NCBI GenBank assembly: GCA_021604105.1
Contig: BQIW01000005.1
Coordinates: forward strand, 12,621-76,620
Source: Nitrospirales bacterium
GTDB taxonomy: Bacteria > Nitrospirota > Nitrospiria > Nitrospirales > UBA8639
Reading direction: 5' to 3'
DNA length: 64,000 nt
Shown: piece by piece, positions 1 to 64,000 of the stretch
How positions within the stretch are numbered: position 1 is the first letter of the stretch
How the letters are laid out: each line of letters opens with the position of its first letter
Made by a program: the position numbers and the translations under genes
The notes under the pieces: generated by a model
The model's input: only the letters and a program-made list of their open reading frames with translations
What the model was told of the DNA's origin: nothing
Database searches by the model: none

Positions 1-274
1 CATGCGAGCCGATCAACGCTACACGTTTAGGAGAAATGCCGGAGTGCTTGATAGCCAACAACGCAGTTTTGGCAAATAGTTCGCCCAGGACCACATTGAG
101 GTGGCAGATCTCCCCTACGGTTCCCTGCTCACAAATTTGTAGAATACGTTGACGAAGCCTGGGGGCATACGGACGGCCAACATGGTTGAGGAGGACACTC
201 TTGAGACGATGTCCAGTTCCTCGAATATTCACGACTGCGGCATCCACCCCATCCGCCGACGTCCCTGACATCAT
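1..274 (-). CDS. anmK: anhydro-N-acetylmuramic acid kinase, N-terminal part (gene runs off the left edge)
   Basis: Reverse translation from the ATG at 274 gives MMSGTSADGVDAAVVNIRGTG..., which carries the MSGTS.DG.D N-terminal signature of AnmK. The frame stays open to position 1. It is absent from the ORF track because it is truncated. Confidence 0.6.
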   Translation of the reverse strand, partial: MMSGTSADGVDAAVVNIRGTGHRLKSVLLNHVGRPYAPRLRQRILQICEQGTVGEICHLNVVLGELFAKTALLAIKHSGISPKRVALIGSH

Positions 275-366
275 CCCCACAACAATCATCCATTATCTCT
301 ATTCATTGGGTTGCACACCCCCCATGGAGTAACAATCGATATGGGATAAGCCTCGCCATGGCCCAT

Positions 367-798
367 CTATCCATTAAATGGTTCCACGGGAGGAGCGACA
401 TGTTTGCCCCGATCCCAGACCATACCAGTCTGTTCTTTATCAGAAAATCCCAACGAAGCATAAAACCCCTGATACCGCCTGGTGCAAAGCCAAAATAACT
501 CCACCCGTGCTAATTTGGGATGCGTTAAAATTTGCTGGATAATTCCTTTACCAATATCCCGATCCTGATAGGCCCGATCCACGATCACATCCCAAATCGA
601 AGCCCGATAGATAAAATCCGTCAACACCCTCCCAAACCCGACGAGTCTTGAGCCATCCCAGGCGGAAATGGCCACATCCGTATGAGCCAGCATGTTTTCA
701 GTGTCATTCAGTGAACGTTGACAAGCCCAATCCGTTTGGCAGAACAATGCCAAAAGCTGTTGCGCCTGAATGTCATGGGAATCCGAAAATTTGATCAT
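367..798 (-). CDS. GNAT-family N-acetyltransferase
   Basis: 143-aa ORF with an acetyl-CoA-binding-type segment (RLVGFGRVLTD...VDRAYQDRDIGKGIIQQIL) typical of GNAT motif A. Confidence 0.7.
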   Translation of the reverse strand: MIKFSDSHDIQAQQLLALFCQTDWACQRSLNDTENMLAHTDVAISAWDGSRLVGFGRVLTDFIYRASIWDVIVDRAYQDRDIGKGIIQQILTHPKLARVELFWLCTRRYQGFYASLGFSDKEQTGMVWDRGKHVAPPVEPFNG

Positions 799-873
799 GC
801 GTTGGCAGATTGTGGCAAGATGTATTACACTAAGTCTACTAAAAATACGTGATAAAAAACTGGAGTCGTGCCG

Positions 874-1053
874 ATGTCGATGTTAGTCAGAAAATGTCCA
901 AAATGCGGTAAGTTATTTTGGAAAAAAGAAGAAGAAATCCAATATGTCGACGAAAATACCTTGAAAGTTGTCTGCAATCACTGTCATCAGACTCTGCGAA
1001 TTCCGCTCATCACAGAAGGCGCCAATGCCGGTGCACCGAAAATGGGACATTAG
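874..1053 (+). CDS. small zinc-ribbon protein
   Basis: Two CxxC pairs (CPKCG ... CNHCH). GGAG lies 8 nt upstream of the ATG at 874; the track ORF starts at the GTG at 868. Confidence 0.45.
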   Translation: MSMLVRKCPKCGKLFWKKEEEIQYVDENTLKVVCNHCHQTLRIPLITEGANAGAPKMGH

Positions 1054-1160
1054 GATTATTAAAAATCCGCCTTCCGGTATCAGAGTTGCACGTTTACCAA
1101 TTCATAGCCAATCGAACATATTCCCCCTTCTCTCTTTTTCATCATTAGATTTTTGACCGT

Positions 1161-1886
1161 ATGCGACACGAGCATTGGGCCGGTTTAGATGTCTGTATTA
1201 CAGGTGGTGTGGATCGCCAAGGGAGCGGCGAGGGACCACTTGTGGTTCTCTTGCATGGATTCGGAGCACCAGGGGATGATTTAGTCGCCTTATGGCGATA
1301 TCTCAATATTCCGGATGAAGTCCGTTTCCTCTTTCCTGCCGCTCCCCTACAATTGGGCATGGGCTTTGGAGACGCCCGAGCTTGGTGGATGCTGGACATG
1401 GAACGCCTCACACAAGCCAGGGCTCAAGGACAGTGGGATGCGTTGTCACAGGAAATCCCTCGTGGCTTGCCCCAGGCCCGTACACTAATGCAGGATCTTC
1501 TCTCTCTTGCCACAGAAACCTTATCCGTACCACCAGCGTCGCTGGTCCTAGGAGGTTTTTCCCAAGGCGCCATGCTGGCAACCGACTTGGCCCTACATAC
1601 CAACATTCCATTCGCAGGCCTGGTACTACTTTCCGGCACCCTCATTGCCAGGCAAGAATGGCTCACTCGCCTTCCCAACCGCCAGGGTCTCCCGGTATTT
1701 CAAAGCCATGGCACCGACGATCCTATTTTATCGTTTTCCATGGCACAGCAACTTCGCGAGCATATCCAAACGGCTGGATTACCCGTCAGTTGGGTAGAAT
1801 TCCGTGGGGGCCATGAAATTCCCCTTGAAGTGTTGCAGGGCCTCGGAGCCTTTCTGCAATCAAGTCTTTATCCTTCTCCACTTTAA
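1161..1886 (+). CDS. alpha/beta hydrolase, phospholipase/carboxylesterase family
   Basis: 241 aa with a GFSQGA nucleophile elbow (GxSxG) and late D/H residues (HGTDD, GGHEI) in the order expected for the family. Confidence 0.7.
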   Translation: MRHEHWAGLDVCITGGVDRQGSGEGPLVVLLHGFGAPGDDLVALWRYLNIPDEVRFLFPAAPLQLGMGFGDARAWWMLDMERLTQARAQGQWDALSQEIPRGLPQARTLMQDLLSLATETLSVPPASLVLGGFSQGAMLATDLALHTNIPFAGLVLLSGTLIARQEWLTRLPNRQGLPVFQSHGTDDPILSFSMAQQLREHIQTAGLPVSWVEFRGGHEIPLEVLQGLGAFLQSSLYPSPL

Positions 1887-2121
1887 AAAAAAATGAGTTT
1901 AAAATTTAGGAGTCAGGAGACAAAAGGAGAACGTCTTCTTCACACCTCACTTCCGATCAAAGCCTTTCTCAACACCGTTGGGGGCAGGACAAAATATCGT
2001 GCCCCCCAAGGAACTATTCGCTCTGAAAAGATTCCAGACCCGCATTGCGCAGAAAATTCTCTCTCCGGTATAGTGGGATCTGAATATCTTATTATTTTTC
2101 ACCAGGATTACAATTTTTCTT

Positions 2122-2370
2122 ATGATGACATTTGAAGAGCTGAGCACTCAACTTCAGCAAGCCTTAGGCGATGCCGAGGTTTCGGTCCTTGATCGAACCG
2201 GTACCATGGACCACTTTACGGTCAAAGTCATTTCCAATGCCTTTGAAGGAAAGAATTTGCTGGACCGTCATCGAATGATTTACCAAGCACTCGACGCGCC
2301 CATGAAAGACGGACGCATTCATGCCCTCGAAATTCAAGCCAAAACCCGCAATGAAGCCCAAGGAGGATAA
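2122..2370 (+). CDS. bolA: BolA-family protein
   Basis: 82 aa with a BolA-like core (FTVKVISNAFEGKNLLDRHRMIYQAL...IHALEI), immediately upstream of a monothiol glutaredoxin. Confidence 0.8.
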   Translation: MMTFEELSTQLQQALGDAEVSVLDRTGTMDHFTVKVISNAFEGKNLLDRHRMIYQALDAPMKDGRIHALEIQAKTRNEAQGG

Positions 2371-2374
2371 ACTT

Positions 2375-2707
2375 ATGAGTTCGCCCATTGAAGACGAAAT
2401 TAAGAGAGAAATCGCCCAACACAAAATTCTCATCTACGGGAAGGGCACCAAGTCTGCGCCACAGTGCGGATTCACCGTGGAGACTATGGAATTTTTTAAC
2501 AAATTCGGTTATCCCTATGAATTGATCAACGCCTTGCCGAATCCTGAAAAACGAGAGGCTCTTTCTAAAATGACCAACTGGCCGACTTTGCCAAAAGTTT
2601 TCATTAATGGCCAGTTTTATGGGGATACGGATGTCTTGGGTCCTATGGAAGAAAAAGGGGAATTGCAGCCACTCTTAAAAGCAGCGTTTCCCGATCAAGC
2701 CACTTGA
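2375..2707 (+). CDS. grxD: Grx4-type monothiol glutaredoxin
   Basis: CGFT active-site motif (APQCGFT) and WPTLPKVFINGQFYGD. AGGAGG lies at 2361-2366, 8 nt before the ATG at 2375; the track ORF (2321) is an upstream extension. Confidence 0.85.
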   Translation: MSSPIEDEIKREIAQHKILIYGKGTKSAPQCGFTVETMEFFNKFGYPYELINALPNPEKREALSKMTNWPTLPKVFINGQFYGDTDVLGPMEEKGELQPLLKAAFPDQAT

Positions 2708-2736
2708 CAATCACACCAAACGTTTCCTGGCACTAC

Positions 2737-2772
2737 AAGGCTCACCTCATTTATAAGGTGGGCCTTGTTTTT
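2737..2772 (+). terminator. intrinsic terminator candidate after grxD
   Basis: 11-bp stem AAGGCTCACCT / AGGTGGGCCTT (one G-U pair) with an 8-nt loop, followed by GTTTTTG. Confidence 0.6.
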
Positions 2773-3107
2773 GTCTCCGACCTTGTCCCTGTCGGAACAC
2801 TCTTCCAGCGAGACCTGACCTTTCCTTTTTCCAGCACGGAAACTACCAATACACCCCAAACGCTTTCTTCATTGATGCCTCTATGAACCCGGTACCTGCT
2901 GCTTGACTCATGGTTTGAATCCGGGAGGGTTATCAAGCATTCTAAGCCGTTCGATCATTTTTCAACCACATATTTTCTCCTGTTGGCCGTAACTCGTTTT
3001 TTTAATTGGGTTTTGGCCATTTGGTCAACCCTTCACGCGTAATCCCTTAAGCATGTTGCCTATTGTCCGATACATTCAACATGGAACCTTTGAGGTAATG
3101 AACAATC

Positions 3108-3896
3108 ATGAAAACTCCCATCTCAGAACCAAGGGCAAAAGCTAAGGGAACATTTAGGGTATTTAGGGCATCCTCAGTCACCTTCATTTGTAATATTTTT
3201 ATTAGTCTAGGAGCATTGACCGGGTCTTCCGCCCTGGGAAGCCATTTAACACTTCCCGGCTCTCAAGACTTGAGTCATGGAGATGAGTCTGATTCTCAGC
3301 CTTTCATCCGGCAACTAGAAAAGATTAACAACTATATCCCCCCTCACACTCAATCTGATCCCAAAAACACCAGCTCATCACACATTGAGAACGCCACTCT
3401 TCCTACCAATCCCCTTTACCCGTCGACCACCGAACTGAAGCCTTTAGGACCTCAACAATCCCCTTCCACTCCATCAAAGAAACCCAGAAAACCCATACAT
3501 ATAGCAGTCCTGCTTCAGAACATTGACACACAAGACCAGACAAAACTGGGATGGCACTCATTGCTAAAGGGTCAGCCGGAAGACGCGATTGCGGCTTATC
3601 AAGAATCCCTCAAAACAGATCCCACATCAGCCGAGGCATATCTCGGCACGGGCATTGCGCTTAAAAGCCTGGGCTTTATTGACCAGGCCAAAGACGCCAT
3701 TCAACATGCGCTTGAAATCAACCCTCATCTCTCTTCAGCACTCGTTCATCTGGGATACCTCTATGTAGATGGTCACATCGGCCATTCAGATCACAAAGCC
3801 GCTCACCGACTTTTCAATCAAGCCTCTCAACTCGGGGATCCATTTGCCGGCATCGCACTCCTAGACCTGCAATCCCGCTCACGGCCGCAATCCTAA
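3108..3896 (+). CDS. TPR/Sel1-repeat protein with N-terminal membrane anchor or signal
   Basis: 262 aa. The C-terminal half shows TPR-like repeats (AIAAYQESLKTDPTSAEAYLGTGIALKSLG..., ALEINPH...) and a Sel1-like end. Confidence 0.55.
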   Translation: MKTPISEPRAKAKGTFRVFRASSVTFICNIFISLGALTGSSALGSHLTLPGSQDLSHGDESDSQPFIRQLEKINNYIPPHTQSDPKNTSSSHIENATLPTNPLYPSTTELKPLGPQQSPSTPSKKPRKPIHIAVLLQNIDTQDQTKLGWHSLLKGQPEDAIAAYQESLKTDPTSAEAYLGTGIALKSLGFIDQAKDAIQHALEINPHLSSALVHLGYLYVDGHIGHSDHKAAHRLFNQASQLGDPFAGIALLDLQSRSRPQS

Positions 3897-4034
3897 TATC
3901 TGCGAAACGACTGGGCTTAAGAATGCCATCCCCTATGCCGATGGATTTTTTATGGGCGTGTCATCCATACCATTTTCCATATTCAGGCTGAAACACGGCC
4001 AAACGAAGTGCCCCTCGTAAAGGAGAACGGACAG

Positions 4035-4718
4035 ATGCCAAGAAAGCTTTTTCGGCCACTTCATCATTCCCAGGGCTTTACCTTGGTGGAAATGATCGGG
4101 GTTTTGGCCATCATCGCCATACTGATTGCCTTGTTATTGCCAAAAATTTTCACCCTGATTGCGTCGTCTAAAGCCAGTTCCCTGGCTGCCGCTGTGAGAA
4201 CGTATGAGACCGCCGTCGCAAAGTATTATGGAGATATCGGAACCATCTGGCCTCTCAATGCCGCTGGAACTCCGGCACAAGAGACCGGAGGGAACAGCGC
4301 CACTGCTACCTCTCTTGGAGCGCGTTTAACACTTGACGCCTCCGATCCGTTGAATACCGGAACCAATCAATGGAGCCGATTCCGAGGACCTTACCTAGAG
4401 AAATTCAATACCAATACGCCACCGGGACTGGGCACAACCATGTACATGCCGGCGCAAACGGCAGTTGCACTCGGGACAGCGACAACAGGGACGAATGTCG
4501 GATGGGATCTGAAGGGTGATGATGGCAACAGCGATCTCCCCACTGGAGCCAGAGTGGCCTATCTCAGAGTCGACGGAATTTCCGATACGGAATTCAATGA
4601 AATTGATGGAGTCATCGATGCCGGTATCGGTGCAAGCTTAACCGAACGCCAATTACGCGGACGCGTGAAATACAACCCGGGCAATGATCGCATGTATATT
4701 TATCTTACCCATCAATAA
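4035..4718 (+). CDS. type IV pilin / pseudopilin (prepilin-type N-terminal cleavage/methylation domain)
   Basis: Canonical G|FTLVEMIGVLAIIAILIALLLP motif after a short basic leader. AAGGAG lies about 10 nt upstream of the ATG at 4035; the track start (4008) is a GTG extension. Confidence 0.8.
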   Translation: MPRKLFRPLHHSQGFTLVEMIGVLAIIAILIALLLPKIFTLIASSKASSLAAAVRTYETAVAKYYGDIGTIWPLNAAGTPAQETGGNSATATSLGARLTLDASDPLNTGTNQWSRFRGPYLEKFNTNTPPGLGTTMYMPAQTAVALGTATTGTNVGWDLKGDDGNSDLPTGARVAYLRVDGISDTEFNEIDGVIDAGIGASLTERQLRGRVKYNPGNDRMYIYLTHQ

Positions 4719-4848
4719 TTCCCATCCTCGTTCATTGAGGGATGATTGAGAAAATCCCAACAATGGCTGTGCTCCCTCCTCCTATACGTTCCTTACAGGC
4801 GAGCACCCATTTGCTGTCACCCATAAACTTCTCCTAGCAGTCCGGCCT

Positions 4849-6537
4849 ATGCCAACCGCACCCACGCCACCAGCAGCCGCGCGGCCTCTCCTCGGAACCT
4901 CCCTTCTCCAAGACGGTTGGATCACTCAAGAACAATTGGACTTGGCGGTCCGGGAGACGAAGAGAAAAGGGGTGATGCTCGGCCAAACGCTCATTGGCCT
5001 GGGATTCATTACCGAAAAAGTCCTGGCCCATTATCTGGCTGAAGGCACCCAAACCGGCTTAGTCGACCTCTCCACAATCTTCATCCCACCGGACATTATC
5101 AATCTCATTCCCTACGACATCGCCACCCAATTTCAAGTCCTCCCTCTTGGCAAACAGGGGAATGTATTGAACCTGGCCATGGCGGATCCGTTGAATATTG
5201 TCGCGGTGGATACCATTGAAAGTCGCATCGGGCTCAATGTCCACACCCACACGGCCCCTGCCCAAGAGTTAATTGAAGCGATCGAGCGGCACTATGCGCA
5301 CCGGGAATCCATTAAGCAACTGCTTGATGAATTAATGGTCAAAGGGATCTCGGATCTCGGGGAAGACGGGAGCCGGGTGGCGCCGATGATTCGCTTGTGC
5401 AATCAACTCATTACCGCCGCGATTCAATCACGGGTCACCGATATCCATGTCGAGCCGGATGAGTACTATTTACGAGTCCGAATGCGCATTGACGGCATTC
5501 TCACACAAGAAATTCTCATTCCAAAACCGCTTCAAGCGCCCATTACCGCTCGGTTTAAACTCATGGCCAATCTTGATCTCACAGAAAAACGGACTCCCCA
5601 GGACGGCCGCATCCCCTTTACGTTAGGCACTCGCCGGATTGATCTTCGTGTGTCGACTCTTCCAACGAATTTTGGAGAAAGCATTGTCCTCCGAATTCTG
5701 GATAAAGGGGCATTGAAATTAGAATTCCTGGCGTTGGGGTTTACACCCAACGACCAATCGCGCATCCAATCCCTGATCCAACGTCCCCATGGCATTATCC
5801 TCGTGACGGGTCCCACAGGGAGTGGAAAGACCACGACGTTATATACGGCCCTCCGTCATGTCGATGCCAAAGAAAAAAGTGTGTTTACACTGGAAGACCC
5901 GATCGAATATCAAATGCCTCTCATTCGCCAAACGCAAGTCAATCCGGACATCGGCATGACCTTTGCGGCCGGACTTCGTGCCCTACTTCGGCAGGATCCT
6001 GACGTCATTCTTGTTGGGGAGATCCGTGACCAGGAAACGGCCGATCTGGCCATGCGCGCGGCCTTAACCGGACATTTGGTTTTTTCCACCCTTCACACCA
6101 ACGATGCGCTGGGAGCCATTCCACGTTTAATCGACATGGGCGTGGAAGCTTTCCTCCTCGCCTCCGCTCTGACCGCCATTATCGGACAACGACTCGTCCG
6201 GTGTATTTGTCATGAATGCAAGGTTGAACGGACAGATGCCGCCACTGTCCTTGCAGATCTTCGAGTGGAATTGCCGGACAACATCCCCCCGACTCTTTGG
6301 ATAGGAAAAGGATGCCACGCATGCGGCCAGACAGGCTATAAAGGTCGAGCAGGTATTTACGAAATTATCCAGACTTCAGAGGAACTCCATGGGCCTATCG
6401 TGCACGGCCCGGATATGGCAGGTATTCGGGCAATTATCCGACGGGATCGAATGCCAACGATGTTTGATGACGGACTCATGAAAGCCCTTCAGGGAATCAC
6501 TACTCTCGAAGAAGTGTTGAGGGTGACCGGTGGCTAA
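4849..6537 (+). CDS. GspE/PilB/MshE-family secretion ATPase with N-terminal T2SSE_N (MshEN-like) domain
   Basis: Walker A GPTGSGKTTT, Asp/His boxes, a tetracysteine motif (CxxC...CxxC), and an N-terminal tandem LGxxLLxxGxI...L motif. Confidence 0.9.
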   Translation: MPTAPTPPAAARPLLGTSLLQDGWITQEQLDLAVRETKRKGVMLGQTLIGLGFITEKVLAHYLAEGTQTGLVDLSTIFIPPDIINLIPYDIATQFQVLPLGKQGNVLNLAMADPLNIVAVDTIESRIGLNVHTHTAPAQELIEAIERHYAHRESIKQLLDELMVKGISDLGEDGSRVAPMIRLCNQLITAAIQSRVTDIHVEPDEYYLRVRMRIDGILTQEILIPKPLQAPITARFKLMANLDLTEKRTPQDGRIPFTLGTRRIDLRVSTLPTNFGESIVLRILDKGALKLEFLALGFTPNDQSRIQSLIQRPHGIILVTGPTGSGKTTTLYTALRHVDAKEKSVFTLEDPIEYQMPLIRQTQVNPDIGMTFAAGLRALLRQDPDVILVGEIRDQETADLAMRAALTGHLVFSTLHTNDALGAIPRLIDMGVEAFLLASALTAIIGQRLVRCICHECKVERTDAATVLADLRVELPDNIPPTLWIGKGCHACGQTGYKGRAGIYEIIQTSEELHGPIVHGPDMAGIRAIIRRDRMPTMFDDGLMKALQGITTLEEVLRVTGG

Positions 6538-7741
6538 TTTTCAGTACCGCGCCATCGACGCCCATGGGAAGCCGATAGAGGGAGAAATGGCGGCGCCGGA
6601 TCTTTTCCACCTGGAACGCCAGCTCCAGGACATGGGACTCTGGCTCGTGCGCACGTTGGAATCCAAACCGAAGTCCCTCGCACGAACCACTCAAAAAAAA
6701 GGGAGAGTCAAACCCCGCGATCTCATGGAATTCTCCACACACATGTTTACCCTCCTCGAGGCCGGCATTCCCCTTACCCAGGCTTTGAAAAGTTTGTCGA
6801 TTGAGACTCCTAACCTTCATTTGCGTTCGACCTTACATGCCATCTTTCAACAAGTCGAGGCCGGAAACACCTTGCATGATGCCATGAAGCAACATCCCAG
6901 GATTTTTCCTCCTCAAATCACCAATCTGGTGCATGCCGGAGAAGACAGCGGCACATTGACCGATACCTTCAAAGAATTAGAACGATATCTGGATTGGCTC
7001 GATCAGATCCGTGGAGACATGCGTCAGGCTACCATTTATCCGAGCATTGTCATGGTCGCAGTGATCGGATTACTGGTGTTGCTCTTTACGTTCGTCATTC
7101 CCCGATTTGTCCCTATCTTGGAAGGTCTGCATGTGCCTCTCCCGAGTATTACCATTCTCATTATTACCCTCAGTGAACTTTTTGTGGGGAGCTGGTGGCT
7201 CTGGAGTTCGTTCCTCCTGCTCGGCCCAATGGTGTGGACCCTGGGGCAAAAATACCTGCCGGGATTCGCTCACTGGCGGGACCGCATGGTCTTACGACTC
7301 CCAGTTCTGGGGGAACTCATCCGTATGCTCACGATATCCAAATTTGTCCAAAACTTTGCCGTCTTGTATCGAGCCGGTATCCCTGTTCTGCAATGCCTGC
7401 AACTGTGCCAGGGATTGGTGGGCAATTCTGTCATGGAACGGGCGCTTCAGGACACGCAGCGCGCCGTGTCCGAGGGCTCCACCATCAATGAATCTTTAAA
7501 CCGTCATCCGGTCTTTCCGCCAATGGTGATTCAAATGATCTCAGTCGGGGAAGCCACCGGGACATTACCCCACACGCTCATGAATGTGGCTCATTATTAT
7601 AATCGGGAAATTCCGCGCAGAATCAAAAAAGTTTTTGGCATTCTCGAGCCTCTGATTACTCTGGGATTAATCGCAATTGTGGGTATCGTCGCACTATCGC
7701 TATTTATGCCCATGATGAGTTTAATGGGTGGAATCCATTGA
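6530..7741 (+). CDS. GspF/PilC-family inner-membrane platform protein
   Basis: 403 aa with a MANFQYRAID start, two T2SSF-type repeats and three TM segments. It overlaps the upstream ATPase gene by 8 nt. Confidence 0.9.
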   Translation: MANFQYRAIDAHGKPIEGEMAAPDLFHLERQLQDMGLWLVRTLESKPKSLARTTQKKGRVKPRDLMEFSTHMFTLLEAGIPLTQALKSLSIETPNLHLRSTLHAIFQQVEAGNTLHDAMKQHPRIFPPQITNLVHAGEDSGTLTDTFKELERYLDWLDQIRGDMRQATIYPSIVMVAVIGLLVLLFTFVIPRFVPILEGLHVPLPSITILIITLSELFVGSWWLWSSFLLLGPMVWTLGQKYLPGFAHWRDRMVLRLPVLGELIRMLTISKFVQNFAVLYRAGIPVLQCLQLCQGLVGNSVMERALQDTQRAVSEGSTINESLNRHPVFPPMVIQMISVGEATGTLPHTLMNVAHYYNREIPRRIKKVFGILEPLITLGLIAIVGIVALSLFMPMMSLMGGIH

Positions 7742-8541
7742 CAGGCAACCTGAGCCACACCGGCGTTGCCTTACCTTCCCCGCTCCGCCGCTGGAATGCC
7801 TCTGACCCGGAAGCCGGAACGACCCTCATTGTTTTTATCGGCCTGTTGGCGATTCTATCTATAGGGCTCGCTGTTGTGTCGCCCTCCATGGTCAGAGTCT
7901 GGGATCCAACGAGTGAAGACCGTGAAATCCGTGATCTTCAGCTCATCGCCAACGGAATCATCTCGTATCTTCGACAGAACCACGCGTTCCCCTCTTCGTT
8001 ACTCATCCTTTCCCCTGACTTTGTGCCATTGCCTCAGGCCCGAATGACGCGAAACGCACGAGGATTTCCCCGCTATTATTCGGTGCATCCCTCCATAACC
8101 GGATTCCAAAACTCGACGGGACTGACTGGCGGTGAACTCGGCAATGCCCGGTTTCTTCTCATATCCAATCTCGCACAAGATGCGGCCACGGCCATCACCA
8201 CACCCGTCTCCTTTGAAACCTGGTGGAACATGAATGACAGCACGACTCCTCCGCTCATAATTCATCGTGGAACGGTCAGCCATCTTTTTTATATGGTAGA
8301 CCTTATCCCCAAGGGAAATGGCGGAAGTTTTTCCATTGACCACCAACCAACTCATTCCAACGGCGCTCTTCTTCCAACACATAGCCGCTTTCACCTTCTG
8401 GGCACCGAAATCGGTTTGGACGAGGACAATAACTACAACACCCCTGATTTTGAGTTCTCTCTTACCACCAATACCGGTTATTGGTTCGACCCTTTGTGCG
8501 TCGCCACCAAACGATGGAATCCTCTGCCTCCGCCCTGTTAG
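7738..8541 (+). CDS. pilin-like protein with non-canonical N-terminus (paralog 1)
   Basis: TTG start overlapping the gspF stop. It has an N-terminal hydrophobic helix (AGTTLIVFIGLLAILSIGLAVV) but no Glu at +5. The C-terminal ~190 aa align with the next gene (FPRYY/FLRYY, ETWW, IHRG.V.HLF, terminal Cys pair). Confidence 0.55.
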   Translation: MTGNLSHTGVALPSPLRRWNASDPEAGTTLIVFIGLLAILSIGLAVVSPSMVRVWDPTSEDREIRDLQLIANGIISYLRQNHAFPSSLLILSPDFVPLPQARMTRNARGFPRYYSVHPSITGFQNSTGLTGGELGNARFLLISNLAQDAATAITTPVSFETWWNMNDSTTPPLIIHRGTVSHLFYMVDLIPKGNGGSFSIDHQPTHSNGALLPTHSRFHLLGTEIGLDEDNNYNTPDFEFSLTTNTGYWFDPLCVATKRWNPLPPPC

Positions 8542-8741
8542 GCGGAAAGATTCTCGAGACGTTCTCGCTCCCTGACGCGGCAAAAAATGACTGCTCTCCC
8601 ACCTCCCTAACCTGACCTCCGGCTGATCGTCCCGCCCCCTGAGGTCCTCGCAAACCCGCCATGATCATTTGAAAAATTTAAGAAAATTAAGATTGGCTTT
8701 TTAAACACCGAAAGAAGGGTTGGTGGACTACCAGGCGGGAT

Positions 8742-9743
8742 ATGCCCGATGGAGAGAAGAGCACTCACACGCACCACCGAGACAAAAACCACGCTGAGAA
8801 AGAGCAAAACGGGATCGGACTCATGACGCGACGCAATGACTTTCCCACTCAGGCCATAAGGCTCCAAATAACCTCATTCGCATTCCAGACAGGCTGGCGT
8901 CCCGGCACCGGCCTCCAGTTCACTCAGTGCGGTACCCGGAACACGGTTCAAAGAATAGACCGGAAAATTTTCGGAATATTTGAGGCCTCACGCTGTCTAT
9001 CTACACATGGATTTACCCTTGTGGAAATGATTGGCGTCATGGCAATTCTCGCCATTCTTGCCAGCCTCATTGCGCCAAACGTGATCAATCAACTGGCCGC
9101 AGCGAAGCGGGATGCCGAGGATGAACAATTGGCGACAATCGCCCGAGGCATTGAACTCTACGTTCGGCAGACCCGTTCATTTCCGGCAACACTTACCACG
9201 CTGAGTCCGGATTATGTCGCGGCCTCGCTGGGACAACTCACCACGAACCCGAACGGATTTCTCCGCTATTACTTCGTGCAACCCAACATCAGTGGGTTCA
9301 CCAACGCCACAGGTCTCCCCACGACCGCCCTGGCCGACGCACGATTTATGGTCATTACCCATCTGTCCCAAAATGTGAATCCCTCCATTACCACGGATGC
9401 CGACTTTGAAACCTGGTGGAGCACTGATGAAACAGGAACACCGAATCTGAAAATTCATCGCGGGCACGTTGGTCATTTATTTCATCTCCTCAGCCTCTCC
9501 TCCAATGGAGCCGGAGGCAGTTACGCGGTCGATGGGAGCTCGACTGATTCCGGTAGCGGGACGCTTGTTCCGCACAGTCGCTATCACGTCTCGGGAACCA
9601 CGGTTAGTTTGGACGAAGCGAATACATTTAGTGATCCGGAAACACAATTCACCCTGACCAGCGAAGCCGGGTTTCAATTCGACCCCGACTGTGCGGCAGG
9701 ATCCAAATGGCGAATCAACAGTAGCGGTTGCTATAGCCCCTAA
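8742..9743 (+). CDS. prepilin-type protein (paralog 2); start codon uncertain (8742 or 8823)
   Basis: Canonical HGFTLVEMIGVMAILAILASLIAPNVI at aa 88-115 of the track ORF. The C-terminal domain is paralogous to 7738..8541. Confidence 0.65.
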   Translation: MPDGEKSTHTHHRDKNHAEKEQNGIGLMTRRNDFPTQAIRLQITSFAFQTGWRPGTGLQFTQCGTRNTVQRIDRKIFGIFEASRCLSTHGFTLVEMIGVMAILAILASLIAPNVINQLAAAKRDAEDEQLATIARGIELYVRQTRSFPATLTTLSPDYVAASLGQLTTNPNGFLRYYFVQPNISGFTNATGLPTTALADARFMVITHLSQNVNPSITTDADFETWWSTDETGTPNLKIHRGHVGHLFHLLSLSSNGAGGSYAVDGSSTDSGSGTLVPHSRYHVSGTTVSLDEANTFSDPETQFTLTSEAGFQFDPDCAAGSKWRINSSGCYSP

Positions 9744-9747
9744 TATT

Positions 9748-11229
9748 ATGATCGACATCCCGCAATCACCCACATCATGTGCCGACGCTCAGACACCCAG
9801 ACTGGAGATCCCACTGAACCTCCAGAAAACCCTGGTGAAGAAAAAACAGACGATTTTAAGCGTCAGCCTTTCAAATAATCGATTGAAAGCCTTATCAATT
9901 GTGAAAAATACCATTGGACGGAGTTGGGAACGTCCAGGCCGGCACGTATCCCTAGACACACTTCGGGATGCGTTGGAGGAAGCGATTCACCACACTCAAT
10001 TTCCCGGCACGCACCTCTCCATGCTTGTTGACCATCCGCGGCTTGCCTCGCGGACCATTCAAATCCCTCCGATGCTCCTCACTGACCTCCTTCCCTTTCT
10101 CGAACGAAAGGTCCAACAGGAAAAACCGTGTGAGGGACCCGCGGCTTGGCGATATCAGATTGGCCTGGAAGCGCGAGGAAAATTACATATTCACCTTGAT
10201 ATTTGGCCACAAGACTATATCGATAAGATCGTGCACATCTGCCAAGAGTTGGGTTTATCTCTTCGTCAGTTGGCTCCTCTTTCTACTCTGGCTGAGAGTC
10301 AACTCAGCACGTTGCCCGTCGAACCGGGACAAGGTTCGATCCTGATAACCATGCTAGAAGGCAAAATCATGATTGCCGCAGGAAAGGATGATGGAACCCC
10401 GATCTGGACGCGACATCTGTTCCCCGCTCAAGACTGGGTTCCACTTGGAGAGCGGATCGGAACCGAGGCCAATCGAACGATAATGTTTATCACACAACAA
10501 ACAAATTTACAGTTTCCCTGCATCTGGTTTTGGGACGATGAAGAACGGGTAACCGCGGGTGAAATACAGCCACACGTGAACACTCCCCTAGTCCCATACC
10601 CCATCAAACCGGACTGGAATTACTGGCTGTGGGTCGGTGCGATGCTTCCGGTCAATCTGCACCGTAACTTCACGCCCACGCAGGTTCTCCAAGCCCCGCT
10701 ACGAAAGACCCTCACCAAAGCTTTCGTCGCCATGCTTGCGGTTTTTATTCTTTTCGGAGTTGGAACAACCAGCGTCATCGAAGGGTATTTGGCCAGACAT
10801 CGCGCTGCGATGCAGACCATGACCGACCAGGTCACCACCCTCCAGCAGGATCACGCGCAATGGGAACATCGCCTCATGTCGTTAGACACGAAACGGCAAT
10901 GGGCCCAATCCGTCAGAGAAACCACCAGGCCGGAATTAGAAGGCCCGTTTCTCAGCTATCTGGGATCCATTATCCCGGCACAGGTCATCTTGCGCAAAGC
11001 CTTTGTGGAGCGAACCCAGGACGGATGGAACGTGGAGCTGGACGGTAGCGCTTCTACCAATCTTGCCGCCACATTGCTTGTCGTGGATCAATTCGTGCAA
11101 CAGCTGGCGGATGGACCATATCATGTGTCCCTGCATGAGGATTGGCGGGATCAACTCTTGACCCAAACCGCCACCTCAAGCAATGAGCGTCCACTCTATC
11201 GGTTCACCTTGAAGGGAACCATGTTATGA
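9748..11229 (+). CDS. GspL-like / fused PilM-PilN-like assembly protein
   Basis: The ATG at 9748 follows the stop of the upstream gene. The architecture is a ~330-aa cytoplasmic domain, one TM (AFVAMLAVFILFGVGTTSVI), a coiled coil and a ~130-aa periplasmic domain. The call rests on architecture and position in the cluster. Confidence 0.45.
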   Translation: MIDIPQSPTSCADAQTPRLEIPLNLQKTLVKKKQTILSVSLSNNRLKALSIVKNTIGRSWERPGRHVSLDTLRDALEEAIHHTQFPGTHLSMLVDHPRLASRTIQIPPMLLTDLLPFLERKVQQEKPCEGPAAWRYQIGLEARGKLHIHLDIWPQDYIDKIVHICQELGLSLRQLAPLSTLAESQLSTLPVEPGQGSILITMLEGKIMIAAGKDDGTPIWTRHLFPAQDWVPLGERIGTEANRTIMFITQQTNLQFPCIWFWDDEERVTAGEIQPHVNTPLVPYPIKPDWNYWLWVGAMLPVNLHRNFTPTQVLQAPLRKTLTKAFVAMLAVFILFGVGTTSVIEGYLARHRAAMQTMTDQVTTLQQDHAQWEHRLMSLDTKRQWAQSVRETTRPELEGPFLSYLGSIIPAQVILRKAFVERTQDGWNVELDGSASTNLAATLLVVDQFVQQLADGPYHVSLHEDWRDQLLTQTATSSNERPLYRFTLKGTML

Positions 11230-11813
11230 AGTGGCTTCGCCGTTTTGAGTGGCCCAATCCCCAACAGCTCAAAAGCACGGCCCTGGTGGTGCTCCTGATT
11301 GGCACGTTATCCATTGTGGGCTGGGTGAGTCTGGATAAACTTTTCACCATTCAGAAGCGCCAATCGTTGACTCAAGATGCGATCGGCTTGGAACGACAAG
11401 TGTCGGAGCTTCGCTCTCAATACCTTCAGGCTCGTCCGGATGCGCTTGACACCCACCTCCAACTGGCTGAACAACGCTTACTCCACAACTTCACCCATTT
11501 AGCACAATGGGCGCAAACGCTTCAAACCGACGGCAAACAGTGGAACCTCCTCATCCAGTATCGGATTTTGAACACAGAACGCACCACCGCTCCCATCCAG
11601 GGAGTGACATTGGTTCCGTTGGAAATTCAAGTCAACTCGCAGGGACACACCAATGCGTATCGTTCCTATCTTCAATTTCTAAAATCTCTCACCAGATCCG
11701 GACCAAGAGTCGACATTCAGAATGTGACGGTCATGGGGGATGGTCAACAAGCCACTCATTTAACCATTGGATTGTCGGTATGGATGAAAATCAGCGATTC
11801 CGTCGAGCTTTAA
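11226..11813 (+). CDS. PilO/GspM-like bitopic assembly protein
   Basis: 195 aa with an N-terminal TM, a coiled coil and a periplasmic domain. A 4-nt start/stop overlap suggests translational coupling to the upstream gene. Confidence 0.45.
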   Translation: MKWLRRFEWPNPQQLKSTALVVLLIGTLSIVGWVSLDKLFTIQKRQSLTQDAIGLERQVSELRSQYLQARPDALDTHLQLAEQRLLHNFTHLAQWAQTLQTDGKQWNLLIQYRILNTERTTAPIQGVTLVPLEIQVNSQGHTNAYRSYLQFLKSLTRSGPRVDIQNVTVMGDGQQATHLTIGLSVWMKISDSVEL

Positions 11814-12298
11814 AAAATCCGTTTGTCACGATTGGTCTGTGCCTTCTGGCAGGATTCGCAGTCTATACCAATATCGTGGATACGGCATCCGATGCACCGG
11901 GAATCATCTCCGTGGGACTGAATCGACTGCTTTCTGCCCCGACTCTCTCTCCCCTTACCTCTGCGGGGCGACCCCATGACGATGAGGCTGGTCAATGGAT
12001 CGAATACTCAAGCCGTGATCCTTTTGCCCCCATGATGGTCGCCTCTCAGGCTCCCTCGTCCCCACCATCAATGGGAGGGGACCAAACAGGTAGGCACCCA
12101 CAGATGAAACATGCGCTTACCCTTAAAGCCATTGCCGTCGAAGGCGAACAACGGAGTGCCGTGATCAACCGGACCGTCGTGTATGAAGGAGAAACGATTA
12201 AGGGGTATCAGGTCCTGTCCATTCAGGCCAAAGGCGTATGGCTCAAACATCAGGGAAAAACCCAGTGGTTAACATTTTCTGAGAAAGCCACGTCATAA
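11780..12298 (+). CDS. PilP/GspC-like protein
   Basis: Internal ATG at 11780 with an N-terminal TM. The C-terminus (LKAIAVEGEQRSAVINRTVVYEGETIKGYQVLSIQAKGVWLKH) resembles the PilP/GspC HR beta-domain. The track ORF from 11507 overlaps the previous gene and is an extension. Confidence 0.5.
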   Translation: MDENQRFRRALKNPFVTIGLCLLAGFAVYTNIVDTASDAPGIISVGLNRLLSAPTLSPLTSAGRPHDDEAGQWIEYSSRDPFAPMMVASQAPSSPPSMGGDQTGRHPQMKHALTLKAIAVEGEQRSAVINRTVVYEGETIKGYQVLSIQAKGVWLKHQGKTQWLTFSEKATS

Positions 12299-12314
12299 CT
12301 TTCCTCAACACTCT

Positions 12315-13937
12315 ATGAAAGACGACATGCGACACAACACTATAGGGATCCCTCAGACCTTCATGATGTCCGGTCAACCGTTCAACGGGGCATATAACAC
12401 ATATGGCGTCCGAGTCATTCAAATCCTGGCTATCTTGGGCATGTTCAGCCTGTGGGGATGTACCATCTCCAACCCGGATGTAGACCTGTCAATTCCAGAT
12501 ACCAACACCACACAGACCTCCCATAAATCTTCCTTGAATTCAGAATTATCCCCCCTACCCGGAAACAATCCTCAGTCAACATTTTCGCTAGAGGATCGCA
12601 TGTGGCTTACCGGCGATCTTCCCAAAGCTCCGGCACCAGCACCTGCCCCTTCTTTGGGGCCTTTGTATTCGTTTCGCGCACAGGACCTGCCTGTCATCGA
12701 CGCCTTGGCGTTGTTTGCTCGGAGCAATCATTTAAATATTGTGGCCGGGCCAGAAATCACCGGCACCATCACCGTCGACTTTTATCAACTTCCTCTGGAA
12801 CAGGCCATGTCGGCCATTTTGGAAGCTCACGGCTATTATTGGGAACACCACCAGAACCTGATCCATGTCAGACAATTCAAAACGAAAACATTGAACGTCG
12901 ATTACATCCGTCTCGTTCGAAGTGGAACAGGACAAAACCGCGCGCAGCTCAGCTCCGGTTCCAGCGGGGGGAGCGGAGGCGGGGCATCACAGGACACCGG
13001 ACAAATCACGGTGAACCAGGAGGACGAAATAAAATTCTGGGAAGAATTGGAAATGCAAATTAAGACCCTGATGTCCGAAGAGGGACGACTCGTGGTCAAT
13101 CGTCTCTCGGGAACCATTCAGATATCCGATCGATATAAACGGGTCGATGAAATTGACGATTTTCTCAAAAACGTTCACGAGGCTCTGTACCGACAGGTAG
13201 AGATCGAGGTACGAATTTATGAAGTCGCCCTGGATGATCAATTTAGCCTTGGCATTGATTGGAGCAGAATTAATTTCGATGGCACAAATGGCGCGATTGC
13301 CCTTGCCAACATTATTACCGCTCCATTCGGAGGGTTCATGGCGAAGGCTGCCACGACCACTATCTCTTTCGAGGATGGGAGCTTTGATGGAGTTCTCGAA
13401 GCCTTGGAAGAACAGGGTGACGTTCGTGTGGTCTCGCAACCTCGCGTGGTCACCATGAATAATCAACCGGCCTTGGTTAAAGTTGCCACTGATCAACCCT
13501 TCTTTTCTTCAACCGTTGCTCAAGGAACTGCCGGTAGCGGCAATATTGTTACTGAGCAGGTGCGATCCGTGACGGTAGGCTTAGTCCTTTCCGTTACCCC
13601 TCAAATTTCCGAGGATGGTTGGATCATGCTGGATGTGACCCCTATTCTCTCCCGACTTCGTGCCATTGAGAAATCGCCAGGAGCTGAAAGAGGAGAGGCC
13701 GGGTCCACTGCTCCGGTTTTAGATGTCAAGCAATCCTCAGGATTGGTCAGGCTGAAAGATGGAGAAATGGTCATCATCGGTGGACTCATCCAAGAGGAAA
13801 GCTCAGAAACCGAGCGCAAAGTTCCTCTCTTAGGGGATATTCCCTATCTTGGTCGATTATTTAAGGGAACATACACCGCTAAAAGGAAAAGCGAACTGGT
13901 CATCTTTCTCTCCCCTAAGATTATACGAGCCTCATGA
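12315..13937 (+). CDS. secretin (PilQ/GspD/MshL family), probable lipoprotein
   Basis: Lipobox LWGC, an N0/STN-like domain (DLPVIDALALFARSNHLNIV...), and the C-terminal secretin signature VPLLGDIPYLGRLFK...ELVIFLSPKII. Confidence 0.9.
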   Translation: MKDDMRHNTIGIPQTFMMSGQPFNGAYNTYGVRVIQILAILGMFSLWGCTISNPDVDLSIPDTNTTQTSHKSSLNSELSPLPGNNPQSTFSLEDRMWLTGDLPKAPAPAPAPSLGPLYSFRAQDLPVIDALALFARSNHLNIVAGPEITGTITVDFYQLPLEQAMSAILEAHGYYWEHHQNLIHVRQFKTKTLNVDYIRLVRSGTGQNRAQLSSGSSGGSGGGASQDTGQITVNQEDEIKFWEELEMQIKTLMSEEGRLVVNRLSGTIQISDRYKRVDEIDDFLKNVHEALYRQVEIEVRIYEVALDDQFSLGIDWSRINFDGTNGAIALANIITAPFGGFMAKAATTTISFEDGSFDGVLEALEEQGDVRVVSQPRVVTMNNQPALVKVATDQPFFSSTVAQGTAGSGNIVTEQVRSVTVGLVLSVTPQISEDGWIMLDVTPILSRLRAIEKSPGAERGEAGSTAPVLDVKQSSGLVRLKDGEMVIIGGLIQEESSETERKVPLLGDIPYLGRLFKGTYTAKRKSELVIFLSPKIIRAS

Positions 13938-14761
13938 TGACGACACTAGATCTCAGCATGTGCTATGAGGAATTGGGGTTTTCGGAACCCCCATTTCGCC
14001 TAACGCCGGATACCGATTACTTTTTCCCCGGAAGCCACCATCTGGAAGCCCTGAACCATCTCAGATTTGGCATAGCCAGTGGTGGACTCACCATGCTGAC
14101 CGGAGAAGTGGGTCTCGGCAAAACACTATTGTGCCGGCATTTGCTTCGGCATCCGCCGACCGGGGTCCGGTTCGCCTACCTTATGAATCCGGACCAGTCC
14201 TATTCTGATTTACTTGTATCCATTTATGAAGATTTGACCGGAACATTACCTGGGGATCAGTCACTTGGGGCCTTACAACGGGAATTGCCTAAACTGTTGC
14301 TTCGTCTAGCCGTGGAAGGAGAACGGGTCGTCGTGTTGGTAGACGAAGCCCACCGGTTGAGTGGAAAAGTCCTGGAAGGACTTCGGCTTCTCTCTAATCT
14401 GGATACCGAAAAAGATAAGTTGATGTGTCTCCTGCTGGTTGGACAACCGGAATTAGAACAAAAGCTGGCGACTCGTACCCTTCGTCCATTACGCCAACGC
14501 ATTAGCGTTCGCTATCGCCTTGAATCATTTACCTGGCAGGAGACTCGTGCATACATCCGACATCGACTGCATATCGCCGATGCCAGACACCGCCTGCATT
14601 TTGGTGTGGGAGTGCTCTGGCTCATTTATGTCTGGAGTCGTGGAGTTCCGCGACGCATCAATCAACTGTGTGACCGGGCTCTGTTAGCCGCTTATGCTCA
14701 AGGACGACATACAGTGACTCCCCTGATGATCTGGCGCGCAACCAAAGAATTTCTCCCATAG
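13934..14761 (+). CDS. ExeA/GspA/MshM-type AAA ATPase
   Basis: Walker A GEVGLGKT, Walker B VVLVDEAH and LLLVGQPEL. It overlaps the secretin stop. Confidence 0.85.
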   Translation: MMTTLDLSMCYEELGFSEPPFRLTPDTDYFFPGSHHLEALNHLRFGIASGGLTMLTGEVGLGKTLLCRHLLRHPPTGVRFAYLMNPDQSYSDLLVSIYEDLTGTLPGDQSLGALQRELPKLLLRLAVEGERVVVLVDEAHRLSGKVLEGLRLLSNLDTEKDKLMCLLLVGQPELEQKLATRTLRPLRQRISVRYRLESFTWQETRAYIRHRLHIADARHRLHFGVGVLWLIYVWSRGVPRRINQLCDRALLAAYAQGRHTVTPLMIWRATKEFLP

Positions 14762-14788
14762 CGAGAGGATCACGGAAACCCAACAACC

Positions 14789-16138
14789 ATGAGTATCATC
14801 GCCGATACACTCCAGCGACTTCAGACTCAGGCCAAAAATGAAACGACTGAGACGACCCAACAGGCCCCCCTTGTTCTTCCGGCCAGGGTAAGAAGAGAAC
14901 CGGGCTGGCACCGCCGACCCTCTCCATTAAAGTTTTGGTTGATTGGGATGGGCATGGCAATCGGATTGTGCAGTCTCGGTATGACCGCTTACTGGATCGG
15001 TTTCCACCTGGACATTGGAATGCCAACGGAAGCCTCTTCTTTTGCCAGACAGCCTGTGGCCCTCTTACAGTCTCCTCCACTTTCGGAGACTCCACCTGGT
15101 CCTTCGGTTTCTTTTGAAGGCTCGCAGATACCAATTGCTGACCCGGTTGAGAGCCTTCCAGTATCTGCTGCCCAGGAACCGGATGAGGAATTGCCCACAT
15201 CCCAAGATAGTGCGTCAATAGAGCCATCCTCCCCATTAAATGTCAAACCTGCCCTCCCCACACAACCCGCGGGAGAAACTCCTGACTCCACCGTACCTGC
15301 AACACGATTAATACCCTCCACATCCGATGAGCCTCAACAGAAAACCGTGGCCACAGCCATTTCAATTTCTCACAACACCACAGACCTCGCACCGACACAC
15401 CCGATCACTGATCCGAAGGAAATCGGAAACACTCCTGCGGTCTTAGCCCTTGCCCAAACAGAACAACCTGATTCGGTCATTGTCGAATTCGCATCCGTGG
15501 ATGAGACAGACACCCCCATCCCGTTGGAAGCCGATCCAGAGGAAGTAAAAGGGAATCCTGATGAACCCACGACCACCACGTCTCTTGTGATTGATGAACC
15601 TTCTGCCCCTGTGAACACGACAGCTCTTCCTCTGAAAAACGAGAGATTTCAGATGGACAATCCGGACTTAGGACCACCACAGCAATCTCCAGCCAATTGG
15701 CTCCATCGCGCCCGAGAACTTATCCAAAATGGTGAATACCACGAGGCACAAGCCATACTCTCTCCCCTCTTCCATGATCCCCCCATCACTTGGGAACCAT
15801 GGTTTTGGATGGGAACGGCGTATTTGGGGGCAGGCCAACTTGAAGAGGCCGATCAGTATTTTTTGAGCGGCCTCGCACGAAACGACAAAGTTCCCCAATT
15901 GTGGATCCAACGAGCACTGGTGGCTCAGCAACAAGGGAGTTTCCAACTTGCAGTGCATGAACTTCGGCAAGCCGAGGCACTCCAACCGGATTTGCCCCAT
16001 ATCCATTTGAATATGGGCTATGCGTATGAGCGAATGGGAAATAATCGGTTAGCGAATCAATATTTCGTGAAATTTTTACAATTAACGGAAGGCCAGCCTG
16101 AATTCTTTTCTATCAGAAAAAAACTGTTTGCCCGCTAA
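14789..16138 (+). CDS. membrane-anchored TPR protein (MshN-like position)
   Basis: One TM, a long Pro/Ser/Thr/Glu-rich linker and C-terminal TPR repeats. It sits downstream of the ExeA/MshM-type gene, as in MSHA loci. Confidence 0.55.
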   Translation: MSIIADTLQRLQTQAKNETTETTQQAPLVLPARVRREPGWHRRPSPLKFWLIGMGMAIGLCSLGMTAYWIGFHLDIGMPTEASSFARQPVALLQSPPLSETPPGPSVSFEGSQIPIADPVESLPVSAAQEPDEELPTSQDSASIEPSSPLNVKPALPTQPAGETPDSTVPATRLIPSTSDEPQQKTVATAISISHNTTDLAPTHPITDPKEIGNTPAVLALAQTEQPDSVIVEFASVDETDTPIPLEADPEEVKGNPDEPTTTTSLVIDEPSAPVNTTALPLKNERFQMDNPDLGPPQQSPANWLHRARELIQNGEYHEAQAILSPLFHDPPITWEPWFWMGTAYLGAGQLEEADQYFLSGLARNDKVPQLWIQRALVAQQQGSFQLAVHELRQAEALQPDLPHIHLNMGYAYERMGNNRLANQYFVKFLQLTEGQPEFFSIRKKLFAR

Positions 16139-17057
16139 ACGTCTATAACTCCGTCGCAGACCTATCTAACCGATACCACTTTAAGACTTCGGTGAAAAAG
16201 GAAACGACCACCCACCAAACCCGATTTTCATCATTGTAGACGAGTGTCGGGACCGGATCCCCTCAACGGTCACGCTTTCAACAGCCGTCAGTCGTATTCC
16301 ATGTAAAAGAGCTGTAACCTCATCACGAGGTTCCTCCACCCATCCGGTCTACATCCATGAGTGAGTCGTTTTGCCATCCATGAACAACATCATCCCCCTC
16401 ATGGTCTCTGCGCTTGGGAATGAATATGCCCAACCATGGAATCAGTTTGCTCTTTTGGACCTACTGTAAGAAATAGAAACTCACCGGAACAGAAGATATT
16501 TTCCAGAATCGTCGCCGTGGGAGCGTATAAAAAAGTCCGGGAAATTGCCATGAAATGCGACCAGGTCTTGAATCGAATCAATATCGAGGTCCAACAACGT
16601 CAACCCGCCAACCAGGTCCTTCAAGAAAACCTAGGCAAGATCCGCATACGCATCAATCACACCCTGGACGGCATTATCGGACACTACCCCCTAGAATCCT
16701 GACGATTTGGAAAATCTCATGATCATGTCACCATGAATCTGAATAAAATGTGTTGATGGGCAATCGTTTACCAGATCTTTCCCGTTATATATTGGACCCA
16801 TCCCGTCTCTTATGCTGACTGATTCGCCATCTTTCATGGCACGCCATTCTCATCTCGTTTTAACTCTTTTTCGAATCTCCCCCTTAATTTTGCCTTCGTT
16901 CCGTCCGACAAAATCAATGGGCAACATTTTTGTAGAAAAAAAGGCCCACAACGGGCCAGACAACCTGCATGTTCTTTGCCCTATGACCACACACAACAAC
17001 AGGACTCAATTACCGGACGAGCCCAATCATGACTAATGACTAAAATCGTGAGCTAAC

Positions 17058-18437
17058 ATGCCCTTCGTTCCTCTTCACGCAAACGCTCTGCGACTGGGAT
17101 TGTACATCAAGATTGAGGGATCCTGGTTCAGTCATCCTTTCCCAACCAATTCATTCAAAATCGAATCGGCAAAAGACCTTGAAACACTTCGTGGACTCAC
17201 GAAAGTCAAGTTGTATTTCGATCCAGATCGTTCCGACCCCGAAGGAATTCGTTCCGACCACATCAAGGAGCCTGACCGGAAGGATGTTCCAAGCACGGTA
17301 GAACCAGACAAAGAACCCTCGACAGAATATGAGCCCCTCACCTCACACGATTTTTCAGAAAATGAAGTCACTACGGAAGATCCTATACAAAGGAAAGTCG
17401 CCCAACACCAGGCCTTCCAGGTCTACCAGGAACATTTGCAGGCAGTTGGGGGTCAATTTCAGGAGGTGGTGCACGAAGCCAAACAGGTTATGCAGGACGT
17501 GATCACTGGCCGACCTCGAGGACTCCGGACGGCACAGAAAATTGTCGGAGAGCTGTATGAGATCCTTGATATAGCCGACAATTCAAGAGCGCTGCTGAAC
17601 CTGATCGGTTCCAACGAAACTAAGGAGGAATTTTTTCTCCATGCACTCAATGTGTGTTCACTATCTCTCATGGTTGGGCAGGATTTAGGGTTATCGCGCG
17701 AAGACGCAGAAAAGCTGGCTCTCGGGGCTCTATTTCATGATATAGGCGAACTCAAGTTTCCGGCAGAGCAATTATTACGAAAAGGGTTGATGTCTGCATC
17801 CGAACGGAAAATTTTTTTGAGCACTCATCCGAAATACGGGGTAGAGTTGGCCGAGAAGTTGCCCAATTTTCCCTATGAAGCGATTGACGTGATTCGCCAG
17901 CACCATGAACGTCTCAACGGGTCAGGATTTCCAACAGGAAGAAAAGAGGAACAAATCAGCCAATTCGCCAAAATTGTCATGGTGGTGGATGAGTACGATG
18001 AACTATGCCATCATCCGGATCCAGCCAAATCTCTCATTCCCTCAGAGGCTCTATCCTATTTATACGTCAAATGCCGGCACACACTCTGGCATGACGCCGT
18101 CGTCTCGTTAATCAGCCAGTTGGGTGTCTACCCTCCAGGCTCACTGGTCAATTTGAGTAATCAGAAAATTGGAATCGTCACCAGTGTGAACCTTGCGAAC
18201 CGGCTTCGACCAGTCATTCTCGTCTATGATGAATCCACATCTCCGGATGAACCGATTATTCTGAATCTGTCTGAGGAGGATGAAGCGCTCTCTATCGTCA
18301 GCGCCATTCGACCCGTCGACCTTTCTTCCAAAATCAGGGAATGCCTTAACCCTCGTCGAATCATCAGCTACTTTCCCTCTGGCTCTTCTACAGAAACCGG
18401 GATCGGAGGTCGCCATACTCTTGCTGGATCTACTTAA
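17058..18437 (+). CDS. HD-GYP domain c-di-GMP phosphodiesterase with DUF3391-like N-terminus
   Basis: FHDIGE ... HPKYG ... HHERLNGSGFPTG (HD and GYP signatures). The N-terminus (LRLGLYIKIEGSWFSHPFP) is typical of DUF3391. Confidence 0.85.
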   Translation: MPFVPLHANALRLGLYIKIEGSWFSHPFPTNSFKIESAKDLETLRGLTKVKLYFDPDRSDPEGIRSDHIKEPDRKDVPSTVEPDKEPSTEYEPLTSHDFSENEVTTEDPIQRKVAQHQAFQVYQEHLQAVGGQFQEVVHEAKQVMQDVITGRPRGLRTAQKIVGELYEILDIADNSRALLNLIGSNETKEEFFLHALNVCSLSLMVGQDLGLSREDAEKLALGALFHDIGELKFPAEQLLRKGLMSASERKIFLSTHPKYGVELAEKLPNFPYEAIDVIRQHHERLNGSGFPTGRKEEQISQFAKIVMVVDEYDELCHHPDPAKSLIPSEALSYLYVKCRHTLWHDAVVSLISQLGVYPPGSLVNLSNQKIGIVTSVNLANRLRPVILVYDESTSPDEPIILNLSEEDEALSIVSAIRPVDLSSKIRECLNPRRIISYFPSGSSTETGIGGRHTLAGST

Positions 18438-18501
18438 TCCCTGCACAGGAACGTCCGCTAGACCATCCTGACCAAACTTGGTCTGGTGATACGTGAAAAC
18501 C

Positions 18502-18873
18502 TTATGGGAGTAAGGACCGCCCAACAATCTGACGGATCCAGGCTAACCACCATGTTTTCCTCGTTTCAAGGGGAATCTCGGGATCAGGATATTCCACCCA
18601 CAGCTCCTGATTCCCAAGATACTGCTCCCCAATAAAGATACGTTGGGTTCGTAATTGCCGATAGCCCCTCTCATGTAACACGTGTATGAGTCCTTGCAGA
18701 ACCTGGTCTTCGGTAGGAACGGGATCAACATCTATCTGAAGCGATTCATAGCGGAGCCGAGCCTGGAATCCTCCTTCACAGGGAATAACATGGACTTGCC
18801 GATTGAACCCACGGTCACGGTCATCCAACCCGGCAACGTGATAAATATGGATGGAAGGAGATGTGGAACTCAT
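18502..18873 (-). CDS. hypothetical protein
   Basis: 123-aa ORF with ordinary composition. I recognise no family and see no clear SD. Confidence 0.35.
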   Translation of the reverse strand: MSSTSPSIHIYHVAGLDDRDRGFNRQVHVIPCEGGFQARLRYESLQIDVDPVPTEDQVLQGLIHVLHERGYRQLRTQRIFIGEQYLGNQELWVEYPDPEIPLETRKTWWLAWIRQIVGRSLLP

Positions 18874-19113
18874 ACGTGTAAAGGTCTATCATACCTCCGT
18901 TTGTTATCATCGCATAAGAGGAAAAAGGCCGTCGAGCCTTCGGAGCCACTTCCAGCTCTTTCGCCTTCGCACACAAATTCTCTTCAGAACTCAGCATGTC
19001 TTCTTCAAAAAGCCGGCGTCCTCGACTGACAACATAGAGCATCAATTTCCGCTGATTCCTCTTGCCTTCACCGGCGTGCTTTTCGTATCGTGGTACTCAA
19101 TGATTGTGACTGA

Positions 19114-20892
19114 ATGATGGGAGAAGATTTGTGTCGTATTTCCCATTTTCATGTACTCCCATATGACCACATGCCAAGCTCCCTGTCCCTTCAAAACCCG
19201 GTTGAACGTCCTCAAAAAAACCGTGGGCAAGTCTTAGCTCTAGCCCTGCTTGTGGCCACACTGGTCTTCGTCGTGGATCTCTTCCTCCCTATGGGAGTCG
19301 CCGAAGCGGTCCCTTATGTCGCCGTTGTGCTGATTGCCCTCAGGTCTCCGGATAAAAATGATCCATTGCGCCTGGCAGGACTTTGTACGGTGTTAGCGAT
19401 TGTCGGACATTATCTTTCGCCGCTGGGAGCCGAGCCGTGGATAGGGATAACAAATCGGTCGATTGCTTTATTTGCGATTTGGTCAACAGCTCTGTTAGCC
19501 ATGCAGGTGAGAGAATCTGACGAAGCCACTCGCGACCAGAGTTCCATGCTGACCGGCATATTGTCGAATATGCCGGCGGTGGCATTTCGAATCGATCAGG
19601 AAGGGGTCATGCATGATTCCTTTGGTCGCGGCCTGACTCGTTTCGGGCTAAAGGAACTGACCGCCCTTGGCCGAATTCCCCTGGAACCACCTGATCGGAT
19701 AAAAAACCAAATCAAACAAGGCACACTTGCCAATTCAGTGTTTTACGAAAGCAATGGAATCTTGCAGGGAAAGCCCTGGTGGTTTTTAAATTGTCTGTGC
19801 AAATTGGAAGGCGACCAACCGGGCCTCATTGGGTTTGGTATTGATATTACTGATCGTAAGCGTGCGGAGCGACGCCTGGCATTACACGACGCCATCGCAG
19901 ACATCTTGACCACTGCGACTAGCGTTTCAGAGACATATCCCCAAATTCTCAAAGCCATTTGCCACACGCTGGATTGGAGGGTGGGCATCCTCTGGCGGAT
20001 GGACTATCACCGACAGGCCCTGGGAGCCGCCGCCATTTGGCCATCCGACTCTCCTCAAGCGCAAGCGATGTCAACTTCACACGCCGGTTGGGCACTCACG
20101 CCTCCTGCGGGACTGGCTGGGCAGGTGTGGGACATTCGAAACCCTCTTTGGATCAGAGACCTTGCCGACTACCCCAAAGACCCTAGGAGCCAGGCGGCGC
20201 TGGAAGTGGGACTTCACGCCGGTTTCGCCATTCCCATTTGCCTAGCCGGCAATACGAGAGCGGTTCTCGAATTTTTCTCTCCATACCCTGAAGAAGCGGA
20301 TGATATGTTGCTTCAACGGCTTTCGAATATCGGTTTTCAAATCGGCCAGTGCATCGAACGGGAACATAAGGAACGTCGACTGGCCACGCATCACAGTTTA
20401 ACCAATGTGCTCGCCGAATCAGCTGGAATGACGCAGGCGGCTTCCCCTATCCTGGAAACCATTGGTGAAAATTTAGGATGGGATCTCGGAGCTATTTGGA
20501 CACTGGACTCTTCACAACAGGTCTTGCGTTGCCTTAATGTCTGGCACTCCCCTCACTTAAACCTCGATGCCTTTCGTCAGGCCTCCCAAGCGATAACGTT
20601 TTCACGAGGAGTGGGATTACCCGGTCGGGTTTGGAAAAGCGGCAAACCGTCATGGATCACCGATGTAGTGTCCGACCCGAATTTTCCGCGCGCGGCCGCG
20701 GCCGCACAAGAAGGTCTTCATTCCGGATTCGCCTTCCCCATGAAATCGGGGACCGAAATTGTTGGCGTTATCGAATTTTTTCACAGGGATATTCAAAAGC
20801 CCGACAAAGAACTATTGGACATGTTTGCATCCATTGGTCTTCAAATCGGCCAATTCATCCAGCGGACCGCGAAGCAAAGTCTTAATGGATAA
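19114..20892 (+). CDS. membrane-associated PAS-GAF-GAF sensor protein without recognisable output domain
   Basis: N-terminal hydrophobic segments, a PAS-like block ending in GIDITDRKRAE, then two GAF-like repeats (each with ...GLAGQVW / GLPGRVW ... W I.D.). I see no HisKA, GGDEF or HTH motifs. The start is uncertain. Confidence 0.65.
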   Translation: MMGEDLCRISHFHVLPYDHMPSSLSLQNPVERPQKNRGQVLALALLVATLVFVVDLFLPMGVAEAVPYVAVVLIALRSPDKNDPLRLAGLCTVLAIVGHYLSPLGAEPWIGITNRSIALFAIWSTALLAMQVRESDEATRDQSSMLTGILSNMPAVAFRIDQEGVMHDSFGRGLTRFGLKELTALGRIPLEPPDRIKNQIKQGTLANSVFYESNGILQGKPWWFLNCLCKLEGDQPGLIGFGIDITDRKRAERRLALHDAIADILTTATSVSETYPQILKAICHTLDWRVGILWRMDYHRQALGAAAIWPSDSPQAQAMSTSHAGWALTPPAGLAGQVWDIRNPLWIRDLADYPKDPRSQAALEVGLHAGFAIPICLAGNTRAVLEFFSPYPEEADDMLLQRLSNIGFQIGQCIEREHKERRLATHHSLTNVLAESAGMTQAASPILETIGENLGWDLGAIWTLDSSQQVLRCLNVWHSPHLNLDAFRQASQAITFSRGVGLPGRVWKSGKPSWITDVVSDPNFPRAAAAAQEGLHSGFAFPMKSGTEIVGVIEFFHRDIQKPDKELLDMFASIGLQIGQFIQRTAKQSLNG

Positions 20893-21015
20893 TCGATGAT
20901 CCTGTGCATCAAGGTTCCGCCTAAGTTCCCGGTAAACAACGACATGTACGCGACGCATCTTCTCCTAGTAGCATGTGTGACCTTCCATCGGAATCTACTG
21001 CCTTCCTCCTAAAAA

Positions 21016-22725
21016 ATGGCTGCTACATTTCCATTGCTTTCATGGGTTCATGGCCTTCATTTCAATAACATACGGGGAGACCTGTATGGTGGATTAGTGG
21101 CAGCAGTCGTAGCATTGCCGCTAGCCTTGGCCTTTGGAGTGACATCGGGACTCGGGGCCATTGCCGGTCTGTATGGAGCTATTTTTGTAGGATTTTTCGC
21201 TGCCCTGTTCGGTGGAACTCCTGCACAGGCCTCAGGACCGACCGGTCCGATGACTGTGGTGATGGCCGGCATCATCCTGAACTTTGCCGATGAACCGGCA
21301 GTGGCATTTACGGCCGTCATCCTCGGCGGGGTATTTCAAGTCTTATTTGGACTGATGGGGTTTGGTCGTTATATCACTTTGGTCCCCTATCCTGTCATTT
21401 CCGGATTCATGAGCGGCATCGGAGGAATTATTCTTATTCTTCAGGTCGCCCCTTTTCTCGGCTTGGAAGCGAAGTCCAAAGTCGTGGACAACCTCATGGC
21501 AATGCCTGAATACCTCTCATCGTTTTCTTTCTCCGCAATCTTGGTAGGTTCTCTCACATTGGCCATTGTCTATCTCACTCCTCCCTCTATCGGCAAACGT
21601 CTTCCCCCAGTGTTGTTGGCACTCATCGTTGGAACGATCGTCGCTGAGATATTCTTTCCAACTCTTCCGGTTATCGGAGACATTCCGACAGGATTCCCCA
21701 CATTGATTTGGCCAACCATGCATACCGATGCTCTTGTCATGATGATCGAAGAAGCCCTTGTTCTGGCATTATTGGGAACGATTGATAGCCTGCTAACTTC
21801 TCTCGTGTGTGACAACATGACACGGACCCAACATGACTCCAATCGGGAATTGATCGGCCAGGGCATTGGCAATATGGCTGCGGGGTTTTTCGGAGGCCTT
21901 CCCGGAGCCGGGGCCACCATGCGATCCGTAGCAAACATTCGAACCGGAGGCCGCACGCCTCTCTCTGGCATGTTTATGGCGGTCGTCCTTCTCGGCACTC
22001 TGCTTGGATTAGGCCCTTTGGCCGAAAAAATTCCCCTTGCGGTTCTCGCAGGTCTCCTTGTCAAAGTTGGATTCGACATTATTGATTGGCGATTTCTGAA
22101 GCATATGGTACAAGCTCCACGAACCGAGGTTCTGGTGATGATCGTAGTCTTGTTGGTCACTGTTTTAGTCGACCTCATCACCGCGGTGGGAATTGGCGTG
22201 GTACTGGCCAGCGTGATGTTCGTAAAACGAATGTCCGACCTGGAACTTGAAAATCTCAGTCTGATCACGGGTACCTCGCTAGAAACACCGCTGTCAAAAG
22301 AGGAACAACGCATCCTGAGCCGAAACTCCGAACGCATTATCTTGATTCATGTGAATGGGCCGATGAGCTTCGGATCCGCTAAAGACATGGTTCGTCGATT
22401 AGAATCTGTGAAAAATTTTAATATTTTTTCCGCTGTGGTTCTCGATCTCACATCGGTGCCTTCCATCGACGGAACCGCTGCATTAGCCATCGAGGACATG
22501 GTGGCAATGGTGAAAACTCATCAGCAGCAGGTCTTTTTCGTGGGTATGCGTCCGGGGGTCGCTCGAGTTCTCAAAGGACTCGGGGTGCTCAATCAGGTCC
22601 CACCTGAACATCGATACCCTTTTCGATTGGATGCGTTACGCCACGCAGCCCATATTGGCGGATCGACCCATCCGTACGATGTTCCTCCCACAGAAGTGCA
22701 ATCTGAACACCTAGAATCCTCATGA
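21016..22725 (+). CDS. SulP-family anion transporter with C-terminal STAS domain (copy 1)
   Basis: 569 aa with the SulP N-terminal signature (GDLYGGLVAAVVALPLALAFGV.SG...GPTGPM) and a STAS end (VVLDLTSVPSIDGTAALAIEDM). Confidence 0.9.
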   Translation: MAATFPLLSWVHGLHFNNIRGDLYGGLVAAVVALPLALAFGVTSGLGAIAGLYGAIFVGFFAALFGGTPAQASGPTGPMTVVMAGIILNFADEPAVAFTAVILGGVFQVLFGLMGFGRYITLVPYPVISGFMSGIGGIILILQVAPFLGLEAKSKVVDNLMAMPEYLSSFSFSAILVGSLTLAIVYLTPPSIGKRLPPVLLALIVGTIVAEIFFPTLPVIGDIPTGFPTLIWPTMHTDALVMMIEEALVLALLGTIDSLLTSLVCDNMTRTQHDSNRELIGQGIGNMAAGFFGGLPGAGATMRSVANIRTGGRTPLSGMFMAVVLLGTLLGLGPLAEKIPLAVLAGLLVKVGFDIIDWRFLKHMVQAPRTEVLVMIVVLLVTVLVDLITAVGIGVVLASVMFVKRMSDLELENLSLITGTSLETPLSKEEQRILSRNSERIILIHVNGPMSFGSAKDMVRRLESVKNFNIFSAVVLDLTSVPSIDGTAALAIEDMVAMVKTHQQQVFFVGMRPGVARVLKGLGVLNQVPPEHRYPFRLDALRHAAHIGGSTHPYDVPPTEVQSEHLESS

Positions 22726-22925
22726 GGTCTATTTTGTAACAATGGAACTTTCCCTGATTTTGAAGGGGCATTCGTAGGGTAAGCTGAGTAACTCCTCACG
22801 ACTCGCACCACCTGAAAGGTCCCGATTCGAGAAAGATCACCAATCTACGTAATGACCATAGTGGTATTAATTTAATCAGTCAGACTCCATCTGAGACCAC
22901 CGGTCCGAAAGGTCACCCAACTGAA

Positions 22926-24518
22926 ATGAAGACGACCGTTCCACAAGCGCTCATACAGAATTTCCTGAACCACACTCCAACCTGGTACAAGCTGACCATT
23001 CTGGGATTCTTAATCCTCAATCCCATCTTATTGATGAGCATTGGGTCGTTTTACACCGGATGGGTTCTCATCCTGGAATTTATTTTTACGCTGGCACTGG
23101 CTCTCAAAAGTTATCCTCTACAACCCGGTGGCTTGCTCGCACTTGAGGCCGTTTTATTGGGGATGACTACACCCGCGACGGTTTATCATGAAGCACTCAA
23201 TAATTTCCAAGTGATCCTGTTATTGATTTTCATGGTGGCCGGAATCTACTTCATGAAAGATTTGCTCTTGTTTCTGTTTACGAAAATTTTATTGGGCGTC
23301 CGTTCAAAAATGTTGTTGGGACTCTTGTTTTCTATCATGGGTTCCTTTCTATCGGCTTTCCTTGATGCCTTGACCGTCACCGCGGTTATCATTGCCGTCG
23401 CGTTGGGTTTCTATAACATTTACCACCGCGTTGCCTCTGGCAAATCGTCTCAAACCTCTCATGATTCGACAAGCGATCACGAAATCGACGCACTTCACAG
23501 GGAAAATTTAGACAATTTTCGAGGCTTTCTTCGCAATTTATTAATGCACGGAGCCGTTGGGACGGCATTGGGCGGAGTCTGTACTCTCGTGGGGGAACCC
23601 CAAAATTTATTGATTGCGGACAAAGCGGGCTGGGAATTTATGGAGTTCTTCTTGCGCATGTCCCCCATAACCCTTCCAGTCTTGGTCACGGGATTGATCA
23701 CCTGCATGATCGTCGAGAAATTACGTTGGTTTGATTACGGCTTTCAACTCCCGGATTCGGTTCGTCTCATTTTGGTAGATTTCGAAACCGAACAACAGAA
23801 ACGACGGGATTCCGGGGACACCGCAAAGCTTATCATTCAAGCGATTGCAGGTATGTGGCTGATTGTGGCCTTAGCCTTTCACCTCGCGGAGGTCGGAATC
23901 ATCGGACTCTCGGTGATCGTGTTTATTACCGCCTTCAACGGGATTATCGAAGAGCATCAACTTGGAGAGGCGTTTAAGGAAGCGCTTCCCTTCACGGCGC
24001 TCCTTGTTGTCTTTTTCGCCATTGTGGCCGTCATCCAGGACCAGAACCTGTTTTCCGGCATCATCGGGTATGGATTGAGTTTGGAAGGATCGTATCAAAT
24101 CGGCATGTTTTACCTGGCCAATGGAATTCTGTCCGCCATCAGCGACAACGTCTTTGTTGCGACGGTTTACATCCAGGAAGTGCTCCGTGCCTTTCATGCG
24201 GGCACCATTACCCGCGATCAGTTTGACCTTTTAGCGGTTGCCATTAATACCGGCACCAATATCCCAAGTGTGGCCACCCCAAACGGACAAGCCGCATTTT
24301 TGTTTTTATTAACCTCCTCGCTGGCTCCGGTAATCCGCTTATCCTATGGGAAAATGGTGTGGATGGCGCTTCCCTATACCTTGACCATGGCGAATGTCGG
24401 CCTGTTTGCCGTGTATTTTTTCTTAGATCCGGCGACGGCATTTCTATACGACACCGGATTCATCCACCATCATAGCTTGACTGACTCAGGCAATCCCACA
24501 GAACCGCTAGCACATTAA
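22926..24518 (+). CDS. nhaB: NhaB-type Na+/H+ antiporter (copy 1)
   Basis: 530 aa. The N-terminus ([21 protein letters not shown]) and overall length and topology match NhaB. Confidence 0.85.
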
Positions 24519-24669
24519 TGGTTGAAGATATCAGATAGTAACTGAGAGAGAGAAAACAGCACCTCTGCAGGAAAATGGACCCATTGCTGAAAGTAGGAGG
24601 GAAATTGAATAGTAAAGACTCAGAAATTCACCTCTGAAGCCATACCCTTGCCGTAACTTCCGCCTCTGA

Positions 24670-25749
24670 TTACCGGGCCAGTGTCGCAACGGCTTCATTT
24701 TCCTGGATAACTCGCTCAGGATAGAGGACTATTTCTACTCGGCGATTTTGGGCTCTCCCCTCCTCGGTCTCATTAGTTGTGACCGGTCGCTTATCGGCAT
24801 AGCCGGTGGCTGAAAATTGCTTTGGATCCATTCCTGTTTGCTCAATCAGATACCGCAAGACTGTGGTGGCCCGTGCGGTTGAAAGTTCCCAGTTCGTCGG
24901 ATACTGTTTTTGCAGCCGGCCATAAATCCGGTGGCTGTCCGTGTGGCCTTCGACTTGGATATTTTTCCCCGGCAAGGTCGCTAACACCTGGCCCACCTGT
25001 TTCATAATCTCGAGCCCCAGGGGAGTCAAATCCGCCTCACCGGAATCAAACAGGACTTGCCCCAACATGGTCAGGACTAATCGGTCATGGTGTTGAGTCA
25101 CCACCAGACTTTTGCCAAATTTATCTTCAAGCGCCTTGGTAATGCGATCAATCTCTTCACCGACTGTGAGCACTTCATACTTGACCTTTGCCAATTGCGC
25201 TTCCTGAGCTTCCCGAGCTTTTCGGACCAGTTCCAATTCATGTTTTAAACGCTCTACCTCTTTGAGCCTGGCCTCCAATGCCGAAAGCTCGTTTTCCAAG
25301 AGCCCATTCTGTTCACGAAGGTGGGACATCTGGCTGATTTGCCCGTTTAAACCGGATCTGACCTTTGCGAGGGCTGCTGCCAAATCATGAAAATCCACCG
25401 GCTCTCCTCCAAAAAGAGGATCGGTCAGAGAAACGGTTCCTTCCGTGTTACCGAGTTTCCGAATTTGCGTATACAACGCTTCGACTTCTTGTTGAACCGC
25501 GGCTAATTGTTCTTCCTTCATTTGGTCTTGCACTTCTACGGTATGCTCGAGGGCCGTCTTCGATTCTTGAAGCTGCATGACTTCAATTTGCTTCTCTTCA
25601 ACAGCCTGCTGCAAGCGTTCGAGTTCCGCTATCGTGGACTCTTGGCTTTTTTCGTATTCCTGCAAAGCACGTTCATGTGATTGCTGACTCACACACCCGA
25701 CCACAACCGTACACGCCATTGCCACAAGTAAAGTGTTGCCCAGTTTCAT
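24670..25749 (-). CDS. OmpA/MotB-family lipoprotein with long coiled coil
   Basis: ATG at 25749 with an AGGAG SD, lipobox VVGC, a ~200-aa heptad-rich region and a C-terminal OmpA-like domain (GHTDS...N.ELS.ARA...NRRVEI). The track ORF is extended upstream. Confidence 0.8.
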   Translation of the reverse strand: MKLGNTLLVAMACTVVVGCVSQQSHERALQEYEKSQESTIAELERLQQAVEEKQIEVMQLQESKTALEHTVEVQDQMKEEQLAAVQQEVEALYTQIRKLGNTEGTVSLTDPLFGGEPVDFHDLAAALAKVRSGLNGQISQMSHLREQNGLLENELSALEARLKEVERLKHELELVRKAREAQEAQLAKVKYEVLTVGEEIDRITKALEDKFGKSLVVTQHHDRLVLTMLGQVLFDSGEADLTPLGLEIMKQVGQVLATLPGKNIQVEGHTDSHRIYGRLQKQYPTNWELSTARATTVLRYLIEQTGMDPKQFSATGYADKRPVTTNETEEGRAQNRRVEIVLYPERVIQENEAVATLAR

Positions 25750-26225
25750 GGTGCCTGCTCCTTCCCCTTCACCGCCTCTTCTCACCCCAGGTTCTCTACT
25801 ATCAATGACACCTGAGAATTCAAGACTGGTTGGTAACTTTGGGCCTATATGGTTTCGAGCCACTCTTCTGGGTGCCATGTTCATCCTTCCGGAGTGACCG
25901 GAGAATTCGTCTACCACCAAAAAGAGCAGAGAAGATTATTCTCGGCATTCCGGATAGGACACTTGAGGAAACCAACAGGAACAAGGAGAAAGTTGCTCAA
26001 AGAGGTCAGAATGGCCGGTCAATATCTCCCAATGAGATCAAATGACACGGTTTCAATTCACAAGGGATAAATAGGAAAAGATAAAAAGGGGAGGAATATT
26101 GGCACGAAGAGTATTGGCCTATGGAAGAGACTTGATCGTCATCACTCTTTCTCACCAACCCAGAGATCTCTCAGAATGGGGCCTTCAGGAGGTCGACTTT
26201 GTCCCTACTGCTGCAGCCTCGTCGT

Positions 26226-27734
26226 TTACCGAAACACCACCTCGTGAACCATGCCAACCTGATATTGAGCCATATGCTGAACCAAATTTGTGACACTGGA
26301 ATCCATCATTTCCATAAGTGGAGACGGGTACAGGCCGATCACCAAAATCAGAGCAGCAAGTGGGATCACGGTGGTCAACTCCCGTATACTCAGATCAGGA
26401 AGTTGTGCAATGGTCGAATTCTTGGGTTGACCCAACACCACCCGTTGGAGCATCCAGAGCATATACGCCGCCGCGAGGACAATGCCCCCCATGGACAACA
26501 ACACCATCATGTAGCTTTCAAAAGATGTTCCGACAAGAACCAAAAATTCTCCAATAAAATTGCACGTGCCAGGCAGTCCGAAGGATGCCACTGAAAACAG
26601 ACAAAAAAGTGCCACAAACCGAGGCATCGATTTTTGCAATCCTCCGTAATCCTGAATCGACCTGCTATGAGTCCGATCATACAATTGACCCACAGCCAAA
26701 AAGAGGGCTCCTGTGGTTATTCCATGATTCACCATCTGCAAGATGGCTCCTTGAATACCATGGTTATTGAACACGAAAATTCCCAATGTTACGAATCCCA
26801 TATGCGAAATGGACGAATACGCCACCAGCTTTTTCAGGTCCGACTGGGCCAAGGCCATATACCCTCCATACACAATAGCCGCCACGGATAGCCACAAGAT
26901 AAACGGAGCAAAGGTCACGGAGGCTTCAGGAAACATGGGGAGACAAAATCGTAGAAATCCATATCCACCCATTTTCAAGAGCACGCCTGCCAACAGAACG
27001 CTACCGGCAGTGGGAGCTTCGGAATGGGCATCCGGTAGCCATGTGTGAAACGGCAACATGGGTAATTTAATGGCAAAGGCCATGAAAAACGCCAGAAATA
27101 TCCAAAACTGGGCGTCAGGGGAATACGTGTTCTCTGCCAACGCTAAAATATCGAATGTCCGCCCCCCTTCCACGTACAACCCGAGTATCGCCAAGAGTAA
27201 GATTAGGCTACCTGACAAACTGTACAGAACAAATTTGATGCCAGCCGCTATGCGTTGGGGCCCCCCCCACAGAATGATCATAAAATACATAGGAATCATT
27301 GTGACTTCCCACAACATGAAAAACAAAAACAGGTCTAGAGCGGTAAACACCACAATCATGGCCCCTTCCACCAACAAAATCATGGCCATAAATGAGCGTA
27401 CACGAGTGGTAATTGACTTCCAGGAGCATAGGACGCAAAAGGGACAAAGCAGAGTCGTGAGTAAAACCAGAAGAAGACTAATGCCATCCACTCCAACAGC
27501 ATATTGAATATTAAAGGTCGGCATCCATGCCATCCGCTCGACGAATTGCATGCCTTGAGTGGAGAAATCAAATTCTCTCAAAAGCACGAGTGCAAGAACC
27601 CCATCCCCCAGCGTACACCCTAGAGTCACGCGCCGAATCCATTCCTGATTCTGTATACAAGCGATAATCCCAATGCCTAAAAACGGCATCGCAATCATGA
27701 TACTCAAAAGATGTTCAGTGAAGATTGTGTTCAT
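26226..27734 (-). CDS. NuoM/MrpD-like proton-pumping antiporter-type subunit (PF00361-like)
   Basis: 502 aa with ~14 TM and conserved WLPDAH.EAPT..SV.LA motifs. Confidence 0.85.
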   Translation of the reverse strand: MNTIFTEHLLSIMIAMPFLGIGIIACIQNQEWIRRVTLGCTLGDGVLALVLLREFDFSTQGMQFVERMAWMPTFNIQYAVGVDGISLLLVLLTTLLCPFCVLCSWKSITTRVRSFMAMILLVEGAMIVVFTALDLFLFFMLWEVTMIPMYFMIILWGGPQRIAAGIKFVLYSLSGSLILLLAILGLYVEGGRTFDILALAENTYSPDAQFWIFLAFFMAFAIKLPMLPFHTWLPDAHSEAPTAGSVLLAGVLLKMGGYGFLRFCLPMFPEASVTFAPFILWLSVAAIVYGGYMALAQSDLKKLVAYSSISHMGFVTLGIFVFNNHGIQGAILQMVNHGITTGALFLAVGQLYDRTHSRSIQDYGGLQKSMPRFVALFCLFSVASFGLPGTCNFIGEFLVLVGTSFESYMMVLLSMGGIVLAAAYMLWMLQRVVLGQPKNSTIAQLPDLSIRELTTVIPLAALILVIGLYPSPLMEMMDSSVTNLVQHMAQYQVGMVHEVVFR

Positions 27735-27868
27735 AGTCTCCCCTTCATGACATGCCGATCACGGCACATCCAGGACATGAAAGACGCCCTCTCGTTTTTC
27801 ACGCACCCCGAGCTGAAATTTCAGTGTCGTGTTCGTTCCCTTTAATCACTGACAAACTATCTGCAGAG

Positions 27869-30046
27869 TCACACGACAAGCCAAAACAACAACCCAATCC
27901 CCACAATGAGCCAGAATATCATGACCAGTAAGTGGTGCTGTAACGTGCGGGGTTCCATTTCCTGCATCATATTCCCTGTGCTCGCTGCTTGATTTCCGGC
28001 ACGAATCACGTTCTTATCGAGAACTCTAATCTCGATTCTTTTCCATAACCAGTTGGCGATACCTAGGCTGCGTTGGCCGATACCCACGACGACCCGATCG
28101 ACACCACGAAGGTCCACCACCCGCCAAAGCCAACCGGCCATTCCTACGCTGTTCCGTCCCAAGCCTACTACCAGCCCGTCAATCCCCCGAAGGTCCACGA
28201 CCCGCCACATCCACTTTGCCGCCGCCACCGACACATTTGCGATTCCCATGATCATGGCGTCAAACACATTCCGGTCGACAACTCGCCAGAGCCATCGGGC
28301 CAACCGGAGGGTGGGCACCACAACATACGCATCATATATTTCGTCAAAATACAATTTATTCAGAAAGTGGACATACCATCGCTTACTCATTTTCGATTGT
28401 TGAAACCAGGAACCCGAAAATTTTGTCAAGGAAAAGTACCCAACTGCGATACCGCCTACTGCCACAGCCAATGCAACAATAAGTTGCAAGCCGGTCTCCC
28501 TCGAAGTGTGCCTCTGAATCGGAGCCATCCGATGTCCCACGACAGGGGAAAGAAATTCCGAAAACCAACTCCACAAGACCAGCAACAGGCTTCCAAACAT
28601 TCCAATGACAAACAAGATTCCCAGAAGATGGATGGGGGAAAAGAAGCGCGGCTTCATGGCCTGCTTTCCCATTCCACTTCCATAGCCTGTCGAAAGCGGT
28701 TCACCAAACAACACCAGCACACCCCGCATGACATACATGGATGAGAAAAATACTGTCAGAAATCCCAGAATCCAAAACGTCCATTGGGCTGAGGATCCCG
28801 GTTGAATCATCCACAATTGCTCATACGGCCCGAAAAAAATCAGGAACGGGGGAAGGCAGGCCAACAGCAGAGCTCCTAGCACTAAAGGCCCCATAGAAAG
28901 CATTGAGGACCCACGACGAGCAAGCGACGAAGGCGCATGCCCATGGGAGCCAACGGAACGAAGTGCATTTCCCGTCGATAAAAATAAGAACCCCTTTAAA
29001 CAGCCATGGGCCAACATATGAAAAATCGAGATGACAAAGGCTCCGACTCCGCAGGTCATGATCATGAAACCGATTTGACCAATGGTGGAAAACGCCAGCA
29101 TGCGCTTAATATCAACCTGAGTCAGGGAAACAAGGGTTGCAAAAAGTGCTGTCATACCCCCGATAACCGCAATGACAGTCATGGCTTCTGGCGAAAGTAT
29201 CACGAGGGGACTCATGCGAACCAACAAAAAGGGGCCCGCATTCACCATGGTCGCGGCGTGAATCAACGCGGAAACAGGGGTGGGCGCTTCCATGGCAAAG
29301 GGGAGCCAGACATGGAATGGCACTTGTGCGGATTTTCCCATGGCTCCCAGGAAAAGAAACAGTGTAATGAGAGTCAGGATGTGAATGGGCACGTCCACCC
29401 CCAGCCAGCCGAACAGATTGATGGTATTTCCCTGGAGCGATGGAGCTTCCGCTAAAATGGTCTGGATATCGAGTGTTCCAAAAATGGAATAAGTCAGAAT
29501 GATTCCAAAACCTAAGCCCACATCCGCGACCGAATTCACGAGAAAGGCCTTGGTCGCGGCTTGAGCCGATGATTGCCGCTCCCCCCAATGAGAAATTAGC
29601 AAATAAGAACAGATACCCATGATCTCCCAGAACACAAACATCATGAGCAGATTATTGCTCAAAACCAGCATGATCATGGCGAACGTAAACAGGGCAATGA
29701 CCGCAAAAAAACGATTATACCGGGGATCGCCGATCATATAACGCGACGCATACACATGCACCACGCTGCTCACACCAGTCACCAAGAGCAGGAGCAACAC
29801 CGTGAGCTGGTCGATGTAGAGACCCAAATCTACAATCAGGTCTCCCGATTTCATCAATCGATAGAGAGGAATGGAGAACGCCCCGTCAGTTGCCACTTGA
29901 GCAAACGCGATAGCGGAAAAAGCGAAAGAGAGGGCCATGGCAGGGATGCCGATCTTATGGCCTTGCTCTCCCAGCCAGGGTTTTCCCAGCACGAGAACCA
30001 GAACGGCCATCAGAGGAAGGAGGGGAATAAGGATGAGGAATGTCAT
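27869..30046 (-). CDS. NuoL/MrpA-like antiporter-type subunit with expanded lateral-helix region
   Basis: 725 aa with HVWLPFAMEAPTPVSALIHAATMV and a FDEIYD segment followed by repeated W.WRVVD units and a final TM. Confidence 0.85.
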   Translation of the reverse strand: MTFLILIPLLPLMAVLVLVLGKPWLGEQGHKIGIPAMALSFAFSAIAFAQVATDGAFSIPLYRLMKSGDLIVDLGLYIDQLTVLLLLLVTGVSSVVHVYASRYMIGDPRYNRFFAVIALFTFAMIMLVLSNNLLMMFVFWEIMGICSYLLISHWGERQSSAQAATKAFLVNSVADVGLGFGIILTYSIFGTLDIQTILAEAPSLQGNTINLFGWLGVDVPIHILTLITLFLFLGAMGKSAQVPFHVWLPFAMEAPTPVSALIHAATMVNAGPFLLVRMSPLVILSPEAMTVIAVIGGMTALFATLVSLTQVDIKRMLAFSTIGQIGFMIMTCGVGAFVISIFHMLAHGCLKGFLFLSTGNALRSVGSHGHAPSSLARRGSSMLSMGPLVLGALLLACLPPFLIFFGPYEQLWMIQPGSSAQWTFWILGFLTVFFSSMYVMRGVLVLFGEPLSTGYGSGMGKQAMKPRFFSPIHLLGILFVIGMFGSLLLVLWSWFSEFLSPVVGHRMAPIQRHTSRETGLQLIVALAVAVGGIAVGYFSLTKFSGSWFQQSKMSKRWYVHFLNKLYFDEIYDAYVVVPTLRLARWLWRVVDRNVFDAMIMGIANVSVAAAKWMWRVVDLRGIDGLVVGLGRNSVGMAGWLWRVVDLRGVDRVVVGIGQRSLGIANWLWKRIEIRVLDKNVIRAGNQAASTGNMMQEMEPRTLQHHLLVMIFWLIVGIGLLFWLVV
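27989..28294 (-). repeat. 3.8 tandem copies of an 81-bp / 27-aa unit inside the NuoL-like gene
   Basis: WLWRVVDRNVFDAMIMGIANVSVAAAK / WMWRVVDLRGIDGLVVGLGRNSVGMAG / WLWRVVDLRGVDRVVVGIGQRSLGIAN / WLWKRIEIRVLDKNVIRAGNQ (aa 585-686). Confidence 0.9.
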
Positions 30047-30075
30047 ATCAGCAGTACACCATATACCCGATCCTA

Positions 30076-31545
30076 CTACAGCCCTGGTGGAACCGCGTTC
30101 TTGAGGAGAAAGTTGACAATGTGATCGCTCATCAGTCCCAAAACAATGACCGCCACTGACGTAGCGCCGAGACCAATTTGAACCGCCAACGGAATTTCAC
30201 GGATGAGAGGAGACTGCTGAGCTGACCGGTCCCGAAACACTCGTTCAAATACTTTCACGAAGTAAGCCAGAGTTAACAGAGTCGCAATTAACACCGCGCC
30301 AATGGCAAGATAGTTCTGCGCTTCCACCGCGCCAAGAATGATATACCATTTTCCAAAAAATCCCCCGGTTGGAGGAATCCCGATCATCGACAGGGCTATA
30401 ACCACCAGGGCAACAGACATCCATCCCGCTCCTCCTTGTGATCGCCCAAGATCCTCAATCGTCCGAACTCCATACAGATGAATTATTGCCCCCGCCCAAA
30501 AAAACAATCCCGCTTGCATCACGGCATCATTCAAAAGATAAAACACTCCTCCGACAAAACCTGTTTGATTTCCGAGACTAATCCCCACCAGAATCAATCC
30601 GATATGCGAAAGCCCTCCATACGCAAACATCCGCTTAATTTCTACCTGGGACAGAGCCAGAAATGCGCCAACCAGAGCTGCAAGAGCACCCAACAGTCCC
30701 ACTAAAAACAGGATAGGGATCTGGTAGACCACTGCCTGAGCTCCGAGCACCCAAAACATAATGCGAATCCATCCATACAACGCGACCTTGGTCACTAACG
30801 AGGCCAGGATGGGTGACACTCTGTCTGGCGCATACGTATACGCATCCGGCAACCACCCATGGAGGGGCACCAAAGCCATCTTGATGCCCAGCCCAATGAA
30901 CATGAATAACACCCCAACCGCAAGGGCCTTAGACGTCACCAAAGGGGGCACCCGCTGAGCCAGATCTGCCATGTTGAGCGTACCCGTCTCGGCGTACAAA
31001 TATCCCACTCCCAGCAGATACAAGGAGGCTCCGAAGGTACCTAAAATTAAATACCGGAATCCGGCGACAAGAGCCTTCCCACCACCCAACCCGACCAAGG
31101 CATAGGCGCACAGGGCGGATACTTCTAAAAAAACGAATAGATTGAACAAATCACCGGCAAACACCATGCCGGTCAAGCTGGCTATCAATAATAAGACCAG
31201 GGTATAAAATGGGACAATCCGGCTACCGAGGTAAGGAAACAGGGCAGAACTGAGGAAGGTGATACACACCAATCCGACGAGACTCAAAGCCACGGTCATG
31301 ACACTGGACAAGCCGTCCGCCACCCACTCAATCCCGACCGGAGCGGCCCATCCCCCAAAGTCATAATGAATGGTCCCGCTTTGAAGAACTCCCACCAGAT
31401 TAGCGAAAGAGACCGGGACCATCGCCCCCAGCACGCCAATCGATAATGGCCGACACCACTCTCGATGCTTGATCCCGATTAGTGGTAAACCAATGGCCAA
31501 ACTGAGAGGTAAGAGGAAAAGAATTGCTGGAAGGTGTCGCGTCAT
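30076..31545 (-). CDS. mrpD: MrpD/NuoN-like antiporter-type subunit (PF00361-like)
   Basis: 489 aa, polytopic, with LHGWLPDAY. Its start overlaps the mrpC-like stop. Confidence 0.8.
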   Translation of the reverse strand: MTRHLPAILFLLPLSLAIGLPLIGIKHREWCRPLSIGVLGAMVPVSFANLVGVLQSGTIHYDFGGWAAPVGIEWVADGLSSVMTVALSLVGLVCITFLSSALFPYLGSRIVPFYTLVLLLIASLTGMVFAGDLFNLFVFLEVSALCAYALVGLGGGKALVAGFRYLILGTFGASLYLLGVGYLYAETGTLNMADLAQRVPPLVTSKALAVGVLFMFIGLGIKMALVPLHGWLPDAYTYAPDRVSPILASLVTKVALYGWIRIMFWVLGAQAVVYQIPILFLVGLLGALAALVGAFLALSQVEIKRMFAYGGLSHIGLILVGISLGNQTGFVGGVFYLLNDAVMQAGLFFWAGAIIHLYGVRTIEDLGRSQGGAGWMSVALVVIALSMIGIPPTGGFFGKWYIILGAVEAQNYLAIGAVLIATLLTLAYFVKVFERVFRDRSAQQSPLIREIPLAVQIGLGATSVAVIVLGLMSDHIVNFLLKNAVPPGL

Positions 31546-31922
31546 TCCAGCCTTTTGAGAATTTCTTCTTCGTCCAGGCTGCCGTATTTTTTATAAATGG
31601 CATCGGCCAACGCCAACGATACTCCAAGGGTGGCGACACCCACCACAATCGCCGTCAATGTCAGCACATGAGGGAGAGGATTCGCATAGACTTCTGGTTG
31701 AACGGTCTCGGTAGTGGAGAGCAAAATGGGCACCGTGGCACCTCGCTTGGCACTGGTGGTGACGAGGAAAAAGATCACACTTGTTTGCATGAGATACATC
31801 CCGATAAGTTTTTTCACCAGATTGTACCGGGTCACCATAATATAGATACCCCACAGAAACAGCAGGACAAAGGCAATGTAGTTGGGGCGCTGCAGCCACC
31901 CCCCGATCATCTCAAACATCAT
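31542..31922 (-). CDS. mrpC: MrpC/NuoK-like subunit
   Basis: 126 aa with 3 TM. The call rests on NuoK/MnhC-like size and position. Confidence 0.75.
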   Translation of the reverse strand: MMFEMIGGWLQRPNYIAFVLLFLWGIYIMVTRYNLVKKLIGMYLMQTSVIFFLVTTSAKRGATVPILLSTTETVQPEVYANPLPHVLTLTAIVVGVATLGVSLALADAIYKKYGSLDEEEILKRLE

Positions 31923-32361
31923 ATTCCTGCTCGGTATCGTGATAGGCCAAGCTGAGAACGATGGAGATCCCTGTTACCGCAACATCCACGGCCACGCCGA
32001 TTTGTGCCAGCAGAATCCCCGTATACCGACGTGCAGGAGCATCCAAACCCGGAATTTCCAAATTGGCATAGTTCAGAAATTCCCCACCTCCAATGAGACA
32101 TAAGCCACCCACTCCCACAAAAATAATCAATCCGATCCCATCGCCATGCAAGACCTTTTCCACCAAACGTCCCTGAGGTGACTTCAGCCCAAATACCAAA
32201 AAAGCCAGGATCATACTCGTCGTCCAAATGACGCCGGCCACAAACCCTCCTCCCGGGCCGTACTGGCCGAAGAACAAAACGTACAGGGCAAACAACTGCG
32301 CCAGAGGAATGAGCAAACGACTCATGGTCTGAACGATGATGCTGTCGTGGATCTGTTTCAT
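31912..32361 (-). CDS. mrpB: MrpB-like subunit (MnhB domain, C-terminal part)
   Basis: 149 aa with the GQYGPGGGFVAGV motif typical of the MnhB domain. Confidence 0.7.
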   Translation of the reverse strand: MKQIHDSIIVQTMSRLLIPLAQLFALYVLFFGQYGPGGGFVAGVIWTTSMILAFLVFGLKSPQGRLVEKVLHGDGIGLIIFVGVGGLCLIGGGEFLNYANLEIPGLDAPARRYTGILLAQIGVAVDVAVTGISIVLSLAYHDTEQEYDV

Positions 32362-32891
32362 GAGCCTGGCTCCCGTAATAACAAGGCACAGGCAATGCCG
32401 GCGGTAAATATCACCACGGTCTCAATCAACGTATCAAATGCCCGATAGTCCATCAGCACCGAGGTGACCACATTCGGCGTGAGCGTGTCCGCAAAGCTAT
32501 TCTGTAAGTACAGAGGAGAAATGTGCACGTTGGGCGGAGAGGTTGGGTCACCAAACTGAGGAAGATCATTCGCCGCTAATAATAACAGAATGCCCAACAA
32601 CGGCAATCCGAGCACTCCAGCAAGAGGAGGAGGGGGACGACGAAGGCGGCTATCCTTTGGAGCGGTATCAAACAACGTAATAAGAAACAACACGGTGGCC
32701 AACCCGGCCCCAATCACGGCCTCCACAAACGCCACATCCACCGCACCCAGCCAGGCCCAAACCAGGGACAGGAAGAAACTATACGACCCGAGGATAAACA
32801 CTGAACTCATCAATTCCTTGACCAAAAAGGTCGCGCTTGCCGCCGTCAGAACCAAAAGTAACAGCAAGGCAATATTCACGGAATACATCAT
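32358..32891 (-). CDS. DUF4040/MbhD-like plus MnhB N-terminal-type subunit
   Basis: The start at 32891 (MMYSVNIALLL) overlaps the mrpG stop. It contains VVTSVLMDYRAFDTLIE, typical of MnhB. The track ORF is extended upstream into mrpG. Confidence 0.6.
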   Translation of the reverse strand: MMYSVNIALLLLLVLTAASATFLVKELMSSVFILGSYSFFLSLVWAWLGAVDVAFVEAVIGAGLATVLFLITLFDTAPKDSRLRRPPPPLAGVLGLPLLGILLLLAANDLPQFGDPTSPPNVHISPLYLQNSFADTLTPNVVTSVLMDYRAFDTLIETVVIFTAGIACALLLREPGS

Positions 32892-33187
32892 TGGTCTTCC
32901 TCCGTCTGAGGTTTGAGGCCGGCCCGATACGCGGCTCGAACGGTTGCATGAGCGATGACCGGATTCAACAGCATGAGCAAGACCAGGACGACCAGAATCT
33001 TCAGCATATTGATCCCGAAACCCTGGTACAGAGCAAGGCCCGCGAGGACACAAATCGCGCCCAGGGAATCGGTCAGGGAGACCGCATGGGATCGCGAAAA
33101 CACGTCGGGGAGGCGTATCGTGCCAATTGCAGCCACCACAAGGAAGAAGATCCCCACCAGAATTAACCCGATGGCAAGAACGACCAT
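32888..33187 (-). CDS. mrpG: MrpG-like subunit
   Basis: 99 aa with the GTIRLPDVFSRSHA motif typical of MnhG/PhaG. Confidence 0.8.
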   Translation of the reverse strand: MVVLAIGLILVGIFFLVVAAIGTIRLPDVFSRSHAVSLTDSLGAICVLAGLALYQGFGINMLKILVVLVLLMLLNPVIAHATVRAAYRAGLKPQTEEDQ

Positions 33188-33457
33188 TTAGGGTGTCCCT
33201 CGTTGCTCAAGAAATTTGGCAATAGCAAATGCCCCCACCAGGTTTAGAAGCGCATATCCCGTAGAGATGTCCACAAACATCTCCACACGGTCATAGACTG
33301 TTCCCATGACGACCCCCAGAATGATGGCTTTGGTCGAAATTCCCGCTAATCCTAATACCCGATCAAACACCGTGGGACCCTGAATCACCCGGTACAAATA
33401 CACGAGGATCAGAAATGACAAGGTAATTAACAAAAATAGAAAGAAATCAATCATCAC
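33188..33457 (-). CDS. mrpF: MrpF-like subunit
   Basis: 89 aa with 3 TM and an MnhF/PhaF-like sequence (DRVLGLAGISTKAII). Confidence 0.75.
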   Translation of the reverse strand: MMIDFFLFLLITLSFLILVYLYRVIQGPTVFDRVLGLAGISTKAIILGVVMGTVYDRVEMFVDISTGYALLNLVGAFAIAKFLEQRGTP

Positions 33458-33945
33458 AAATTCGTGTCTTCCTGAAAGACCCAGGCAAGTTTGCGCTCCA
33501 TCCGGCCGGTGGTAAAATCATTCCCTGCTGACTCATCTATGGCATGCACGAGGAAAGTATTGCCGTTGATTTCAACCGTAATAGTACCTGGCGTGAGGGT
33601 CACAGAATTCCCAAGCACAACGATCGCGCCCCGATGTTTTAATTGAGACCGGTAGGTGATAAGTCTGGGCTTAATGGGTAACGAGGGATTCAGAATGAGT
33701 TTCGTCAAATGTAGACTACTCTCCACAATCCGTAAAAAGAGCCAGGGGCAGTACAGCACCATACGGCCCCATGGGAATTGCTGAAAGGGAGAATGAGGGA
33801 ACCCCGTATTTAACCATGCGACTCCGCAAGAGGCCGTGAATCCGAGAACGAGGTGAAAATTGTCGTACTTCCCTGACAACACAAGCCAGCCACAAAATAA
33901 GGCCAAGGTGTTAGCGACAAACTGTTTGGGAAAAGAAGATTTCAT
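33454..33945 (-). CDS. mrpE: MrpE-like subunit
   Basis: 163 aa with the SVTLTPGTITVEI motif typical of MnhE. Confidence 0.8.
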   Translation of the reverse strand: MKSSFPKQFVANTLALFCGWLVLSGKYDNFHLVLGFTASCGVAWLNTGFPHSPFQQFPWGRMVLYCPWLFLRIVESSLHLTKLILNPSLPIKPRLITYRSQLKHRGAIVVLGNSVTLTPGTITVEINGNTFLVHAIDESAGNDFTTGRMERKLAWVFQEDTNL

Positions 33946-34002
33946 TCTATATTATCTTCAGATCAAAACCTGAACGGCTCGAATCACCAAACCCGATAAA
34001 AT

Positions 34003-34059
34003 ATAAAAAAAGCCAACCAAATGTTTTTCGAATGAGGTGTTCAAAAAACCTGGTTGGCT
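34003..34059 (-). terminator. intrinsic terminator (hairpin element A) between dabA and mrpE
   Basis: On the minus strand: AGCCAACCA...TGGTTGGCT (9-bp outer stem, further inner pairing GTTTTTTGAA/TTCGAAAAAC) followed by TTTTTTTATAT. Confidence 0.6.
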
Positions 34060-34430
34060 TGTACTGTCTCCAGCCAATCGGAACTAACCAAATGCCGGGA
34101 ACCCTACTGCCATGATGAATAATATTTCGGCACACCGGATGCTACCACTCTTCCGACTCAGCCTGCGCCAAATAAAAAAATGGGCCTCATCCTTTTGAAC
34201 AATCTGCAAGCCTCCGACCTTATACCAGGCACCCTCTTCCCTCCACAACTCCGAATCAAAGAGATAGGTTCGACTGGAGTCGTTTAACCTACCTGCTGGG
34301 GGCTGCTTGGACCTGTAAATGGAAACGAAAGCCCTAAGGAATACTCATCCCACGTGGGAGATGATAGGAGTTTCGATCAGGAATTCAAAGCACGGCAGAA
34401 GTCAAAAAGTCGTTCATTCGTATCGTCAAA

Positions 34431-37400
34431 TCATATGTTCATCGTAACCGGTTCCCAGGTGAAGTCAGAGAGATACCGAGAAAAGCTTTTGGAGCCCGGA
34501 TCAAACGCGACGACATGCATCCATTGGTTATGGAAAACATGTTGAAGCAAATCGTGCTTCTGAATGATGCACCGTATTCGATCCGGCGGCGCCTCAATGA
34601 TGGCAAGTAAGCGCATGGGTTCATGGTAGTGCCGTGCCCCATCGTTTACCGATTGAAGGGGAAGGCCTTTTTGCAGGTCACTTTGGCTCCCTAACATCAC
34701 ACCAACTCCGGCAACCATATTGTGAATGACCTTGCTTCCGCTCCCAAAAGCCCAGGGATCCACAGCCGAAAAGTAATAGGTTAAGTTAATCAATTCGCCC
34801 ACGATGAGAGGTGCGGTCATGATTTTTTCAAGAAGGCCCCCATCAGGATCCGAACCAGGGTCATAAGAATGCAAAAAGACTCTCCCTTCCAAATCTAGAC
34901 CTTTTGTAAGAGCCCGCCTGCCAATCAAAAATGCAGCATTCCCTGACAATCCCCATTCAGGACGCGAATTAGCCCAATCCATGCTCCGTTGCCTGACATG
35001 CTTAAATGCATCACGGGGAGACACCCCTGTGGGAGCCCCTGGAATTCGCCGGCATCGCTCCAATGCCTGATTGGTGCCAGCCTTCTCCAAGTCCTTCACC
35101 AACAGTGCTAAATCCTCTACATGGGTAGCTGGAATATCCTCAAGGTCGTACAACGTCACTCGATCCGTAGTCGTGTTGTGTTTGGCGGGAAGAAACCAGG
35201 TATCTTCCGGAATGACCAAATTGTGATCGTTCAGAATTTTCCGGACCTCCGGATTATTCGCCATAGCCGAAAAAACCCGGGCATTTGGATCACCATGACT
35301 TCCTCCACAGGCGCCACAATCCAAGGCCGCATAATAGGGATTATTATCTGACTGGCTTCCATGGCCGCAGACCATCACAAACCGGCCAAACTGTTTCGTC
35401 AGTCCGATCACACGCAACCCGCCTTCCACGAAGGCCGCTTGTTCCAAAATGGTGAAGCCTCGCGTCAACTCTCCCAGACGCTTCCTTGCCTGCGTGTCTT
35501 CACTGGAAGGCTCAACAGGAATTTGTGTGGCCACGGTGTTCCCGAGTCCTCTGTGTACCCACCGTTTAATTGTGTCGAAGGATGTTCGAAACAGGGTTTT
35601 TCCTAACAACCCGACGCTAAAAAACATCCCCAGCACATCAATTAACAAAAAAGAAGCAAATGGGTTGTGCTTCAGATCATGAAAGAGGTGATGACTGAGT
35701 TGGTGCCACCTGGTGCCGGAGAGATAGTCTTTCACATTATCATTCTGCCCGACTCGCGGCATTTCACTGACTTCCGCTGTGGGTGTCAATAAAATGGGAC
35801 ATAACGCCAGGTAGTCGTGGCTATCAAAACCCACATAACTCATGGGCACCCCAAAGAATCCGGCATATCCAAACGTTTCGTACGGCCCCTGGTCCTCAAG
35901 ATGACGACGAAAGGACTCTGAGCGCGCATCGATACAAAAAATCCCTTGCCCCCGAGGCCGGTCATTAATAACTGGGGCCGCGGTTTGATGCCCGCTGATG
36001 GTCTTCAATAGTTGCTCCCGATAGACCTCTTCATACGCATCTAGCCATACCGGCCCATGCGCAGATTCAGGAAAAAGATCCAGCCATTCCAGTAATGTGG
36101 AAACGTCGGTTTGAGATAATTCGTGGACCTCAAAGAGAGTCAATTCCAAAAACTGAGCCAGGTGAAATATGCGCCAAGCCTGACGACACACCCCATCAAT
36201 ATAAGGGTCGGTCGTGTGAGAAGAAAGACGGCGCAACGCTTGTTCATCCTCACCAAGTTTGTTCCAATGGTCTAGCAGAGCAGGCAATGTCCCCTTGATC
36301 CCCCATTCACGTTGGCAGAGTCCCTCCACCATTCCCGATTCATAAAAAAGCCGAACGGCGAGATATTGCAAGGGATCGATGGGGTAGTCTGCTTGTGCAG
36401 GATATCCGGTATGGTCTCCACGCCAACGGATAAATCCCGCCCATCCAGGTAATTGCGCCAGATGTCGCGACAGATACTCTCGCCATCGATCCTTCGGAAT
36501 ATTGAGATCCTGCAAATGTCTGCACAGCATCTCCTCTGGGGAATCAGACAATTCGCGGAACTTTTGTCGAAGATGGGGAATCCCGAGAAATCTGCCTGAG
36601 AGATCCCCTTGCGCGAGTTCACGCCAGGCAGCATAGAAACCCTTTTCTCTTTCAGGCATGCTCCATCCGGCAACCCCCTCGTCAACAAATGCCGCAACCC
36701 ACTTGATCATGTGCGTATTGATGGTCCCAACGATCTCGCTCCCCGTCACACGGTCCAGCCAATCACCCAGCGTTCTGTTGGTAGGTAAATCAACCGGGAC
36801 CGAATGAGCCTCTTCCCTTAAGAAATTTGATCTTCGACTGAGAGCAGATGCATGAGAAGGAGACGTACCCAACAACGGGTCAGCCAATTGACAAGCCTCC
36901 AACGAACTTTTCCAGAGGTTGTGCAGATAGGCGAATTCCGGATCATGCCGGCACTTCTCGCACTCACGGATCATGCGGTCAATAATCGTTGTGCGAGAAT
37001 CCTGCGGAACATCGGATCGGAAACGAGTTGTTGCACCTTCTAATTCTATCATCCAGGAATGAAGGACAGGATTGAGCTCTTCAATGCCGTAAATGGCATG
37101 AATCCTCCAAATGTCTCTCACATGAATGGCACGTCCACAAATTTGGATGGTCGCGGGAGAAGGAAGTGGAGGCCCCACTTGCCGAAGAGCCTGTTCGAGA
37201 GCCCCCGGAGTAATTCGGCCTTGATGAAAAAATTGGCGGTACTCTTCAACAGGCAAAAATCCCTTGGCACCCAACAACTGATTCGCCGCCTCAATCGCAC
37301 GGCGAAATGGTAAATGCTCGAGATCCCGAATGGGGTTGTAGTAGGCAAATGTTTTCATCGGCCAATACGGCCCTATAGGCTGAGAGGCCTCCACAACGAT

Positions 37401-37457
37401 TTCTCGCAGCCATTTCCAATTTGTCACGGTTGAACGATCTTGCTCTACGTTGAACAT
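34431..37457 (-). CDS. dabA: DabA (DUF2309), putative inorganic-carbon pump / vectorial CA subunit
   Basis: 1008 aa with the N-terminal PIGPYWPMKTFAYYNP signature, FCIDARSE (C508-x-D510-x-R512) and VCGHGS...ALDCGACGG (H699, C714). Confidence 0.9.
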   Translation of the reverse strand: MFNVEQDRSTVTNWKWLREIVVEASQPIGPYWPMKTFAYYNPIRDLEHLPFRRAIEAANQLLGAKGFLPVEEYRQFFHQGRITPGALEQALRQVGPPLPSPATIQICGRAIHVRDIWRIHAIYGIEELNPVLHSWMIELEGATTRFRSDVPQDSRTTIIDRMIRECEKCRHDPEFAYLHNLWKSSLEACQLADPLLGTSPSHASALSRRSNFLREEAHSVPVDLPTNRTLGDWLDRVTGSEIVGTINTHMIKWVAAFVDEGVAGWSMPEREKGFYAAWRELAQGDLSGRFLGIPHLRQKFRELSDSPEEMLCRHLQDLNIPKDRWREYLSRHLAQLPGWAGFIRWRGDHTGYPAQADYPIDPLQYLAVRLFYESGMVEGLCQREWGIKGTLPALLDHWNKLGEDEQALRRLSSHTTDPYIDGVCRQAWRIFHLAQFLELTLFEVHELSQTDVSTLLEWLDLFPESAHGPVWLDAYEEVYREQLLKTISGHQTAAPVINDRPRGQGIFCIDARSESFRRHLEDQGPYETFGYAGFFGVPMSYVGFDSHDYLALCPILLTPTAEVSEMPRVGQNDNVKDYLSGTRWHQLSHHLFHDLKHNPFASFLLIDVLGMFFSVGLLGKTLFRTSFDTIKRWVHRGLGNTVATQIPVEPSSEDTQARKRLGELTRGFTILEQAAFVEGGLRVIGLTKQFGRFVMVCGHGSQSDNNPYYAALDCGACGGSHGDPNARVFSAMANNPEVRKILNDHNLVIPEDTWFLPAKHNTTTDRVTLYDLEDIPATHVEDLALLVKDLEKAGTNQALERCRRIPGAPTGVSPRDAFKHVRQRSMDWANSRPEWGLSGNAAFLIGRRALTKGLDLEGRVFLHSYDPGSDPDGGLLEKIMTAPLIVGELINLTYYFSAVDPWAFGSGSKVIHNMVAGVGVMLGSQSDLQKGLPLQSVNDGARHYHEPMRLLAIIEAPPDRIRCIIQKHDLLQHVFHNQWMHVVAFDPGSKSFSRYLSDFTWEPVTMNI

Positions 37458-37653
37458 TGCCCCTCTTTCTACTTTTTCAACAGTACAGACATCTCATAGC
37501 GTCAAATCAAGATTTAAAGGATCCATTGGTGCTCTTACCGGTTAAAATAACGGGAATCAGGGTGAAATGGCAGAGGGAAAAACCTGACAAGACCATGCAC
37601 CCAACTCATGAGATTTAAGTTAATTTAGCAGCGTGCAAAAATCTCTATTTTCA

Positions 37654-37714
37654 ATAAAAAAGCCAACCGATAGGTGTCTCCTCTTTCCAGTTACAGGAGA
37701 TTACTCGGTTGGCT
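37654..37714 (-). terminator. intrinsic-terminator-like hairpin (element B) upstream of dabA
   Basis: On the minus strand: AGCCAACCGA...TCGGTTGGCT (10-bp stem, inner TCTCCT/AGGAGA pairing) followed by TTTTTTATTG. The stem and flanks resemble element A. Confidence 0.5.
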
Positions 37715-37975
37715 TATTCTATCGCGTACCTCAGTCACACAGTGAATGATGCAGGCGATCCGACAAACCCGTTCTACGATCAAGGTCAAAACCAGCACAG
37801 ATACCACCCTCCTCAGACATTCGAGGAGAAGTTCATTCTCTTCTTGACCTCCCTTGAACAATACGCTTATATCAGGGGGATACGCTGTTCCTCAAGTTCC
37901 TGTGATTTTATTTGGGGAATGTGCAAGAATCCGGAATGGATGGATAAGATTGCTCTTGCCAGAAAGCGTCACCGC

Positions 37976-38347
37976 ATGAAACGCACCGTCACTCGAGGTG
38001 AAATGGAATCGGCGATCCGGAATGCCATCATTAAATTTGAACAGGAATTCATGGGTCGCGGCCCCACCGATGTTCGGGCCAGCATTCTACGCGATACCAT
38101 CCTCATTCGGCTCAGAGGCGTTCTTACGCCAGCCGAACGCCAGCTGGCTAAGAGTGAAGAAGGCATTGGAATGGTCAAACAGATGCGCCAAAATCTCATC
38201 TCCCAAGGAAGAGAGCAACTGTGTCGTGAAATGCTGGAGATCACCGGTGCAAAAACAACTGCCCTGTTTACGGATATCGATACCCGGATCGAAGAACGCA
38301 TCATCGTCCTGACTTTAGATCGTGATTTGGAAGCGACATTCCGGTAA
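37976..38347 (+). CDS. DUF2294 protein (MpsC-like)
   Basis: A 123-aa version from the ATG at 37976. RGEMESAIRNAIIKFEQEFMGRGPTDVRASILRDTILIRLRGVLTPAERQLA matches the DUF2294 pattern as I recall it. The track ORF (37709, TTG) is probably an extension. Confidence 0.65.
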   Translation: MKRTVTRGEMESAIRNAIIKFEQEFMGRGPTDVRASILRDTILIRLRGVLTPAERQLAKSEEGIGMVKQMRQNLISQGREQLCREMLEITGAKTTALFTDIDTRIEERIIVLTLDRDLEATFR

Positions 38348-38437
38348 ACAGCCATGTAAATAGCTGGGGCGTTTACACCGTTTGCGAATTCTCATGCACT
38401 GGCTTTCAATTTTCCTTGTTCTCTATTTCCTGGCTTT

Positions 38438-39166
38438 TTGAATGGACAGAAAAATTTAAGCCTTGACTTCCCAGAGATTTGCCTTATCTTTGAAAGTATG
38501 AAAGAACAACGTGTTTTAACCCATGATGAAAAAAAAGCTTCTGAGGCGGCCTTTCGAGGATTGCCGATGAATGATTCGTGGACGGATTCCGCTAAAGCCG
38601 TCTATGTGGGTCTTCTTCAAGCATTAGGGAAGACTCCTTTGAACGATCCTATTCATTCAGAAAGTGAACACACCCAGTCTCCGGAAAGATCGGATCTTTT
38701 GCCTTCAGATCTCTCTGAAGCGTCCCAATCGACTCTTTCACTCAGTTCAGGGGATATCCCTGCTGAATTTGAATCACTCCCGATCCGATCCCGAAAGGAA
38801 GCCATTGAGTCCGGGATCCTCAAGGATGTCACTTCAACTGCCCAAAGCGTAGGCTTGGACTTCTGTGTGGGCATGACCAACCCCCTTTGGGATCAATTCA
38901 TCACGTCTTCACCGGATTTTACAGAAGAACGTATTCAAACCCGCTTGCGCGATACACTGGTTGCGGTACGCCTCCGATTAGCCAGCCTGAAAACACCAAC
39001 GGCACTGGTCGATGTTCCCGTATTATTGCAGTTCCCCCCGGAACCGACTCCGCAGCTCTGCTTAACCTTCGCACTATTTCACAAGGATCCGGTTGATGGC
39101 GATTGCCTGCTTTTGATTCATCCAGGCGAGGTCTTCGCCACCCGTCAAGCATTTGAGAATAATTAA
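38438..39166 (+). CDS. hypothetical soluble protein (start uncertain; ATG at 38498 is an alternative)
   Basis: 242-aa ORF with a Ser/Glu-rich middle. I recognise no family. Confidence 0.4.
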   Translation: MNGQKNLSLDFPEICLIFESMKEQRVLTHDEKKASEAAFRGLPMNDSWTDSAKAVYVGLLQALGKTPLNDPIHSESEHTQSPERSDLLPSDLSEASQSTLSLSSGDIPAEFESLPIRSRKEAIESGILKDVTSTAQSVGLDFCVGMTNPLWDQFITSSPDFTEERIQTRLRDTLVAVRLRLASLKTPTALVDVPVLLQFPPEPTPQLCLTFALFHKDPVDGDCLLLIHPGEVFATRQAFENN

Positions 39167-39438
39167 CTCACTCACCTGTGCCACACCTCAGGGCATTTTT
39201 GTCGGCGAGCAAAGTCTTCTCCCGATCCCCCCATACCGCTTGTGATTGTTCCCCGCTAATATTGCTCAAAATAGACCCTCAACATTGTTTTGGAACGCAT
39301 ACCAAGGAGTGGTGAGGCGAAAAGCAAGGGAATGAGAAGCATGGAAATTGAAAACCATGTGGTTTGTTCCTCCTTCTTGTTCCACCACACAAAAATGAAA
39401 CCGCCAATGGGAGACATTTTCCATTGCAAGAGAGGGTT

Positions 39439-39469
39439 CACGCCCGTGAGCTTAGGGCTCACGGGCGTG
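39439..39469. other. perfect 13-bp-stem hairpin downstream of two convergent genes
   Basis: CACGCCCGTGAGC-ttagg-GCTCACGGGCGTG, with no U-tract on either strand. Confidence 0.5.
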
Positions 39470-39504
39470 ATTCCATGAAGCAGATAAGAGCGAAGGAAAA
39501 CCCC

Positions 39505-41118
39505 TTATTCCAAATCTCTGGGATTGTTGAATAATGAAGGCAAGGCAATATTCCCATGGCCGTACTGGGGGAAATTCGGGGCCTGAGAATCTCCAGGATT
39601 CAAGTTGGAAGCCGTATCGTCCGGCGGAAACAAGACCAGGGTCTGTAAAAAATCGATAATCTGCCCCTGCTGCTCCTCTGATAACCTAGCAAAGCGATCT
39701 CGGGAATTTTTCGCCTCTCCTCCATGTCGCATAATGACAGACCATAGATCGATACTCCGCCCGTCATGCCCGTAAGGAGCCGTCGTACCCACTCCCCATA
39801 GCGGTTCGGTCATAAACTCCTTAGTCAAAGAACCATCAAAATTGCGTTCCCAATAGGTGGAACCTAAGTCATGACGTTTGAAATCCGCATAGATATTCTT
39901 GACGACAAACCGCTTCCCATTGGGTTTCTTTACCGATGGCGAACCTGAACCGCGAACTTCTTGGAATTGGGGAGTCGCGATGGCGAACAGGTCGTTAAAT
40001 ATCCCTTTCTTTTCGTTATAGGAAGTTTCCACATCAGCCACCCGTCGATCTCTCTCAATGACCAAATTTTGGATATGACACCCCGTGCATTGAATGTCCT
40101 GAAAAAGTTTCTGCCCCCTTCGACTATCTCTCGTCTCGCGCCCAATAGCGGGTTTAAAATAATTCAACAAATAGAACTCGAGGTGGTCCACCAGACTCAC
40201 AGGAATTTCATTGGCGACCCCATCTCGATCCGGATCATCACTTTCACTGGTAGCCGGAGGCGCTTCGATGGTGTCGGTCTTTCCATCCAACACCATTCCC
40301 GATGGCGTCACCACTTCCTCACCGCCAACCGCTTTGGCAAGATCGGGATCAAAGGCTTCAAGTCCCATCTCTGCATTCAATGCTCCTACCACAAATTCCC
40401 TGATGGATATGGTACCACCATGGTGAAAAAATGGCCGTACCCGTAGATCCGAATCGACGCCTTCTAATCGTGATGGGTCCGCCGATCCGTCAGGATTCAC
40501 CCTAATTCTTCCATAAGAAATACCTTTGCTCTTTAACGACACCTCCACCGATCGCCCTCTTTGCTTAGCTTGGACAATGGCCCGATCCCGGGCTTGCCGT
40601 AGATCTTGAGTAATTTCATCCGCAAGCATCTCAATAATCCCTAATCCAAACAAATGCGGGGCATCTCGGCTATCTGGTCGGGTAAACACCTCTCCACCAA
40701 ACCCCGCAGCTCCACGTGGTCGCCCGTGGCAACCCGCACAACTATCGACAAGCCCGGCACCGATCGACCCCTCAGTCGCAATATCCCCATGACCATCCCC
40801 CGTCCGCGGACCAAAGCCCTGTTCGACAGTAAACTTTCGCTGGAAAAGACTCCGACCACGCCGAATGGACCGAAACGGGTCCCGATTAATAATATAGATC
40901 GAGGAATCGGGAGTGTTGATATCTCCCCGACCCGCCCCAATTTGCTGCTCTAACGTTTTCTGAATTCCCGCTTGTTCATTATTCGGGGTTTGCGTAATAT
41001 CCGTTTCCTGTGCCTGCGCTCCAGGTAAACATATTACAAACGACATCGTGCTCAGCACTATGAACAAAAAGAACATGGACAGACCACTTTTCACATACTC
41101 TCGCATAAGGAATCTCAC
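39505..41118 (-). CDS. DUF1111-family di-haem cytochrome c (peroxidase-like) protein
   Basis: Signal peptide, two CxxCH motifs (CAGCH, CTGCH) and a length of ~540 aa typical of DUF1111. Confidence 0.75.
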   Translation of the reverse strand: MRFLMREYVKSGLSMFFLFIVLSTMSFVICLPGAQAQETDITQTPNNEQAGIQKTLEQQIGAGRGDINTPDSSIYIINRDPFRSIRRGRSLFQRKFTVEQGFGPRTGDGHGDIATEGSIGAGLVDSCAGCHGRPRGAAGFGGEVFTRPDSRDAPHLFGLGIIEMLADEITQDLRQARDRAIVQAKQRGRSVEVSLKSKGISYGRIRVNPDGSADPSRLEGVDSDLRVRPFFHHGGTISIREFVVGALNAEMGLEAFDPDLAKAVGGEEVVTPSGMVLDGKTDTIEAPPATSESDDPDRDGVANEIPVSLVDHLEFYLLNYFKPAIGRETRDSRRGQKLFQDIQCTGCHIQNLVIERDRRVADVETSYNEKKGIFNDLFAIATPQFQEVRGSGSPSVKKPNGKRFVVKNIYADFKRHDLGSTYWERNFDGSLTKEFMTEPLWGVGTTAPYGHDGRSIDLWSVIMRHGGEAKNSRDRFARLSEEQQGQIIDFLQTLVLFPPDDTASNLNPGDSQAPNFPQYGHGNIALPSLFNNPRDLE

Positions 41119-41502
41119 TTTCCCGGGGGAACACAGTTGTAATCAATGAGGGGGAGTCAAACTTCTCTGACAACAGCAGTGGAAATTACTGAGGGGGAAC
41201 CAGACTTCTCTCCTAATTCGGAAACAATTTTCCCTTCATGAATGAATAAATTTAGACAAAAAAGACTTTGAGATTTACTTTTTGTACAAATACAAGCATC
41301 AGCAATTTCAATGCCAATACATACAGATTGGAAAAATTACAGGCATTTTTCCTTTTAGGCCGCATTGGACTTAAGATCATGAAATGTCATTCTGGGAAAT
41401 TCTGTATGGTTCACCCTTCGGTTTGCATTTGTCTGATTGAGAAACGTTCAATACATTTTTTGGTCACCGTAGTTTCATGGACCCCGCTTTGCCAGAACCA
41501 TT

Positions 41503-42327
41503 TTGAAAGAGGAGATGGCCTTGTCCGCTGAACACTCACCCCTTCAAGAACCGCCACCCAATCCTTTCGGAGGGAAAACGTTAATTGTGGACGCGGAGAG
41601 TCCAGGTTGCTTCACCCTACCCAGCGAAGCTCTCGCTCACGCGCAACAAGAAGATCAAATATTCATTCAACCGGGGGTTTATGAGGATCGGTTGGTAATA
41701 ACTAAACGAACCATCCATCTTGTCGGCGCCGGACGAGACCAGGTCACAATATTCAATCGGCGGAGCGGTCCTTGCTATCTTCAACGAGTTTCCGGCGGAC
41801 AGATCAGTGGTATCACGTTTCGGTATGTGGGCAGCGACCAACATTCCGCCCTGAATATTTTAGATTCGGTGTGCACCATATCTCACTGCAGGGCCACAGA
41901 AGGCCTTTTATCCGGAGTCGTTATTTATGGACCGGATTGCCGCCCGACCTTGCTCAACAACGAGATTTCTCATAATCGGGAATCCGGTATTTTTTCGTTT
42001 GCCGGAGCTCAACCGTATCTCCGCGAAAATACATGTTTTGGAAATCATCATTTTGGGATGGCCGCACGGGACGAGGGCACTCGACCCGATATGATTAAAA
42101 ACATCTGCCGGGAAAATATGCTAAGCGGCATTCTTCTCTTTCACCTCGCCAAGGCGCTTATTCTCGAGAATACTTGTGAAAAAAATGCCCATTGGGGAAT
42201 CGTGCTCACTCCGGATTGTGAACCCACACCAAAATCTGATGACCTCCCCCAGTCAAATCATTTGGCACATAACCCTCGCGGAGCCTATACCCTCACGACC
42301 GAACCTTTGGCTGATATTGGTCGCTAG
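41503..42327 (+). CDS. right-handed parallel beta-helix repeat protein
   Basis: Repeated ~22-aa units of the form I..N....N...GI (NNEISHNRESGIF, ENTCFGNHHFGM, KNICRENMLSGIL, ENTCEKNAHWGIV). The start is uncertain (TTG 41503 or ATG 41515). Confidence 0.6.
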   Translation: MKEEMALSAEHSPLQEPPPNPFGGKTLIVDAESPGCFTLPSEALAHAQQEDQIFIQPGVYEDRLVITKRTIHLVGAGRDQVTIFNRRSGPCYLQRVSGGQISGITFRYVGSDQHSALNILDSVCTISHCRATEGLLSGVVIYGPDCRPTLLNNEISHNRESGIFSFAGAQPYLRENTCFGNHHFGMAARDEGTRPDMIKNICRENMLSGILLFHLAKALILENTCEKNAHWGIVLTPDCEPTPKSDDLPQSNHLAHNPRGAYTLTTEPLADIGR

Positions 42328-42438
42328 CGATCAAATCGCCGCGCGGCTGATCATTCAACAAGACCATGCAGGATGCCGGGGAACGAGGGTCTATGATAAG
42401 GTGGGCAACGTTAACAGGACTTTCCAGGACGATTCGAG

Positions 42439-42879
42439 ATGAATGATCATTTGTGGCATCAACTGAACGCTGTGTTGGGTAGCCTCACCGTGACGGTGGG
42501 ACTCTGGCTATTAGTGGGAGCCTTACCGGTGCCTATGGGAATGGCTCTGGCCATCGGGCTGGCCATCCTGTTGGCCTGGAGAAGTCCGTCTATTGGATCG
42601 ATCTGGGCGACTTCCACATTCCTTTTAGGAGTGGAAAGTTTGGCGTGGCCCATCATGGAAATGGCCGACCTTCAAAAGCTGGGACCAGAACCTCCACTAG
42701 AAGAATTGGAACGGATTTTCACCGCCGTGTTGTTTGGCCTGTTTTCCGGCGTGTTCTGGATGACCTTTGCCTATGGCATTTTCAAACGCACTCGAGAGAA
42801 GAACACCCCGGCCTCCCCTTCAAGCACCCTTCCCAAAACAAAAAACCAGAAGAAACAGGCAAGAAGGCGATCAGGCTAA
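42439..42879 (+). CDS. small integral membrane protein with Lys/Arg-rich tail
   Basis: 146 aa with about four hydrophobic segments. I recognise no family. Confidence 0.45.
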   Translation: MNDHLWHQLNAVLGSLTVTVGLWLLVGALPVPMGMALAIGLAILLAWRSPSIGSIWATSTFLLGVESLAWPIMEMADLQKLGPEPPLEELERIFTAVLFGLFSGVFWMTFAYGIFKRTREKNTPASPSSTLPKTKNQKKQARRRSG

Positions 42880-43122
42880 TCACACGATGAGTCCAACCTG
42901 CTTCTATTGGGATTGTTGAATAATAAGGATGTTCAAGGAAAATTTGCGCAGGATGAGATTCCTCATCAAAGGCTCCGGGTCGTTTCAAAAAAGCATGCCC
43001 TGAGTCTTCCCGAAGGGTCCGTCCAGCAAAACCGCAGCCGTTTGTACGCGCGGAGCGTACGCTTCGTACGTGAGCACGGGAAAAGGGCGAGAACGCCGCT
43101 GGCGGCTTTTTTCAACCGACCC

Positions 43123-45432
43123 CTATTGAATGGCCATGGGGTCCACGTTAAATTCAACCACCACAGGACTTTTGGGAAACTCTACCTCATACTCCCGCTG
43201 AATTTGTTGAAGACCTCTCCGTGCTTCCGATAAGTCAGTCGTTTTTATCAAAAAAAGGACCCGATTTTTTTTGATCCGCCCTGGTTTCTTGGATGCCATC
43301 GGACCCAGAACCATTGGCGCTCCCATGACCCCTTTTCCTGCTGCACCAGAAAAACTTCTCCCTTCAAACTCTTTCAATCGTTGATGGAGAAAGTCCACGA
43401 TTTTTTGCACGCGTGGCGCCTGCTCCCCCGTCACAACCAACAAAATTACGTGGGTAGCCGGGGGATACCCTAAGAGGTCACGCAACTCAAGTTCCTGGTC
43501 ATAAAACATTCGGGGACACTGGTTCTCAATGGCTGTGAGGACATGATGATCAGGAATTCGGGTTTGGAGAATCACCTCCCCGGGATCCTTTCCATTCCTG
43601 GCCAATCTGAGAGCCTTCGACAACATCTGAAACGTTCGTTCAGCTGATCGGAATTCAGGAATATGGAGCCCAAGATCCGCTTCAGGAAATCCAATGACAG
43701 GAGCCGTAGGTGGTTCTGATTGATGAACTAAAAATTCCGTCCCGATCATGACCCCAATATCCCTTTGCCGGAATTGGCGTAACATCGCATCAGCCGCTTC
43801 GGGGGTTTTCACATTCTCCCGATCGAACCGGGCAACAAAGACCGCCGGGAAAAGACGGCTCACCTCTGCTTCCAGCCGCTGCGTGCCCGTGCCGGAAAAT
43901 CGGAACACCCTCCCCTGACATGTTGGGCAGGTTTCAGGTGTTGATTGAATCCTCTCACAGTAGGTGCACACCAAACGGGAAGGTCGCTGATAAAGTTTCA
44001 ATGAAACCCCACAGCTGGGACAGTTCGAAGCCTTGCCACAATCCCGACACACCAGCGCACCGGAAAACCCTTTACGATTGAGAAGTAGTATGACTTGCTC
44101 TCCCTCGTCCAATGACCGAGTCATCCTGGTGATTAAAACCGGGGACAGAATGGTCTCATACGGTAAGGTTCGTACATCCACCATTTTCACATGGGCAATC
44201 TGCTGTGATGGGCGTTCCAATGCCTCACCGACCTGGTCGGTAAAGCGTCCATAGAGTTCCAAGGAAGGAGACGCAGAACCATACACCACAAGAGCCTGAT
44301 CACATTCTCCTCGCATTCGCACGACTTCCCGAGCGTGAAAATACGGAAGATGCTCATCTTTGTAGGACGGATCCTCCTCTTGACTGATCCAAACCATCCC
44401 CAAATCAGGAATAGGCAGAAATACTGCGGATCGAGTCCCCACCACAACTTGCACATCGCCCTGTCGAATTCGTTCCCAACGAGCAGCACGAACCATTGTC
44501 GAGAGATGGCCATGATAGACCTCAACCTGAATATTGGAGAGGAGTCGTACCTGCTCGCCAATGATTTCAGTTTGCTGCACTTCTGGAAAAAGGATGAGGA
44601 CGCGACGGCCTTTATCCAGAATGGTCTCAATCATCTTGAACAACAGATCCTGTCGAACTGATTCCGATCCCACAACCGGCACCTCTTGAAAACCGCCGTT
44701 TTGGAGGGCAACCAACAAATGCTTCGCTAACCGGTTGTCTATGAACCCCGTTCGTTGAACGGATTCCGGGAAGTTCCTGGGTTCTTCAGGAGAATCAAAT
44801 AATCCTCGGGCAACTGAATGCACCGGATTTCGCCTACCCCTGCTTCCATGGACCGGACTCTGAACCTTGGATGCTGAAGGCAAAATCGTCTGTTCCATAA
44901 TCCAACCCTTCTTTTTCGCGCGGGTCAAAATATCTGAAACATTGCGCATCGTTCGCATAAGAGAGGATCGGAGCAATCCACTGGGAGCCCGTTCTAACTT
45001 GCGAAGCACCAACTGGATGTCAGATGCCAGCGAGCGATCCAATACGGCCTGTCGACCTTTTTCCGTTAGGGAGATTCGCCTCATCACTGAAATCGAATGT
45101 GGGGGAACAATCAACCGCAAGCATGCGGAAAGAGGAGCTAGATAATACTCTGAAATTTTTTGAAGTAGCCGAAGAAGGTTGTGTTCCAAAGGACGGCTTC
45201 CCACATCGGCCTCCAACGAAAGAATGGCACGCAACGGTTTTTGCCGGAACAGCGGTTGCGGGGAAGAGGAGACTTGTGCTTCAAAGAGGGTAACGACCAC
45301 TCCAGAGACGACGGTAGAACCTAAAGGTACCACCACGGGGCTTCCCACATGCAACAGGGGAAGCAGATGGGGAGGAACTTGGTAGGTAAAGATCTGAAAC
45401 CGTCTGGCCGGCAGAACAACGTCAGCAAGCAT
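43123..45432 (-). CDS. priA: primosomal protein N' (PriA) homolog with degenerate ATPase motifs
   Basis: 769 aa with a PriA-type 3'-BD/WH N-terminus and a Cys-rich region (CRDCG..CPSCG...CTYCE...CPTCQG). Positions equivalent to Walker A and Walker B read VVGSESVR and ISQEED. Confidence 0.8.
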   Translation of the reverse strand: MLADVVLPARRFQIFTYQVPPHLLPLLHVGSPVVVPLGSTVVSGVVVTLFEAQVSSSPQPLFRQKPLRAILSLEADVGSRPLEHNLLRLLQKISEYYLAPLSACLRLIVPPHSISVMRRISLTEKGRQAVLDRSLASDIQLVLRKLERAPSGLLRSSLMRTMRNVSDILTRAKKKGWIMEQTILPSASKVQSPVHGSRGRRNPVHSVARGLFDSPEEPRNFPESVQRTGFIDNRLAKHLLVALQNGGFQEVPVVGSESVRQDLLFKMIETILDKGRRVLILFPEVQQTEIIGEQVRLLSNIQVEVYHGHLSTMVRAARWERIRQGDVQVVVGTRSAVFLPIPDLGMVWISQEEDPSYKDEHLPYFHAREVVRMRGECDQALVVYGSASPSLELYGRFTDQVGEALERPSQQIAHVKMVDVRTLPYETILSPVLITRMTRSLDEGEQVILLLNRKGFSGALVCRDCGKASNCPSCGVSLKLYQRPSRLVCTYCERIQSTPETCPTCQGRVFRFSGTGTQRLEAEVSRLFPAVFVARFDRENVKTPEAADAMLRQFRQRDIGVMIGTEFLVHQSEPPTAPVIGFPEADLGLHIPEFRSAERTFQMLSKALRLARNGKDPGEVILQTRIPDHHVLTAIENQCPRMFYDQELELRDLLGYPPATHVILLVVTGEQAPRVQKIVDFLHQRLKEFEGRSFSGAAGKGVMGAPMVLGPMASKKPGRIKKNRVLFLIKTTDLSEARRGLQQIQREYEVEFPKSPVVVEFNVDPMAIQ

Positions 45433-45848
45433 GAGTGATTACAGTTTTCATAAGCACAGAATCTACCAGTGAATTGCTCTGCCTACAACGCCATTCAACC
45501 TCAACCCCCGAATCAACAAATATATTGCTATATAGTGGGGCGAGAGCAAGTAGGCACTGAGTCTATAAAAATTCCCGACCGTCTCGCCTGCTCATCCAGG
45601 TAGGCAAGGGGTAACATCTGGCTTAGAGGAATATCCGGTTGCCATGGTCCATCACTGAAATTTCAAGCATTCCTGTTTGATACGACACCTGGACGATTTC
45701 GACAAAAATAGAAAGGACAGAAACGACTGATTGAAATCCTATCCAAGCTGTTAGGCAAGAATTCGGTCGGTTTACATTTTTTTTTGCGCTAAAATGCACA
45801 GCTGGAAAGATACACTCAGAAGCCACACAATCGTAGGAGGAGAGAAGA

Positions 45849-45941
45849 ATGGGAGGCTTGGAAATTCTTGGAATCCTGGCTCTGTTGGTTGGAATCATTG
45901 GCTTCGTTGTTCTTCTAAAAAGTCGAAAAATTTCACAATAA
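45849..45941 (+). CDS. candidate 30-aa single-TM peptide
   Basis: AGGAGGAG lies 6-8 nt upstream of the ATG. It encodes MGGLEILGILALLVGIIGFVVLLKSRKISQ and is below the ORF-track size cut-off. Confidence 0.3.
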   Translation: MGGLEILGILALLVGIIGFVVLLKSRKISQ

Positions 45942-46315
45942 CGACCAAACAATTCTCTCTGTGAACACAATGCCATTTAATGGGGCTATTGAATAAAGCC
46001 GCCAGCGGCGTTCCCTGCCTTCGCCGGAGCGGCTTCGCGCAGGCAGGTCGTCATTTTTTCCGTGCTCATGTACGTGAAGTACGCGCTGCGCGCAAAACTG
46101 GCTGCGGCCTTGCTGGACGAACTTATTTGAACTGACCCGATACCTCTGATTTCCAACGTACCAGTTGGCCTGTGGGCCTATAGGCCCTTGGGAATTATTA
46201 TTATTCATACACCCCTAATGGTTTTGAAAAACCACCTCAAGGAGTCAACATGATCCCAGGAGACGAACATGCGAACACCTTCATTAGGGGTTATTCCAGG
46301 CAACAACAGGTAGGG

Positions 46316-47704
46316 TCAAGAGTCAGGGATTTTCTTGAGCCGGCGGTCCAACGCAAAGCGCGTAATGCCAAGGTATTTAGCAGCGAGACTTTTATTATTA
46401 TCAGATACCCGCATGACTTCTTCAATCAAATCGCTTTCAATGCCCGCAAGAGTTTGCTCTCCGAGAATCATTTCCATGCGCACCACCTGTTGATCCCCTC
46501 GAGTGACCGCATTGACCGAGGAACGTGCCACTTCATGAACTTCACGAGGCAAATCCCCTTCCGTCAAGCTTTTCCCACGACAAAAAATAGCCGCACGCTC
46601 CATGATGTTTTCCAGTTCACGAATATTTCCCGGATAGGGATAGCGCTCCAACAGCCGTTGGGCTTCCGGCTCAATTGCCGTAACCTCTTTACCAAGATCA
46701 CTGCTTTGTCGAATCAACGTCGCAAGAGCCAGAGGGATAATATCCTCTGTCCGATCCCGTAATGATGGGAGATTCAAGGACACCACATTCAGTCGAAAGA
46801 ACAAGTCCTCCCGGAATCTGCCTTGCGACACATCTTTACGCAGATCCCGATTGGTGGCCGCAATCAGACGAAAATCCACCTCAATATCCTCCTGCCCACC
46901 CAACCGTCTAAACGAACGCTCTTGTAATACTCGAAGCAATTTCGCTTGCATTGAAGGATTAAGGTCTCCAATCTCATCTAAAAAGAGCGTCCCGCCTTCC
47001 GCCTGCTCACAGAGGCCGGGTTTGCGCTGGTTGGCCCCCGTGAAGGCCCCACGCTCATAGCCAAACAATTCACTTTCAAATAATTCCTGAGGAATGGCTG
47101 TGCAATTGACCCCAACAAACGGACCTTTGTCCCGGGGGCCGTTATGATGAAGGACTCGAGCGACAAATTCTTTCCCTGTTCCTGTCTCTCCAAACAGAAG
47201 AACCGTCGTTTTCAAATTTTTGGCCATTTCCTGAATTTGCCCGACCAATTCTTTCATACTGGGACTATTGGCAATCAAACTGTTGAAGGCGTACCGACCG
47301 GGTCTATCCTGCGTTTCAAAGTCGATACGGCGCCGGAGGGTCAGATAGTCCAATGCGCGATCGATCACAGGCTCTACACTGGAGAAATCGACGCTTTTAA
47401 TCAGAAAATCATAGGCTCCAAGTTTAATGGCCTCCACCGCATCCTCCACCGTGCCATAGGCCGTAAGGAGAATAACCAGGGACTGTTGAGATTTCGCACG
47501 AATTTGCTTGAGCGTCTCCAGTCCGCTTAACCCGGCCATTTTTAAATCTAATAAAATTAAATCTGGCATATCATGATCAAGGGCTTCCAATAAGGCTTCC
47601 CCCGAAGTAAAGCTTCGAACATGATGGTGTCGTTTGGCGATCCGCCGGCTGATGGCCTGGCGAACCACATCATCATCATCCGTAACAAAAATGTTAGCGC
47701 GCAT
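46316..47704 (-). CDS. NtrC-family sigma54-dependent response regulator (copy 1, canonical)
   Basis: REC domain (DLILLDLKM), Walker A GETGTGKE, GAFTGA, FREDLFFRLN, and a C-terminal Fis-type HTH. Confidence 0.9.
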   Translation of the reverse strand: MRANIFVTDDDDVVRQAISRRIAKRHHHVRSFTSGEALLEALDHDMPDLILLDLKMAGLSGLETLKQIRAKSQQSLVILLTAYGTVEDAVEAIKLGAYDFLIKSVDFSSVEPVIDRALDYLTLRRRIDFETQDRPGRYAFNSLIANSPSMKELVGQIQEMAKNLKTTVLLFGETGTGKEFVARVLHHNGPRDKGPFVGVNCTAIPQELFESELFGYERGAFTGANQRKPGLCEQAEGGTLFLDEIGDLNPSMQAKLLRVLQERSFRRLGGQEDIEVDFRLIAATNRDLRKDVSQGRFREDLFFRLNVVSLNLPSLRDRTEDIIPLALATLIRQSSDLGKEVTAIEPEAQRLLERYPYPGNIRELENIMERAAIFCRGKSLTEGDLPREVHEVARSSVNAVTRGDQQVVRMEMILGEQTLAGIESDLIEEVMRVSDNNKSLAAKYLGITRFALDRRLKKIPDS

Positions 47705-47707
47705 CGA

Positions 47708-49633
47708 TTACACCGTTGGGAGTTGGGGTTGGCATACACAAGGAAGCCACCATGTCATGGTGGTCCCAATACCTGACTGACTTTCCGCATGAATCTCTCC
47801 TCCATGGGCTTCAATGATATTTCGACAAATGGGCAATCCCAGTCCGGTTCCACGATGCTTGCCGGTGGTAAAAAACGGTTCAAAAATCCGAGGAAGAGCA
47901 CTTGAACTGATTCCCTTTCCATTATCTTTGACTGTAATACGCAGCCCCGGTGTTCGTTCAATGGTTTCCTCTTCCAGGGACAGAGATAGACATCCTTCCT
48001 CCGACATCGACTCAACGGCATTCTGGATCACGTTGAGTAATACTTGCTTCAATTGATCCCGATCTGCTTGGATGGAATCCAGATTGGGAGGCGAATGGAA
48101 ATCGATTTGAATCGCCTTTTGTTTTATGGGTTCATTGAGGACCTGCAAAGATTCCAGTATCAGATCTCGTAATTGAAAGGTCACCGGGAGCAGGTCTCTT
48201 GGTCGCGCAAAGTCAACAATTTGGTTCACAATGCGATCCAGTCTCCGGGTTTCCTTGAGAATGGTTACAAGATCATCATGCCGGGAATCACCATCAGGAA
48301 AATCTTCCATCAGCAACGTCGTGGTTGATCCAATCCCCACCAGCGGATTTCGTATTTCATGGGCAATACCTGCAGCCATTTGTCCTAATGTAGCCAATCG
48401 GTCAGATCGGTTCAATTGTGCACGCATATGCTCCAAAGCCGTGATATCCACATTAAATCCCTGGTACACCATGGTCTGCCCACCGTGGTCTTGAATCGGA
48501 ACCGCCCGACATAAGACCTTGCGAACAGCACCGTCCGGATGCAGGAAGCGAAGAACCCGCTCAAATGGCTCACTCTGGTGGCAGGCATCCTGAAACGTTT
48601 CACGCACCCCCGCTCGATCGTCCGGATGAATGGCTTCCCACATATGTTCAGGATCTAACACCTCATCGGGATTCCTCCCAGCCAAAACCCAATTCTGCCG
48701 GTTGCTAAAAATCAGATGATCCTTTTTTGCCGTGAATATTCCGATGGGCGCATAATCCACAATCCCTCGATATTTAGCCTCAGAAGAGGTTAAATCCTGA
48801 TTCAGTGTCCGGAGTTCCTGTTCCGATTGTTCAATACGCCGGATATGATTTCGGATTTGGGTACCCATAGTTTGCATGACTTTCGTCAATTCGCCAATTT
48901 CATCGTCCCGTTGGAAAACGGGGATATTCGGAATATTCCCCCCGGAAACATTTTCAACGGCTTTAACCAAGGTTGTTAATGGTCCTGTAATGGACCGTGC
49001 AATGAGATGAAGAGGCACCAACAATAAGATCAATGCCAACGACCCTCCCCACACGACCACTCCCATCAGGGCCGCTCGGTCTGCCGCGCTACTACCAAGG
49101 GCGTGTTGCAATTGCGTGACTTCCCGCCGGTCAAATCGAGCCATTTCCTCACGAATCGCCAGCATGAGGATACGACCTTTTTCACTCTCGACATAGTCCG
49201 TGGCCTCTTGTGGATACCCTGCTTTGACCCGATCAATCAACCGATCTTTGTCATTCATTAATTGTTCGACCATTCCTTGAACGGTTTCGATTACCTGTCG
49301 CTGATCTTCAACAGACTTGACCATCTGTCTCAATGAATTCCCGAGTAACAGGACTCGTTGCCTGGCTGCCAAATACGGCTGCAAAAATGGGGCTTTTTGT
49401 GTCAGAATAAACCCGCGAAACCCAGTTTCGAGGTCCACAACTAAGCGCATATATTCAGCCGACGCGCTTTGCACCAGATACACCTCATTAAGACGATCTT
49501 CATCCAGAGAAAACGTCTGAACGCTTCTATAGGTCACCAGGCTCAAAATTAAGACGGCCAGAACGGGGACACCAGAGACTAAAAGAAGCTTCCTGGCAAT
49601 TGGAAGATTTAAAAAAAGTTTATTGAGAGACAT
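47708..49633 (-). CDS. sensor histidine kinase: CHASE3-HAMP-PAS-HisKA-HATPase
   Basis: N-terminal TM plus a CHASE3-like segment (ETGFRGFILT), a PAS domain, an H-box (AAGIAHEIRNPL) and N/G boxes. It ends 4 nt before the regulator gene. Confidence 0.9.
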   Translation of the reverse strand: MSLNKLFLNLPIARKLLLVSGVPVLAVLILSLVTYRSVQTFSLDEDRLNEVYLVQSASAEYMRLVVDLETGFRGFILTQKAPFLQPYLAARQRVLLLGNSLRQMVKSVEDQRQVIETVQGMVEQLMNDKDRLIDRVKAGYPQEATDYVESEKGRILMLAIREEMARFDRREVTQLQHALGSSAADRAALMGVVVWGGSLALILLLVPLHLIARSITGPLTTLVKAVENVSGGNIPNIPVFQRDDEIGELTKVMQTMGTQIRNHIRRIEQSEQELRTLNQDLTSSEAKYRGIVDYAPIGIFTAKKDHLIFSNRQNWVLAGRNPDEVLDPEHMWEAIHPDDRAGVRETFQDACHQSEPFERVLRFLHPDGAVRKVLCRAVPIQDHGGQTMVYQGFNVDITALEHMRAQLNRSDRLATLGQMAAGIAHEIRNPLVGIGSTTTLLMEDFPDGDSRHDDLVTILKETRRLDRIVNQIVDFARPRDLLPVTFQLRDLILESLQVLNEPIKQKAIQIDFHSPPNLDSIQADRDQLKQVLLNVIQNAVESMSEEGCLSLSLEEETIERTPGLRITVKDNGKGISSSALPRIFEPFFTTGKHRGTGLGLPICRNIIEAHGGEIHAESQSGIGTTMTWWLPCVCQPQLPTV

Positions 49634-49948
49634 CGTGAATTCTCCGAAATTTTCTTAAAATCCTTTCAATCCCTTCTCTGACATACCTGACACAGCCAGG
49701 CCCTATCACTATACCCCAATAGCTGGTCTAATCTCATTATGAGAGGTCACCACTCCGGATCATTCCTCTATTCAGAGTCTATTGACTGAACAGGTTGCCC
49801 GGATTGTCCGACCACAAATAACGGGGAAATAAACCATGGTCGGATTAGAATTATCTGTAATCACAGGCGGAAAAAGATGGCGGACAAAGCCACATGGTGA
49901 ATACCGGTGTGTCTGCAATCGGGAGGGAGAGGAAGACGCACACAAGAC

Positions 49949-51589
49949 TTACTTGGATAAGATAGTATCAGCCATAAATACAGGAATCCCGTGATTTTGA
50001 TGGTCTTCTGCAACAGCCCGCACATGATGGGTCAGGATCCCCTGTGCATAGTACGCTTCCGTCACCGGTTGCAATAGCACATACACAGCCAGGAGCCCCC
50101 CGATTGTCATGGTGACCGTATACGGAAGCGCCATCCACACCATCCGGCCATACGAAAGACGGATAAGGGGGGCGAGAGCGGACGTCAATAGAAAAAGAAA
50201 GGCCGCCTGCCCATTAGGAGTGGCCACACTGGGAATATTCGTCCCCGTGTTAATTGCCACCGCCAAAAGATCAAATTGATCCCGGGTAATCACTCCCTGG
50301 TGAAATGCCTGCAGCACCTGTTCAATATAGATCGTGGCAACAAAAACGTTATCGCTGATCGCCGACAGGAAGCCGTTGACAATAAAAAACATGCCGATTT
50401 GGTCATCTCCATCCATACCTAAAACAAAATGAATAATGCTTCCGAAAAGTTGTTGCTCCTGGATCACCGCTACGATCGAAAAAAACACTACCAGGAGGGC
50501 CGTGAACGGGAGAGCTTCTTTGAAGGCCTCCCCCAACTGATGCTCCTCAATAATGCCATTCAAGGCCGTCACTCCCACGATGACCGATAACCCAATTATG
50601 CCCACTTCCGCCAAATGGAAAGCCAGAGCGACAATTAACCAGATCATAGCCAGCCCCTGGACGATTAACCGGGCTTTACACCGATGATCCATCTTTTGAG
50701 AGGTCTCCTGGTCAAACCGCCAAAGAATATCCCTGACGGCTGGGGGAAGACGAAATCCATATCCAAACCATCGGAATCGTTCAACCAAAACACAAGTCAG
50801 GAATCCCACAATCAACACCGGAATGGTCACAGGAGACATGCGAATAAAGAATTCCATAAAATTCCACCCCGCCTTCTCTCCGATCAACAGATTTTGGGGT
50901 TCTCCGACCAAGGTGCAGACACCTCCGAGTGCAGTTCCAACCGCCCCATGCATAAGAAGGTTTCGTAAAAACCCTCGAAACTCCTCTAAATTCGAGCGAT
51001 GGAGGGTGCCAACCCCATGATCCAGTGTATGATCATAATCATCCTGAATACCTTTCCCTGAAGCCACCCGATGATACACTTTGAAAAACCCCACGCCCAC
51101 GGCAATGATGACTGCCGTCACGGTGAGGGCATCCAGAAATGCGGACAAAAATGCTCCCATTCCCGCAAAAAGCAGAGCCAGTGTCGTCTTTGATCTGACC
51201 TCGAGTAGGACCTTCGCAAAAACAAACAACAACAAATCTTTCATGAAGTAAATTCCGGCCACCATGAAAATCAGAAGGAGGATGACCTGAAAATTATTCA
51301 ATGCTTCGTGGTAGACGGTTGCTGGTTTTGCCAGTCCGATCAGCACCGCTTCAAGGGCCAGCAAACCACCGGGTTGCAGAGGATAACTCTTCAACGCCAT
51401 TGACAAGGTGAAAATAAATTCAAGGACGAGGCACCAGCCCGTCACAAAGGGGCCGACGGTATACAATAAGCAGGGATTAATAATGAGGAAGGCGAGAATT
51501 GTCCCCTTGTACCACCTCGGGGCATGGTCGAGAAAATTTTGTTCAAATGCACGAAGAAAAAGTAACACCGGAATACACAATCTCCACAA
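49949..51589 (-). CDS. nhaB: NhaB-type Na+/H+ antiporter (copy 2)
   Basis: 546 aa. It shares long identical blocks with copy 1, e.g. [19 protein letters not shown] and [31 protein letters not shown]. Confidence 0.85.
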
Positions 51590-51625
51590 AAATGATTCGC
51601 CAGCGAGTGGTTAACCCACAGTGCC

Positions 51626-53425
51626 CTAGCTTACCGTTAAAGCCGGTTCTTTGTGGGCTTGTAGCCCAACCTCTACGGCCTTCTTTTCCACGATCTGCAT
51701 AGCGTTATCCAACGCCTCATTAAAATGTGTGCAGATATAGTCGTCCTTCAGTCTGGAAAGTTCATTTAAATCGCCAAGAACCTGTCGGGTTCGAGGGGAC
51801 ATGCCGGCTGTTAACACTGCCACCCCGCGACTATTAGCAGCTTCAATTAAGTCTCCTAACGCGTAAGCCCCCGACAAATCCAATTCATCCAACCATTTGC
51901 AACGAATGATGAGCACATCTTTGCTGTCAAGAAGTTCCACCGTCTCGTTCAACCAATCGATCGCACCGAAAAATAACGGACCGTGAGGACGGACGATGAT
52001 AATCCGATCTCGAACGATATGCTCAAAACGACCGCTGAGCTCTCCCATATTAGCCCCATTCTGGCTGATTTTTCTGGCATAATCCCTGGCGAAGGAAAAA
52101 ATGAGGTCTTCTTCTTCCTGTTTCACATCCTCATCCCGTTGACTGAGATCCGCTTTATAGCGATCAGACTGGTCTTTGACAAACCGGAAAAACGCCACCG
52201 CGAGTCCCATCGCCATGGCGGACAATAAATTCCAAAATACGGTCATGAAGACCACGAGTCCAAATACCATCAAATCAGAGGTCGGCAATCTTCGAACCAC
52301 CGGCAGAACTCGCATATCCAGAATGTCATAGCCCGCCTTGAGGAGAATACCCGCCAAGGCGGAGAGAGGAATGGATGCGGCCAATGAACCCAGACCAAGA
52401 ATGAACGAAAGCAGAACAAGCCCCATCGTAATGGACGATAAACGGGTTCGTGCCCCACTCTGAATATTCACCACACATGGCATCGTATTGGTAGCTCCCC
52501 CTAATCCTCCAACCAAACCCGAAAAGAAATTGGCTGATCCTTGGGCGACCAATTCCCGGTCACTATTGTGATGAGTTCCGGTCATATTATCGACAATAAG
52601 ACAAGTCAGGAGGCTATCGAATATACATAATCCAGCAAGAGCCGCAGCCGGGACGAAGGCTTTTTCTAGAATGTCGAGATTGGGAAGATACAACTCAGGT
52701 AAGCCGGTGGGAATATCTCCGATTTTAGGGATGTCCAGCCCCAGCACGACCGTGGTTATCGTACCGGCAAATAAGCCTATTAACGGGCCTGGCAACCAAG
52801 GAACAGGAGAAATTTTTGGCCAAACAATGACAAAAAGTAAGGTCAACACCCCGATTCCTACTGCCACAGGGGATGCATGGGCCAAACTTGAGGGCAATTC
52901 CGTTATAGCGGACGTAATACTCTTCACGCCGGGAAGCCCCAAAAACGGATTGAGTTGAAGCAACATATACAACACACCCAAACCCGTCATAAATCCCGAG
53001 ATGACTGAATAGGGCGTAAACTTGATAAATTGGCCGAGCTTTAATAATCCCAACACAATTAAAATAAAGCCGGTTAAGGCGACAGTCGTGAAAACGAAAA
53101 CCAGATCGGGACTCCCATCGGCCAACTTATTGGTTTGAGTCATGGAAAGGATTTGAATGGTCATCGGTCCTGTCGGCCCACCTACTGACCACGCTGACCC
53201 ACTGAGTGGACCCGCAATAAGACCGGCCGCCACTGCCGACCACATGCCTGCAATCGCCCCGATCCCGGAAGCCACTCCGAAGGCCAGGGCCATGGGAAGC
53301 ACCACCATCGCCACCGTGATTCCCGCCAACACATCCCCCCTCACATTGCTGGCAATCCCTTTAAAGTTTTCTTTGAAATTAAAATCTTTAAGATATTCCC
53401 CAATACCCGCAGTCAGGTGCTCCAT
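51626..53425 (-). CDS. SulP-family anion transporter with STAS domain (copy 2)
   Basis: SulP signature (LPMALAFGVASG...GPTGPM) and a C-terminal STAS domain. I prefer the ATG at 53425 because GGAGG lies 9 nt upstream; the track start at 53455 lacks an SD. Confidence 0.85.
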   Translation of the reverse strand: MEHLTAGIGEYLKDFNFKENFKGIASNVRGDVLAGITVAMVVLPMALAFGVASGIGAIAGMWSAVAAGLIAGPLSGSAWSVGGPTGPMTIQILSMTQTNKLADGSPDLVFVFTTVALTGFILIVLGLLKLGQFIKFTPYSVISGFMTGLGVLYMLLQLNPFLGLPGVKSITSAITELPSSLAHASPVAVGIGVLTLLFVIVWPKISPVPWLPGPLIGLFAGTITTVVLGLDIPKIGDIPTGLPELYLPNLDILEKAFVPAAALAGLCIFDSLLTCLIVDNMTGTHHNSDRELVAQGSANFFSGLVGGLGGATNTMPCVVNIQSGARTRLSSITMGLVLLSFILGLGSLAASIPLSALAGILLKAGYDILDMRVLPVVRRLPTSDLMVFGLVVFMTVFWNLLSAMAMGLAVAFFRFVKDQSDRYKADLSQRDEDVKQEEEDLIFSFARDYARKISQNGANMGELSGRFEHIVRDRIIIVRPHGPLFFGAIDWLNETVELLDSKDVLIIRCKWLDELDLSGAYALGDLIEAANSRGVAVLTAGMSPRTRQVLGDLNELSRLKDDYICTHFNEALDNAMQIVEKKAVEVGLQAHKEPALTVS

Positions 53426-53515
53426 TCCTAATTTCCTCCGACTCAATCCTCTCATTCGTCATCGCCTGGCAAAGAAGGTACACGTGCGCCTTTAAAATCC
53501 ATAGAAAATTTCATC

Positions 53516-53531
53516 CGCAACTTACATGCCA
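53516..53531 (-). promoter_or_regulatory. sigma54-type promoter candidate for sulP2-nhaB2
   Basis: Minus strand reads TGGCAT-GTAAG-TTGCG (GG-N10-GC), 60-105 nt upstream of the two candidate start codons. Confidence 0.55.
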
Positions 53532-53647
53532 ATAATACAGCAGATGGGGTTCGACAAAGATTTTTTTATTTTCCTTTATAACTTCCACAATATCTGCGTA
53601 GAAATCCCGTCCCAACTATAAATAGATTCCTCTGGGTAAGACTCGCT

Positions 53648-53661
53648 GTGCGAAATCGTAC
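53648..53661. promoter_or_regulatory. 14-bp near-palindromic upstream element (putative enhancer-binding-protein site)
   Basis: GTACGATTTCGCAC in gene orientation. A second ATTTCGCACAG copy lies 24 bp further upstream (53670-53680). The centre is ~122 bp from the -24 GG. Confidence 0.5.
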
Positions 53662-53777
53662 GGTGTGCCCTGTGCGAAATAACTCCCGTTACGGCATGAA
53701 CAGAGGAAGGGGATTTTTCCCATTATCGGAAAGTTGAAGGAATGGGAAAGTGAAGCCTATCAGGACTTAATGAGGAA

Positions 53778-55169
53778 TTAGAATGTCAATGTCGCCATGG
53801 TATAGACATAATTGACATCGGCTGTCCCAGGGCTTTGTGGCACTCGATCAAAATAGGAGCCTTTGAAAAAACGGGTATATCCTACTTCAAATACCGAATG
53901 TCGGAAATACCCTGCCTGAGGAGCCCACGTTATGGAGGTATCCAACATGTTGCCAAGAAAAGTGCCCGCTCGACCGGTCGGATCCTGCAGACCGCTACCC
54001 ACAAACGGGCCGCGGCCATCAGCCAGCCAGAAGGTGCGATGAGACACCATCAACCTGACTGTGGAGATCGGTTGGAGTGTCGAGCGAAACCCAATAGGTG
54101 AAAAAATATTGGATGGAAAGATGATGCCCAAAATTCCGGTTGGTCCATATTCTGCCCGGCGTTTGGCAAACAAGAAATCAAAATTCTTTTTCGGGTTCCT
54201 GTCTCCGGACGCATAGTCAAACAGATAGACGAAACGTAAGGGCCATTCGGTCGCAAAACTATAGCCCACCTCTCCGTGATGTCGATGTGCAAAGAGATTC
54301 GTATGATCGACCTCTCCAACCTGGTAGATCGATTCTATCTCGTAATCGAATTGTTCTTTCGCCGGCTTGGCAAACACACGAAATCCCATGGTGGAAAGAT
54401 TACGTTTTTGCAGGTTACTCCCCTCATTCAACTGAAAATAATATAACTCCCCATTCGCCCAGGGAACATGGCGGCTGGAAATCGCCGCACCGGAAAAGTA
54501 GCTAATGGGGCTAGTCCAATCCGGGCTGACGGTATGACGTTGGACCGGTCGTGTGACAAATACCCGGAGCCCCCAATCAGAGGGTTTATCTCCCCCAAGG
54601 GTCAATTGCACCCCATCAAATGATGGCGTAAAGCTTCCAAACCGATGCCCTGCCACAAGACGTCCTTTCCCAAAATCCATGATCAACCGGCCGACCTCAA
54701 ATTTGCCGGAACTTCCTGTTCCCAAAAAATTCTGCGACACCAGATCAAGATGGAGTTGAAAAATATCCAGATGATCGACAAAATTGGGATTGTGATCCTG
54801 CCCCCGATCAGCTACAGGGGCCCGAAAATCTGCGAGTTCCAGCGTGAATCGAATAGGGTCCCAAATATCCTTAATTCCCAACAAAATCCTCGTCCGCTGC
54901 GCAACCATCTGATTACTGCCTGCTGTGCCTTTCGTAAAACTTTGATTAAACGTTTCATAGCGGGTTCGATGTTCTACTCCCAAATCCAACCATTCCGGTG
55001 TCAGAGCAGAAAGAGTATTAGGCTGTCGCAAAACAGTTTTCAAGCGATCAAAGTCACTCGGGAATTCTTTCGTATGAGTTCCATTTCCAGCCCCATGAGC
55101 AGGGTTTTGTACTGACTGGACTCCAAGCAAGAACAGGAGGCTCAAACAAACGACTCCAGATTTTTTCAT
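53778..55169 (-). CDS. outer-membrane beta-barrel, alginate-export (AlgE)-like porin family
   Basis: Signal peptide from the ATG at 55169 (GGAGA SD), alternating beta-strand pattern, an HRTRYE motif near the N-terminus and a C-terminal ...TLTF aromatic end. Confidence 0.6.
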   Translation of the reverse strand: MKKSGVVCLSLLFLLGVQSVQNPAHGAGNGTHTKEFPSDFDRLKTVLRQPNTLSALTPEWLDLGVEHRTRYETFNQSFTKGTAGSNQMVAQRTRILLGIKDIWDPIRFTLELADFRAPVADRGQDHNPNFVDHLDIFQLHLDLVSQNFLGTGSSGKFEVGRLIMDFGKGRLVAGHRFGSFTPSFDGVQLTLGGDKPSDWGLRVFVTRPVQRHTVSPDWTSPISYFSGAAISSRHVPWANGELYYFQLNEGSNLQKRNLSTMGFRVFAKPAKEQFDYEIESIYQVGEVDHTNLFAHRHHGEVGYSFATEWPLRFVYLFDYASGDRNPKKNFDFLFAKRRAEYGPTGILGIIFPSNIFSPIGFRSTLQPISTVRLMVSHRTFWLADGRGPFVGSGLQDPTGRAGTFLGNMLDTSITWAPQAGYFRHSVFEVGYTRFFKGSYFDRVPQSPGTADVNYVYTMATLTF

Positions 55170-55464
55170 CGTATCTCCATACACAACCAAAGCAAACCAT
55201 ACTAATTTTCATTTTCAATAATTTCCTATTCACCTACTTGGGCCACGCAAAACCAATACCAAGTTCCAGATATTGAGGAATCTGCACGAGGCATTGAAAA
55301 AGCACAACGAAATACCATGGTTCCCTGCTCCTTACAAAATGTCTGAATCCTTAGGTTGGAGTGATGCCGTTGATTCCGATTAATTTTCAATATTGGGTGT
55401 GCGTCGGTATCAGATTTTCCCCTGACTACTGGCTTCATGCACAGTGGCCATCACTTGAAAAAAG

Positions 55465-55478
55465 GTGCCATTTCACAC
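55465..55478. promoter_or_regulatory. copy of the 14-bp upstream element
   Basis: GTGCCATTTCACAC, with a weaker TCATCGCAC half-site 24 bp downstream (55494-55502). Confidence 0.4.
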
Positions 55479-55634
55479 ACGACCTCCTGTGCATCATCGC
55501 ACGCCAGCTGAGTTTGTTCGGCAGTTTCCCGCAAACCTTTGGATGAGGAGGCAACGGCTAACAGTGCGGAACCGAAGGATACTATTGTCCTCGCTTAATA
55601 GGTTGAGCATGCTTAAATTATTAGGGAAAATCTG

Positions 55635-55649
55635 GGCATGCCCTTTGCT
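55635..55649 (+). promoter_or_regulatory. sigma54-type promoter candidate upstream of the second NtrC-family gene
   Basis: GGCAT-GCCCT-TTGCT (GG-N10-GC; the base before GG is G, not T), ~280 nt before the ATG at 55926. Confidence 0.35.
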
Positions 55650-55925
55650 GTCTACTTTACAACATGAGGCCATGCCTCTTCCTGGAGAATGGTTCATTGG
55701 AGTGGAGATCCTCGGAACCTCTGTCCTCACACCTATCCAACACCCCTTGGATACAGGACAATGGCCGGGGGCTCTTTCCAATGAGTCCAGCAAAAAACAC
55801 TCATACCGTATAAAAGATTACCGGTTCTCCGAATTTTTCTGCAGTTGATATCGATGACCAAAGATGGGAAAGTACCATGAAATGGGGGCACAACTTCTTT
55901 ACTGATCTACAAGACAGGGAATGCT

Positions 55926-57314
55926 ATGCGTGCAACAATTTATGTGACCGACGATGATCAAAACGTGTGTTCCGCGTTAAGTCGCCGGTTGGTAAAAAAA
56001 GGGCACCTCGTGAGAAGCTTTCATTCAGGACCCTCGCTCATTGAGGCCTTGGAACATGAACTTCCTGATTTGCTGTTCCTGGATCTTAAAATGCCGGAGA
56101 TGGATGGACTCGAGACCTTACGACACATTCGACAAAAGATCCCGAAAACCCTGATTGTCATGTTGACCGCTTATGGGAGCGTGGAAGATGCAGTGGAGGC
56201 GATGAGGCTCGGAGCTTATGATTTTCTGATTAAATCCATTGATTTCTCAACGGTTGAACCAGCCTTACATCGCGCCATTACCTTCCTGGAGCTAAGGCGT
56301 CGGATTGAGTTTTCTGCTTCTGAGAAACAACGGCAATATTCCTGGGAACATGTCATCGCCAGGAGTCCAGCCATGTCCAAGGTTATCGAACAACTCAAAT
56401 CTTTCGACGCTCAGGACGTCCCCTTAGTGTTTTTTCAAGGGGAGGTTGGGACGGGGAAAGAATTCTTGGCACGTATTCTTCATTATAATAGCCACCAACA
56501 GCTCGGCCCGTTTGTTACGGTCAGTTGCAACGAACAGAGGGGATCACTCCTTGAACCTCAATTATTTGGATATGAACGGGGAGCATTTAGTGGTGCCAGT
56601 CAAAGCATGCCGGGAGCATTTGAACATTCCGACGGGGGAACCCTATTTATTGATGAGATTGAACATCTGTCAATTCCCATTCAGGGATCATTGGCGGAGG
56701 CGATTCGTACTCGTGCATTTTGTCGAATGGGAGGTTTTGACCGCCTCCCCATCAAAAATCGACTTGTGGTAACCAGTGCGATTCCACTGGATCAACCGGG
56801 CCACCAGGAAATATTTCATCCAGAGTTACGTTCTCTACTCGAAAAACAACAACTCTTTATTCCTCCCCTCCGAGAACGGAAAGAAGATATCATCCCTTTG
56901 GTGATCAAAACCATTCACGCCTATGGTGAAGAAATCGGCCGTCCAAAACTCGATATTGATTCTTCGGTACCTCCACTTTTGGATACGTATCAATTCCCGG
57001 GAAATATTCGAGAATTAGAGGCCATGATTCGCAGGGCGGTATTATGCTCGCAGGGACCTGTCCTTACTTCACTGGACTTTTATTCTCAACATCCTGGCGG
57101 CGGAGAAGGTCTCTCTCCAAATACCGGTCGGGTTCTTTTTGAAATCGGCCAACACAGTCTACAGGACATCCAAGTCATGGTGATTGATGAAGTCTTGCGA
57201 TTCACCAAACAAGACAAAGAACAGGCAGCTGGCTATCTACACATTTCTACACAGGCACTGGATGAACATATTCAACTACGGAAAAACTTCTCCCCTGTGA
57301 CAGAGAGGTCCTGA
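55926..57314 (+). CDS. NtrC-family response regulator paralog (copy 2) with divergent AAA+ C-terminal motifs
   Basis: REC domain (DLLFLDLKM), Walker A GEVGTGKE, GAFSGA and Walker B LFIDEI. VVTSAIPL and FHPELRSLLE replace the AATNRDL and FREDLFFRLN seen in copy 1. A C-terminal HTH is present. Confidence 0.8.
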   Translation: MRATIYVTDDDQNVCSALSRRLVKKGHLVRSFHSGPSLIEALEHELPDLLFLDLKMPEMDGLETLRHIRQKIPKTLIVMLTAYGSVEDAVEAMRLGAYDFLIKSIDFSTVEPALHRAITFLELRRRIEFSASEKQRQYSWEHVIARSPAMSKVIEQLKSFDAQDVPLVFFQGEVGTGKEFLARILHYNSHQQLGPFVTVSCNEQRGSLLEPQLFGYERGAFSGASQSMPGAFEHSDGGTLFIDEIEHLSIPIQGSLAEAIRTRAFCRMGGFDRLPIKNRLVVTSAIPLDQPGHQEIFHPELRSLLEKQQLFIPPLRERKEDIIPLVIKTIHAYGEEIGRPKLDIDSSVPPLLDTYQFPGNIRELEAMIRRAVLCSQGPVLTSLDFYSQHPGGGEGLSPNTGRVLFEIGQHSLQDIQVMVIDEVLRFTKQDKEQAAGYLHISTQALDEHIQLRKNFSPVTERS

Positions 57315-57673
57315 GAGAAGGAGCCGACATTTCCTCCATTCATTCGTTTTTCCATTGTGGCGCATTCTTTCCAGGGTAAGTTCCTCCATGCTCCTTAAAA
57401 GGACTTTATGCATTTGACAGGCAGTTATCTGGTCCTCATCGACTGTTGTAAACACTTTCACTCTAGCTTTCCTTTCACATTTTCCTCAAAGCTCTCAACT
57501 GAATAGTGCCTAAGAGCTTCTGAACAAAGAATCTTCCTTACCAGAAGCCCCCGAATATTCCGCCTGGGAACCATTCTTTGACAAGTTCAATAGAGCGATG
57601 CATTGGTCTAACTATTATCCTCACCTGAATCCAAGCACATATAGTTCAAGAAATTTTTAGCACAGTTCACCTG

Positions 57674-57687
57674 GTGCGATTTCACAC
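57674..57687. promoter_or_regulatory. copy of the 14-bp upstream element
   Basis: GTGCGATTTCACAC, with a TTTTAGCACAG half-site 24 bp upstream. The centre is ~100 bp from the -24 GG at 57781. Confidence 0.55.
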
Positions 57688-57779
57688 CCCTTCCCTTCCG
57701 CCACGTTGTCGAGGGAAAAGAAAATATCAATAAATCCAAGAAATTCCGTGCTTTTTTCAAAAAAAACCGAATTAAGGAC

Positions 57780-57795
57780 TGGCACTTCTTTTGCT
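57780..57795 (+). promoter_or_regulatory. sigma54 promoter (perfect consensus)
   Basis: TGGCAC-TTCTT-TTGCT, 60 nt upstream of the ATG at 57855. Confidence 0.7.
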
Positions 57796-57854
57796 CTTTC
57801 TGTATTAGGAACCTTCCACTTTCCGAACACTCATCGAATAGGGAAAATGCACCA

Positions 57855-58622
57855 ATGCCGATTCTTTCAGCACCCCTTTCTTCTTCAACCGAAACACCTC
57901 CAGGGTCCTTCAATTTCAAGAAAACATTGGAACGGAATTTTCCAGGAGCCTACCCCTCCGATGCCTTCGTGGATTATTCCCAATTCCGGTTGCACCCCTT
58001 TGGCATGAATCAGAAAAACTCAATCGCCTGTGTGAGCGTGTGTCGGGACGAGATAGCCACCCCCTTCATGAACAGACTGCATCATGCCTGGAATGGAGTA
58101 TTTAACTTTTCAAGTCTGGCCGGAATGCTGTACCTGGGTATAACGGGATTTCAAGCCGCCCATCATCATGCACCCAATACTGATGCCAGAGAAAAATACG
58201 TGTATTTTGCCTTTCCCCATATCGCCATCGATGAAAATGGCACTCCCGGAAATTGCCGCCGCACAGGACGCCAAGCCTTGTCCCAAGCTTGCGGCGCATT
58301 GATTAAGATTCTTCAAGACCCACCTCGAGGGGAAGCCAGCTTGAACTTGGATCCAGACGACGTGGAGCAGAGTCTCCTCACCCAACGCCTGTTTAAAAAA
58401 TTTGGATTCGGAGAAATTCCTGATTTGGTCACTTTGACCAAAGGCACCCAACAGATCATCAGAGAAGACCTTGAACGGATGATACAACTAACCATCGATC
58501 CCAGGAGAACCGACTATGCGGTATTTACCGGTATACAAATTCACGGTCCAGCCCATAAGGACTGGATTTGGATTGAAACTTCATATGTTTTCGTTGATGG
58601 GGTAAGAAAACCATTACTGTAA
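57855..58622 (+). CDS. conserved hypothetical; candidate LCIB/LCIC-like beta-carbonic-anhydrase-fold protein
   Basis: 255 aa. Cys63 lies in VCRDE (C-x-D), followed by His122 (FPHIAID) and Cys146. The 59- and 24-residue spacings are close to the Cys/His/Cys zinc triad I recall for diatom LCIB4. The family call is from memory only. Confidence 0.4.
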   Translation: MPILSAPLSSSTETPPGSFNFKKTLERNFPGAYPSDAFVDYSQFRLHPFGMNQKNSIACVSVCRDEIATPFMNRLHHAWNGVFNFSSLAGMLYLGITGFQAAHHHAPNTDAREKYVYFAFPHIAIDENGTPGNCRRTGRQALSQACGALIKILQDPPRGEASLNLDPDDVEQSLLTQRLFKKFGFGEIPDLVTLTKGTQQIIREDLERMIQLTIDPRRTDYAVFTGIQIHGPAHKDWIWIETSYVFVDGVRKPLL

Positions 58623-59277
58623 AAATTAAAATTCTTTTTCCTAAAAAGCCGATTACTTCCTACATCAGAAGGTACCCAGCAAGCTGGGGGGCATCTCTTA
58701 AATGTGTTGTCGAATGACAATTGCGCATTCCTCCCCTCAGCAAGCTGAGGGGTATCCTGCGTTCATTTTATGAACTGAAAAAAAGATCAAGTTAACTATG
58801 AAAGGATGTACCCTGATTCGGCCTATCATTTGGGCGATTTCATCAAGCCCTTAATCGGTCACGTTCCTAATGTAAATGTAGCCGTCACCCAAAAAGTATC
58901 GAACAGTTTCATAGCTACGCAGGTACGAAATGGTGAAATTCATAGGTTCAGACAACTAGCCCAAGGACATCCAATCCACCATTCCTTCGACCTCATCAAG
59001 GTTATATCCAAAAAGATTGGGAAAAAATCCGCAAATGCCCTCACCTGAGGAAAAAGTAATACAGAAGCAGAGATTCTCCACCAGCCACCCCAATAAGCAC
59101 ACACCCAACAATGTCCCACACCTGGCTACCCCAAGACATGGAGAAAGAAAGTCCCTAATAATTTATCAAAAAGCTTATGTTCCAAATCATCATTTTGACT
59201 CTTCTCACCACCCTCCCTTTATAGCCAGTGTGTTTTTAGTTGTTCCTATCCATTTATATCTATTTCTTTCAAAATTA

Positions 59278-59291
59278 GAGCGATATCGCAC
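59278..59291. promoter_or_regulatory. copy of the 14-bp upstream element
   Basis: GAGCGATATCGCAC (the inner GCGATATCGC is a perfect palindrome). The centre is ~125 bp from the -24 GG at 59410. Confidence 0.5.
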
Positions 59292-59361
59292 AGTCATTGC
59301 TTAATAAATCCGCTCGTTTTCATGTATAGAAACGGATCCACTTTTATTCAAGATATACAAG

Positions 59362-59389
59362 TTTATGAATTCATTAATGAATTCATAAA
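59362..59389. promoter_or_regulatory. perfect 28-bp AT-rich palindrome between the upstream element and the sigma54 promoter
   Basis: TTTATGAATTCATT|AATGAATTCATAAA. Confidence 0.6.
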
Positions 59390-59408
59390 TCATCAAAATA
59401 AACCATTT

Positions 59409-59424
59409 TGGCATTTGCCTTGCT
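59409..59424 (+). promoter_or_regulatory. sigma54-type promoter candidate
   Basis: TGGCAT-TTGCC-TTGCT (GG-N10-GC), ~35-45 nt upstream of an AGGAGA SD and small ORFs. Confidence 0.55.
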
Positions 59425-59462
59425 TTTTATAGATCACAAGAGATCAAAAAAATCTTAGGAGA

Positions 59463-59528
59463 ATGATCCCAATGGAAGGTTTTACTCTTATTTTACTTAT
59501 CACCTGGGCCGTACTTTCGAGGTTCTAA
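59463..59528 (+). CDS. candidate 18-21-aa hydrophobic peptide
   Basis: AGGAGA at 59457-59462, with an in-frame ATG at 59472 (9-nt spacing). It encodes M(IPM)EGFTLILLITWAVLSRF. Confidence 0.3.
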   Translation: MIPMEGFTLILLITWAVLSRF

Positions 59529-59529
59529 C

Positions 59530-59604
59530 ATGGAACATGTCCCTCTTATCGCAATTTTGACTTTCATAGTCATTGCATTGATGAACCGTTTGGGTTTGGA
59601 TTAA
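59530..59604 (+). CDS. candidate 24-aa hydrophobic peptide
   Basis: GAGGT lies 6 nt upstream of the ATG, which starts 2 nt after the previous stop. It encodes MEHVPLIAILTFIVIALMNRLGLD. Confidence 0.3.
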   Translation: MEHVPLIAILTFIVIALMNRLGLD

Positions 59605-59821
59605 ATCCCGCACCCTCTTCGGTTTTCCTGATTCTTTACTGCACGTGGTTTGCTCTTCGCCCATCGTCCAATTGCCCTAGCCACAACTTTAGGTTTTTTC
59701 AAGAGAAAGAGTATGAGGTCTTGTGGATCTCCTGCTATAGTTTTGTATAACTCATACTCAAGCAATGGGTGAACTGTAAGCAAGAAAGATGGTATGCAGG
59801 CCTACAAGTCAGGTTAAATTT

Positions 59822-60397
59822 ATGACTCGTCAGTTCTTTTTCATACTCCTTTTCTCTATTCTCATTTCCCTGGGAATTGGTGTGGGTATCGGAGGCCAAC
59901 TTGCACCACAGGAAGGCATGCCTATCCGTGTGGTCGCAAACTATTTACACGCCGTTCTTCAAGCAGACCGGACCTTTTACACCCAACATGTCGTGGAACG
60001 GATGGAAGATATGCTTATTGTGACCGCAACGGAAAATTGGCGGGAAGAACGGACATTGCCTTTGCCCGCACAATTTTTTAAAGAAGCCTCCCGTGGATTA
60101 CAGGTTTCCGGCAAACCATTTCGATATCGGTTGATGGGTCTTTGGCCATTGAATCCCGAGAATGCGCCTCACAATGCCCGTGAACGTAAAGCCCTGGAGC
60201 AAGTTGTGGAATATGGAGAAGTGACTGATCAAGAAATCCAGATAGAGAATCAGTCTTATTATCAAGCTATTTTTCCTGATCGGGCGGTGAGCCGAGCCTG
60301 CATCAACTGCCATAATGCCCATAAGGACAGTCCCAAACGGGACTTTAAATTAAATGATGTCATGGGAGGACTGGAAATTTTAATTCCCCTTAACTAA
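59822..60397 (+). CDS. DUF3365 (Tll0287-like) c-type haem sensor-domain protein
   Basis: Signal anchor from the ATG at 59822 and a single C-terminal CxxCH (CINCHNAHK) followed by ...DVMGGLEILIPL, as in DUF3365. Confidence 0.7.
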   Translation: MTRQFFFILLFSILISLGIGVGIGGQLAPQEGMPIRVVANYLHAVLQADRTFYTQHVVERMEDMLIVTATENWREERTLPLPAQFFKEASRGLQVSGKPFRYRLMGLWPLNPENAPHNARERKALEQVVEYGEVTDQEIQIENQSYYQAIFPDRAVSRACINCHNAHKDSPKRDFKLNDVMGGLEILIPLN

Positions 60398-60575
60398 CCT
60401 CCCCGGTAGCAAAATTTACAGCCCATTTCGGCCTCCTTATTTTTCCCGCAATCTTATTCATTGTTTCCTCGTTATTCTTTTGAAAACCTACTTCACTTCC
60501 CACTTGACGAAGAACGGTGTGATAGAGTGAGATCCCCGCCCAGTTGGGCTTCATCTTTTTCCTAGGGCACGCTCA

Positions 60576-61346
60576 ATGAGACTTGTTCACGGGCTACAAT
60601 TCAACAACCTCTGCCGTGATATCTATGGAGGGATGGTTCACGCAGTCGTGGCCCTACCATTGGCGTCGCTTTAGGCGTGGTTTCTGGTCTAGGAGCCTTT
60701 GCCGGTTTATACGGGGCTATAGTTGTCGGATTTATTGCCGCGCTTTTCGGAGGTATCCCCGCTCAGGTTTCCCGCCCCACGGGCCCCATGACTGTGGTGA
60801 TGGCCGTAATCGTCACAATCTTCGCAGAGAATCCTGGTTTGATCCTGATGGCCGTGATTCTTGGTGGTGTCTTTCAAATCCTGTTGAGAACTTCCAGGGA
60901 GGGACAGTTCATCGCGTTGGTCCCGTATGCGGCTGGCTCGGGATTCATGAGCGGCATTGGCTATGTCATTCTCATTTTGCAATTGAGTCCTCTGGTAGGC
61001 CATGCCGCCAGACCTGAGGGTGTAGTCGCGATGCACAAGGCATTCAAGGAATTTATGGAAACCCGGTGGGGGATGCCACCCTTGCAGGGGTCCTTATTTT
61101 GGCCATTATGTATCCATGGTCCGACCTTTGGAAACCGTTCCGGGCTTTAATACAATTTCTGGCGTTGTTTTGGATTTATCCAAAGTCCCAACTATTGCCG
61201 GGACAGAGGCCCTGGATGGATCGGGAGGACTGGTGCAAATTCGGCCTGACCATGGTTTTGCCAGCCGGTTGAAGGCCCTGCAGAAAGGTTCCTTGGTAGA
61301 AGGAGCGATCCGAGTGACCAATCACGCCCCCTCGGCATCAAATTAG
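60576..61346 (+). pseudogene. decayed SulP-family transporter gene (frameshifts plus large internal deletion)
   Basis: Three reading frames together spell SulP1-like segments. They are MRLVHGLQFNNLCRDIYGGMVHAVVALPLASL*, then GLGAFAGLYGAIVVGFIAALFGGIPAQVSRPTGPMTVVMA...SGFMSGIGYVILILQ, then GDATLAGVLILAIMY, then the STAS-like ISGVVLDLSKVPTIAGTEAL. About 350 aa of the TM core are missing. Confidence 0.75.
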
Positions 61347-61379
61347 ATCTTCCTGCGACTCCCGGAGAAGAACTGATTT

Positions 61380-62756
61380 TTGGACACCAAAAATTGGGTA
61401 ATTAGAAATATGCACGAAACATCTATCCAGACCATCTTTGGTTTCTCTCCACTTTGGATAGCTACATCAATTTTAATATTGACCTATGCCGTCATTATTG
61501 CTGAACGGTTTAACCGGGCAATTGTGGCGCTTCTTGGAGCCACTGCCATTATTGGAACAGGAGTCCTCACGCAAGACCAAGCGATTCAAGGCATTGATTT
61601 CAATACCATCGGCCTACTCACCGGCATGATGATCCTGGTCGGAATTACCAAAGAATGCGGCATCTTTCAATTTCTCGCGATCAAAGCCGCGAAGGCAGCC
61701 AAGGGTAGTCCGTGGGGTATCCTCGTTATGCTCTCAATTGTCACCGCAGTGCTCTCGGCATTATTAGATAATGTCACGACGGTGCTGTTGGTCGCCCCGG
61801 TTACCTTGCTCATTGCAGACGAACTGGAAATCAGTCCGTATCCTCTGCTATTCGCAGAAATCAACGCCTCAAATACAGGTGGTACCGCGACGCTGATTGG
61901 AGATCCTCCCAACATTATGATCGGCTCGGCTACCAGTTTGACGTTTAATGATTTCGTGATTCATCTGACTCCCCTCGCCATTGTTGTCTTTAGTGCGACC
62001 CTTATTTCACTTTGGTTTATCTATGGAAAAACCATGTTCGCGTCCCCCGAAGCCCGATCCCGCATCATGGCGTTTAACGAATATGAGGCCATTCGGGATG
62101 TTGGCCTACTAAAATATTGTCTTGTGGTCTTTAGCCTGGTTATTCTCGGGTTTATCCTGGCCCATTCGATAGGTATGGAACCCGCCACCATTGCTCTGGG
62201 TGGCGCCGCCCTGCTCCTGTTACTCTGCACATTTTCCCTAAACATCGAACAAGCAGGGCATAAAGTTCATACCATGTTTGGACAAGTGGAATGGATTACC
62301 ATTTTCTTTTTCTGCGGCTTGTTCATTATCGTCACCGGCGTGGAACATACCGGTCTTTTACAGTCCATTGCAGATTGGACAGTAAGTCTAACCGCAGGAA
62401 ATTTCACGGTTACCACCCTGGCTATTCTTTGGGTTTCGGCTATTCTTTCATCAATCGTCGACAACATTCCATTTGTAGCCACGATGATTCCTATGATCAA
62501 AAGCATGCTCCCGGTCTTTCAACAAGCGGGTATTCCGCTTGAACAGGCCAAGTCCCTTTGGTGGGCATTATCGTTGGGCGCATGCTTAGGAGGAAATGGG
62601 ACACTGGTGGGAGCCTCAGCCAATTTGATTGTGGCGGGGATTGCGGAACGCAATGGCGTGCCATTTCGATTTCTACCATTTTTCAAAGTGGCCTTTCCTC
62701 TGATGATCCTACAAATACTGCTCAGCACCCTTTACATTTGGATGAGGTATTTATGA
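61380..62756 (+). CDS. ArsB/NhaD-superfamily (citrate-transporter-like) permease
   Basis: ~450 aa, polytopic, with LLDNVTTVLLVAPV and GGTATLIGDPPNIMIG motifs typical of this superfamily. The start is TTG 61380 or ATG 61410. Confidence 0.75.
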   Translation: MDTKNWVIRNMHETSIQTIFGFSPLWIATSILILTYAVIIAERFNRAIVALLGATAIIGTGVLTQDQAIQGIDFNTIGLLTGMMILVGITKECGIFQFLAIKAAKAAKGSPWGILVMLSIVTAVLSALLDNVTTVLLVAPVTLLIADELEISPYPLLFAEINASNTGGTATLIGDPPNIMIGSATSLTFNDFVIHLTPLAIVVFSATLISLWFIYGKTMFASPEARSRIMAFNEYEAIRDVGLLKYCLVVFSLVILGFILAHSIGMEPATIALGGAALLLLLCTFSLNIEQAGHKVHTMFGQVEWITIFFFCGLFIIVTGVEHTGLLQSIADWTVSLTAGNFTVTTLAILWVSAILSSIVDNIPFVATMIPMIKSMLPVFQQAGIPLEQAKSLWWALSLGACLGGNGTLVGASANLIVAGIAERNGVPFRFLPFFKVAFPLMILQILLSTLYIWMRYL

Positions 62757-63202
62757 ACGCCAAGGACATCATGATCCGGCAGGCCCACACCATTCCAGTT
62801 CAATGTACGATCGGAGAGGCCCTTCGCCAAATGGCGGATCTACGCATCCAGGCTTTTCCAATTGTAGATGAGAAAAAGATGGTAGTGGGAACACTGAGTT
62901 TCTGGCAGATTCTTGAATGGGCTATGCCTTCCTACATTTCTCAAGATGATCTTTCCGACGTTCGATTCGCTCCAGACCTTGCCCAGTTCCACGAACGGCT
63001 TGGAGAACTTAAACCCAAGCCAGTCACTCAGGTAATGAACCCCCAGCCCCCATGTGTCAGGCCGGATGACTCCGTACTTGCCTGCGCGGTCCTGATCATG
63101 AAAACCCCGAAAACCGTCTATTTACTTCCGGTGGTGGAAACAGACCAGCAACTGGTTGGAGTCATCTCTGCATGGGACATTATTAAGGAAATCACAGGGT
63201 AG
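62753..63202 (+). CDS. CBS-domain pair protein
   Basis: The ATG overlaps the permease stop (ATGA). It has two CBS-like repeats (AKDIMIRQAHTIPV...FPIVDE; VTQVMNP...LPVVETDQQLVGVISAWDIIK). Confidence 0.75.
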   Translation: MNAKDIMIRQAHTIPVQCTIGEALRQMADLRIQAFPIVDEKKMVVGTLSFWQILEWAMPSYISQDDLSDVRFAPDLAQFHERLGELKPKPVTQVMNPQPPCVRPDDSVLACAVLIMKTPKTVYLLPVVETDQQLVGVISAWDIIKEITG

Positions 63203-63206
63203 AAAG

Positions 63207-63251
63207 AACGGAAGGGAGATGCCTGCCATCCCGTTCCGTCCCTTACTTTTT
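63207..63251. terminator. possible bidirectional terminator between convergent genes
   Basis: ACGGAAGGGA / TCCC(G)TTCCGT stem with one bulge. A T6 run begins 7 nt after the stem on the plus strand. Confidence 0.35.
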
Positions 63252-63256
63252 TCCTT

Positions 63257-63718
63257 TCACGGGCCCGCATTAAACGATTCCGTATATACTTCCACTTGAT
63301 CGATCGCCCACCTGCCATCAGGATTCTTCAGCAGGATATACAACTCATCCTGCGGCTGATCACCCATTAGCGTGACAATATGGGCATGAACAATCACATG
63401 GGCTTCTTCTCCCACCATCTTCTCATGGGCTATTTTGGCCCGCACATATTTCAACTGTAGGCCCCGAAGATAGGGGCCTCGGATGGCAATCCATTCTTCT
63501 TTGGACACCCCCTCCCTAAAAGCCGTTGTCGTCAGCTCAGCCGCCCGTTCAATATTTCCCGGGTAGACTTCAAACCACTGTTCCACCACCTGGCGAGGTG
63601 TGGAGAAAGATGGCTCTTGAGACGCCGCTATCCCGCCACTGGCCGCGCACATGGCAATCGCTAGGCAGGTCCCTGTCCCCCAACGGAGAATCCCTCGCCC
63701 TTTGCCTTTTGACTTCAT
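63257..63718 (-). CDS. secreted hypothetical protein
   Basis: 153 aa with a GGGAGA SD and an N-terminal signal-like segment (CLAIAMCAASGG). I recognise no family. Confidence 0.5.
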   Translation of the reverse strand: MKSKGKGRGILRWGTGTCLAIAMCAASGGIAASQEPSFSTPRQVVEQWFEVYPGNIERAAELTTTAFREGVSKEEWIAIRGPYLRGLQLKYVRAKIAHEKMVGEEAHVIVHAHIVTLMGDQPQDELYILLKNPDGRWAIDQVEVYTESFNAGP

Positions 63719-64000
63719 GGTAGAGTCTCCCTTATTTGGAAAATACCCGATACCTTGAAAGAGTCCTTGGCCATATCATTGTAATTAACCTGTAGAGTCC
63801 AGAGGAAAAATCGAAATACTGTTCCAAGTTGGCATTGCCATTTCATGGCATCTCCCCTAGAGATCATTTTGTTAAAATCGAGAGTGACACGAAAATTGGT
63901 CACGCACAGAAAAAATTTAGGGCTCAATCGACATGGTACCATTAACAAACCAACCTGGATTCAATCAGCGGAAAAAACCTCGTCCCCAAGAACATCTCAC

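Follow-up and report, generated by a model that had tools for sequence, protein, structure and literature searches.

The characterised DAB/Mps systems are inorganic-carbon pumps (10.1101/476713). In the DAB structures, described in preprints, a glutamate in the finger of DabA replaces K399/D400 of NuoL, and DabC aligns with helices of NuoM (10.64898/2026.03.13.711513, 10.64898/2026.05.01.722082). Lineage-IV Nitrospira are marine-associated (PMC12342949), and the idea of Na+-driven bicarbonate uptake by SulP, NhaB and Mrp proteins has already been published for close relatives of the organism considered here (PMC7784846, PMC8115632). The Mrp/NuoL/NuoM cluster has also been read in the literature as an adaptation to salt and alkalinity (PMC7784846, PMC12342949).

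The window analysed here is a stretch of 64,000 nucleotides from a lineage-IV marine Nitrospira, a nitrite oxidiser and rTCA autotroph; gene families were assigned by Pfam and NCBIfam scans. With a probability of about 0.55 for the explanation as a whole, 42 kb of the window is a chromosomal neighbourhood that brings together several modules, each conserved on its own, which serve inorganic-carbon supply and Na+/H+ cycling. A preliminary description had proposed that these loci form an island and cooperate. All gene families listed in it were confirmed, with the exception of an NhaD-type permease. Its interpretation is partly supported: functional coherence, recurrent grouping and common promoters stand, and co-regulation of the DabA–Mrp genes and restriction to autotrophs are not supported. 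The region does not qualify as an island, whether by mobility or by composition. RuBisCO, carboxysome, transposase, integrase and tRNA genes were not found in the window, in line with the earlier remark on the absence of RuBisCO, carboxysome and mobile-element genes from the 42 kb. RNA evidence for the genes of the region comes only from contigs of relatives.

The most widely conserved module begins with a long-form DabA of 1008 aa, the carbonic-anhydrase-like subunit (34431–37457, minus strand; PF10070, 855 bits), which matches DabA2 (9rd0_A) at E=1.7e-109. Its carbonic-anhydrase-like site had been called intact, and the alignment agrees: C508, D510, R512, H699 and C714 correspond to DabA2 C351, D353, R355, H524 and C539, the finger-motif acid D607 is in register with DabA2 E444, and neither the zinc site nor the finger-motif acid varies among 79 orthologues. 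The protein has a single hydrophobic segment, at residues 599–623. The nine-gene Mrp-like antiporter noted earlier follows on the same strand as a tightly packed group (26226–33945, minus) and is recognised by Pfam and NCBIfam. It opens with MrpE (33454–33945; PF01899, 108 bits), MrpF (33188–33457, an ORF with a PF04066 homologue), MrpG (32888–33187, an ORF with PF03334 homologues in loci L001 and L002) and A', the equivalent of the MrpA C-terminal domain (MbhD plus MbhE, DUF4040; 32358–32891; PF13244 and PF20501; NF009159 156 bits, cutoff 141), whose start was taken from a 177-aa homologue in L001. MrpB (31912–32361; PF04039) and NuoK-like MrpC (31542–31922; PF00420) precede an MrpD-like subunit (30076–31545; PF00361) that retains the TM12 lysine and has Mrp subunit D models, all below cutoff, as its top NCBIfam matches. 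The last two genes encode a NuoL-like subunit of 725 aa, equivalent to the MrpA N terminus (27869–30046; TIGR01974 476 bits, cutoff 407.5), and a NuoM-like antiporter-type subunit (26226–27734; TIGR01972 620 bits, cutoff 264) that retains E143, K223, K254 and E396, the counterparts of E. coli NuoM E144, K234, K265 and E407. Against the PDB, the NuoL-like subunit scores 288 bits with ND5/NuoL, 141 with MrpA and 117 with DabB2. In E. coli numbering it retains E144, K229, H254, H334, H338 and K342, K399/D400 are P/Y, and the TM12 lysine is found in none of 64 orthologues. Its lateral-helix region holds four 27-aa repeats, at residues 585, 612, 639 and 666. Divergent from dabA lies the MpsC/DUF2294 gene of the preliminary description (37709–38347, plus strand; PF10057, 119.5 bits), with a likely start at 37976 that gives 123 aa; a homologue of this length is called in L001, and mpsC is divergent and upstream of dabA in many Nitrospirota loci.

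DabA is locked to this Mrp cluster across phyla. Among 60 genome loci whose DNA extends 9.8 kb or more downstream of DabA, 57 show a DabA of about 1000 aa followed colinearly by MrpE-F-G-A'-B-C-D-NuoL-NuoM; two others are interrupted only by insertions, and one is without the genes. The loci span Nitrospirota, Nitrospinota, Planctomycetota, Acidobacteriota and others. Seen from the Mrp side, DabA is upstream in all seven metagenome contigs of the same MrpD subclade (at least 49% identity) with enough upstream DNA, and in none of about 35 more distant EFG-A'-BC-D-D-D Mrp clusters with several kb of upstream DNA. In many lineages dabA and mrpE are −12 to about 30 bp apart; in the lineage of the window the gap is about 485 bp, with weak promoter-like and terminator-like sites. 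In about 40 loci from several phyla the gene immediately upstream of long DabA encodes a SulP protein, SulPx, and one Pirellulales locus has a beta-carbonic anhydrase upstream of SulPx–DabA.

Several further genes lie near this unit. An OmpA/MotB-like peptidoglycan-binding protein (24670–25920, minus strand, likely start 25749; PF00691), for which every MotB/MotS model is below cutoff, comes after NuoM in loci of lineage IV and of some other Nitrospirales. A Nitrospirota-specific neighbour of 242 aa (38438–39166, plus), recognised by gene context, lies upstream of MpsC or downstream of NuoM in many loci; it has no match in Pfam or NCBIfam, its family has few members (56 representatives at E<=1e-10), and its structure model is unusable (pLDDT 40). 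A di-haem oxidoreductase (DHOR/DUF1111; 39505–41118, minus; PF06537) is preceded by a sigma-54-like promoter, TGGCATTGAAATTGCT, at 41316–41301, and similar promoters precede it in L004, L040 and L056. A membrane protein of 146 aa with two hydrophobic segments (42439–42879, plus) is also a conserved neighbour of DabA–Mrp in Nitrospirota.

The two SulP and NhaB pairs reported earlier are both present. SulP1, a BicA-like SulP/SLC26 anion transporter with a STAS domain (21016–22725, plus strand; PF00916, 313 bits), shares 93% identity with a protein of Ca. Nitrospira allomarina, and relatives 67–69% identical to it are fused to Pro_CA_2, a carbonic-anhydrase domain. SulP2 (51626–53455, minus; PF00916 plus STAS) is BicA-like and more divergent. 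For both, the nearest solved SulP/SLC26 structure is 6ki1, which we take to be the BicA transmembrane domain (384 bits for SulP1, against 173 for SLC26Dg; 269 bits for SulP2). Their scores with the BicA equivalog model NF050096, 585 and 337 bits, are under its cutoff of 880, so bicarbonate is a candidate substrate only. The partners are the Na+/H+ antiporters NhaB1 (22926–24518, plus; PF06450 809 bits, NF007093 852 bits) and NhaB2 (49949–51589, minus; PF06450 792 bits, NF007093 834 bits), with a cutoff of 640 for NF007093, and the importer/antiporter pair thus occurs a second time as SulP1–NhaB1. A third SulP is decayed, as had been noticed (60585–61307, plus), with a frameshift and an internal deletion of about 250 residues: it is 53% identical to SulP1, and tblastn fragments cover SulP1 residues 11–37, 36–195 and 446–550 in two reading frames. 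The permease beside it (61380–62756, plus; PF03600, 298 bits) had been called NhaD-type. The NhaD model gives 48 bits against a cutoff of 577, so the protein is not demonstrably NhaD; MamN and ArsB are also below cutoff, and it is assigned here to the CitMHS/IT superfamily. It is followed by a CBS-pair protein of 149 aa counted from an internal ATG (62753–63202, plus; PF00571). A CBS gene also follows CitMHS in L087, within a CitMHS–CBS–SulP operon, and L086 has the order SulP–Tll0287–CitMHS. The anion-porin-like barrel turns out to be an Alginate_exp-family outer-membrane barrel (53778–55190, minus; PF13372, 142.5 bits), kept upstream of SulP–NhaB in L083 and L084.

The remaining candidate for carbon handling, described as LCIB-like, is confirmed as an LCIB/LCIC-family (theta/beta-type) carbonic anhydrase (57855–58622, plus strand; PF18599, LCIB_C_CA, 174 bits; E=1e-36 to LCIC, 5b5x, and LCIB, 5k5w). 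Across 21 homologues, C63, R64, D65, E66 and C146 are invariant and H122 is at least 90% conserved. It is probably cytoplasmic, with no hydrophobic segment found in its sequence. A Tll0287-like protein (59789–60397, plus, likely start 59822; PF11845) has an N-terminal hydrophobic segment and a CxxCH motif, CINCH; its gene follows LCIB in L083 and L084 and lies between SulP and CitMHS in L086. The CHASE3 kinase and two sigma-54 activators named earlier are all there: RR1, of NtrC type with HTH_8, GAFTGA and Walker A motifs (46316–47704, minus), the CHASE3–HAMP–PAS histidine kinase HK, identified by domain scan (47708–49633, minus), and RR2, an RR1 paralogue with a GAFSGA variant and a divergent HTH (55926–57314, plus).

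SulP2–NhaB2–HK–RR1, LCIB and Tll0287–CitMHS have a common predicted sigma-54 promoter architecture, in which TTTNGCACAG or TTTCGCACAG-type sites lie about 124–125 nt upstream of the promoters of SulP2, LCIB and Tll0287. SulP2 has a promoter at 53531–53516 and two TTTCGCACAG sites at 53655–53646 and 53679–53670 (minus). LCIB has TTTAGCACAG at 57656–57665 and TGGCACTTCTTTTGCT at 57780–57795 (plus), the only zero-mismatch sigma-54 match in the window. Tll0287 has an upstream-site-like TATCGCACAG at 59284 and a sigma-54-like TGGCATTTGCCTTGCT at 59409 (together 59284–59424, plus). The layout is kept in two other Nitrospirales genomes (L083, L084), where the promoters before Tll0287 are perfect. The second module would be a sigma-54 regulon under the CHASE3 kinase, as the putative sensor of a signal, and the NtrC-type RR1 and RR2, comprising the barrel gene, SulP2–NhaB2, the LCIB-type enzyme and Tll0287–(decayed SulP)–CitMHS–CBS. 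No sigma-54 promoter was found before the barrel gene. In this scheme HCO3- would enter together with Na+ through the BicA-like SulP proteins, and the Na+ would leave the cell again by way of NhaB. LCIB would keep HCO3- and CO2 in equilibrium for use by the rTCA carboxylases. The promoter and upstream-site signature is absent upstream of DabA and MrpE, so DabA–Mrp is not obviously co-regulated with the remaining loci. Activity of a free cytoplasmic carbonic anhydrase such as LCIB alongside a CO2-hydrating pump would short-circuit that pump.

The preliminary description expected the gene set to be absent from heterotrophs. The DabA–Mrp core (plus SulPx) is found in MAGs labelled Pirellulales/Planctomycetota and Bryobacterales, orders that to our knowledge are only heterotrophic, and for this core the expectation fails. 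It is possible, if unlikely, that the cluster serves primarily salt and alkaline-pH homeostasis and that carbon acquisition is a side effect. Mrp and NhaB would pump Na+ out of the cell in exchange for H+, CO2 hydration by DabA and LCIB would mainly supply or buffer cytoplasmic protons, and SulP would balance anions. Both Mrp and NhaB belong to the classical Na+/H+ antiporters, the core occurs in MAGs of those orders known to us only as heterotrophic, and several holders of DabA–Mrp come from marine-associated lineages, which include Nitrospina and Pirellulales. Mrp/NuoL/NuoM in lineage-IV Nitrospira and Ca. N. alkalitolerans has, moreover, been published as a saline/alkaline adaptation (PMC7784846, PMC12342949). 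However, two types of carbonic anhydrase, BicA-like SulP proteins, SulP–carbonic-anhydrase fusions in the same SulP subfamily and the beta-carbonic anhydrase next to SulPx–DabA all point to inorganic carbon as the substrate, as does the pump function of characterised DAB/Mps systems (10.1101/476713), and the two roles are not mutually exclusive.

For the DabA–Mrp unit itself, we propose that the ten genes dabA–mrpE-F-G-A'-B-C-D–nuoL–nuoM, with mpsC divergent, encode a single supercomplex in the membrane, which would be a vectorial carbonic anhydrase of DAB type with an Mrp antiporter as its chassis. Judging from the sequences, the membrane finger of DabA, with its invariant D607, would dock into the NuoL-like subunit, the proposed DabB equivalent, in which the TM12 lysine is lost as in DabB, and the full-length NuoM-like subunit would stand where DabC does. 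Ions flowing through the Mrp arm would drive unidirectional conversion of CO2 + H2O to HCO3- + H+ while the arm exchanges Na+ for H+. A more doubtful arrangement is that DabA and the NuoL-like and NuoM-like subunits alone form a small complex like DAB1, a DabA–DabB–DabC heterotrimer in which DabC resembles part of NuoM (10.64898/2026.05.01.722082), and that MrpE-F-G-A'-B-C-D make up an antiporter of their own, with genes that just happen to lie between those of the complex. The complex-I rather than Mrp type of the NuoL-like and NuoM-like genes fits this, but the seven Mrp genes alone would be without an MrpA N-terminal (NuoL-type) subunit, and in the 57 colinear loci they are nested between dabA and nuoL/nuoM, in overlapping or near-abutting frames. 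The long lateral-helix region with its four repeats also suits a long arm better than a dimer, and related clusters without DabA hold three D-type subunits at the same positions.

The clustering of these families exceeds chance; they recur together, reordered, in other Nitrospirales genomes. RR1–HK–Tll0287–SulPx–MpsC–DabA–Mrp is the order in L026, L034 and L036, where RR1 adjoins HK, Tll0287, SulPx and DabA; the genome of L045 and L083 has every module side by side; and L086 carries SulP, HK/RR1, SulP, Tll0287 and CitMHS. Inherited synteny of independent modules, with SulP carrying sulfate or other anions, is improbable: unrelated genes are interspersed (priA, DHOR, a beta-helix protein), the LCIB/SulP module of L084 sits among unrelated genes and a Syntrophus LCIB homologue has an unrelated context, but different Nitrospirales lineages bring the families together again in at least three gene orders, and SulP2–NhaB2, LCIB and Tll0287–CitMHS have a conserved promoter architecture in common.

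Two features are new here, the DabA–Mrp unit conserved across phyla and the common sigma-54 promoter layout. A prior description of DabA with a nine-gene Mrp/NuoL/NuoM unit in at least four phyla was not found in the literature. Compared with known systems, the lateral-helix region of the NuoL-like subunit exceeds that of E. coli NuoL by about 80 residues, and the subunit resembles the canonical DabB proteins encoded in L029 and L049, in which the TM12 lysine is likewise missing.

The DabA gene of the window (1008 aa; 34431–37457, minus strand) lies 485 bp upstream of a tightly packed nine-gene Mrp-like operon (26226–33945, minus strand). The operon encodes MrpE, F, G, an MbhD/MbhE-type C-terminal part of MrpA (A′), B, C, D, a NuoL-like protein of 725 aa and a NuoM-like protein of 502 aa. 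It thus holds a full MrpA–G set, with the NuoL-like protein as the equivalent of the MrpA N-terminal part. The linkage was surveyed by scanning one genome per species with a long-DabA alignment and annotating the 80 returned loci (here given L numbers) by tblastn. Among the 60 loci with at least 9.8 kb of downstream DNA, all nine Mrp-like genes are colinear after DabA in 57; in L023 and L029 the order is broken only by insertions, and L024 alone has no Mrp genes. The loci carry the labels Nitrospirales, Nitrospinaceae, Pirellulales/Planctomycetota, Bryobacterales/Acidobacteria and others, and the gap between DabA and MrpE is −12 to about 30 bp in many lineages.

The reverse search, in which an MrpD alignment was run against metagenome contigs, gave a clean split. 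Where MrpD is at least 49% identical, DabA is found upstream in all seven contigs with enough upstream DNA; where it is 44% identical or less, DabA is absent from every cluster with several kilobases of upstream DNA. The many clusters of the latter kind have the same E-F-G-A′-B-C-D order followed by two more D-type genes. The last two genes of the DabA-linked cluster score as NuoL (TIGR01974, 476 bits, cutoff 407.5) and NuoM (TIGR01972, 620 bits, cutoff 264). The MrpD split argues for the DabA-linked cluster being a specialised offshoot of the widespread nine-gene Mrp type.

The loci also show local variation. In nine Nitrospirota loci (L042, L030, L024 and others), an HtrA/DegP-like protease gene comes just after DabA and separates it from MrpE, and L024 has DabA and the protease with no Mrp cluster within 10 kb. 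The DabA genes of L033 and L073 have internal stop codons. In one Nitrospinia and one Nitrospirales MAG, a canonical DAB1-like operon directly adjoins the long DabA–Mrp unit (L049, 2807–9396; L029, 13047–19673), so that two DabA types coexist as distinct paralogues. This operon consists of DabB, a membrane protein of about 380–410 aa, a 1082-aa DabA and a downstream gene of about 110 aa, which we guess to be PII-like.

DabA of the window belongs to PF10070 (855 bits against a cutoff of 25). Its zinc site (C508, D510, R512, H699 and C714) aligns with C351, D353, R355, H524 and C539 of DabA2. A hydrophobic finger (segment 599–623) holds D607, aligned with E444 of DabA2, so that Asp stands in place of Glu. 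All six residues are invariant in 79 DabA orthologues. A cryo-EM preprint on DAB2 describes how the DabA finger glutamate replaces NuoL K399/D400 in DabB (10.64898/2026.03.13.711513). The NuoL-like protein keeps the E. coli NuoL residues E144, K229, H254, H334, H338 and K342, and has Pro-Tyr at 399/400; the lysine at 399 is missing in 64 of 64 NuoL-like orthologues, as it is in the canonical DabB of L029 and L049. The residues of TM12 are kept in the other subunits, as Lys in MrpD and Glu in the NuoM-like protein. No PF00361 gene abuts dabA, the nearest ones lying within the Mrp operon, so there is no stand-alone DabB beside it, and NuoL/ND5 is a better match to the NuoL-like protein (288 bits) than DabB2 is (117). 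In the DAB1 complex, DabC aligns with the NuoM helices beside NuoL (10.64898/2026.05.01.722082); in the window unit, a full NuoM-type gene comes after the NuoL-type gene.

The C terminus of the NuoL-like protein (27869–30046, minus strand; residues 585–692) carries four 27-aa repeats (W-L/M-W-R-V-V-D...), of which E. coli NuoL has one unit. Its lateral-helix region is about 80 residues longer than that of E. coli NuoL. Other Nitrospirota complexes have insertions of about 26 aa in the lateral helix that were associated with additional pump subunits (PMC9040806), and the repeated helix suggests an unusually long membrane arm here.

On this basis, the DabA–Mrp–NuoLM unit is assigned to the DAB kind of CO2 pump, as a variant with predicted pump activity. 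We infer from the site residues and gene order that DabA and the extended Mrp arm would form one supercomplex, assembly and ion coupling included, with DabA docked on the distal NuoL-like subunit. A further-reaching reading, to which we give a probability of about 0.3, is that a DabA–MrpEFGA′BCD–NuoL–NuoM supercomplex would couple CO2 hydration mechanically to Na+/H+ exchange. It would act as a sodium-cycle-linked vectorial carbonic anhydrase, a non-redox counterpart of NDH-1MS. The same tentative reading has the unit as a possible evolutionary link from Mrp and complex-I arms to the minimal DAB1, in which DabB may be a trimmed NuoL and DabC a vestigial NuoM. The unit would have spread horizontally among marine Nitrospirota, Nitrospinota, Planctomycetota and Acidobacteriota. 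In the literature that could be searched, the DabA–Mrp(–NuoLM) unit is undescribed: searches on DabA/DUF2309 with Mrp, Nitrospira or NuoM found no account of it. The nearest precedent is a 2017 COGNAT neighbourhood study that noted some ybcC operons with COG0659 and NuoM, with function not identified (PMC5700660).

For the rest of the window, a six-frame ORF listing with Pfam and NCBIfam scans bore out the gene inventory of the preliminary description almost item by item. SulP1 (21016–22725, plus strand), of the SulP/SLC26 family, and the Na+/H+ antiporter NhaB1 (22926–24518, plus) are followed by a minus-strand OmpA/MotB-like gene, which lies between NhaB1 and the Mrp-like operon. Beyond DabA come a divergent MpsC/DUF2294 gene, an unknown 242-aa gene, a di-haem oxidoreductase gene (DHOR, DUF1111), a beta-helix protein, an unknown small membrane protein and priA. 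Then follow, on the minus strand, the NtrC-type activator RR1, a CHASE3 histidine kinase (HK), NhaB2, SulP2 and an Alginate_exp barrel. The plus-strand genes after these encode RR2, a second activator, then LCIB_C_CA and a CxxCH-containing Tll0287-like protein; after a decayed SulP come the genes of a CitMHS permease and a CBS-pair protein. Two ORFs (45623–45976 and 55465–55848) match no family, have odd composition and are probably not genes.

Several of these regions have features of their own. The first 21 kb hold pilus/type-II-secretion-like genes, and the spans 3108–16138 and 17058–20892 comprise an MSHA/type-II-secretion-like pilus cluster (T2SSE, T2SSF, secretin, pseudopilins), an HD-domain gene (HD_5/DUF3391) and a GAF gene. 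The SulP/Tll0287/CitMHS cluster of Ca. Nitronereus thalassa (L086) is likewise flanked by a T2SSE/MshEN gene. The 242-aa soluble protein (38438–39166) and a 146-aa membrane protein (42439–42879) accompany DabA–Mrp in Nitrospirota, where their genes take two positions, 5′ of MpsC or 3′ of NuoM. No Pfam or NCBIfam family matched the 242-aa protein; its single-sequence AlphaFold model has a pLDDT of 40, and an exhaustive search returned only a small orphan family.

A different set of genes in the window shares a promoter layout. Only one site in the window, 60 nt ahead of the LCIB start, matches the sigma-54 consensus TGGCAC-N5-TTGCW perfectly, where base counts predict about 0.015 such matches, and near-consensus sites precede SulP2, Tll0287 and DHOR. 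Exact copies of the decamer TTTNGCACAG number three in the window, where about 0.5 would be expected. Two lie before SulP2, 24 bp apart and 124 and 148 nt upstream of the promoter (53646–53679, minus strand), and the third precedes the LCIB promoter by 124 nt (57656–57665, plus). A one-mismatch copy is found 125 nt upstream of the Tll0287 promoter (59284–59293, plus), and TTTCGCACAG-type decamers are otherwise absent from the window. The stretch between LCIB and Tll0287 (58623–59788) is AT-rich, with about 43% GC over 1.2 kb and no credible ORF; its only features are the sigma-54-like promoter and the element resembling the upstream site. The same layout precedes SulP, LCIB and Tll0287 in L083 and L084, from two other Nitrospirales genomes, whose LCIB proteins are 76% and 71% identical to that of the window. 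From this shared promoter and upstream-site layout, SulP2–NhaB2(–HK–RR1), LCIB and Tll0287–CitMHS–CBS look like one regulon, which is also undescribed as far as the searchable literature shows.

Both activators are encoded near the regulon genes, and the TTTCGCACAG-type decamer is probably the binding site of RR1 or RR2. RR1 has a GAFTGA motif and an HTH_8 domain, and RR2 is a diverged paralogue with GAFSGA. RR2 (55926–57314), altered in its sensor-I and arginine-finger regions, is possibly a paralogue of RR1 with weakened activity or a regulatory role. The DHOR gene has a sigma-54-like promoter (41301–41316, minus strand) that is conserved in L004, L040 and L056 and comes without a TTTCGCACAG site, which suggests a different sigma-54 activator.

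The sigma-54 layout is missing from the DabA–Mrp unit. Neither the promoter nor the upstream site was found before dabA, mrpE or sulP1 in the window, nor consistently in the 80 related loci, and a promoter and terminator scan of 24.4–39.3 kb gave counts no higher than in shuffled sequence. The regions upstream of dabA, mrpE and sulP1 thus give no support to co-regulation of DabA–Mrp with the sigma-54 genes, and different control of the unit is indicated. If both worked at once, a carbonic anhydrase in the cytoplasm and a pump that hydrates CO2 would act against one another; the different regulation of LCIB and DabA–Mrp may resolve this opposition.

The 255-aa LCIB protein matches PF18599 with 174 bits and the LCIB and LCIC crystal sequences with E values of about 1e-36, and its CRDE, PHIAI and ACGAL motifs are identical to those of the crystal sequences. 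Across 21 bacterial LCIB homologues, C63, R64, D65, E66 and C146 are invariant and H122 is at least 90% conserved. We take the conserved Cys, Asp, His and Cys residues to be zinc ligands, an assignment that reportedly goes back to the LCIB structure of Jin et al. in 2016. By domain and motifs, the protein is classed as an LCIB/theta-type carbonic anhydrase with predicted activity. It is probably cytoplasmic, since no hydrophobic segment was detected in it. Homologues occur in many bacteria, the one in Syntrophus in an unrelated context.

SulP1 and SulP2 both have a Sulfate_transp transmembrane domain and a C-terminal STAS domain. They score 585 and 337 bits against the BicA equivalog NF050096, both below its cutoff of 880. 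The nearest solved SulP/SLC26 structure is 6ki1, which we take to be the BicA transmembrane domain (SulP1, 384 bits against 173 for SLC26Dg; SulP2, 269 against 125). NhaB1 and NhaB2 reach 852 and 834 bits with NF007093 (cutoff 640) and fall slightly under the 826 cutoff of TIGR00774. The label "NhaD-type" that had been given to the remaining permease fails on model scores (TIGR00775, 48 bits against 577; NF038006, 33 against 80), leaving it a member of the CitMHS/IT superfamily only. The decayed SulP beside it (60585–61307) is 53% identical to SulP1 over residues 36–195, with a frameshift and about 250 internal residues missing. Its arrangement with CitMHS and CBS is mirrored by a CitMHS–CBS–SulP operon elsewhere that encodes one of the proteins fused to a Pro_CA_2 domain, which are 67–69% identical to SulP1.

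These transporters recur in several combinations. The operon with the SulP::Pro_CA_2 fusion lies on a metagenome contig (L087, 2654–6605), and CitMHS genes are found directly 5′ of non-DabA Mrp clusters in L126 and L168; CitMHS-type permeases seem to associate regularly with both SulP and Mrp. In the Nitrospirales genome L084, the NhaB gene beside SulP has shrunk to an 85-residue fragment (3680–3937), which parallels the decayed SulP of the window, so that turnover of these transporter pairs is indicated. Another SulP, the distinct SulPx, is found directly 5′ of long DabA in about 40 loci of several phyla and is absent from the window; its copies share 64–86% identity between loci, against about 25% with the window SulP proteins. 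In a Pirellulales MAG (L043, 7665–9826), a beta-carbonic anhydrase (Pro_CA) and then a SulP without a STAS match stand immediately 5′ of long DabA–Mrp.

The full gene order of the window is common to close relatives. The genome that contains L045 and L083 has all modules adjacent, with the DabA block inverted relative to the SulP/LCIB block, and L026, L034 and L036 have the order RR1–HK–Tll0287–SulPx–MpsC–DabA–Mrp. Ca. Nitronereus thalassa has SulP, RR1–HK and SulP–Tll0287–CitMHS together, and the LCIB/SulP module of L084 lies among unrelated genes. The regrouping of modules in relatives, set against their isolation in L084, points to a recurrent and not obligatory association, of cooperating or co-selected modules and not of a fixed or mobile island.

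The source is a lineage-IV, marine-type Nitrospira because its nearest DabA homologues are from Nitrospirales MAGs (up to 88% identity), SulP1 is 93% identical to a Ca. Nitrospira allomarina protein, and the window DNA itself was found only in biofilm metagenome runs. Pfam searches found no RuBisCO or carboxysome genes in the window, as fits CO2 fixation by the rTCA cycle, the pathway of the nitrite oxidisers of this lineage (PMC8115632). Metatranscriptome contigs from relatives, 85–99% alike, cover most of the genes and show the presence of homologous sequence in those libraries, which may include DNA.

A serious rival to the carbon-uptake reading is that the neighbourhood serves mainly salt and alkali homeostasis. 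A 2025 comparison of Nitrospirales read nuoL/nuoM beside Mrp in lineage IV as salinity and alkalinity adaptation (PMC12342949). A locus of Ca. N. alkalitolerans combines nhaB with a group-3 mrp cluster, two genes resembling nuoL/nuoM, bicA and motB, and its antiporters were proposed to drive BicA by extruding Na+ (Daebeler et al. 2020, PMC7784846). N. marina has five BicA-like SulP genes (Bayer et al. 2021, PMC8115632). For such bicA/antiporter clusters, Na+ extrusion driving HCO3− uptake has already been proposed (PMC7784846, PMC8115632), and thus the Na+–bicarbonate part of the idea of a Na+-cycle and inorganic-carbon island, built on SulP, NhaB and Mrp, is a rediscovery. DabA/DUF2309 and LCIB go without mention in PMC7784846 (supplements included), PMC8115632 and PMC12342949, as does the sigma-54 regulon in PMC7784846 (supplements included) and PMC8115632.

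The interpretation in the preliminary description is partly supported: the recurrence of the modules and a shared promoter layout for SulP2, LCIB and Tll0287 favour it, and the missing sigma-54 signature of DabA–Mrp and the lack of autotroph specificity count against it. The core unit is found in MAGs of Planctomycetota and Bryobacterales, orders that to our knowledge are known only as heterotrophs, and by the criterion set in the preliminary description it is therefore not specific to autotrophs. DABs are known from heterotrophs too (10.1101/476713). An island in the mobile sense is not borne out either, as the window has no integrase or transposase match in Pfam, no tRNA by ARAGORN and a GC content of 0.43–0.53 without a step, and its synteny is shared with relatives. 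The window has no RNA family at Rfam gathering thresholds.

Nitrospira and Nitrospina are major dark-ocean CO2 fixers without carboxysomes. The inorganic-carbon supply of rTCA autotrophs is poorly known, and the DabA–Mrp unit bears on that question. If the carbon-uptake reading is true, bacterial CO2 pumps would gain a third architecture, a DAB-type carbonic anhydrase built into a complete Mrp antiporter. Carbon uptake would then be linked to the sodium cycle, and the unit would offer a direct way to study the coupling of ion flow in complex-I-type arms to the chemistry of a peripheral subunit. The putative sigma-54 regulon, with its CHASE3 kinase, RR1/RR2 and a defined upstream site, is a testable circuit for inorganic-carbon acquisition in nitrite oxidisers. 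It would also give the first functional context that we know of for bacterial LCIB homologues.

Among known systems, the DAB pumps, DabA–DabB in DAB2 of Halothiobacillus neapolitanus and DabA–DabB–DabC in DAB1 of Thermocrinis albus, share with the window the PF10070 DabA, the Cys-Asp-Arg...His...Cys zinc site and a membrane finger with a conserved acid. The window partner, like that of DAB, is a NuoL-type PF00361 subunit without the Lys/Asp of TM12, and the adjoining NuoM-type subunit is at the place of DabC in DAB1. Unlike the adjacent stand-alone DabB, the window partner comes eighth in an Mrp-like operon of nine genes. It also keeps the Glu of TM5, where the canonical DabB of L029 and L049 has Gln, and has a long repeated lateral helix that the DAB partner does not. 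The finger acid is Asp in the window and Glu in DAB, and identity to the canonical DabA of L029 and L049 runs from about 33% (N-terminal) to 53% (C-terminal). MpsABC of Staphylococcus aureus shares a NuoL-like (MpsA-like) protein, DabA (MpsB) and MpsC/DUF2294; in the window, MpsC is divergent and seven further Mrp subunits and a NuoM-like subunit join the unit.

The cyanobacterial NDH-1MS/MS′ complexes (NdhF3/NdhD3/CupA) offer an analogy only, with a carbonic-anhydrase-like protein on distal NuoL/NuoM-type subunits and one-way CO2 hydration. The window unit, unlike NDH-1MS, lacks a redox module, CupA and DabA are unrelated, and the proximal end is an MrpEFG/A′/B/C cation module instead of NdhA and Q-module subunits. 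Split-MrpA nine-gene clusters (E-F-G-MbhD/E-B-C-D-D-D) have their first seven genes in the order of the window and then two PF00361 genes; the DabA-linked subclade differs in its NuoL- and NuoM-type last genes and in having DabA 5′ of MrpE. The clusters of bicA and Na+/H+ antiporters in Aphanothece halophytica, Ca. Nitrospira alkalitolerans and Nitrospira marina likewise place a BicA-like SulP beside NhaB and Mrp. LCIB and LCIC of Chlamydomonas and diatoms have PF18599 and the CRDE, PH and ACGAL motifs in common with the window protein, which, unlike them, is bacterial, 255 aa long and outside a pyrenoid context, has a sigma-54 promoter and adjoins an NtrC-type regulator.

Follow-up and report, generated by a model that had tools for sequence, protein, structure and literature searches.

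How might a DabA protein work when its gene lacks the usual single membrane partner and adjoins a nine-gene Mrp/complex I-like membrane module? This question is raised by a locus from a nitrite-oxidising member of the Nitrospirales. Our proposal is a cation-coupled system of several subunits for CO2 hydration (inorganic-carbon uptake), in which DabA would sit on the Mrp-like arm; to this reading we assign a probability of roughly 55%.

Gene content of the locus

Pfam matches bear out the first-pass annotation, which had placed dabA and nine Mrp/complex I-like genes on the minus strand of the window, the 64 kb stretch of DNA that was analysed (Table 1). Of the two genes called MnhB-type at that stage, the second is indeed MnhB (PF04039), whereas the first encodes an MrpA C-terminal-like protein (DUF4040) of the MbhD/E type. 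Its open reading frame was originally taken as 32358-33053; the NCBIfam NF009159 match begins at residue 55 of that frame, orthologues are called at 176-180 aa in L082-L089, and the true start lies at about 32891, for a protein of 177 aa. The frame of the divergent MpsC gene (37709-38347) is likewise over-extended at its 5′ end, with a true start near 37976 or 37940; in L085 and L089 the gene is called at 122-132 aa. This divergent gene is found in 28 of 65 loci, all from the Nitrospirales. The conserved hypothetical protein hyp242 has no match in Pfam, NCBIfam or the PDB, and tblastn places it directly downstream of nuoM in other Nitrospirales (L016, L017, L020, L026, L028, L029, L031 and others). 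No PF00361 or DabB gene was found in the window beyond the three PF00361 genes of the cluster. NhaB and a BicA-like SulP are also encoded nearby within the window.

Table 1. Features of the dabA/Mrp-like locus, in positions of the window.
Feature	Position	Strand	Family or match	Remark
NuoM-type subunit	26226..27734	-	PF00361	502 aa
NuoL-type subunit	27869..30046	-	PF00361	725 aa
MrpD-type antiporter-like subunit	30076..31545	-	PF00361	489 aa
mrpC	31542..31922	-	PF00420 (Oxidored_q2)	NuoK-like
mrpB	31912..32361	-	PF04039	MnhB
MrpA-C-terminal-like gene	32358..32891	-	PF13244+PF20501	MbhD+MbhE, DUF4040; NuoJ-related; revised start
mrpG	32888..33187	-	PF03334 (MnhG)	
mrpF	33188..33457	-	PF04066 (MrpF)	
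mrpE	33454..33945	-	PF01899 (MNHE)	
RNA leader ahead of mrpE	34006..34198	-	R1, 211 bits	structured (RNAalifold)
Promoter-like element ahead of mrpE leader	34219..34248	-		TTGTGG-N18-TATAAG, read from sequence
dabA	34431..37457	-	PF10070, E 8e-257	1008 aa; beta-CA-like catalytic subunit
RNA leader copy upstream of dabA	37656..37847	-	R1, 26 bits, E ~1e-3	structured
MpsC/DUF2294-like gene	37976..38347	+	PF10057, E 9e-35	divergent from dabA; revised start
hyp242	38498..39166	+		conserved hypothetical; goes along with the cluster (tblastn)

Conservation of the gene order

Whether orthologous Mrp-like clusters neighbour dabA in relatives had been named at first pass as a point on which the idea could fail; they do. 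Among DabA-anchored loci (GTDB species), mrpE lies downstream of dabA in 73 of the 74 with at least 1 kb of downstream DNA, and 59 of the 61 with at least 8.5 kb have NuoL- and NuoM-like genes. These loci cover at least five phyla (Nitrospirales, Nitrospinota, Planctomycetota, Acidobacteriota and Binatia), across which DabA identity is just 52-58%, and the cluster is also found in heterotrophic members of the Planctomycetota and Acidobacteriota. Chance is excluded as an explanation of this gene order. The spacing between dabA and mrpE is below 100 nt in 18 loci. By independent gene calls the two genes overlap by 4 nt in L087 and lie 3 nt apart in L089, and in several lineages they overlap or are translationally coupled. 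Directly upstream, 34 of 65 loci carry sulP, and some loci outside the Nitrospirales (e.g. L084) have a LysR gene.

In the reverse test, a sample anchored on NuoL, long dabA was directly upstream in six of eight loci, and the remaining two had a DAB1-type dabB within 6 kb. Those two, L082 (Ca. Nitronereus thalassa) and L086, lack long dabA yet retain the Mrp-NuoLM cluster together with its leader. At one DabA locus, L019, there is no cluster within 10 kb. These exceptions speak against the docking of DabA on the module, which may therefore work without long DabA. A canonical dabB beside another dabA, the second point on which the idea could fail, does occur in some genomes (L024, L042 and L086), as part of separate paralogues.

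DabA and its candidate membrane partner

The beta-CA-like pattern recognised at first pass (C508-I-D510-A-R512, H699 and C714) is present and invariant across 28 homologues. The motifs named in the DAB1 preprint (bioRxiv 10.64898/2026.05.01.722082), which are invariant as well, are found as GYAGFFG (530-536), NNPYYAALDCGACGG (705-719) and DWANSRPEWGL (827-837), the last of which includes L837, the Leu that disfavours HCO3- binding. An 'elbow' predicted to insert into the membrane is formed by helices at about 583-638, with a hydrophobic segment at 600-618, and DabA matches DabA2 (PDB 9rd0_A) with an E-value of 1.7e-109. With its Zn ligands, lid, DabB-contact motifs and hydrophobic elbow all kept, the protein looks catalytically competent. 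DabA is always paired with a PF00361 partner (bioRxiv 10.64898/2026.05.01.722082), and long DabA is encoded without a dedicated DabB in 73 of 74 loci.

Among the three PF00361 proteins of the cluster, the NuoL-type subunit is the likely equivalent of DabB. It is 40% identical to canonical DabB, compared with 25-27% for the other two, and in a neighbour-joining tree that contained E. coli NuoL as its only canonical NuoL it clusters with DabB to the exclusion of the latter (98/100). It has Tyr408/Glu409 in place of the TM12 Lys/Asp, with Tyr408 invariant in 33 orthologues; DabB likewise lacks the TM12 Lys399 of NuoL. The protein passes NCBIfam TIGR01974, and its PDB matches are Nad5/NdhF1/NuoL (1e-84). 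Two observations count against the proposed pairing: by PDB sequence score the protein is closer to complex I Nad5/NdhF1 (288 bits) than to DabB2 (117 bits), and the DabA-contact residues of DAB1 DabB, His+12/Arg+15 after the TM11 Lys, are Arg/Gly here. Its lateral-helix region is extended and consists of four repeats of 27 aa each; a C-terminal TM helix comes next. In NuoL, the lateral helix and C-terminal TM tie the protein to neighbouring subunits.

The NuoM-type subunit passes NCBIfam TIGR01972, matches NuoM in the PDB (9e-132), and retains the complete set of NuoM proton-path residues. No other protein of the cluster is as well conserved: identity is 63-80% in loci outside the window's own clade. 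The MrpD-type subunit retains the TM5 Glu and the TM7, TM8 and TM12 Lys, and its best PDB matches are MrpD (7qru_D, 2e-57), then subunit H of MBS and MBH.

A common RNA leader

A hairpin between dabA and mrpE, described in the first-pass annotation, is confirmed on the minus strand (34060->34011, plus a T-run). The caveat attached to it was that co-transcription is not implied. The terminator does not, however, mark the two genes as independent: it is the expression platform of a leader common to both units. RNAalifold folds the mrpE leader (~190 nt) into two stems, P1 and P2, and ends it at the 3′ side in a long terminator hairpin with a T-run; in the covariation of R1, 89% of cells are paired and 42 of 48 pairs show compensatory change. 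With no match in Rfam, this is a previously undescribed RNA. The dabA-upstream copy, which shares sequence with the over-extended 5′ part of the MpsC frame, is scored much lower by the covariance model R1 (Table 1), and orthologous sites in relatives reach up to 59 bits (L026, 9731-9920). The putative promoter ahead of the mrpE leader has an extended -10 (TGnTATAAG) and is nearly invariant in 13 relatives.

R1 matches in genome loci (n = 70) lie ahead of mrpE (33), long dabA (24) and sulP (11). In metagenomes, an unbiased pattern scan found them ahead of canonical dabB operons (at least 18), mrpE (5), dabA (3) and sulP (3), and identified no unrelated downstream gene. Because the leader is common to mrpE, dabA, sulP and canonical dabB operons, the Mrp-like module appears to belong to an inorganic-carbon-uptake regulon. 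Taken together, synteny in at least five phyla, the coupling or overlap of dabA with mrpE and the leader common to canonical DAB operons strongly support the view that dabA is functionally coupled to the Mrp-like cluster as a whole.

Proposed model

We suggest that DabA, having no DabB of its own, would take the NuoL-like subunit of a complex I/Mrp-type arm as its membrane partner. The arm would run from the NuoL-like subunit through the NuoM-like subunit and MrpD to MrpC/B/A-C-terminal and MrpEFG, with DabA located at the NuoL-like/NuoM-like end, in keeping with its place in DAB1. Ion flow through the arm would drive the vectorial conversion of CO2 to HCO3-, with H+ carried by the three antiporter-like subunits and Na+ possibly by the Mrp small-subunit module. 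In many genomes the same operon also encodes a SulP anion transporter. Within the Nitrospirales, one structured leader RNA with a terminator recurs ahead of three units (sulP, dabA and mrpE-nuoM), which would be switched jointly. The docking of DabA, the ion used, the direction of flux and the signal for the leader are what we infer. The first-pass premise that DAB systems are two-component is outdated, as DAB1 is a DabA/B/C heterotrimer in which DabC mimics half of NuoM. DabC aligns structurally with the NuoM helices beside NuoL (bioRxiv 10.64898/2026.05.01.722082), and the DabA/NuoL/NuoM geometry therefore has a precedent.

Alternative readings

A serious rival, possible though doubtful, is that the two parts are linked in function and physically separate. 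A group 3 cyanobacterial-type Mrp Na+/H+ machine would then export Na+ or import H+, sustaining Na+-dependent HCO3- uptake by SulP and pH balance while Ci is taken up, DabA would be paired only with the NuoL-like protein in a DabAB-like manner or with a DabB encoded elsewhere, and the common leader and operon would mark a common regulon, not one complex. A precedent comes from Synechocystis, where the mnh/Mrp-like operon (slr2006-slr2013, NdhD5/NdhD6), a group-3-type Mrp with extra NuoL/M-like subunits, is co-regulated with Ci-uptake genes as part of the low-CO2 NdhR regulon. It has been proposed to work on its own through Na+ cycling, driving Na+ for SbtA (PMC4390856); unlike the locus here, it has no DabA or Cup gene and is governed by a LysR repressor rather than an RNA leader. 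Daebeler et al. interpreted the same locus in Ca. N. alkalitolerans as cooperation of Mrp, BicA and NhaB (PMC7784846), and the frequent upstream sulP and the persistence of cluster and leader in L082 and L086 also favour separation. However, the NuoL-like lateral helix and C-terminal TM clamp neighbouring subunits in every solved relative, so DabA bound to the NuoL-like protein would be DabA on the complex. The near-universal absence of a dedicated DabB, the dabA/mrpE frame overlap, which argues for stoichiometric co-production, and the loss of the TM12 Lys as in DabB, unlike MrpA or NuoL, likewise argue for a single assembly.

The machine might also run in reverse, as a generator of membrane potential or a Na+ gradient in which favourable CO2 hydration or HCO3-/CO2 interconversion expels cations, for energy and pH homeostasis and not carbon acquisition. 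This role was first proposed for S. aureus MpsABC, which combines genes for a NuoL-like protein, DUF2309 and DUF2294 (MpsC), and an MpsC gene adjoins dabA in the Nitrospirales; Mps, however, has a single membrane subunit and lacks the small subunits of Mrp, whereas mpsC here is divergent and Nitrospirales-restricted. The COGNAT authors suggested that an exergonic reaction powers ion export by multi-subunit YbcC operons (PMC5700660), and the presence of the cluster in heterotrophs would fit. We nevertheless consider this improbable, as all DAB and MpsAB experiments now indicate energy-consuming Ci accumulation, abolished by uncoupler, DabA retains L837 and the leader is common to canonical dabB operons. 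Finally, an ordinary Mrp Na+/H+ antiporter for salt or alkali tolerance, functionally unrelated to dabA, as annotated in Nitrospira and Nitrospina genome papers (PMC7784846, PMC3578206) and in line with the nearby NhaB and BicA-like SulP, is very unlikely given dabA synteny with overlapping genes in at least five phyla and a leader otherwise found only at DAB and sulP genes.

Comparison with known systems

Several known systems come close to the multi-subunit system that we favour. In DAB1 (T. albus cryo-EM, DabA-DabB-DabC heterotrimer; bioRxiv 10.64898/2026.05.01.722082), DabA is likewise of family PF10070 and shares the Zn site, lid, elbow and motifs (NNPY..LDCGACGG and DW...RPEWGL in both); it rests on DabB, a NuoL-related partner without the TM12 Lys, and on DabC, a membrane protein that occupies the NuoM position. 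In contrast, the partner here is a full NuoL with lateral helix instead of a ~560-aa DabB, the NuoM is complete and apparently proton-competent where DabC is half-size and inert, seven additional Mrp genes are present and the His/Arg residues of the DabB contact are replaced. DAB2 (H. neapolitanus DabA2-DabB2 heterodimer, PDB 9rd0) has a homologous DabA with the same catalytic residues, but DabA2 is 827 aa long and has a single 551-aa DabB2, which the 725-aa NuoL-type subunit matches at 1e-32. Cyanobacterial NDH-1MS/MS' (NdhF3/D3/CupA and NdhF4/D4/CupB) places a vectorial CA at a NuoL/NuoM-type distal end, as DabA would be placed here; however, CupA/B are unrelated to DabA, and NDH-1 is redox-driven with a Q-module, whereas this cluster has no NuoH/B/C/D/I-type genes. 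The order E-F-G-(A-Cterm D/E)-B-C-D is that of mbhA-H in the MBH/MBS/Mrp members of the complex I superfamily, in which a peripheral catalytic module is likewise joined to an Mrp module. Here, a non-redox carbonic anhydrase would fill that peripheral role, and complex I-type NuoL and NuoM subunits are added. If our reading is true, energy-coupled CO2 uptake would also be carried out by machines of a larger type.

Gene content and order of the cluster

The first-pass annotation had described dabA followed by a nine-gene Mrp-like cluster, with mpsC divergent from it, and Pfam searches of the window, which derives from a Nitrospirales MAG, confirmed this arrangement and recovered every gene listed. 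Its 'two MnhB-type genes' needed revision: the second is indeed mnhB, whereas the first is of the MrpA C-terminal type (MbhD/E). The MpsC reading frame as first called was also over-extended, its relatives being 122-132 aa long. From mrpE through mrpD neighbouring genes overlap or abut, and they run E-F-G-(A')-B-C-D, an order shared with mbhA-H of the membrane-bound hydrogenase (MBH). The cluster encodes E, F, G, the A C-terminal domain, B, C, and D of an Mrp (CPA3) antiporter; in place of the N-terminal domain of MrpA it has separate NuoL and NuoM genes of the complex-I type (TIGR01974, TIGR01972). Unlike respiratory complex I or NDH-1, the cluster contains no genes of the NuoH, B, C, D, or I type, either in the window or in the 80 loci surveyed. 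All three Pfam families of the MpsABC system are encoded in the window, mpsC being divergent and the membrane part comprising nine genes.

On the 3' side of nuoM lie OmpA/MotB-like, nhaB, and BicA-like SulP-STAS genes, none of which is preceded in the window by the RNA leader described below. Synteny of the OmpA-like gene extends to most close relatives, and Fig. S8 of PMC7784846 shows the same OmpA/MotB-nhaB-bicA neighbourhood in Ca. Nitrospira alkalitolerans. Also near the cluster are an HD-GYP-like gene (DUF3391 + HD_5), which recurs near the cluster in locus L085, and a gene for a multi-GAF-domain protein; these may reflect nearby second-messenger signalling. A conserved hypothetical gene of ~220-240 aa, hyp242, travels with the cluster, directly after nuoM in marine Nitrospirales and beside mpsC in the window's clade. 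Its product, for which Pfam, NCBIfam, and the PDB gave no relatives, may serve as a regulator or as an accessory subunit.

Coordinates of the features discussed, in the window and in numbered homologous loci (L) from other genomes
Feature	Sequence	Position	Strand	Remark
dabA	window	34431-37457	-	1008 aa; followed by mrpE, mrpF, mrpG
MbhD+MbhE (DUF4040) gene	window	start ~32891, not 33053	-	detached MrpA C-terminal domain
mnhB, mrpC (NuoK-like), three PF00361 genes	window		-	after the MbhD+MbhE gene
mpsC, PF10057 (MpsC/DUF2294)	window	start probably 37976		divergent from dabA
hyp242	window	38438-39166	+	
hyp242 relative	L016	11702-12373		among others
hyp242 relative	L083	13821-14492		among others
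Conserved DNA after the dabA stop	window	34260-34430	-	first ~170 nt
Promoter-like TTGTGG-N18-TATAAG	window	34248 to 34219	-	read from the gap sequence
Leader, ~190 nt, two stems	window	34198 to 34006	-	ahead of mrpE
Terminator hairpin, long, with T-run	window	34060 to 34011	-	ends 60 nt before the mrpE start
Second leader copy	window	37847 to 37656	-	before long dabA; hit of the R1 covariance model
Leader copy	L026	9731-9920		
Leader copy	L023	7462-7642		
Leader copy	L165	1771-1933		
Region 3' of nuoM	window	21016-25920		contains the next three genes
OmpA/MotB-like gene	window	24670-25920	-	
nhaB	window	22926-24518	+	
BicA-like SulP-STAS gene	window	21016-22725	+	
HD-GYP-like and multi-GAF genes	window	17058-20892	+	
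DAB1-type operon	L024	13047-19673	-	
DAB1-type operon	L042	2807-9396	+	
DAB1-type operon	L086	1-4834	-	
Cluster without long dabA	L082	JAQOUE010000001.1, 3011436-3033526		Ca. Nitronereus thalassa

DabA retains the features of the DAB family

The window DabA is 100% identical to NCBI NPIRA03_04470 and matches PF10070 with 854.9 bits against a cut-off of 25, covering profile positions 3-747 of 747. The C508/D510/R512/H699/C714 pattern seen in the first pass is kept in full and is invariant in 28 homologues down to 54% identity; these residues align with those of DabA2 from the DAB2 complex (PDB 9rd0_A, E 1.7e-109). Motif definitions were taken from the description of the structure of DAB1, the DabA/DabB/DabC heterotrimer of T. 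albus (bioRxiv 10.64898/2026.05.01.722082): GI(A/G)GFFG, NNPYxxALDCGACGG, and DW(xxx)RPEWGL. All three have counterparts here, GYAGFFG at 530-536 (the lid), NNPYYAALDCGACGG at 705-719, and DWANSRPEWGL at 827-837, whose final Leu stands in place of the usual bicarbonate hydrogen-bond donor. A helical hairpin (helices 583-638), with one strongly hydrophobic segment at 600-618, corresponds to the membrane-inserted 'elbow'. Judged by its sequence, DabA would be competent and in need of a membrane partner. The AlphaFold2 monomers (mean pLDDT 64 for DabA and 62 for the NuoL-like protein) were too weak for reasoning on fold or interface, and only their secondary structure was used.

Three different PF00361 subunits

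The three PF00361 proteins, which are the only ones encoded in the 64-kb window, are of three different kinds; an adjacent gene for a DabB-clade protein of ~550 aa lacking the lateral helix was not found in that window. The 489-aa protein is of the MrpD type, with MrpD (7qru_D), MBS, and MBH subunit H as its best PDB matches, and keeps the TM5 Glu and the TM7, TM8, and TM12 Lys. The 502-aa protein is a textbook NuoM (9e-132 to NuoM in the PDB, passing TIGR01972) that keeps E144, K234, K265, H322, H348, and E407; no other protein of the cluster is as well conserved, its identity being 63-80% in loci outside the window's clade.

The 725-aa protein passes the NuoL model TIGR01974 and matches Nad5/NdhF1/NuoL in the PDB at 1e-84, better than MrpA (1e-40) or DabB2 (1e-32), yet it looks like the equivalent of DabB. 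It is 40% identical to a canonical DabB1 from locus L024, against 25-27% for the other two PF00361 proteins, and a small neighbour-joining tree places it with DabB1 proteins, apart from E. coli NuoL, with a bootstrap support of 98/100, a grouping that is tentative because E. coli NuoL is the only canonical NuoL in the tree. The proton-path residues of TM5, TM7, and TM11 are kept (E, D178, K229, H254, H334, H338, and K342), while Lys399/Asp400 of NuoL TM12 are lost to Tyr408/Glu409, which are invariant in 33 orthologues. Loss of the TM12 Lys is common to DabB, in which NuoL K399 is a His. The protein differs from DabB after TM11, where it has Arg at +12 and Gly at +15 in place of the His and Arg of the L024 DabB, corresponding to H328/R331 of T. 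albus DabB, which contact a DabA loop in DAB1. Unlike DabB, it also keeps the long amphipathic helical region and the C-terminal TM helix. These elements clamp neighbouring subunits in complex I and Mrp.

Within this lateral-helix region, residues ~585-692 form four exact 27-residue repeats (WLWRVVDxRGxDxxVxGxGxxSxGxA). Orthologues have two to five copies, giving length classes of ~671, 696-703, 722-725, and 751-755 aa that differ even though the gene content of the cluster is identical. The repeat is visible at the protein level only, Tandem Repeats Finder detecting none in the DNA of the 3' region.

The dabA-cluster arrangement recurs across phyla

One genome per GTDB species was scanned with a DabA alignment, and the resulting 80 loci were annotated by tblastn with the window proteins. 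Mrp-like clusters with multiple PF00361 genes do adjoin dabA: mrpE lies downstream in 73 of the 74 loci with at least 1 kb of downstream DNA, and the NuoL- and NuoM-like genes follow in conserved order in 59 of the 61 loci with at least 8.5 kb. The loci come from Nitrospirales/Nitrospirota (~53), Nitrospinota (13), Planctomycetota (5), Acidobacteriota (6, Bryobacterales for the most part), and Binatia (1), with two further MAGs whose label is doubtful, and DabA outside the window's clade is 52-58% identical to the window protein. The spacing between dabA and mrpE is below 100 nt in 18 loci, with independent gene calls giving a 4-nt overlap in L087 and a 3-nt gap in L089. A few loci have inserts of 2-4 kb between the two genes; we rejected these as extra subunits, as they encode unrelated products (a helicase or an HtrA-type protease). 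A SulP-family gene, ~25% identical to the BicA-like SulP of the window, lies directly upstream on the same strand in 34/65 loci, and mpsC is divergent in 28/65, all of them Nitrospirales.

In a reverse test, eight loci were fetched through NuoL-like homologues independently of DabA, and six of them carry long dabA (orthologous to the 1008-aa protein) directly upstream. Of the other two loci, L086 has a divergent sulP-STAS/dabB/x/dabA operon of the DAB1 type instead of long dabA, and in L082 the gene upstream is of the LysR type, with a DabB1-type gene at a distance of 4 kb. The link between dabA and the cluster is therefore very strong, though not absolute. The L082 Mrp-NuoL-NuoM cluster keeps its leader, with the LysR gene standing where sulP-dabA would be expected; conversely, in L019 long dabA is followed by an HtrA-type protease gene, with no cluster within 10 kb. 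It follows from these two arrangements that dabA and the cluster can be separated or lost.

Canonical DAB1 operons adjoin the cluster in L024, L042, and L086, so that two distinct paralogous systems must be recognised. These operons encode a DabB of ~565 aa, a protein of ~358-410 aa without Pfam hits, and a DabA of ~1082 aa, together with PII in L024 and L042 and with SulP-STAS and CBS in L086. Operon and cluster together form an inorganic-carbon 'island' in some Nitrospirales and Nitrospinota.

A structured leader precedes the cluster and other carbon-uptake genes

Within the window's clade, the 485-nt gap that separates dabA from mrpE is conserved in its nucleotide sequence. It contains a promoter-like element and a two-stemmed leader ending in a terminator. 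The first-pass annotation had cautioned that, with this hairpin between the two genes, co-transcription is not implied; the hairpin exists, and it is probably the expression platform of the leader. A consensus terminator scan missed it because its stem is long and interrupted. Rfam gave no real match, whether the whole window was searched at the gathering threshold or the gap alone at E<=10, so that the known families of Na+, Li+, and other ion riboswitches do not explain the leader. A conserved leader peptide was rejected, as the ORFs in the gap vary in length and frame. Upstream of the promoter-like element, the DNA following the dabA stop codon is conserved in close relatives (e.g. TTTTTGACTTCTGCCGTGCTTTGAATTCCTGATCGAA), and its counterpart in L004 and L005 has a clean deletion of ~76 nt.

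A covariance model built from the mrpE leader (R1) and searched against the window and 84 loci gave 70 full-length same-strand hits, 33 of them just 5' of mrpE, 24 of long dabA, and 11 of the cluster's sulP. In an alignment of 46 hits, itself fitted to the model, 89% of cells pair, 42 of 48 pairs have compensatory changes, and covariation scores 0.36, whereas slid controls do not exceed 0.10. In L089, the leader precedes dabA, and dabA through nuoM form one operon; in L082 and L086 it precedes mrpE although long dabA is absent. Metagenome contigs were also scanned, in an unbiased way, for the exact pattern of the core GTAGGGT...CAGTACAAGCC; filtering with R1 left ~36 true instances, and every identifiable gene 3' of them was a canonical DAB1-type dabB (at least 18), mrpE (5), long dabA (3), or cluster-type sulP (3). 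The leader therefore marks inorganic-carbon-uptake genes, and the Mrp-like module shares a regulon with bona fide DAB operons.

The fuller core, GTAGGGTnnCTG...CAGnnACAGTAC-AAGCCAACC...GGTTGGCTTTTTT, was found only upstream of such genes, and many further copies exist besides those tabulated. With its covarying structure, its position 5' of genes on the same strand, and an intrinsic terminator at its end, the leader is a candidate riboswitch or protein-dependent attenuator.

Discussion

DAB and Mps systems are at present regarded as vectorial carbonic anhydrases that are driven by the PMF and consist of two or three subunits. The DAB papers of 2018-2026 describe complexes of two or three subunits, and our search for DabA or DUF2309 together with Mrp, Nitrospira, or riboswitches retrieved no work that ties DabA to a full Mrp-like module. 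Nor did we find a description of the leader in the literature, which held only a partial note in COGNAT and annotations of the Mrp genes alone. COGNAT (PMC5700660, 2017), which predates knowledge of DabA function, noted that some ybcC/COG3002 operons have extra membrane subunits (SulP, NuoM) and speculated on several translocated ions, without mentioning Mrp genes. In Daebeler et al., 2020 (PMC7784846), the locus is drawn for Ca. N. alkalitolerans and labelled a 'group 3 Mrp antiporter', accompanied by two additional NuoL/NuoM-like genes and by bicA, nhaB, and motB; the authors read it as a haloalkaline adaptation, leaving the DUF2309 gene unmentioned.

The earlier suggestion that DabA may dock onto the Mrp-type module is supported in part: a functional coupling of dabA with the cluster is strongly supported, and we regard a functional or regulatory link as highly probable, while docking itself is plausible. 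On cyanobacterial precedent, the cluster could simply be co-regulated with dabA and cycle Na+ for HCO3- symport, as is thought for the Synechocystis mnh operon, which with NdhD5/D6 belongs to the low-CO2 NdhR regulon (PMC4390856). Retention of the cluster without long DabA in some loci speaks for such a role, as does the replacement of the DabB contact residues, His+12 and Arg+15, by Arg and Gly in the NuoL-like protein. We consider this the main rival explanation, less probable than docking.

We favour physical docking of DabA on the Mrp-like module, to which we assign a probability of about 0.55. DabA has no DabB of its own, operon fusion and translational coupling occur in several phyla, and a common leader is present in Nitrospirales; the DabB-related NuoL-like subunit must be embedded in a multi-subunit arm. 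We propose, by analogy with DAB1, that DabA would dock on the NuoL-like/NuoM-like end of this arm: in DAB1 it docks on both DabB and DabC, and DabC aligns with those NuoM helices that adjoin NuoL. Vectorial CO2 hydration would then be driven by ions flowing through the arm. The small-subunit module of Mrp could add Na+ coupling, which would be useful at a small delta-pH, as for many marine and alkaline carriers.

More tentatively, the whole may constitute a previously unrecognised member of the complex-I/Mrp superfamily, with an arm of NuoL, NuoM, MrpD, MrpC/B/A', and MrpEFG, and with the carbonic anhydrase DabA, instead of a redox enzyme, as its peripheral catalytic module. If true, this would be a redox-independent, H+/Na+-coupled CO2-hydration machine, present in nitrite oxidisers both marine and terrestrial and in several further phyla. 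DAB1, its DabC being a vestigial NuoM, and DAB2 would then be relatives of this machine or derived from it by reduction, and a new riboswitch-like leader reporting inorganic-carbon status would switch the whole regulon.

In oceans, soils, and wastewater the main nitrite oxidisers are Nitrospirales and Nitrospinota, whose carbon fixation uses the rTCA cycle and not Rubisco. To our knowledge, their uptake of inorganic carbon has hardly been studied, and genome papers have so far called these genes a salt or alkali Mrp antiporter. The DabA-Mrp arrangement is widespread in these globally important organisms. A DAB version that sits on a complete Mrp/complex-I arm with three antiporters would bring a new peripheral module into the complex I superfamily and give DabC an evolutionary context as a NuoM remnant. 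The common leader is a candidate regulatory RNA dedicated to inorganic-carbon uptake and offers an independent handle on the regulon. Finally, the DabA-Mrp system could explain how CO2 capture is energised, possibly via Na+, at the small delta-pH of alkaline or marine water.

Follow-up and report, generated by a model that had tools for sequence, protein, structure and literature searches.

The window analysed here, the whole stretch of 64,000 nucleotides from a Nitrospirales bacterium, holds a putative Nitrospira carbon-uptake cluster in which transport and carbonic anhydrase-like genes lie among two NtrC-family regulator genes and a histidine kinase gene:

46316-47704, minus: RR1, a canonical REC-AAA+(GAFTGA)-HTH_8 activator and the proposed motif reader
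47708-49633, minus: HK1, a CHASE3-HAMP-PAS histidine kinase, the presumed partner of RR1 (RR1-adjacent also in the related loci L009, L010 and L012-L014)
49949-51589, minus: NhaB Na+/H+ antiporter
51626-53455, minus: SulP/STAS anion transporter (SulP2), whose best NCBIfam match is BicA, at 337 bits and so under the model cut-off of 880
53778-55190, minus: outer-membrane channel of the Alginate_exp family (porin)
55926-57314, plus: RR2, a degenerate RR1 paralogue that retains GAFSGA but neither sensor I nor the arginine fingers, and has a variable HTH
57855-58622, plus: homologue of LCIB-type (theta/beta-like) carbonic anhydrases (PF18599, 174 bits)
59472-59528, plus: micro-ORF A, 18 aa, MEGFTLILLITWAVLSRF, preceded by AGGAG and the first gene past its promoter
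59530-59604, plus: micro-ORF B, 24 aa, MEHVPLIAILTFIVIALMNRLGLD
59789-60397, plus: gene for a Tll0287-like (haem PAS-like) protein, about 365 bp 3' of the promoter

Six sigma-54-like promoters were detected in the window:

41301-41316, minus: sixth element, motif-free, TGGCATTGAAATTGCT
53516-53531, minus: -24/-12 element of the sulP2-nhaB operon, TGGCATGTAAGTTGCG
55247-55261, minus: fifth promoter, of the porin gene, TGGTATTGGTTTTGC, in a conserved block and with a perfect element in L109
55634-55649, plus: RR2 promoter, GGGCATGCCCTTTGCT, with a weaker equivalent (GAGTAT..TTGC) in L009-L011
57780-57795, plus: LCIB promoter, TGGCACTTCTTTTGCT
59409-59424, plus: promoter of the micro-ORFs and the Tll0287-like gene, TGGCATTTGCCTTGCT

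A preliminary description of this DNA had stated that all four sigma-54-type promoters share a motif. This is true of the four it listed, but it missed the porin promoter, and a search upstream of the sixth promoter found no copy of the motif. What it called a haem sensor operon does have a promoter at 59409-59424, but the first genes of that operon are the two micro-ORFs, which are conserved ahead of the Tll0287-like gene; a 21-aa form of micro-ORF A, read from an upstream ATG at 59463, matched no Pfam family.

Upstream of the five other promoters lies a 14-bp dyad, (T)GTGCGA-N2-TCGCAC(A), for which the most likely role is that of a candidate activating sequence. Its copies are arranged as follows:

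53648-53661, minus: full palindrome, sulP2 promoter, GTACGATTTCGCAC in gene orientation, kept in L002-L011
53672-53685, minus: promoter-distal half-site, sulP2 promoter, ..ATTTCGCAC, 24 bp off the palindrome
55465-55502, plus: tandem sites flanked by the porin and RR2 promoters, which diverge, GTGCCATTTCACAC-N10-GTGCATCATCGCAC
55465-55478, plus: full palindrome of this tandem pair
55489-55502, plus: half-site of the tandem pair, 24 bp off the palindrome
57650-57663, plus: promoter-distal half-site, LCIB promoter, ..TTTAGCAC, 24 bp off the palindrome
57674-57687, plus: full palindrome, LCIB promoter, GTGCGATTTCACAC
59278-59291, plus: full palindrome, micro-ORF/Tll0287-like promoter, GAGCGATATCGCAC
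59302-59315, plus: weak promoter-proximal half-site at the same promoter, AATCCGCTC

Each motif-bearing promoter combines a full palindrome with a ..TCGCAC half-site offset by exactly 24 bp, and the porin promoter uses the tandem site upstream of RR2, the second regulator gene. The four 14-mers of the preliminary description are all present where it placed them, and its estimate that they are centred 100-165 bp upstream of GG-N10-GC elements agrees with the 100.5-163.5 bp that we measured between the middle of the motif and the leading G of the -24 GG (124.5 bp for sulP2, 163.5 bp for RR2, 100.5 bp for LCIB and 125.5 bp for the micro-ORF/Tll0287-like promoter). The second half-site that it saw at three promoters was confirmed, and we add the weaker fourth at 59302-59315, where CGCAC or TCGCAC stands at exactly +24 in the diverged loci L005, L009 and L010. 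Its match of 24/35 positions between the sulP2 and LCIB blocks was also reproduced (27/38; the top non-self match in the window, with a runner-up of 23/38). Between site and promoter, a search for the IHF consensus gave nothing except a one-mismatch match at the micro-ORF/Tll0287-like promoter.

The similarity of these sites could in principle be functionless and reflect chance or the common descent of duplicated promoter DNA, particularly as the consensus was derived post hoc from four sites and some of the genomes compared are close kin (83%–95% protein identity). Shuffle tests oppose this: three sites in the window lie within one mismatch of GTGCGAWWTCGCAC where 0.04 are expected, a count reached in none of 2,000 Markov-1 shuffles, and five lie within two mismatches against an expected 0.68. 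When the window was scanned with a weight matrix trained solely on sites from other genomes, the four sites ranked top at 20.6–22.3 bits, with the next match at 11.2 and a null maximum of 19.0 bits (40 shuffles). The earlier statement that the window has no further full match held apart from a two-mismatch match at 47486, within the RR1 coding sequence, with a score inside the null range. Across 16 Nitrospirales loci, 57 of 71 motif matches fell in the enhancer zone, defined as 60–260 bp upstream of sigma-54-like elements, which makes up 6.7% of the sequence.

Conservation upstream of orthologs in related genomes, proposed earlier as a check, was found in 12 other Nitrospirales loci, where the sites and the -24/-12 elements form conserved islands in variable intergenic DNA. 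These islands are invariant where alignments average 60%–66% column identity, including in loci whose RR2 is 62%–71% identical, and such conservation amid variable flanks, in distant genomes too, is hard to reconcile with chance or ancestry. Site-to-promoter distance is conserved promoter by promoter, as are promoter-specific deviations (GTAC.. at sulP, GTGCCA..TCACAC at RR2 and GAGCGA at the micro-ORF/Tll0287-like promoter). The same layout also recurs at unrelated promoters: a palindrome with a half-site at +24 accompanies the sigma-54 element of the non-homologous sbtA promoter in L109, and the same architecture is found in L013 at a gene for a GAF-type activator adjoining nxrAB-like genes. 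When metagenomes were searched for exact patterns combining the motif with a promoter, 80 loci (44%–71% GC) matched, and 21 of them carry a gene for an NtrC-family enhancer-binding protein. Chance or functionless ancestry is almost certainly not the explanation, and all computational tests run agree in supporting a reading of the motif as an upstream activating site for a locally encoded NtrC-family activator of a local regulon.

Domain content suggests which of the two local regulators may be that activator. RR1 is complete in its AAA+ domain and carries both GAFTGA and HTH_8, and its recognition helix, ITRFALDRRLKK, was invariant among the diverse orthologues inspected; the pattern [IL]TRFALDRRLKK was the same in 10 of 10 displayed diverse orthologues (67%–96% identity), and at least 95% column conservation was observed at nearly all positions of the HTH region (77 sequences). 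RR2, which is 44% identical to RR1, each being the other's closest paralogue, retains the REC domain, Walker A, GAFSGA and sensor II, and its gene always lies beside the best-conserved tandem site, near the LCIB and micro-ORF/Tll0287-like promoters. In L011 and L109, moreover, RR2 is alone among NtrC-type genes in lying 10 kb or less from the sites, and no RR1 gene was found within that distance of the kept motif. These features would suit an RR2 that reads the palindrome, regulates itself and activates its neighbours. However, no Pfam HTH_8 match was obtained for RR2, and its putative recognition helix is without the conserved basic residues (arginines) and differs from one orthologue to another (ISTQALDEHIQL, VSPQTLEEQLRL, VLPDSLDEKT-stop), in contrast to the constant DNA motif. 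Five RR2 orthologues stop before the HTH altogether, and in L109 the tandem site is intact beside one such truncated protein. In RR2, sensor I ATN has become TSA and FRxDLxxR has become FHPELxxL, and several orthologues have DG in place of DE in Walker B; with neither arginine fingers nor sensor I, a ring of RR2 only is unlikely to hydrolyse ATP. We therefore regard RR2 as a very unlikely reader of the motif and most likely a target of the circuit, with RR1 the likely candidate binder.

An unusual R[FY][AST]L helix like that of RR1 was present, on unrelated metagenome contigs, in 7 of 13 distinct motif-adjacent regulators with a readable C-terminus versus 3 of 84 background enhancer-binding proteins (Fisher P = 1.3e-5), a comparison in which the background set is skewed towards RR1 relatives and adjacency does not equal binding. 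A second HTH type (GIDRRKLYRLLEK) also adjoins the motif in metagenome contigs, so the mapping of helix to motif is not unique. It is highly improbable, in our view, that the binder is an unlinked enhancer-binding protein or repressor encoded elsewhere, with the association of RR1 and RR2 coincidental, a possibility raised by this second HTH class, by the absence of RR1 within 10 kb in L011 and L109, and by DctD of Rhizobium, an example of other enhancer-binding proteins that use GTGCG-type half-sites. Against it, every other Nitrospirales locus examined shows HK1-RR1 in synteny with operons that bear the motif, and the RF-type helix is enriched beside the motif, while the -100 to -165 position and tandem layout suit an activator rather than a repressor. 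In L012, an RR1 orthologue (83% identical) lies beside a Tll0287-like gene with only a half-site-like remnant, which counts against RR1 as reader.

RR1 and RR2 may also act jointly, with RR2 joining mixed rings in which RR1 provides the arginine fingers and binds DNA; the motif would then be the platform for assembling a hetero-oligomeric activator, or one that its own product damps. Besides their relationship as closest paralogues, both genes share one locus in L009, L010 and L082, four pairs of RR2 and RR1 clusters have equally long longest contigs, suggesting shared contigs, and the GAFSGA loop and REC domain of RR2 are strongly constrained, unlike its catalytic residues. Of the tandem sites, the one driving RR2 is the most elaborate, and interacting enhancer-binding paralogues reportedly exist elsewhere (RedR1/RedR2). 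In L013 and L014, however, HK1-RR1 is divergent from Tll0287/SulP/NhaB operons with motif variants 80–95 bp upstream of sigma-54 elements, and no RR2 was found within 10 kb. Because these loci carry RR1 and the motif, RR2 is not needed for the existence of the site, and we consider joint reading fairly unlikely.

Our preferred reading, which we hold to be probable, is that the dyad and its 24-bp half-site serve as the upstream activating sequence in a two-component circuit that depends on sigma-54, with RR1 as candidate reader and RR2 as target. Beyond the observed sequence anatomy, conservation, statistics, domain content and RR2 motif loss, we infer the identity of the binder, activation as the effect and the signal sensed. 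HK1 would phosphorylate RR1, dimers of which would occupy the tandem sites via their Fis-type helix and then form an ATPase ring that, by DNA looping, would open sigma-54 holoenzyme complexes at five promoters, namely those of sulP2-nhaB, the porin gene, RR2, the LCIB-type carbonic anhydrase gene, and the micro-ORFs followed by the Tll0287-like gene. Transcription of sulP2-nhaB possibly continues into HK1-RR1, and the tandem site at 55465-55502 would be common to the divergent porin and RR2 promoters. RR2 would probably be a modulator as well as a target (e.g., through mixed rings or competition for phosphoryl groups), not a reader of the motif. The gene set (SulP, NhaB, an LCIB-type carbonic anhydrase and, elsewhere, SbtA) suggests, from family names, that the circuit may serve to take up and convert inorganic carbon, with cycling of Na+. 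Counting against the proposed circuit are the spacing of 24 bp, which is not an integer count of helical turns, and the scarcity of IHF matches noted above.

The enhancer biology proposed here is ordinary, applied to a regulon that is undescribed in the literature searched. Bicarbonate transporters (BicA and SbtA types), together with functions linked to them, are coordinately controlled, as would be the case here, in CO2-concentrating mechanisms regulated by CmpR and CcmR/NdhR (cyanobacterial LysR-type) and proteobacterial CbbR, but those systems are sigma-70-dependent and metabolite-sensing, and here sigma-54 two-component control would apply, in an organism with the reductive TCA cycle. A literature search returned no report of such control. 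The layout of palindrome plus half-site resembles NtrC/DctD-type tandem enhancer sites, and at glnAp2 (NtrC) and norVW (NorR, reportedly an enhancer of three sites) several dyads upstream of a -24/-12 promoter likewise nucleate oligomerisation of an AAA+ activator. Such enhancers can also serve divergent promoters singly; they differ in signal, regulon and site sequence (TGCACC-N5-GGTGCA for NtrC, GT-N7-AC for NorR).

A closer parallel in sequence is Rhizobium DctD, which has GTGCG-type half-sites, TGTGCGgaaatCCGCACA (PMC11077940). Both systems have GTGCG/CGCAC pentamers in dyad symmetry, two side-by-side sites of unequal quality roughly 100–150 bp upstream of a sigma-54 promoter, a REC-AAA+-HTH response regulator with a sensor kinase partner (the binder here being putative) and a transporter gene as target. 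In contrast to DctD sites, the pentamer gap is 4 nt rather than 6 nt, and the palindrome is accompanied by a half-site at a constant offset of 24 bp; the regulator here passes none of the equivalog models, that of DctD included, and its targets would be SulP, NhaB, carbonic anhydrase and porin genes rather than dctA.

RR2, an NtrC-family protein with canonical parts lost (arginine fingers, sensor I and often the HTH), also has counterparts in FlgR and CtcC, which have no DNA-binding domain, in the partnered enhancer-binding proteins HrpR/HrpS, in RedR1/RedR2 and in VpsR. VpsR is without the residues for sigma-54 contact (PMC6158489). RR2 is the opposite, as its sigma-54 contact loop (GAFSGA) is kept and its catalytic residues are lost.

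Five sigma-54-type promoters in this Nitrospira-type genome (49% G+C) are linked to a 14-bp dyad, GTGCGA-N2-TCGCAC, a candidate upstream activating site. They precede sulP2-nhaB, a porin gene, RR2, an LCIB-like gene whose close relatives are all from Nitrospirales, and two micro-ORFs followed by a Tll0287-like gene. The features concerned are listed here by position.

41301-41316, minus strand: sixth sigma-54 element, with perfect consensus (TGGCATTGAAATTGCT), ahead of a gene (39505-41118) for a di-haem peroxidase-like protein
46316-47704, minus strand: RR1, a regulator with REC, sigma-54 AAA+ and HTH_8 domains
47708-49633, minus strand: HK1, a CHASE3-HAMP-PAS kinase
49949-51589, minus strand: NhaB
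51626-53455, minus strand: SulP/STAS transporter (sulP2), top NCBIfam match BicA, under the cut-off
53778-55190, minus strand: porin, an Alginate_exp-type outer-membrane channel
55247-55261, minus strand: fifth sigma-54-type element (TGGTATTGGTTTTGC), ahead of the porin gene
55926-57314, plus strand: RR2, with a REC and a weak sigma-54 AAA+ domain, without an HTH_8 match
57855-58622, plus strand: LCIB-type carbonic anhydrase homologue
59472-59528, plus strand: micro-ORF A (MEGFTLILLITWAVLSRF), 18 aa, hydrophobic and conserved, with an AGGAG ribosome-binding site
59530-59604, plus strand: micro-ORF B (MEHVPLIAILTFIVIALMNRLGLD), 24 aa, hydrophobic and conserved
59789-60397, plus strand: Tll0287-like protein
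after the Tll0287-like gene: a SulP remnant, a CitMHS transporter and a CBS protein

The four 14-mers and four GG-N10-GC elements of the preliminary description lie exactly at the positions it gave. Motif centres are 124.5, 163.5, 100.5 and 125.5 bp from their promoters (sites at 53648, 55465, 57674 and 59278, respectively), which is an enhancer position (~80-200 bp upstream of the -24/-12 element), and the distance at each promoter is kept in related loci. The symmetry of the dyad suits an HTH dimer. At all four promoters it is accompanied by a ..TCGCAC half-site exactly 24 bp away, promoter-distal at sulP2 and the LCIB gene and promoter-proximal at RR2 and the micro-ORF/Tll0287-like promoter. 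Such half-sites had been reported for three promoters, and these three stand; a weak fourth had gone uncounted (AATCCGCTC, at the micro-ORF/Tll0287-like promoter), in place of which three related loci (L005, L009 and L010) have CGCAC or TCGCAC, likewise at 24 bp. The resemblance between the blocks upstream of sulP2 and of the LCIB gene, put at 24 of 35 positions, is likewise borne out (27/38), and the block matches nothing else in the window as well apart from itself.

Shuffle tests argue against a chance origin of the sites, as does a weight matrix derived solely from sites in other genomes, and this reading was rejected. Three sites have at most one mismatch to GTGCGAWWTCGCAC, against 0.04 expected, and none of 2000 shuffles reached three. 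With the matrix, the four window sites took the top ranks at 20.6-22.3 bits, followed by a match of 11.2 bits, and the best score in 40 shuffled windows was 19.0. The next-best matches, at 47486 (inside RR1), 37560 (upstream of dabA), 38382 and 61233, do not exceed null scores and are not close to any sigma-54 element, so membership of dabA, mpsC and the peroxidase gene in the regulon is unsupported. Reading the palindrome as a hairpin or terminator is unlikely, given a 6-bp stem, a 2-nt loop and no T-run; scans for terminators and sigma-70 consensus sequences gave no more matches than shuffled expectation. An IHF site or an intrinsic bend between enhancer and promoter is common, not obligatory. 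Here, the sole match to the IHF consensus WATCAANNNNTTR between enhancers and promoters is a 1-mismatch site at 59364, and the spacers are 53-74% A+T.

The promoters of the window exceed those first recognized. The premise that the motif lies upstream of all four sigma-54 promoters was inaccurate, as a fifth and a sixth element are present; the idea of a regulon is nonetheless strengthened. The porin element is kept in eight related loci (L002-L008 and L010), and its equivalent in a further one, L109, is TGGTATTAGACTTGCT, an exact fit to the relaxed consensus TGGYAY-N5-TTGCW. Because the porin promoter is on the minus strand, the tandem site at 55465-55502, which it shares with RR2, sits between two divergent promoters, and its placement makes it a candidate enhancer common to both. 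No GTGCGA-type site was found upstream of the sixth element (41301-41316), which is presumably part of a different regulon; ~120 bp upstream of it is a TTGAAC..TCTCAA repeat, which is imperfect.

Conservation upstream of orthologues, a check proposed in the preliminary description, favours the motif. Eight syntenic Nitrospirales loci were recovered via the LCIB gene and four more diverged loci via RR2 homologues (62-71% identity), and in these the sites and -24/-12 elements form invariant islands. Mean column identity of the intergenic alignments around the sites is 60-66%, and the sites are retained down to 62% RR2 identity. Deviations from consensus are themselves promoter-specific and conserved, namely GTACGA at sulP, GAGCGA at the micro-ORF/Tll0287-like promoter, and GTGCCA..TCACAC plus GTGCAT..TCGCAC at the RR2 promoter, a pattern that suggests tuned affinities. 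Across 16 loci, 57 of 71 motif matches (at most two mismatches) lie 60-260 bp upstream of sigma-54-like elements, a zone that makes up 6.7% of the DNA, these counts not being independent since many sites are orthologous. One related locus (L012) has RR1 and only a remnant of the site.

Two NtrC-family proteins encoded in the window, RR1 and RR2, are mutual closest paralogues (44% identity). RR1 has the features of an intact activator, with a PF00158 match of 233 bits, the GAFTGA motif and an HTH_8 match of 42 bits. Its orthologues are 67-96% identical, the HTH region is at least 95% conserved by column at nearly every position of a 77-sequence alignment, and the helix [IL]TRFALDRRLKK is constant in the 10 diverse orthologues displayed. 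RR2 orthologues retain the REC domain, Walker A (GEVGTGKE), GAFSGA and sensor II. Sensor I (ATN) is replaced by TSA and the arginine fingers FRxDLxxR by FHPELxxL (FHPELRSL in the window), and this region is not conserved across 38 aligned sequences (the window protein and 37 orthologues). Walker B is DE in the window protein and DG in several orthologues, including ones of 392-402 aa in which the DNA-binding domain is absent; five orthologues (P0033, P0034, P0037, P0040 and P0041) end before the HTH. The window protein itself has no HTH_8 match for a C-terminal Fis-type HTH, and the putative recognition helix of RR2 is without the usual arginines and varies between orthologues. In L109, the tandem site and porin promoter are intact beside an RR2 truncated before the HTH. 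In two loci with no nearby RR2 (L013 and L014), HK1-RR1 are divergent from Tll0287/SulP/NhaB or CitMHS operons, whose sigma-54 elements have GAGCGAATCCACAC and GAGCGAATTCACGC 80-95 bp upstream. AtoC, NtrC and ZraR were the top NCBIfam matches for the regulators, all far under their cut-offs, and no equivalog cut-off was reached, so orthology to a characterised regulator cannot be claimed.

A link between motif and regulator was also evident among metagenome contigs, for which one exact-pattern scan for motif plus promoter returned 94 matches, and 80 loci were fetched. These range from 44 to 71% G+C and include only six orthologous Nitrospirales loci; 21 of the 80 carry an NtrC-family gene. Among the distinct adjacent regulators, 13 have a C-terminus that could be read, and 7 of these carry R[FY][AST]L in the recognition helix, like RR1, compared with 3 of the 84 closest diverse enhancer-binding proteins, two of these three being RR1 orthologues (Fisher P = 1.3e-5). 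The mapping of helix to motif is not exclusive, since a helix of another type, IDRRKLYRLLEK, is likewise found with the motif. Taken together, the conservation of RR1, the degeneration of RR2, the loci without a nearby RR2 and this helix test make RR1 the probable reader of the motif, and RR2 probably a target of the circuit and possibly its modulator.

Among the metagenome contigs (L015-L094), many that are not from Nitrospira have the exact dyad with a sigma-54 promoter, often beside NtrC-type regulators with the RF-type helix, several of which are self-driven (L037, L044, L061 and L067), and in one soil group that recurs the promoter is identical (GTGCGACCTCGCAC, 98 bp, TGGCATCGATTTTGC). 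Enhancer-binding proteins of a widespread subfamily, so far uncharacterised, may be marked by the motif, and a link across phyla between the RF-type helix and GTGCGA-N2-TCGCAC could help in assigning sites to orphan enhancer-binding proteins of one subfamily. Some of the metagenome matches are likely due to chance. As the downstream genes, identified by eye from translations, are heterogeneous (PxpA-like, Usp, efflux components, CobA-like, MFS transporter) and some of the downstream ORFs are clearly spurious, no common function is claimed outside Nitrospirales.

Use of sigma-54 in Nitrospira has been reported for nxr operons (PMC7522533). We found no paper on sigma-54 control of bicarbonate transport or uptake genes in Nitrospira, nor on the motif; a paper on the sigma-54 regulome of Desulfovibrio did not have it either. 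In layout the sites resemble classical tandem enhancers, with the Rhizobium DctD site TGTGCGgaaatCCGCACA as the nearest match (PMC11077940). The window consensus shares the half-sites GTGCG/CGCAC with the DctD site (TGTGCGG-N4-CCGCACA, PMC11077940), whereas the gap between the pentamers is 4 nt here and 6 nt, or two bp more, in DctD sites; moreover, DctD controls dctA, and the locus here has no dctA gene. Given this layout, and having found no prior paper, we regard the element as a new example of a well-known kind. More unusual are the degenerate paralogue and the micro-ORFs.

Both micro-ORFs directly follow the sigma-54 promoter at 59409, which lies ~365 bp ahead of the start of the Tll0287-like ORF. 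The 18-aa peptide is encoded behind motif and sigma-54 promoter in L001-L007, L009-L011, L059 and L109, with extra copies at 11032 in L002, where a separate motif and sigma-54 element precede it, and at 10897 in L003. Pfam gave no family match for either micro-ORF peptide.

SulP2 scored 337 bits against BicA (cut-off 880), and the LCIB-like protein scored 174 bits against LCIB_C_CA (cut-off 25). On the basis of genome context, BicA has been proposed to cooperate with the Na+/H+ antiporter NhaB in Nitrospira (10.1101/2020.03.05.977850), and an Sbt_1 gene in L109 has the same enhancer architecture as the window. Judged from homology, the BicA-like SulP, NhaB, LCIB-type carbonic anhydrase, porin and, in L109, SbtA resemble a set for taking up inorganic carbon with Na+ cycling. 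An alternative reading of these genes is that the circuit answers alkaline or Na+ stress. Under the inorganic-carbon reading, we tentatively propose, while considering the full scheme rather doubtful, that Nitrospira places inorganic-carbon acquisition (SulP/BicA-like, SbtA, NhaB, LCIB-type carbonic anhydrase and outer-membrane channel) under a sigma-54 two-component enhancer circuit with two accessories. One would be the self-induced, catalytically dead and often DNA-binding-domain-less RR2, entering or damping the activator ring; the other, the strongly conserved 18-residue membrane peptide, first product of one promoter, maybe feeding back on the CHASE3 kinase. If true, no regulator of a carbon-concentrating toolkit would have been described before from a nitrite oxidiser using the reductive TCA cycle, and its principle would be unlike the LysR-type control of cyanobacteria and proteobacteria. 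Nitrospira are the dominant nitrite oxidisers of soils, waters and treatment plants. Recent surveys merely list their transporters and carbonic anhydrases (PMC13147460); the prediction supplies a defined operator and five promoters, along with a kinase-regulator pair and a candidate for a modulator. Further regulon candidates have already surfaced, namely sbtA, Usp genes and a regulator beside nxr.

These candidates come from related loci. In L109, a palindrome and half-site at 24 bp (7490-7527) lie by the SbtA-family bicarbonate transporter gene, with a sigma-54 element at 7366-7381 (minus strand), in the same locus as an RR2 without a DNA-binding domain. Single sites between two divergent sigma-54 elements were found in L011 (4880-4893) and L109 (753-766), reading GTGCGATTACGTAC, with ..AATCGCACAG close by; one of the two elements drives the 18-aa micro-ORF, and in L011 the other faces a universal stress protein gene. 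L013 has a tandem GTGCGATTTCGAAC-N10-GTGCAAACATGCAC at 18984-19021 in the same 24-bp register, with a sigma-54-like element at 18734-18749 (minus strand), and the gene downstream of them, for a sigma-54 activator of GAF type, adjoins nxrAB-like genes (molybdopterin and Fe-S subunits), which hints at possible cross-talk between the motif circuit and control of nitrite oxidation. In L014 (2962-3107), GAGCGAAATCGCAC and a perfect sigma-54 element lie between a SulP gene and mpsC/dabA, and the promoter faces a 51-aa ORF convergent with mpsC.

An Rfam scan of the long leaders (53300-61500) gave no match at an E-value of 0.1 or below. The LCIB gene is separated from the following enhancer by a 650-bp ORF-poor spacer, whose length differs widely across related loci and which in the window contains a short direct repeat (CAGCAAGCTGGGGGGCATC / CAGCAAGCTGAGGGGTATC, 58640-58760, plus strand). 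The SulP N-terminal remnant at 60583-61150 (plus strand) consists of two overlapping frames of 144 and 157 aa and covers only positions 25-162 of the Sulfate_transp model; it may represent a paralogue in decay or else a short protein derived from SulP, and related loci hold a SulP fragment of similar length.
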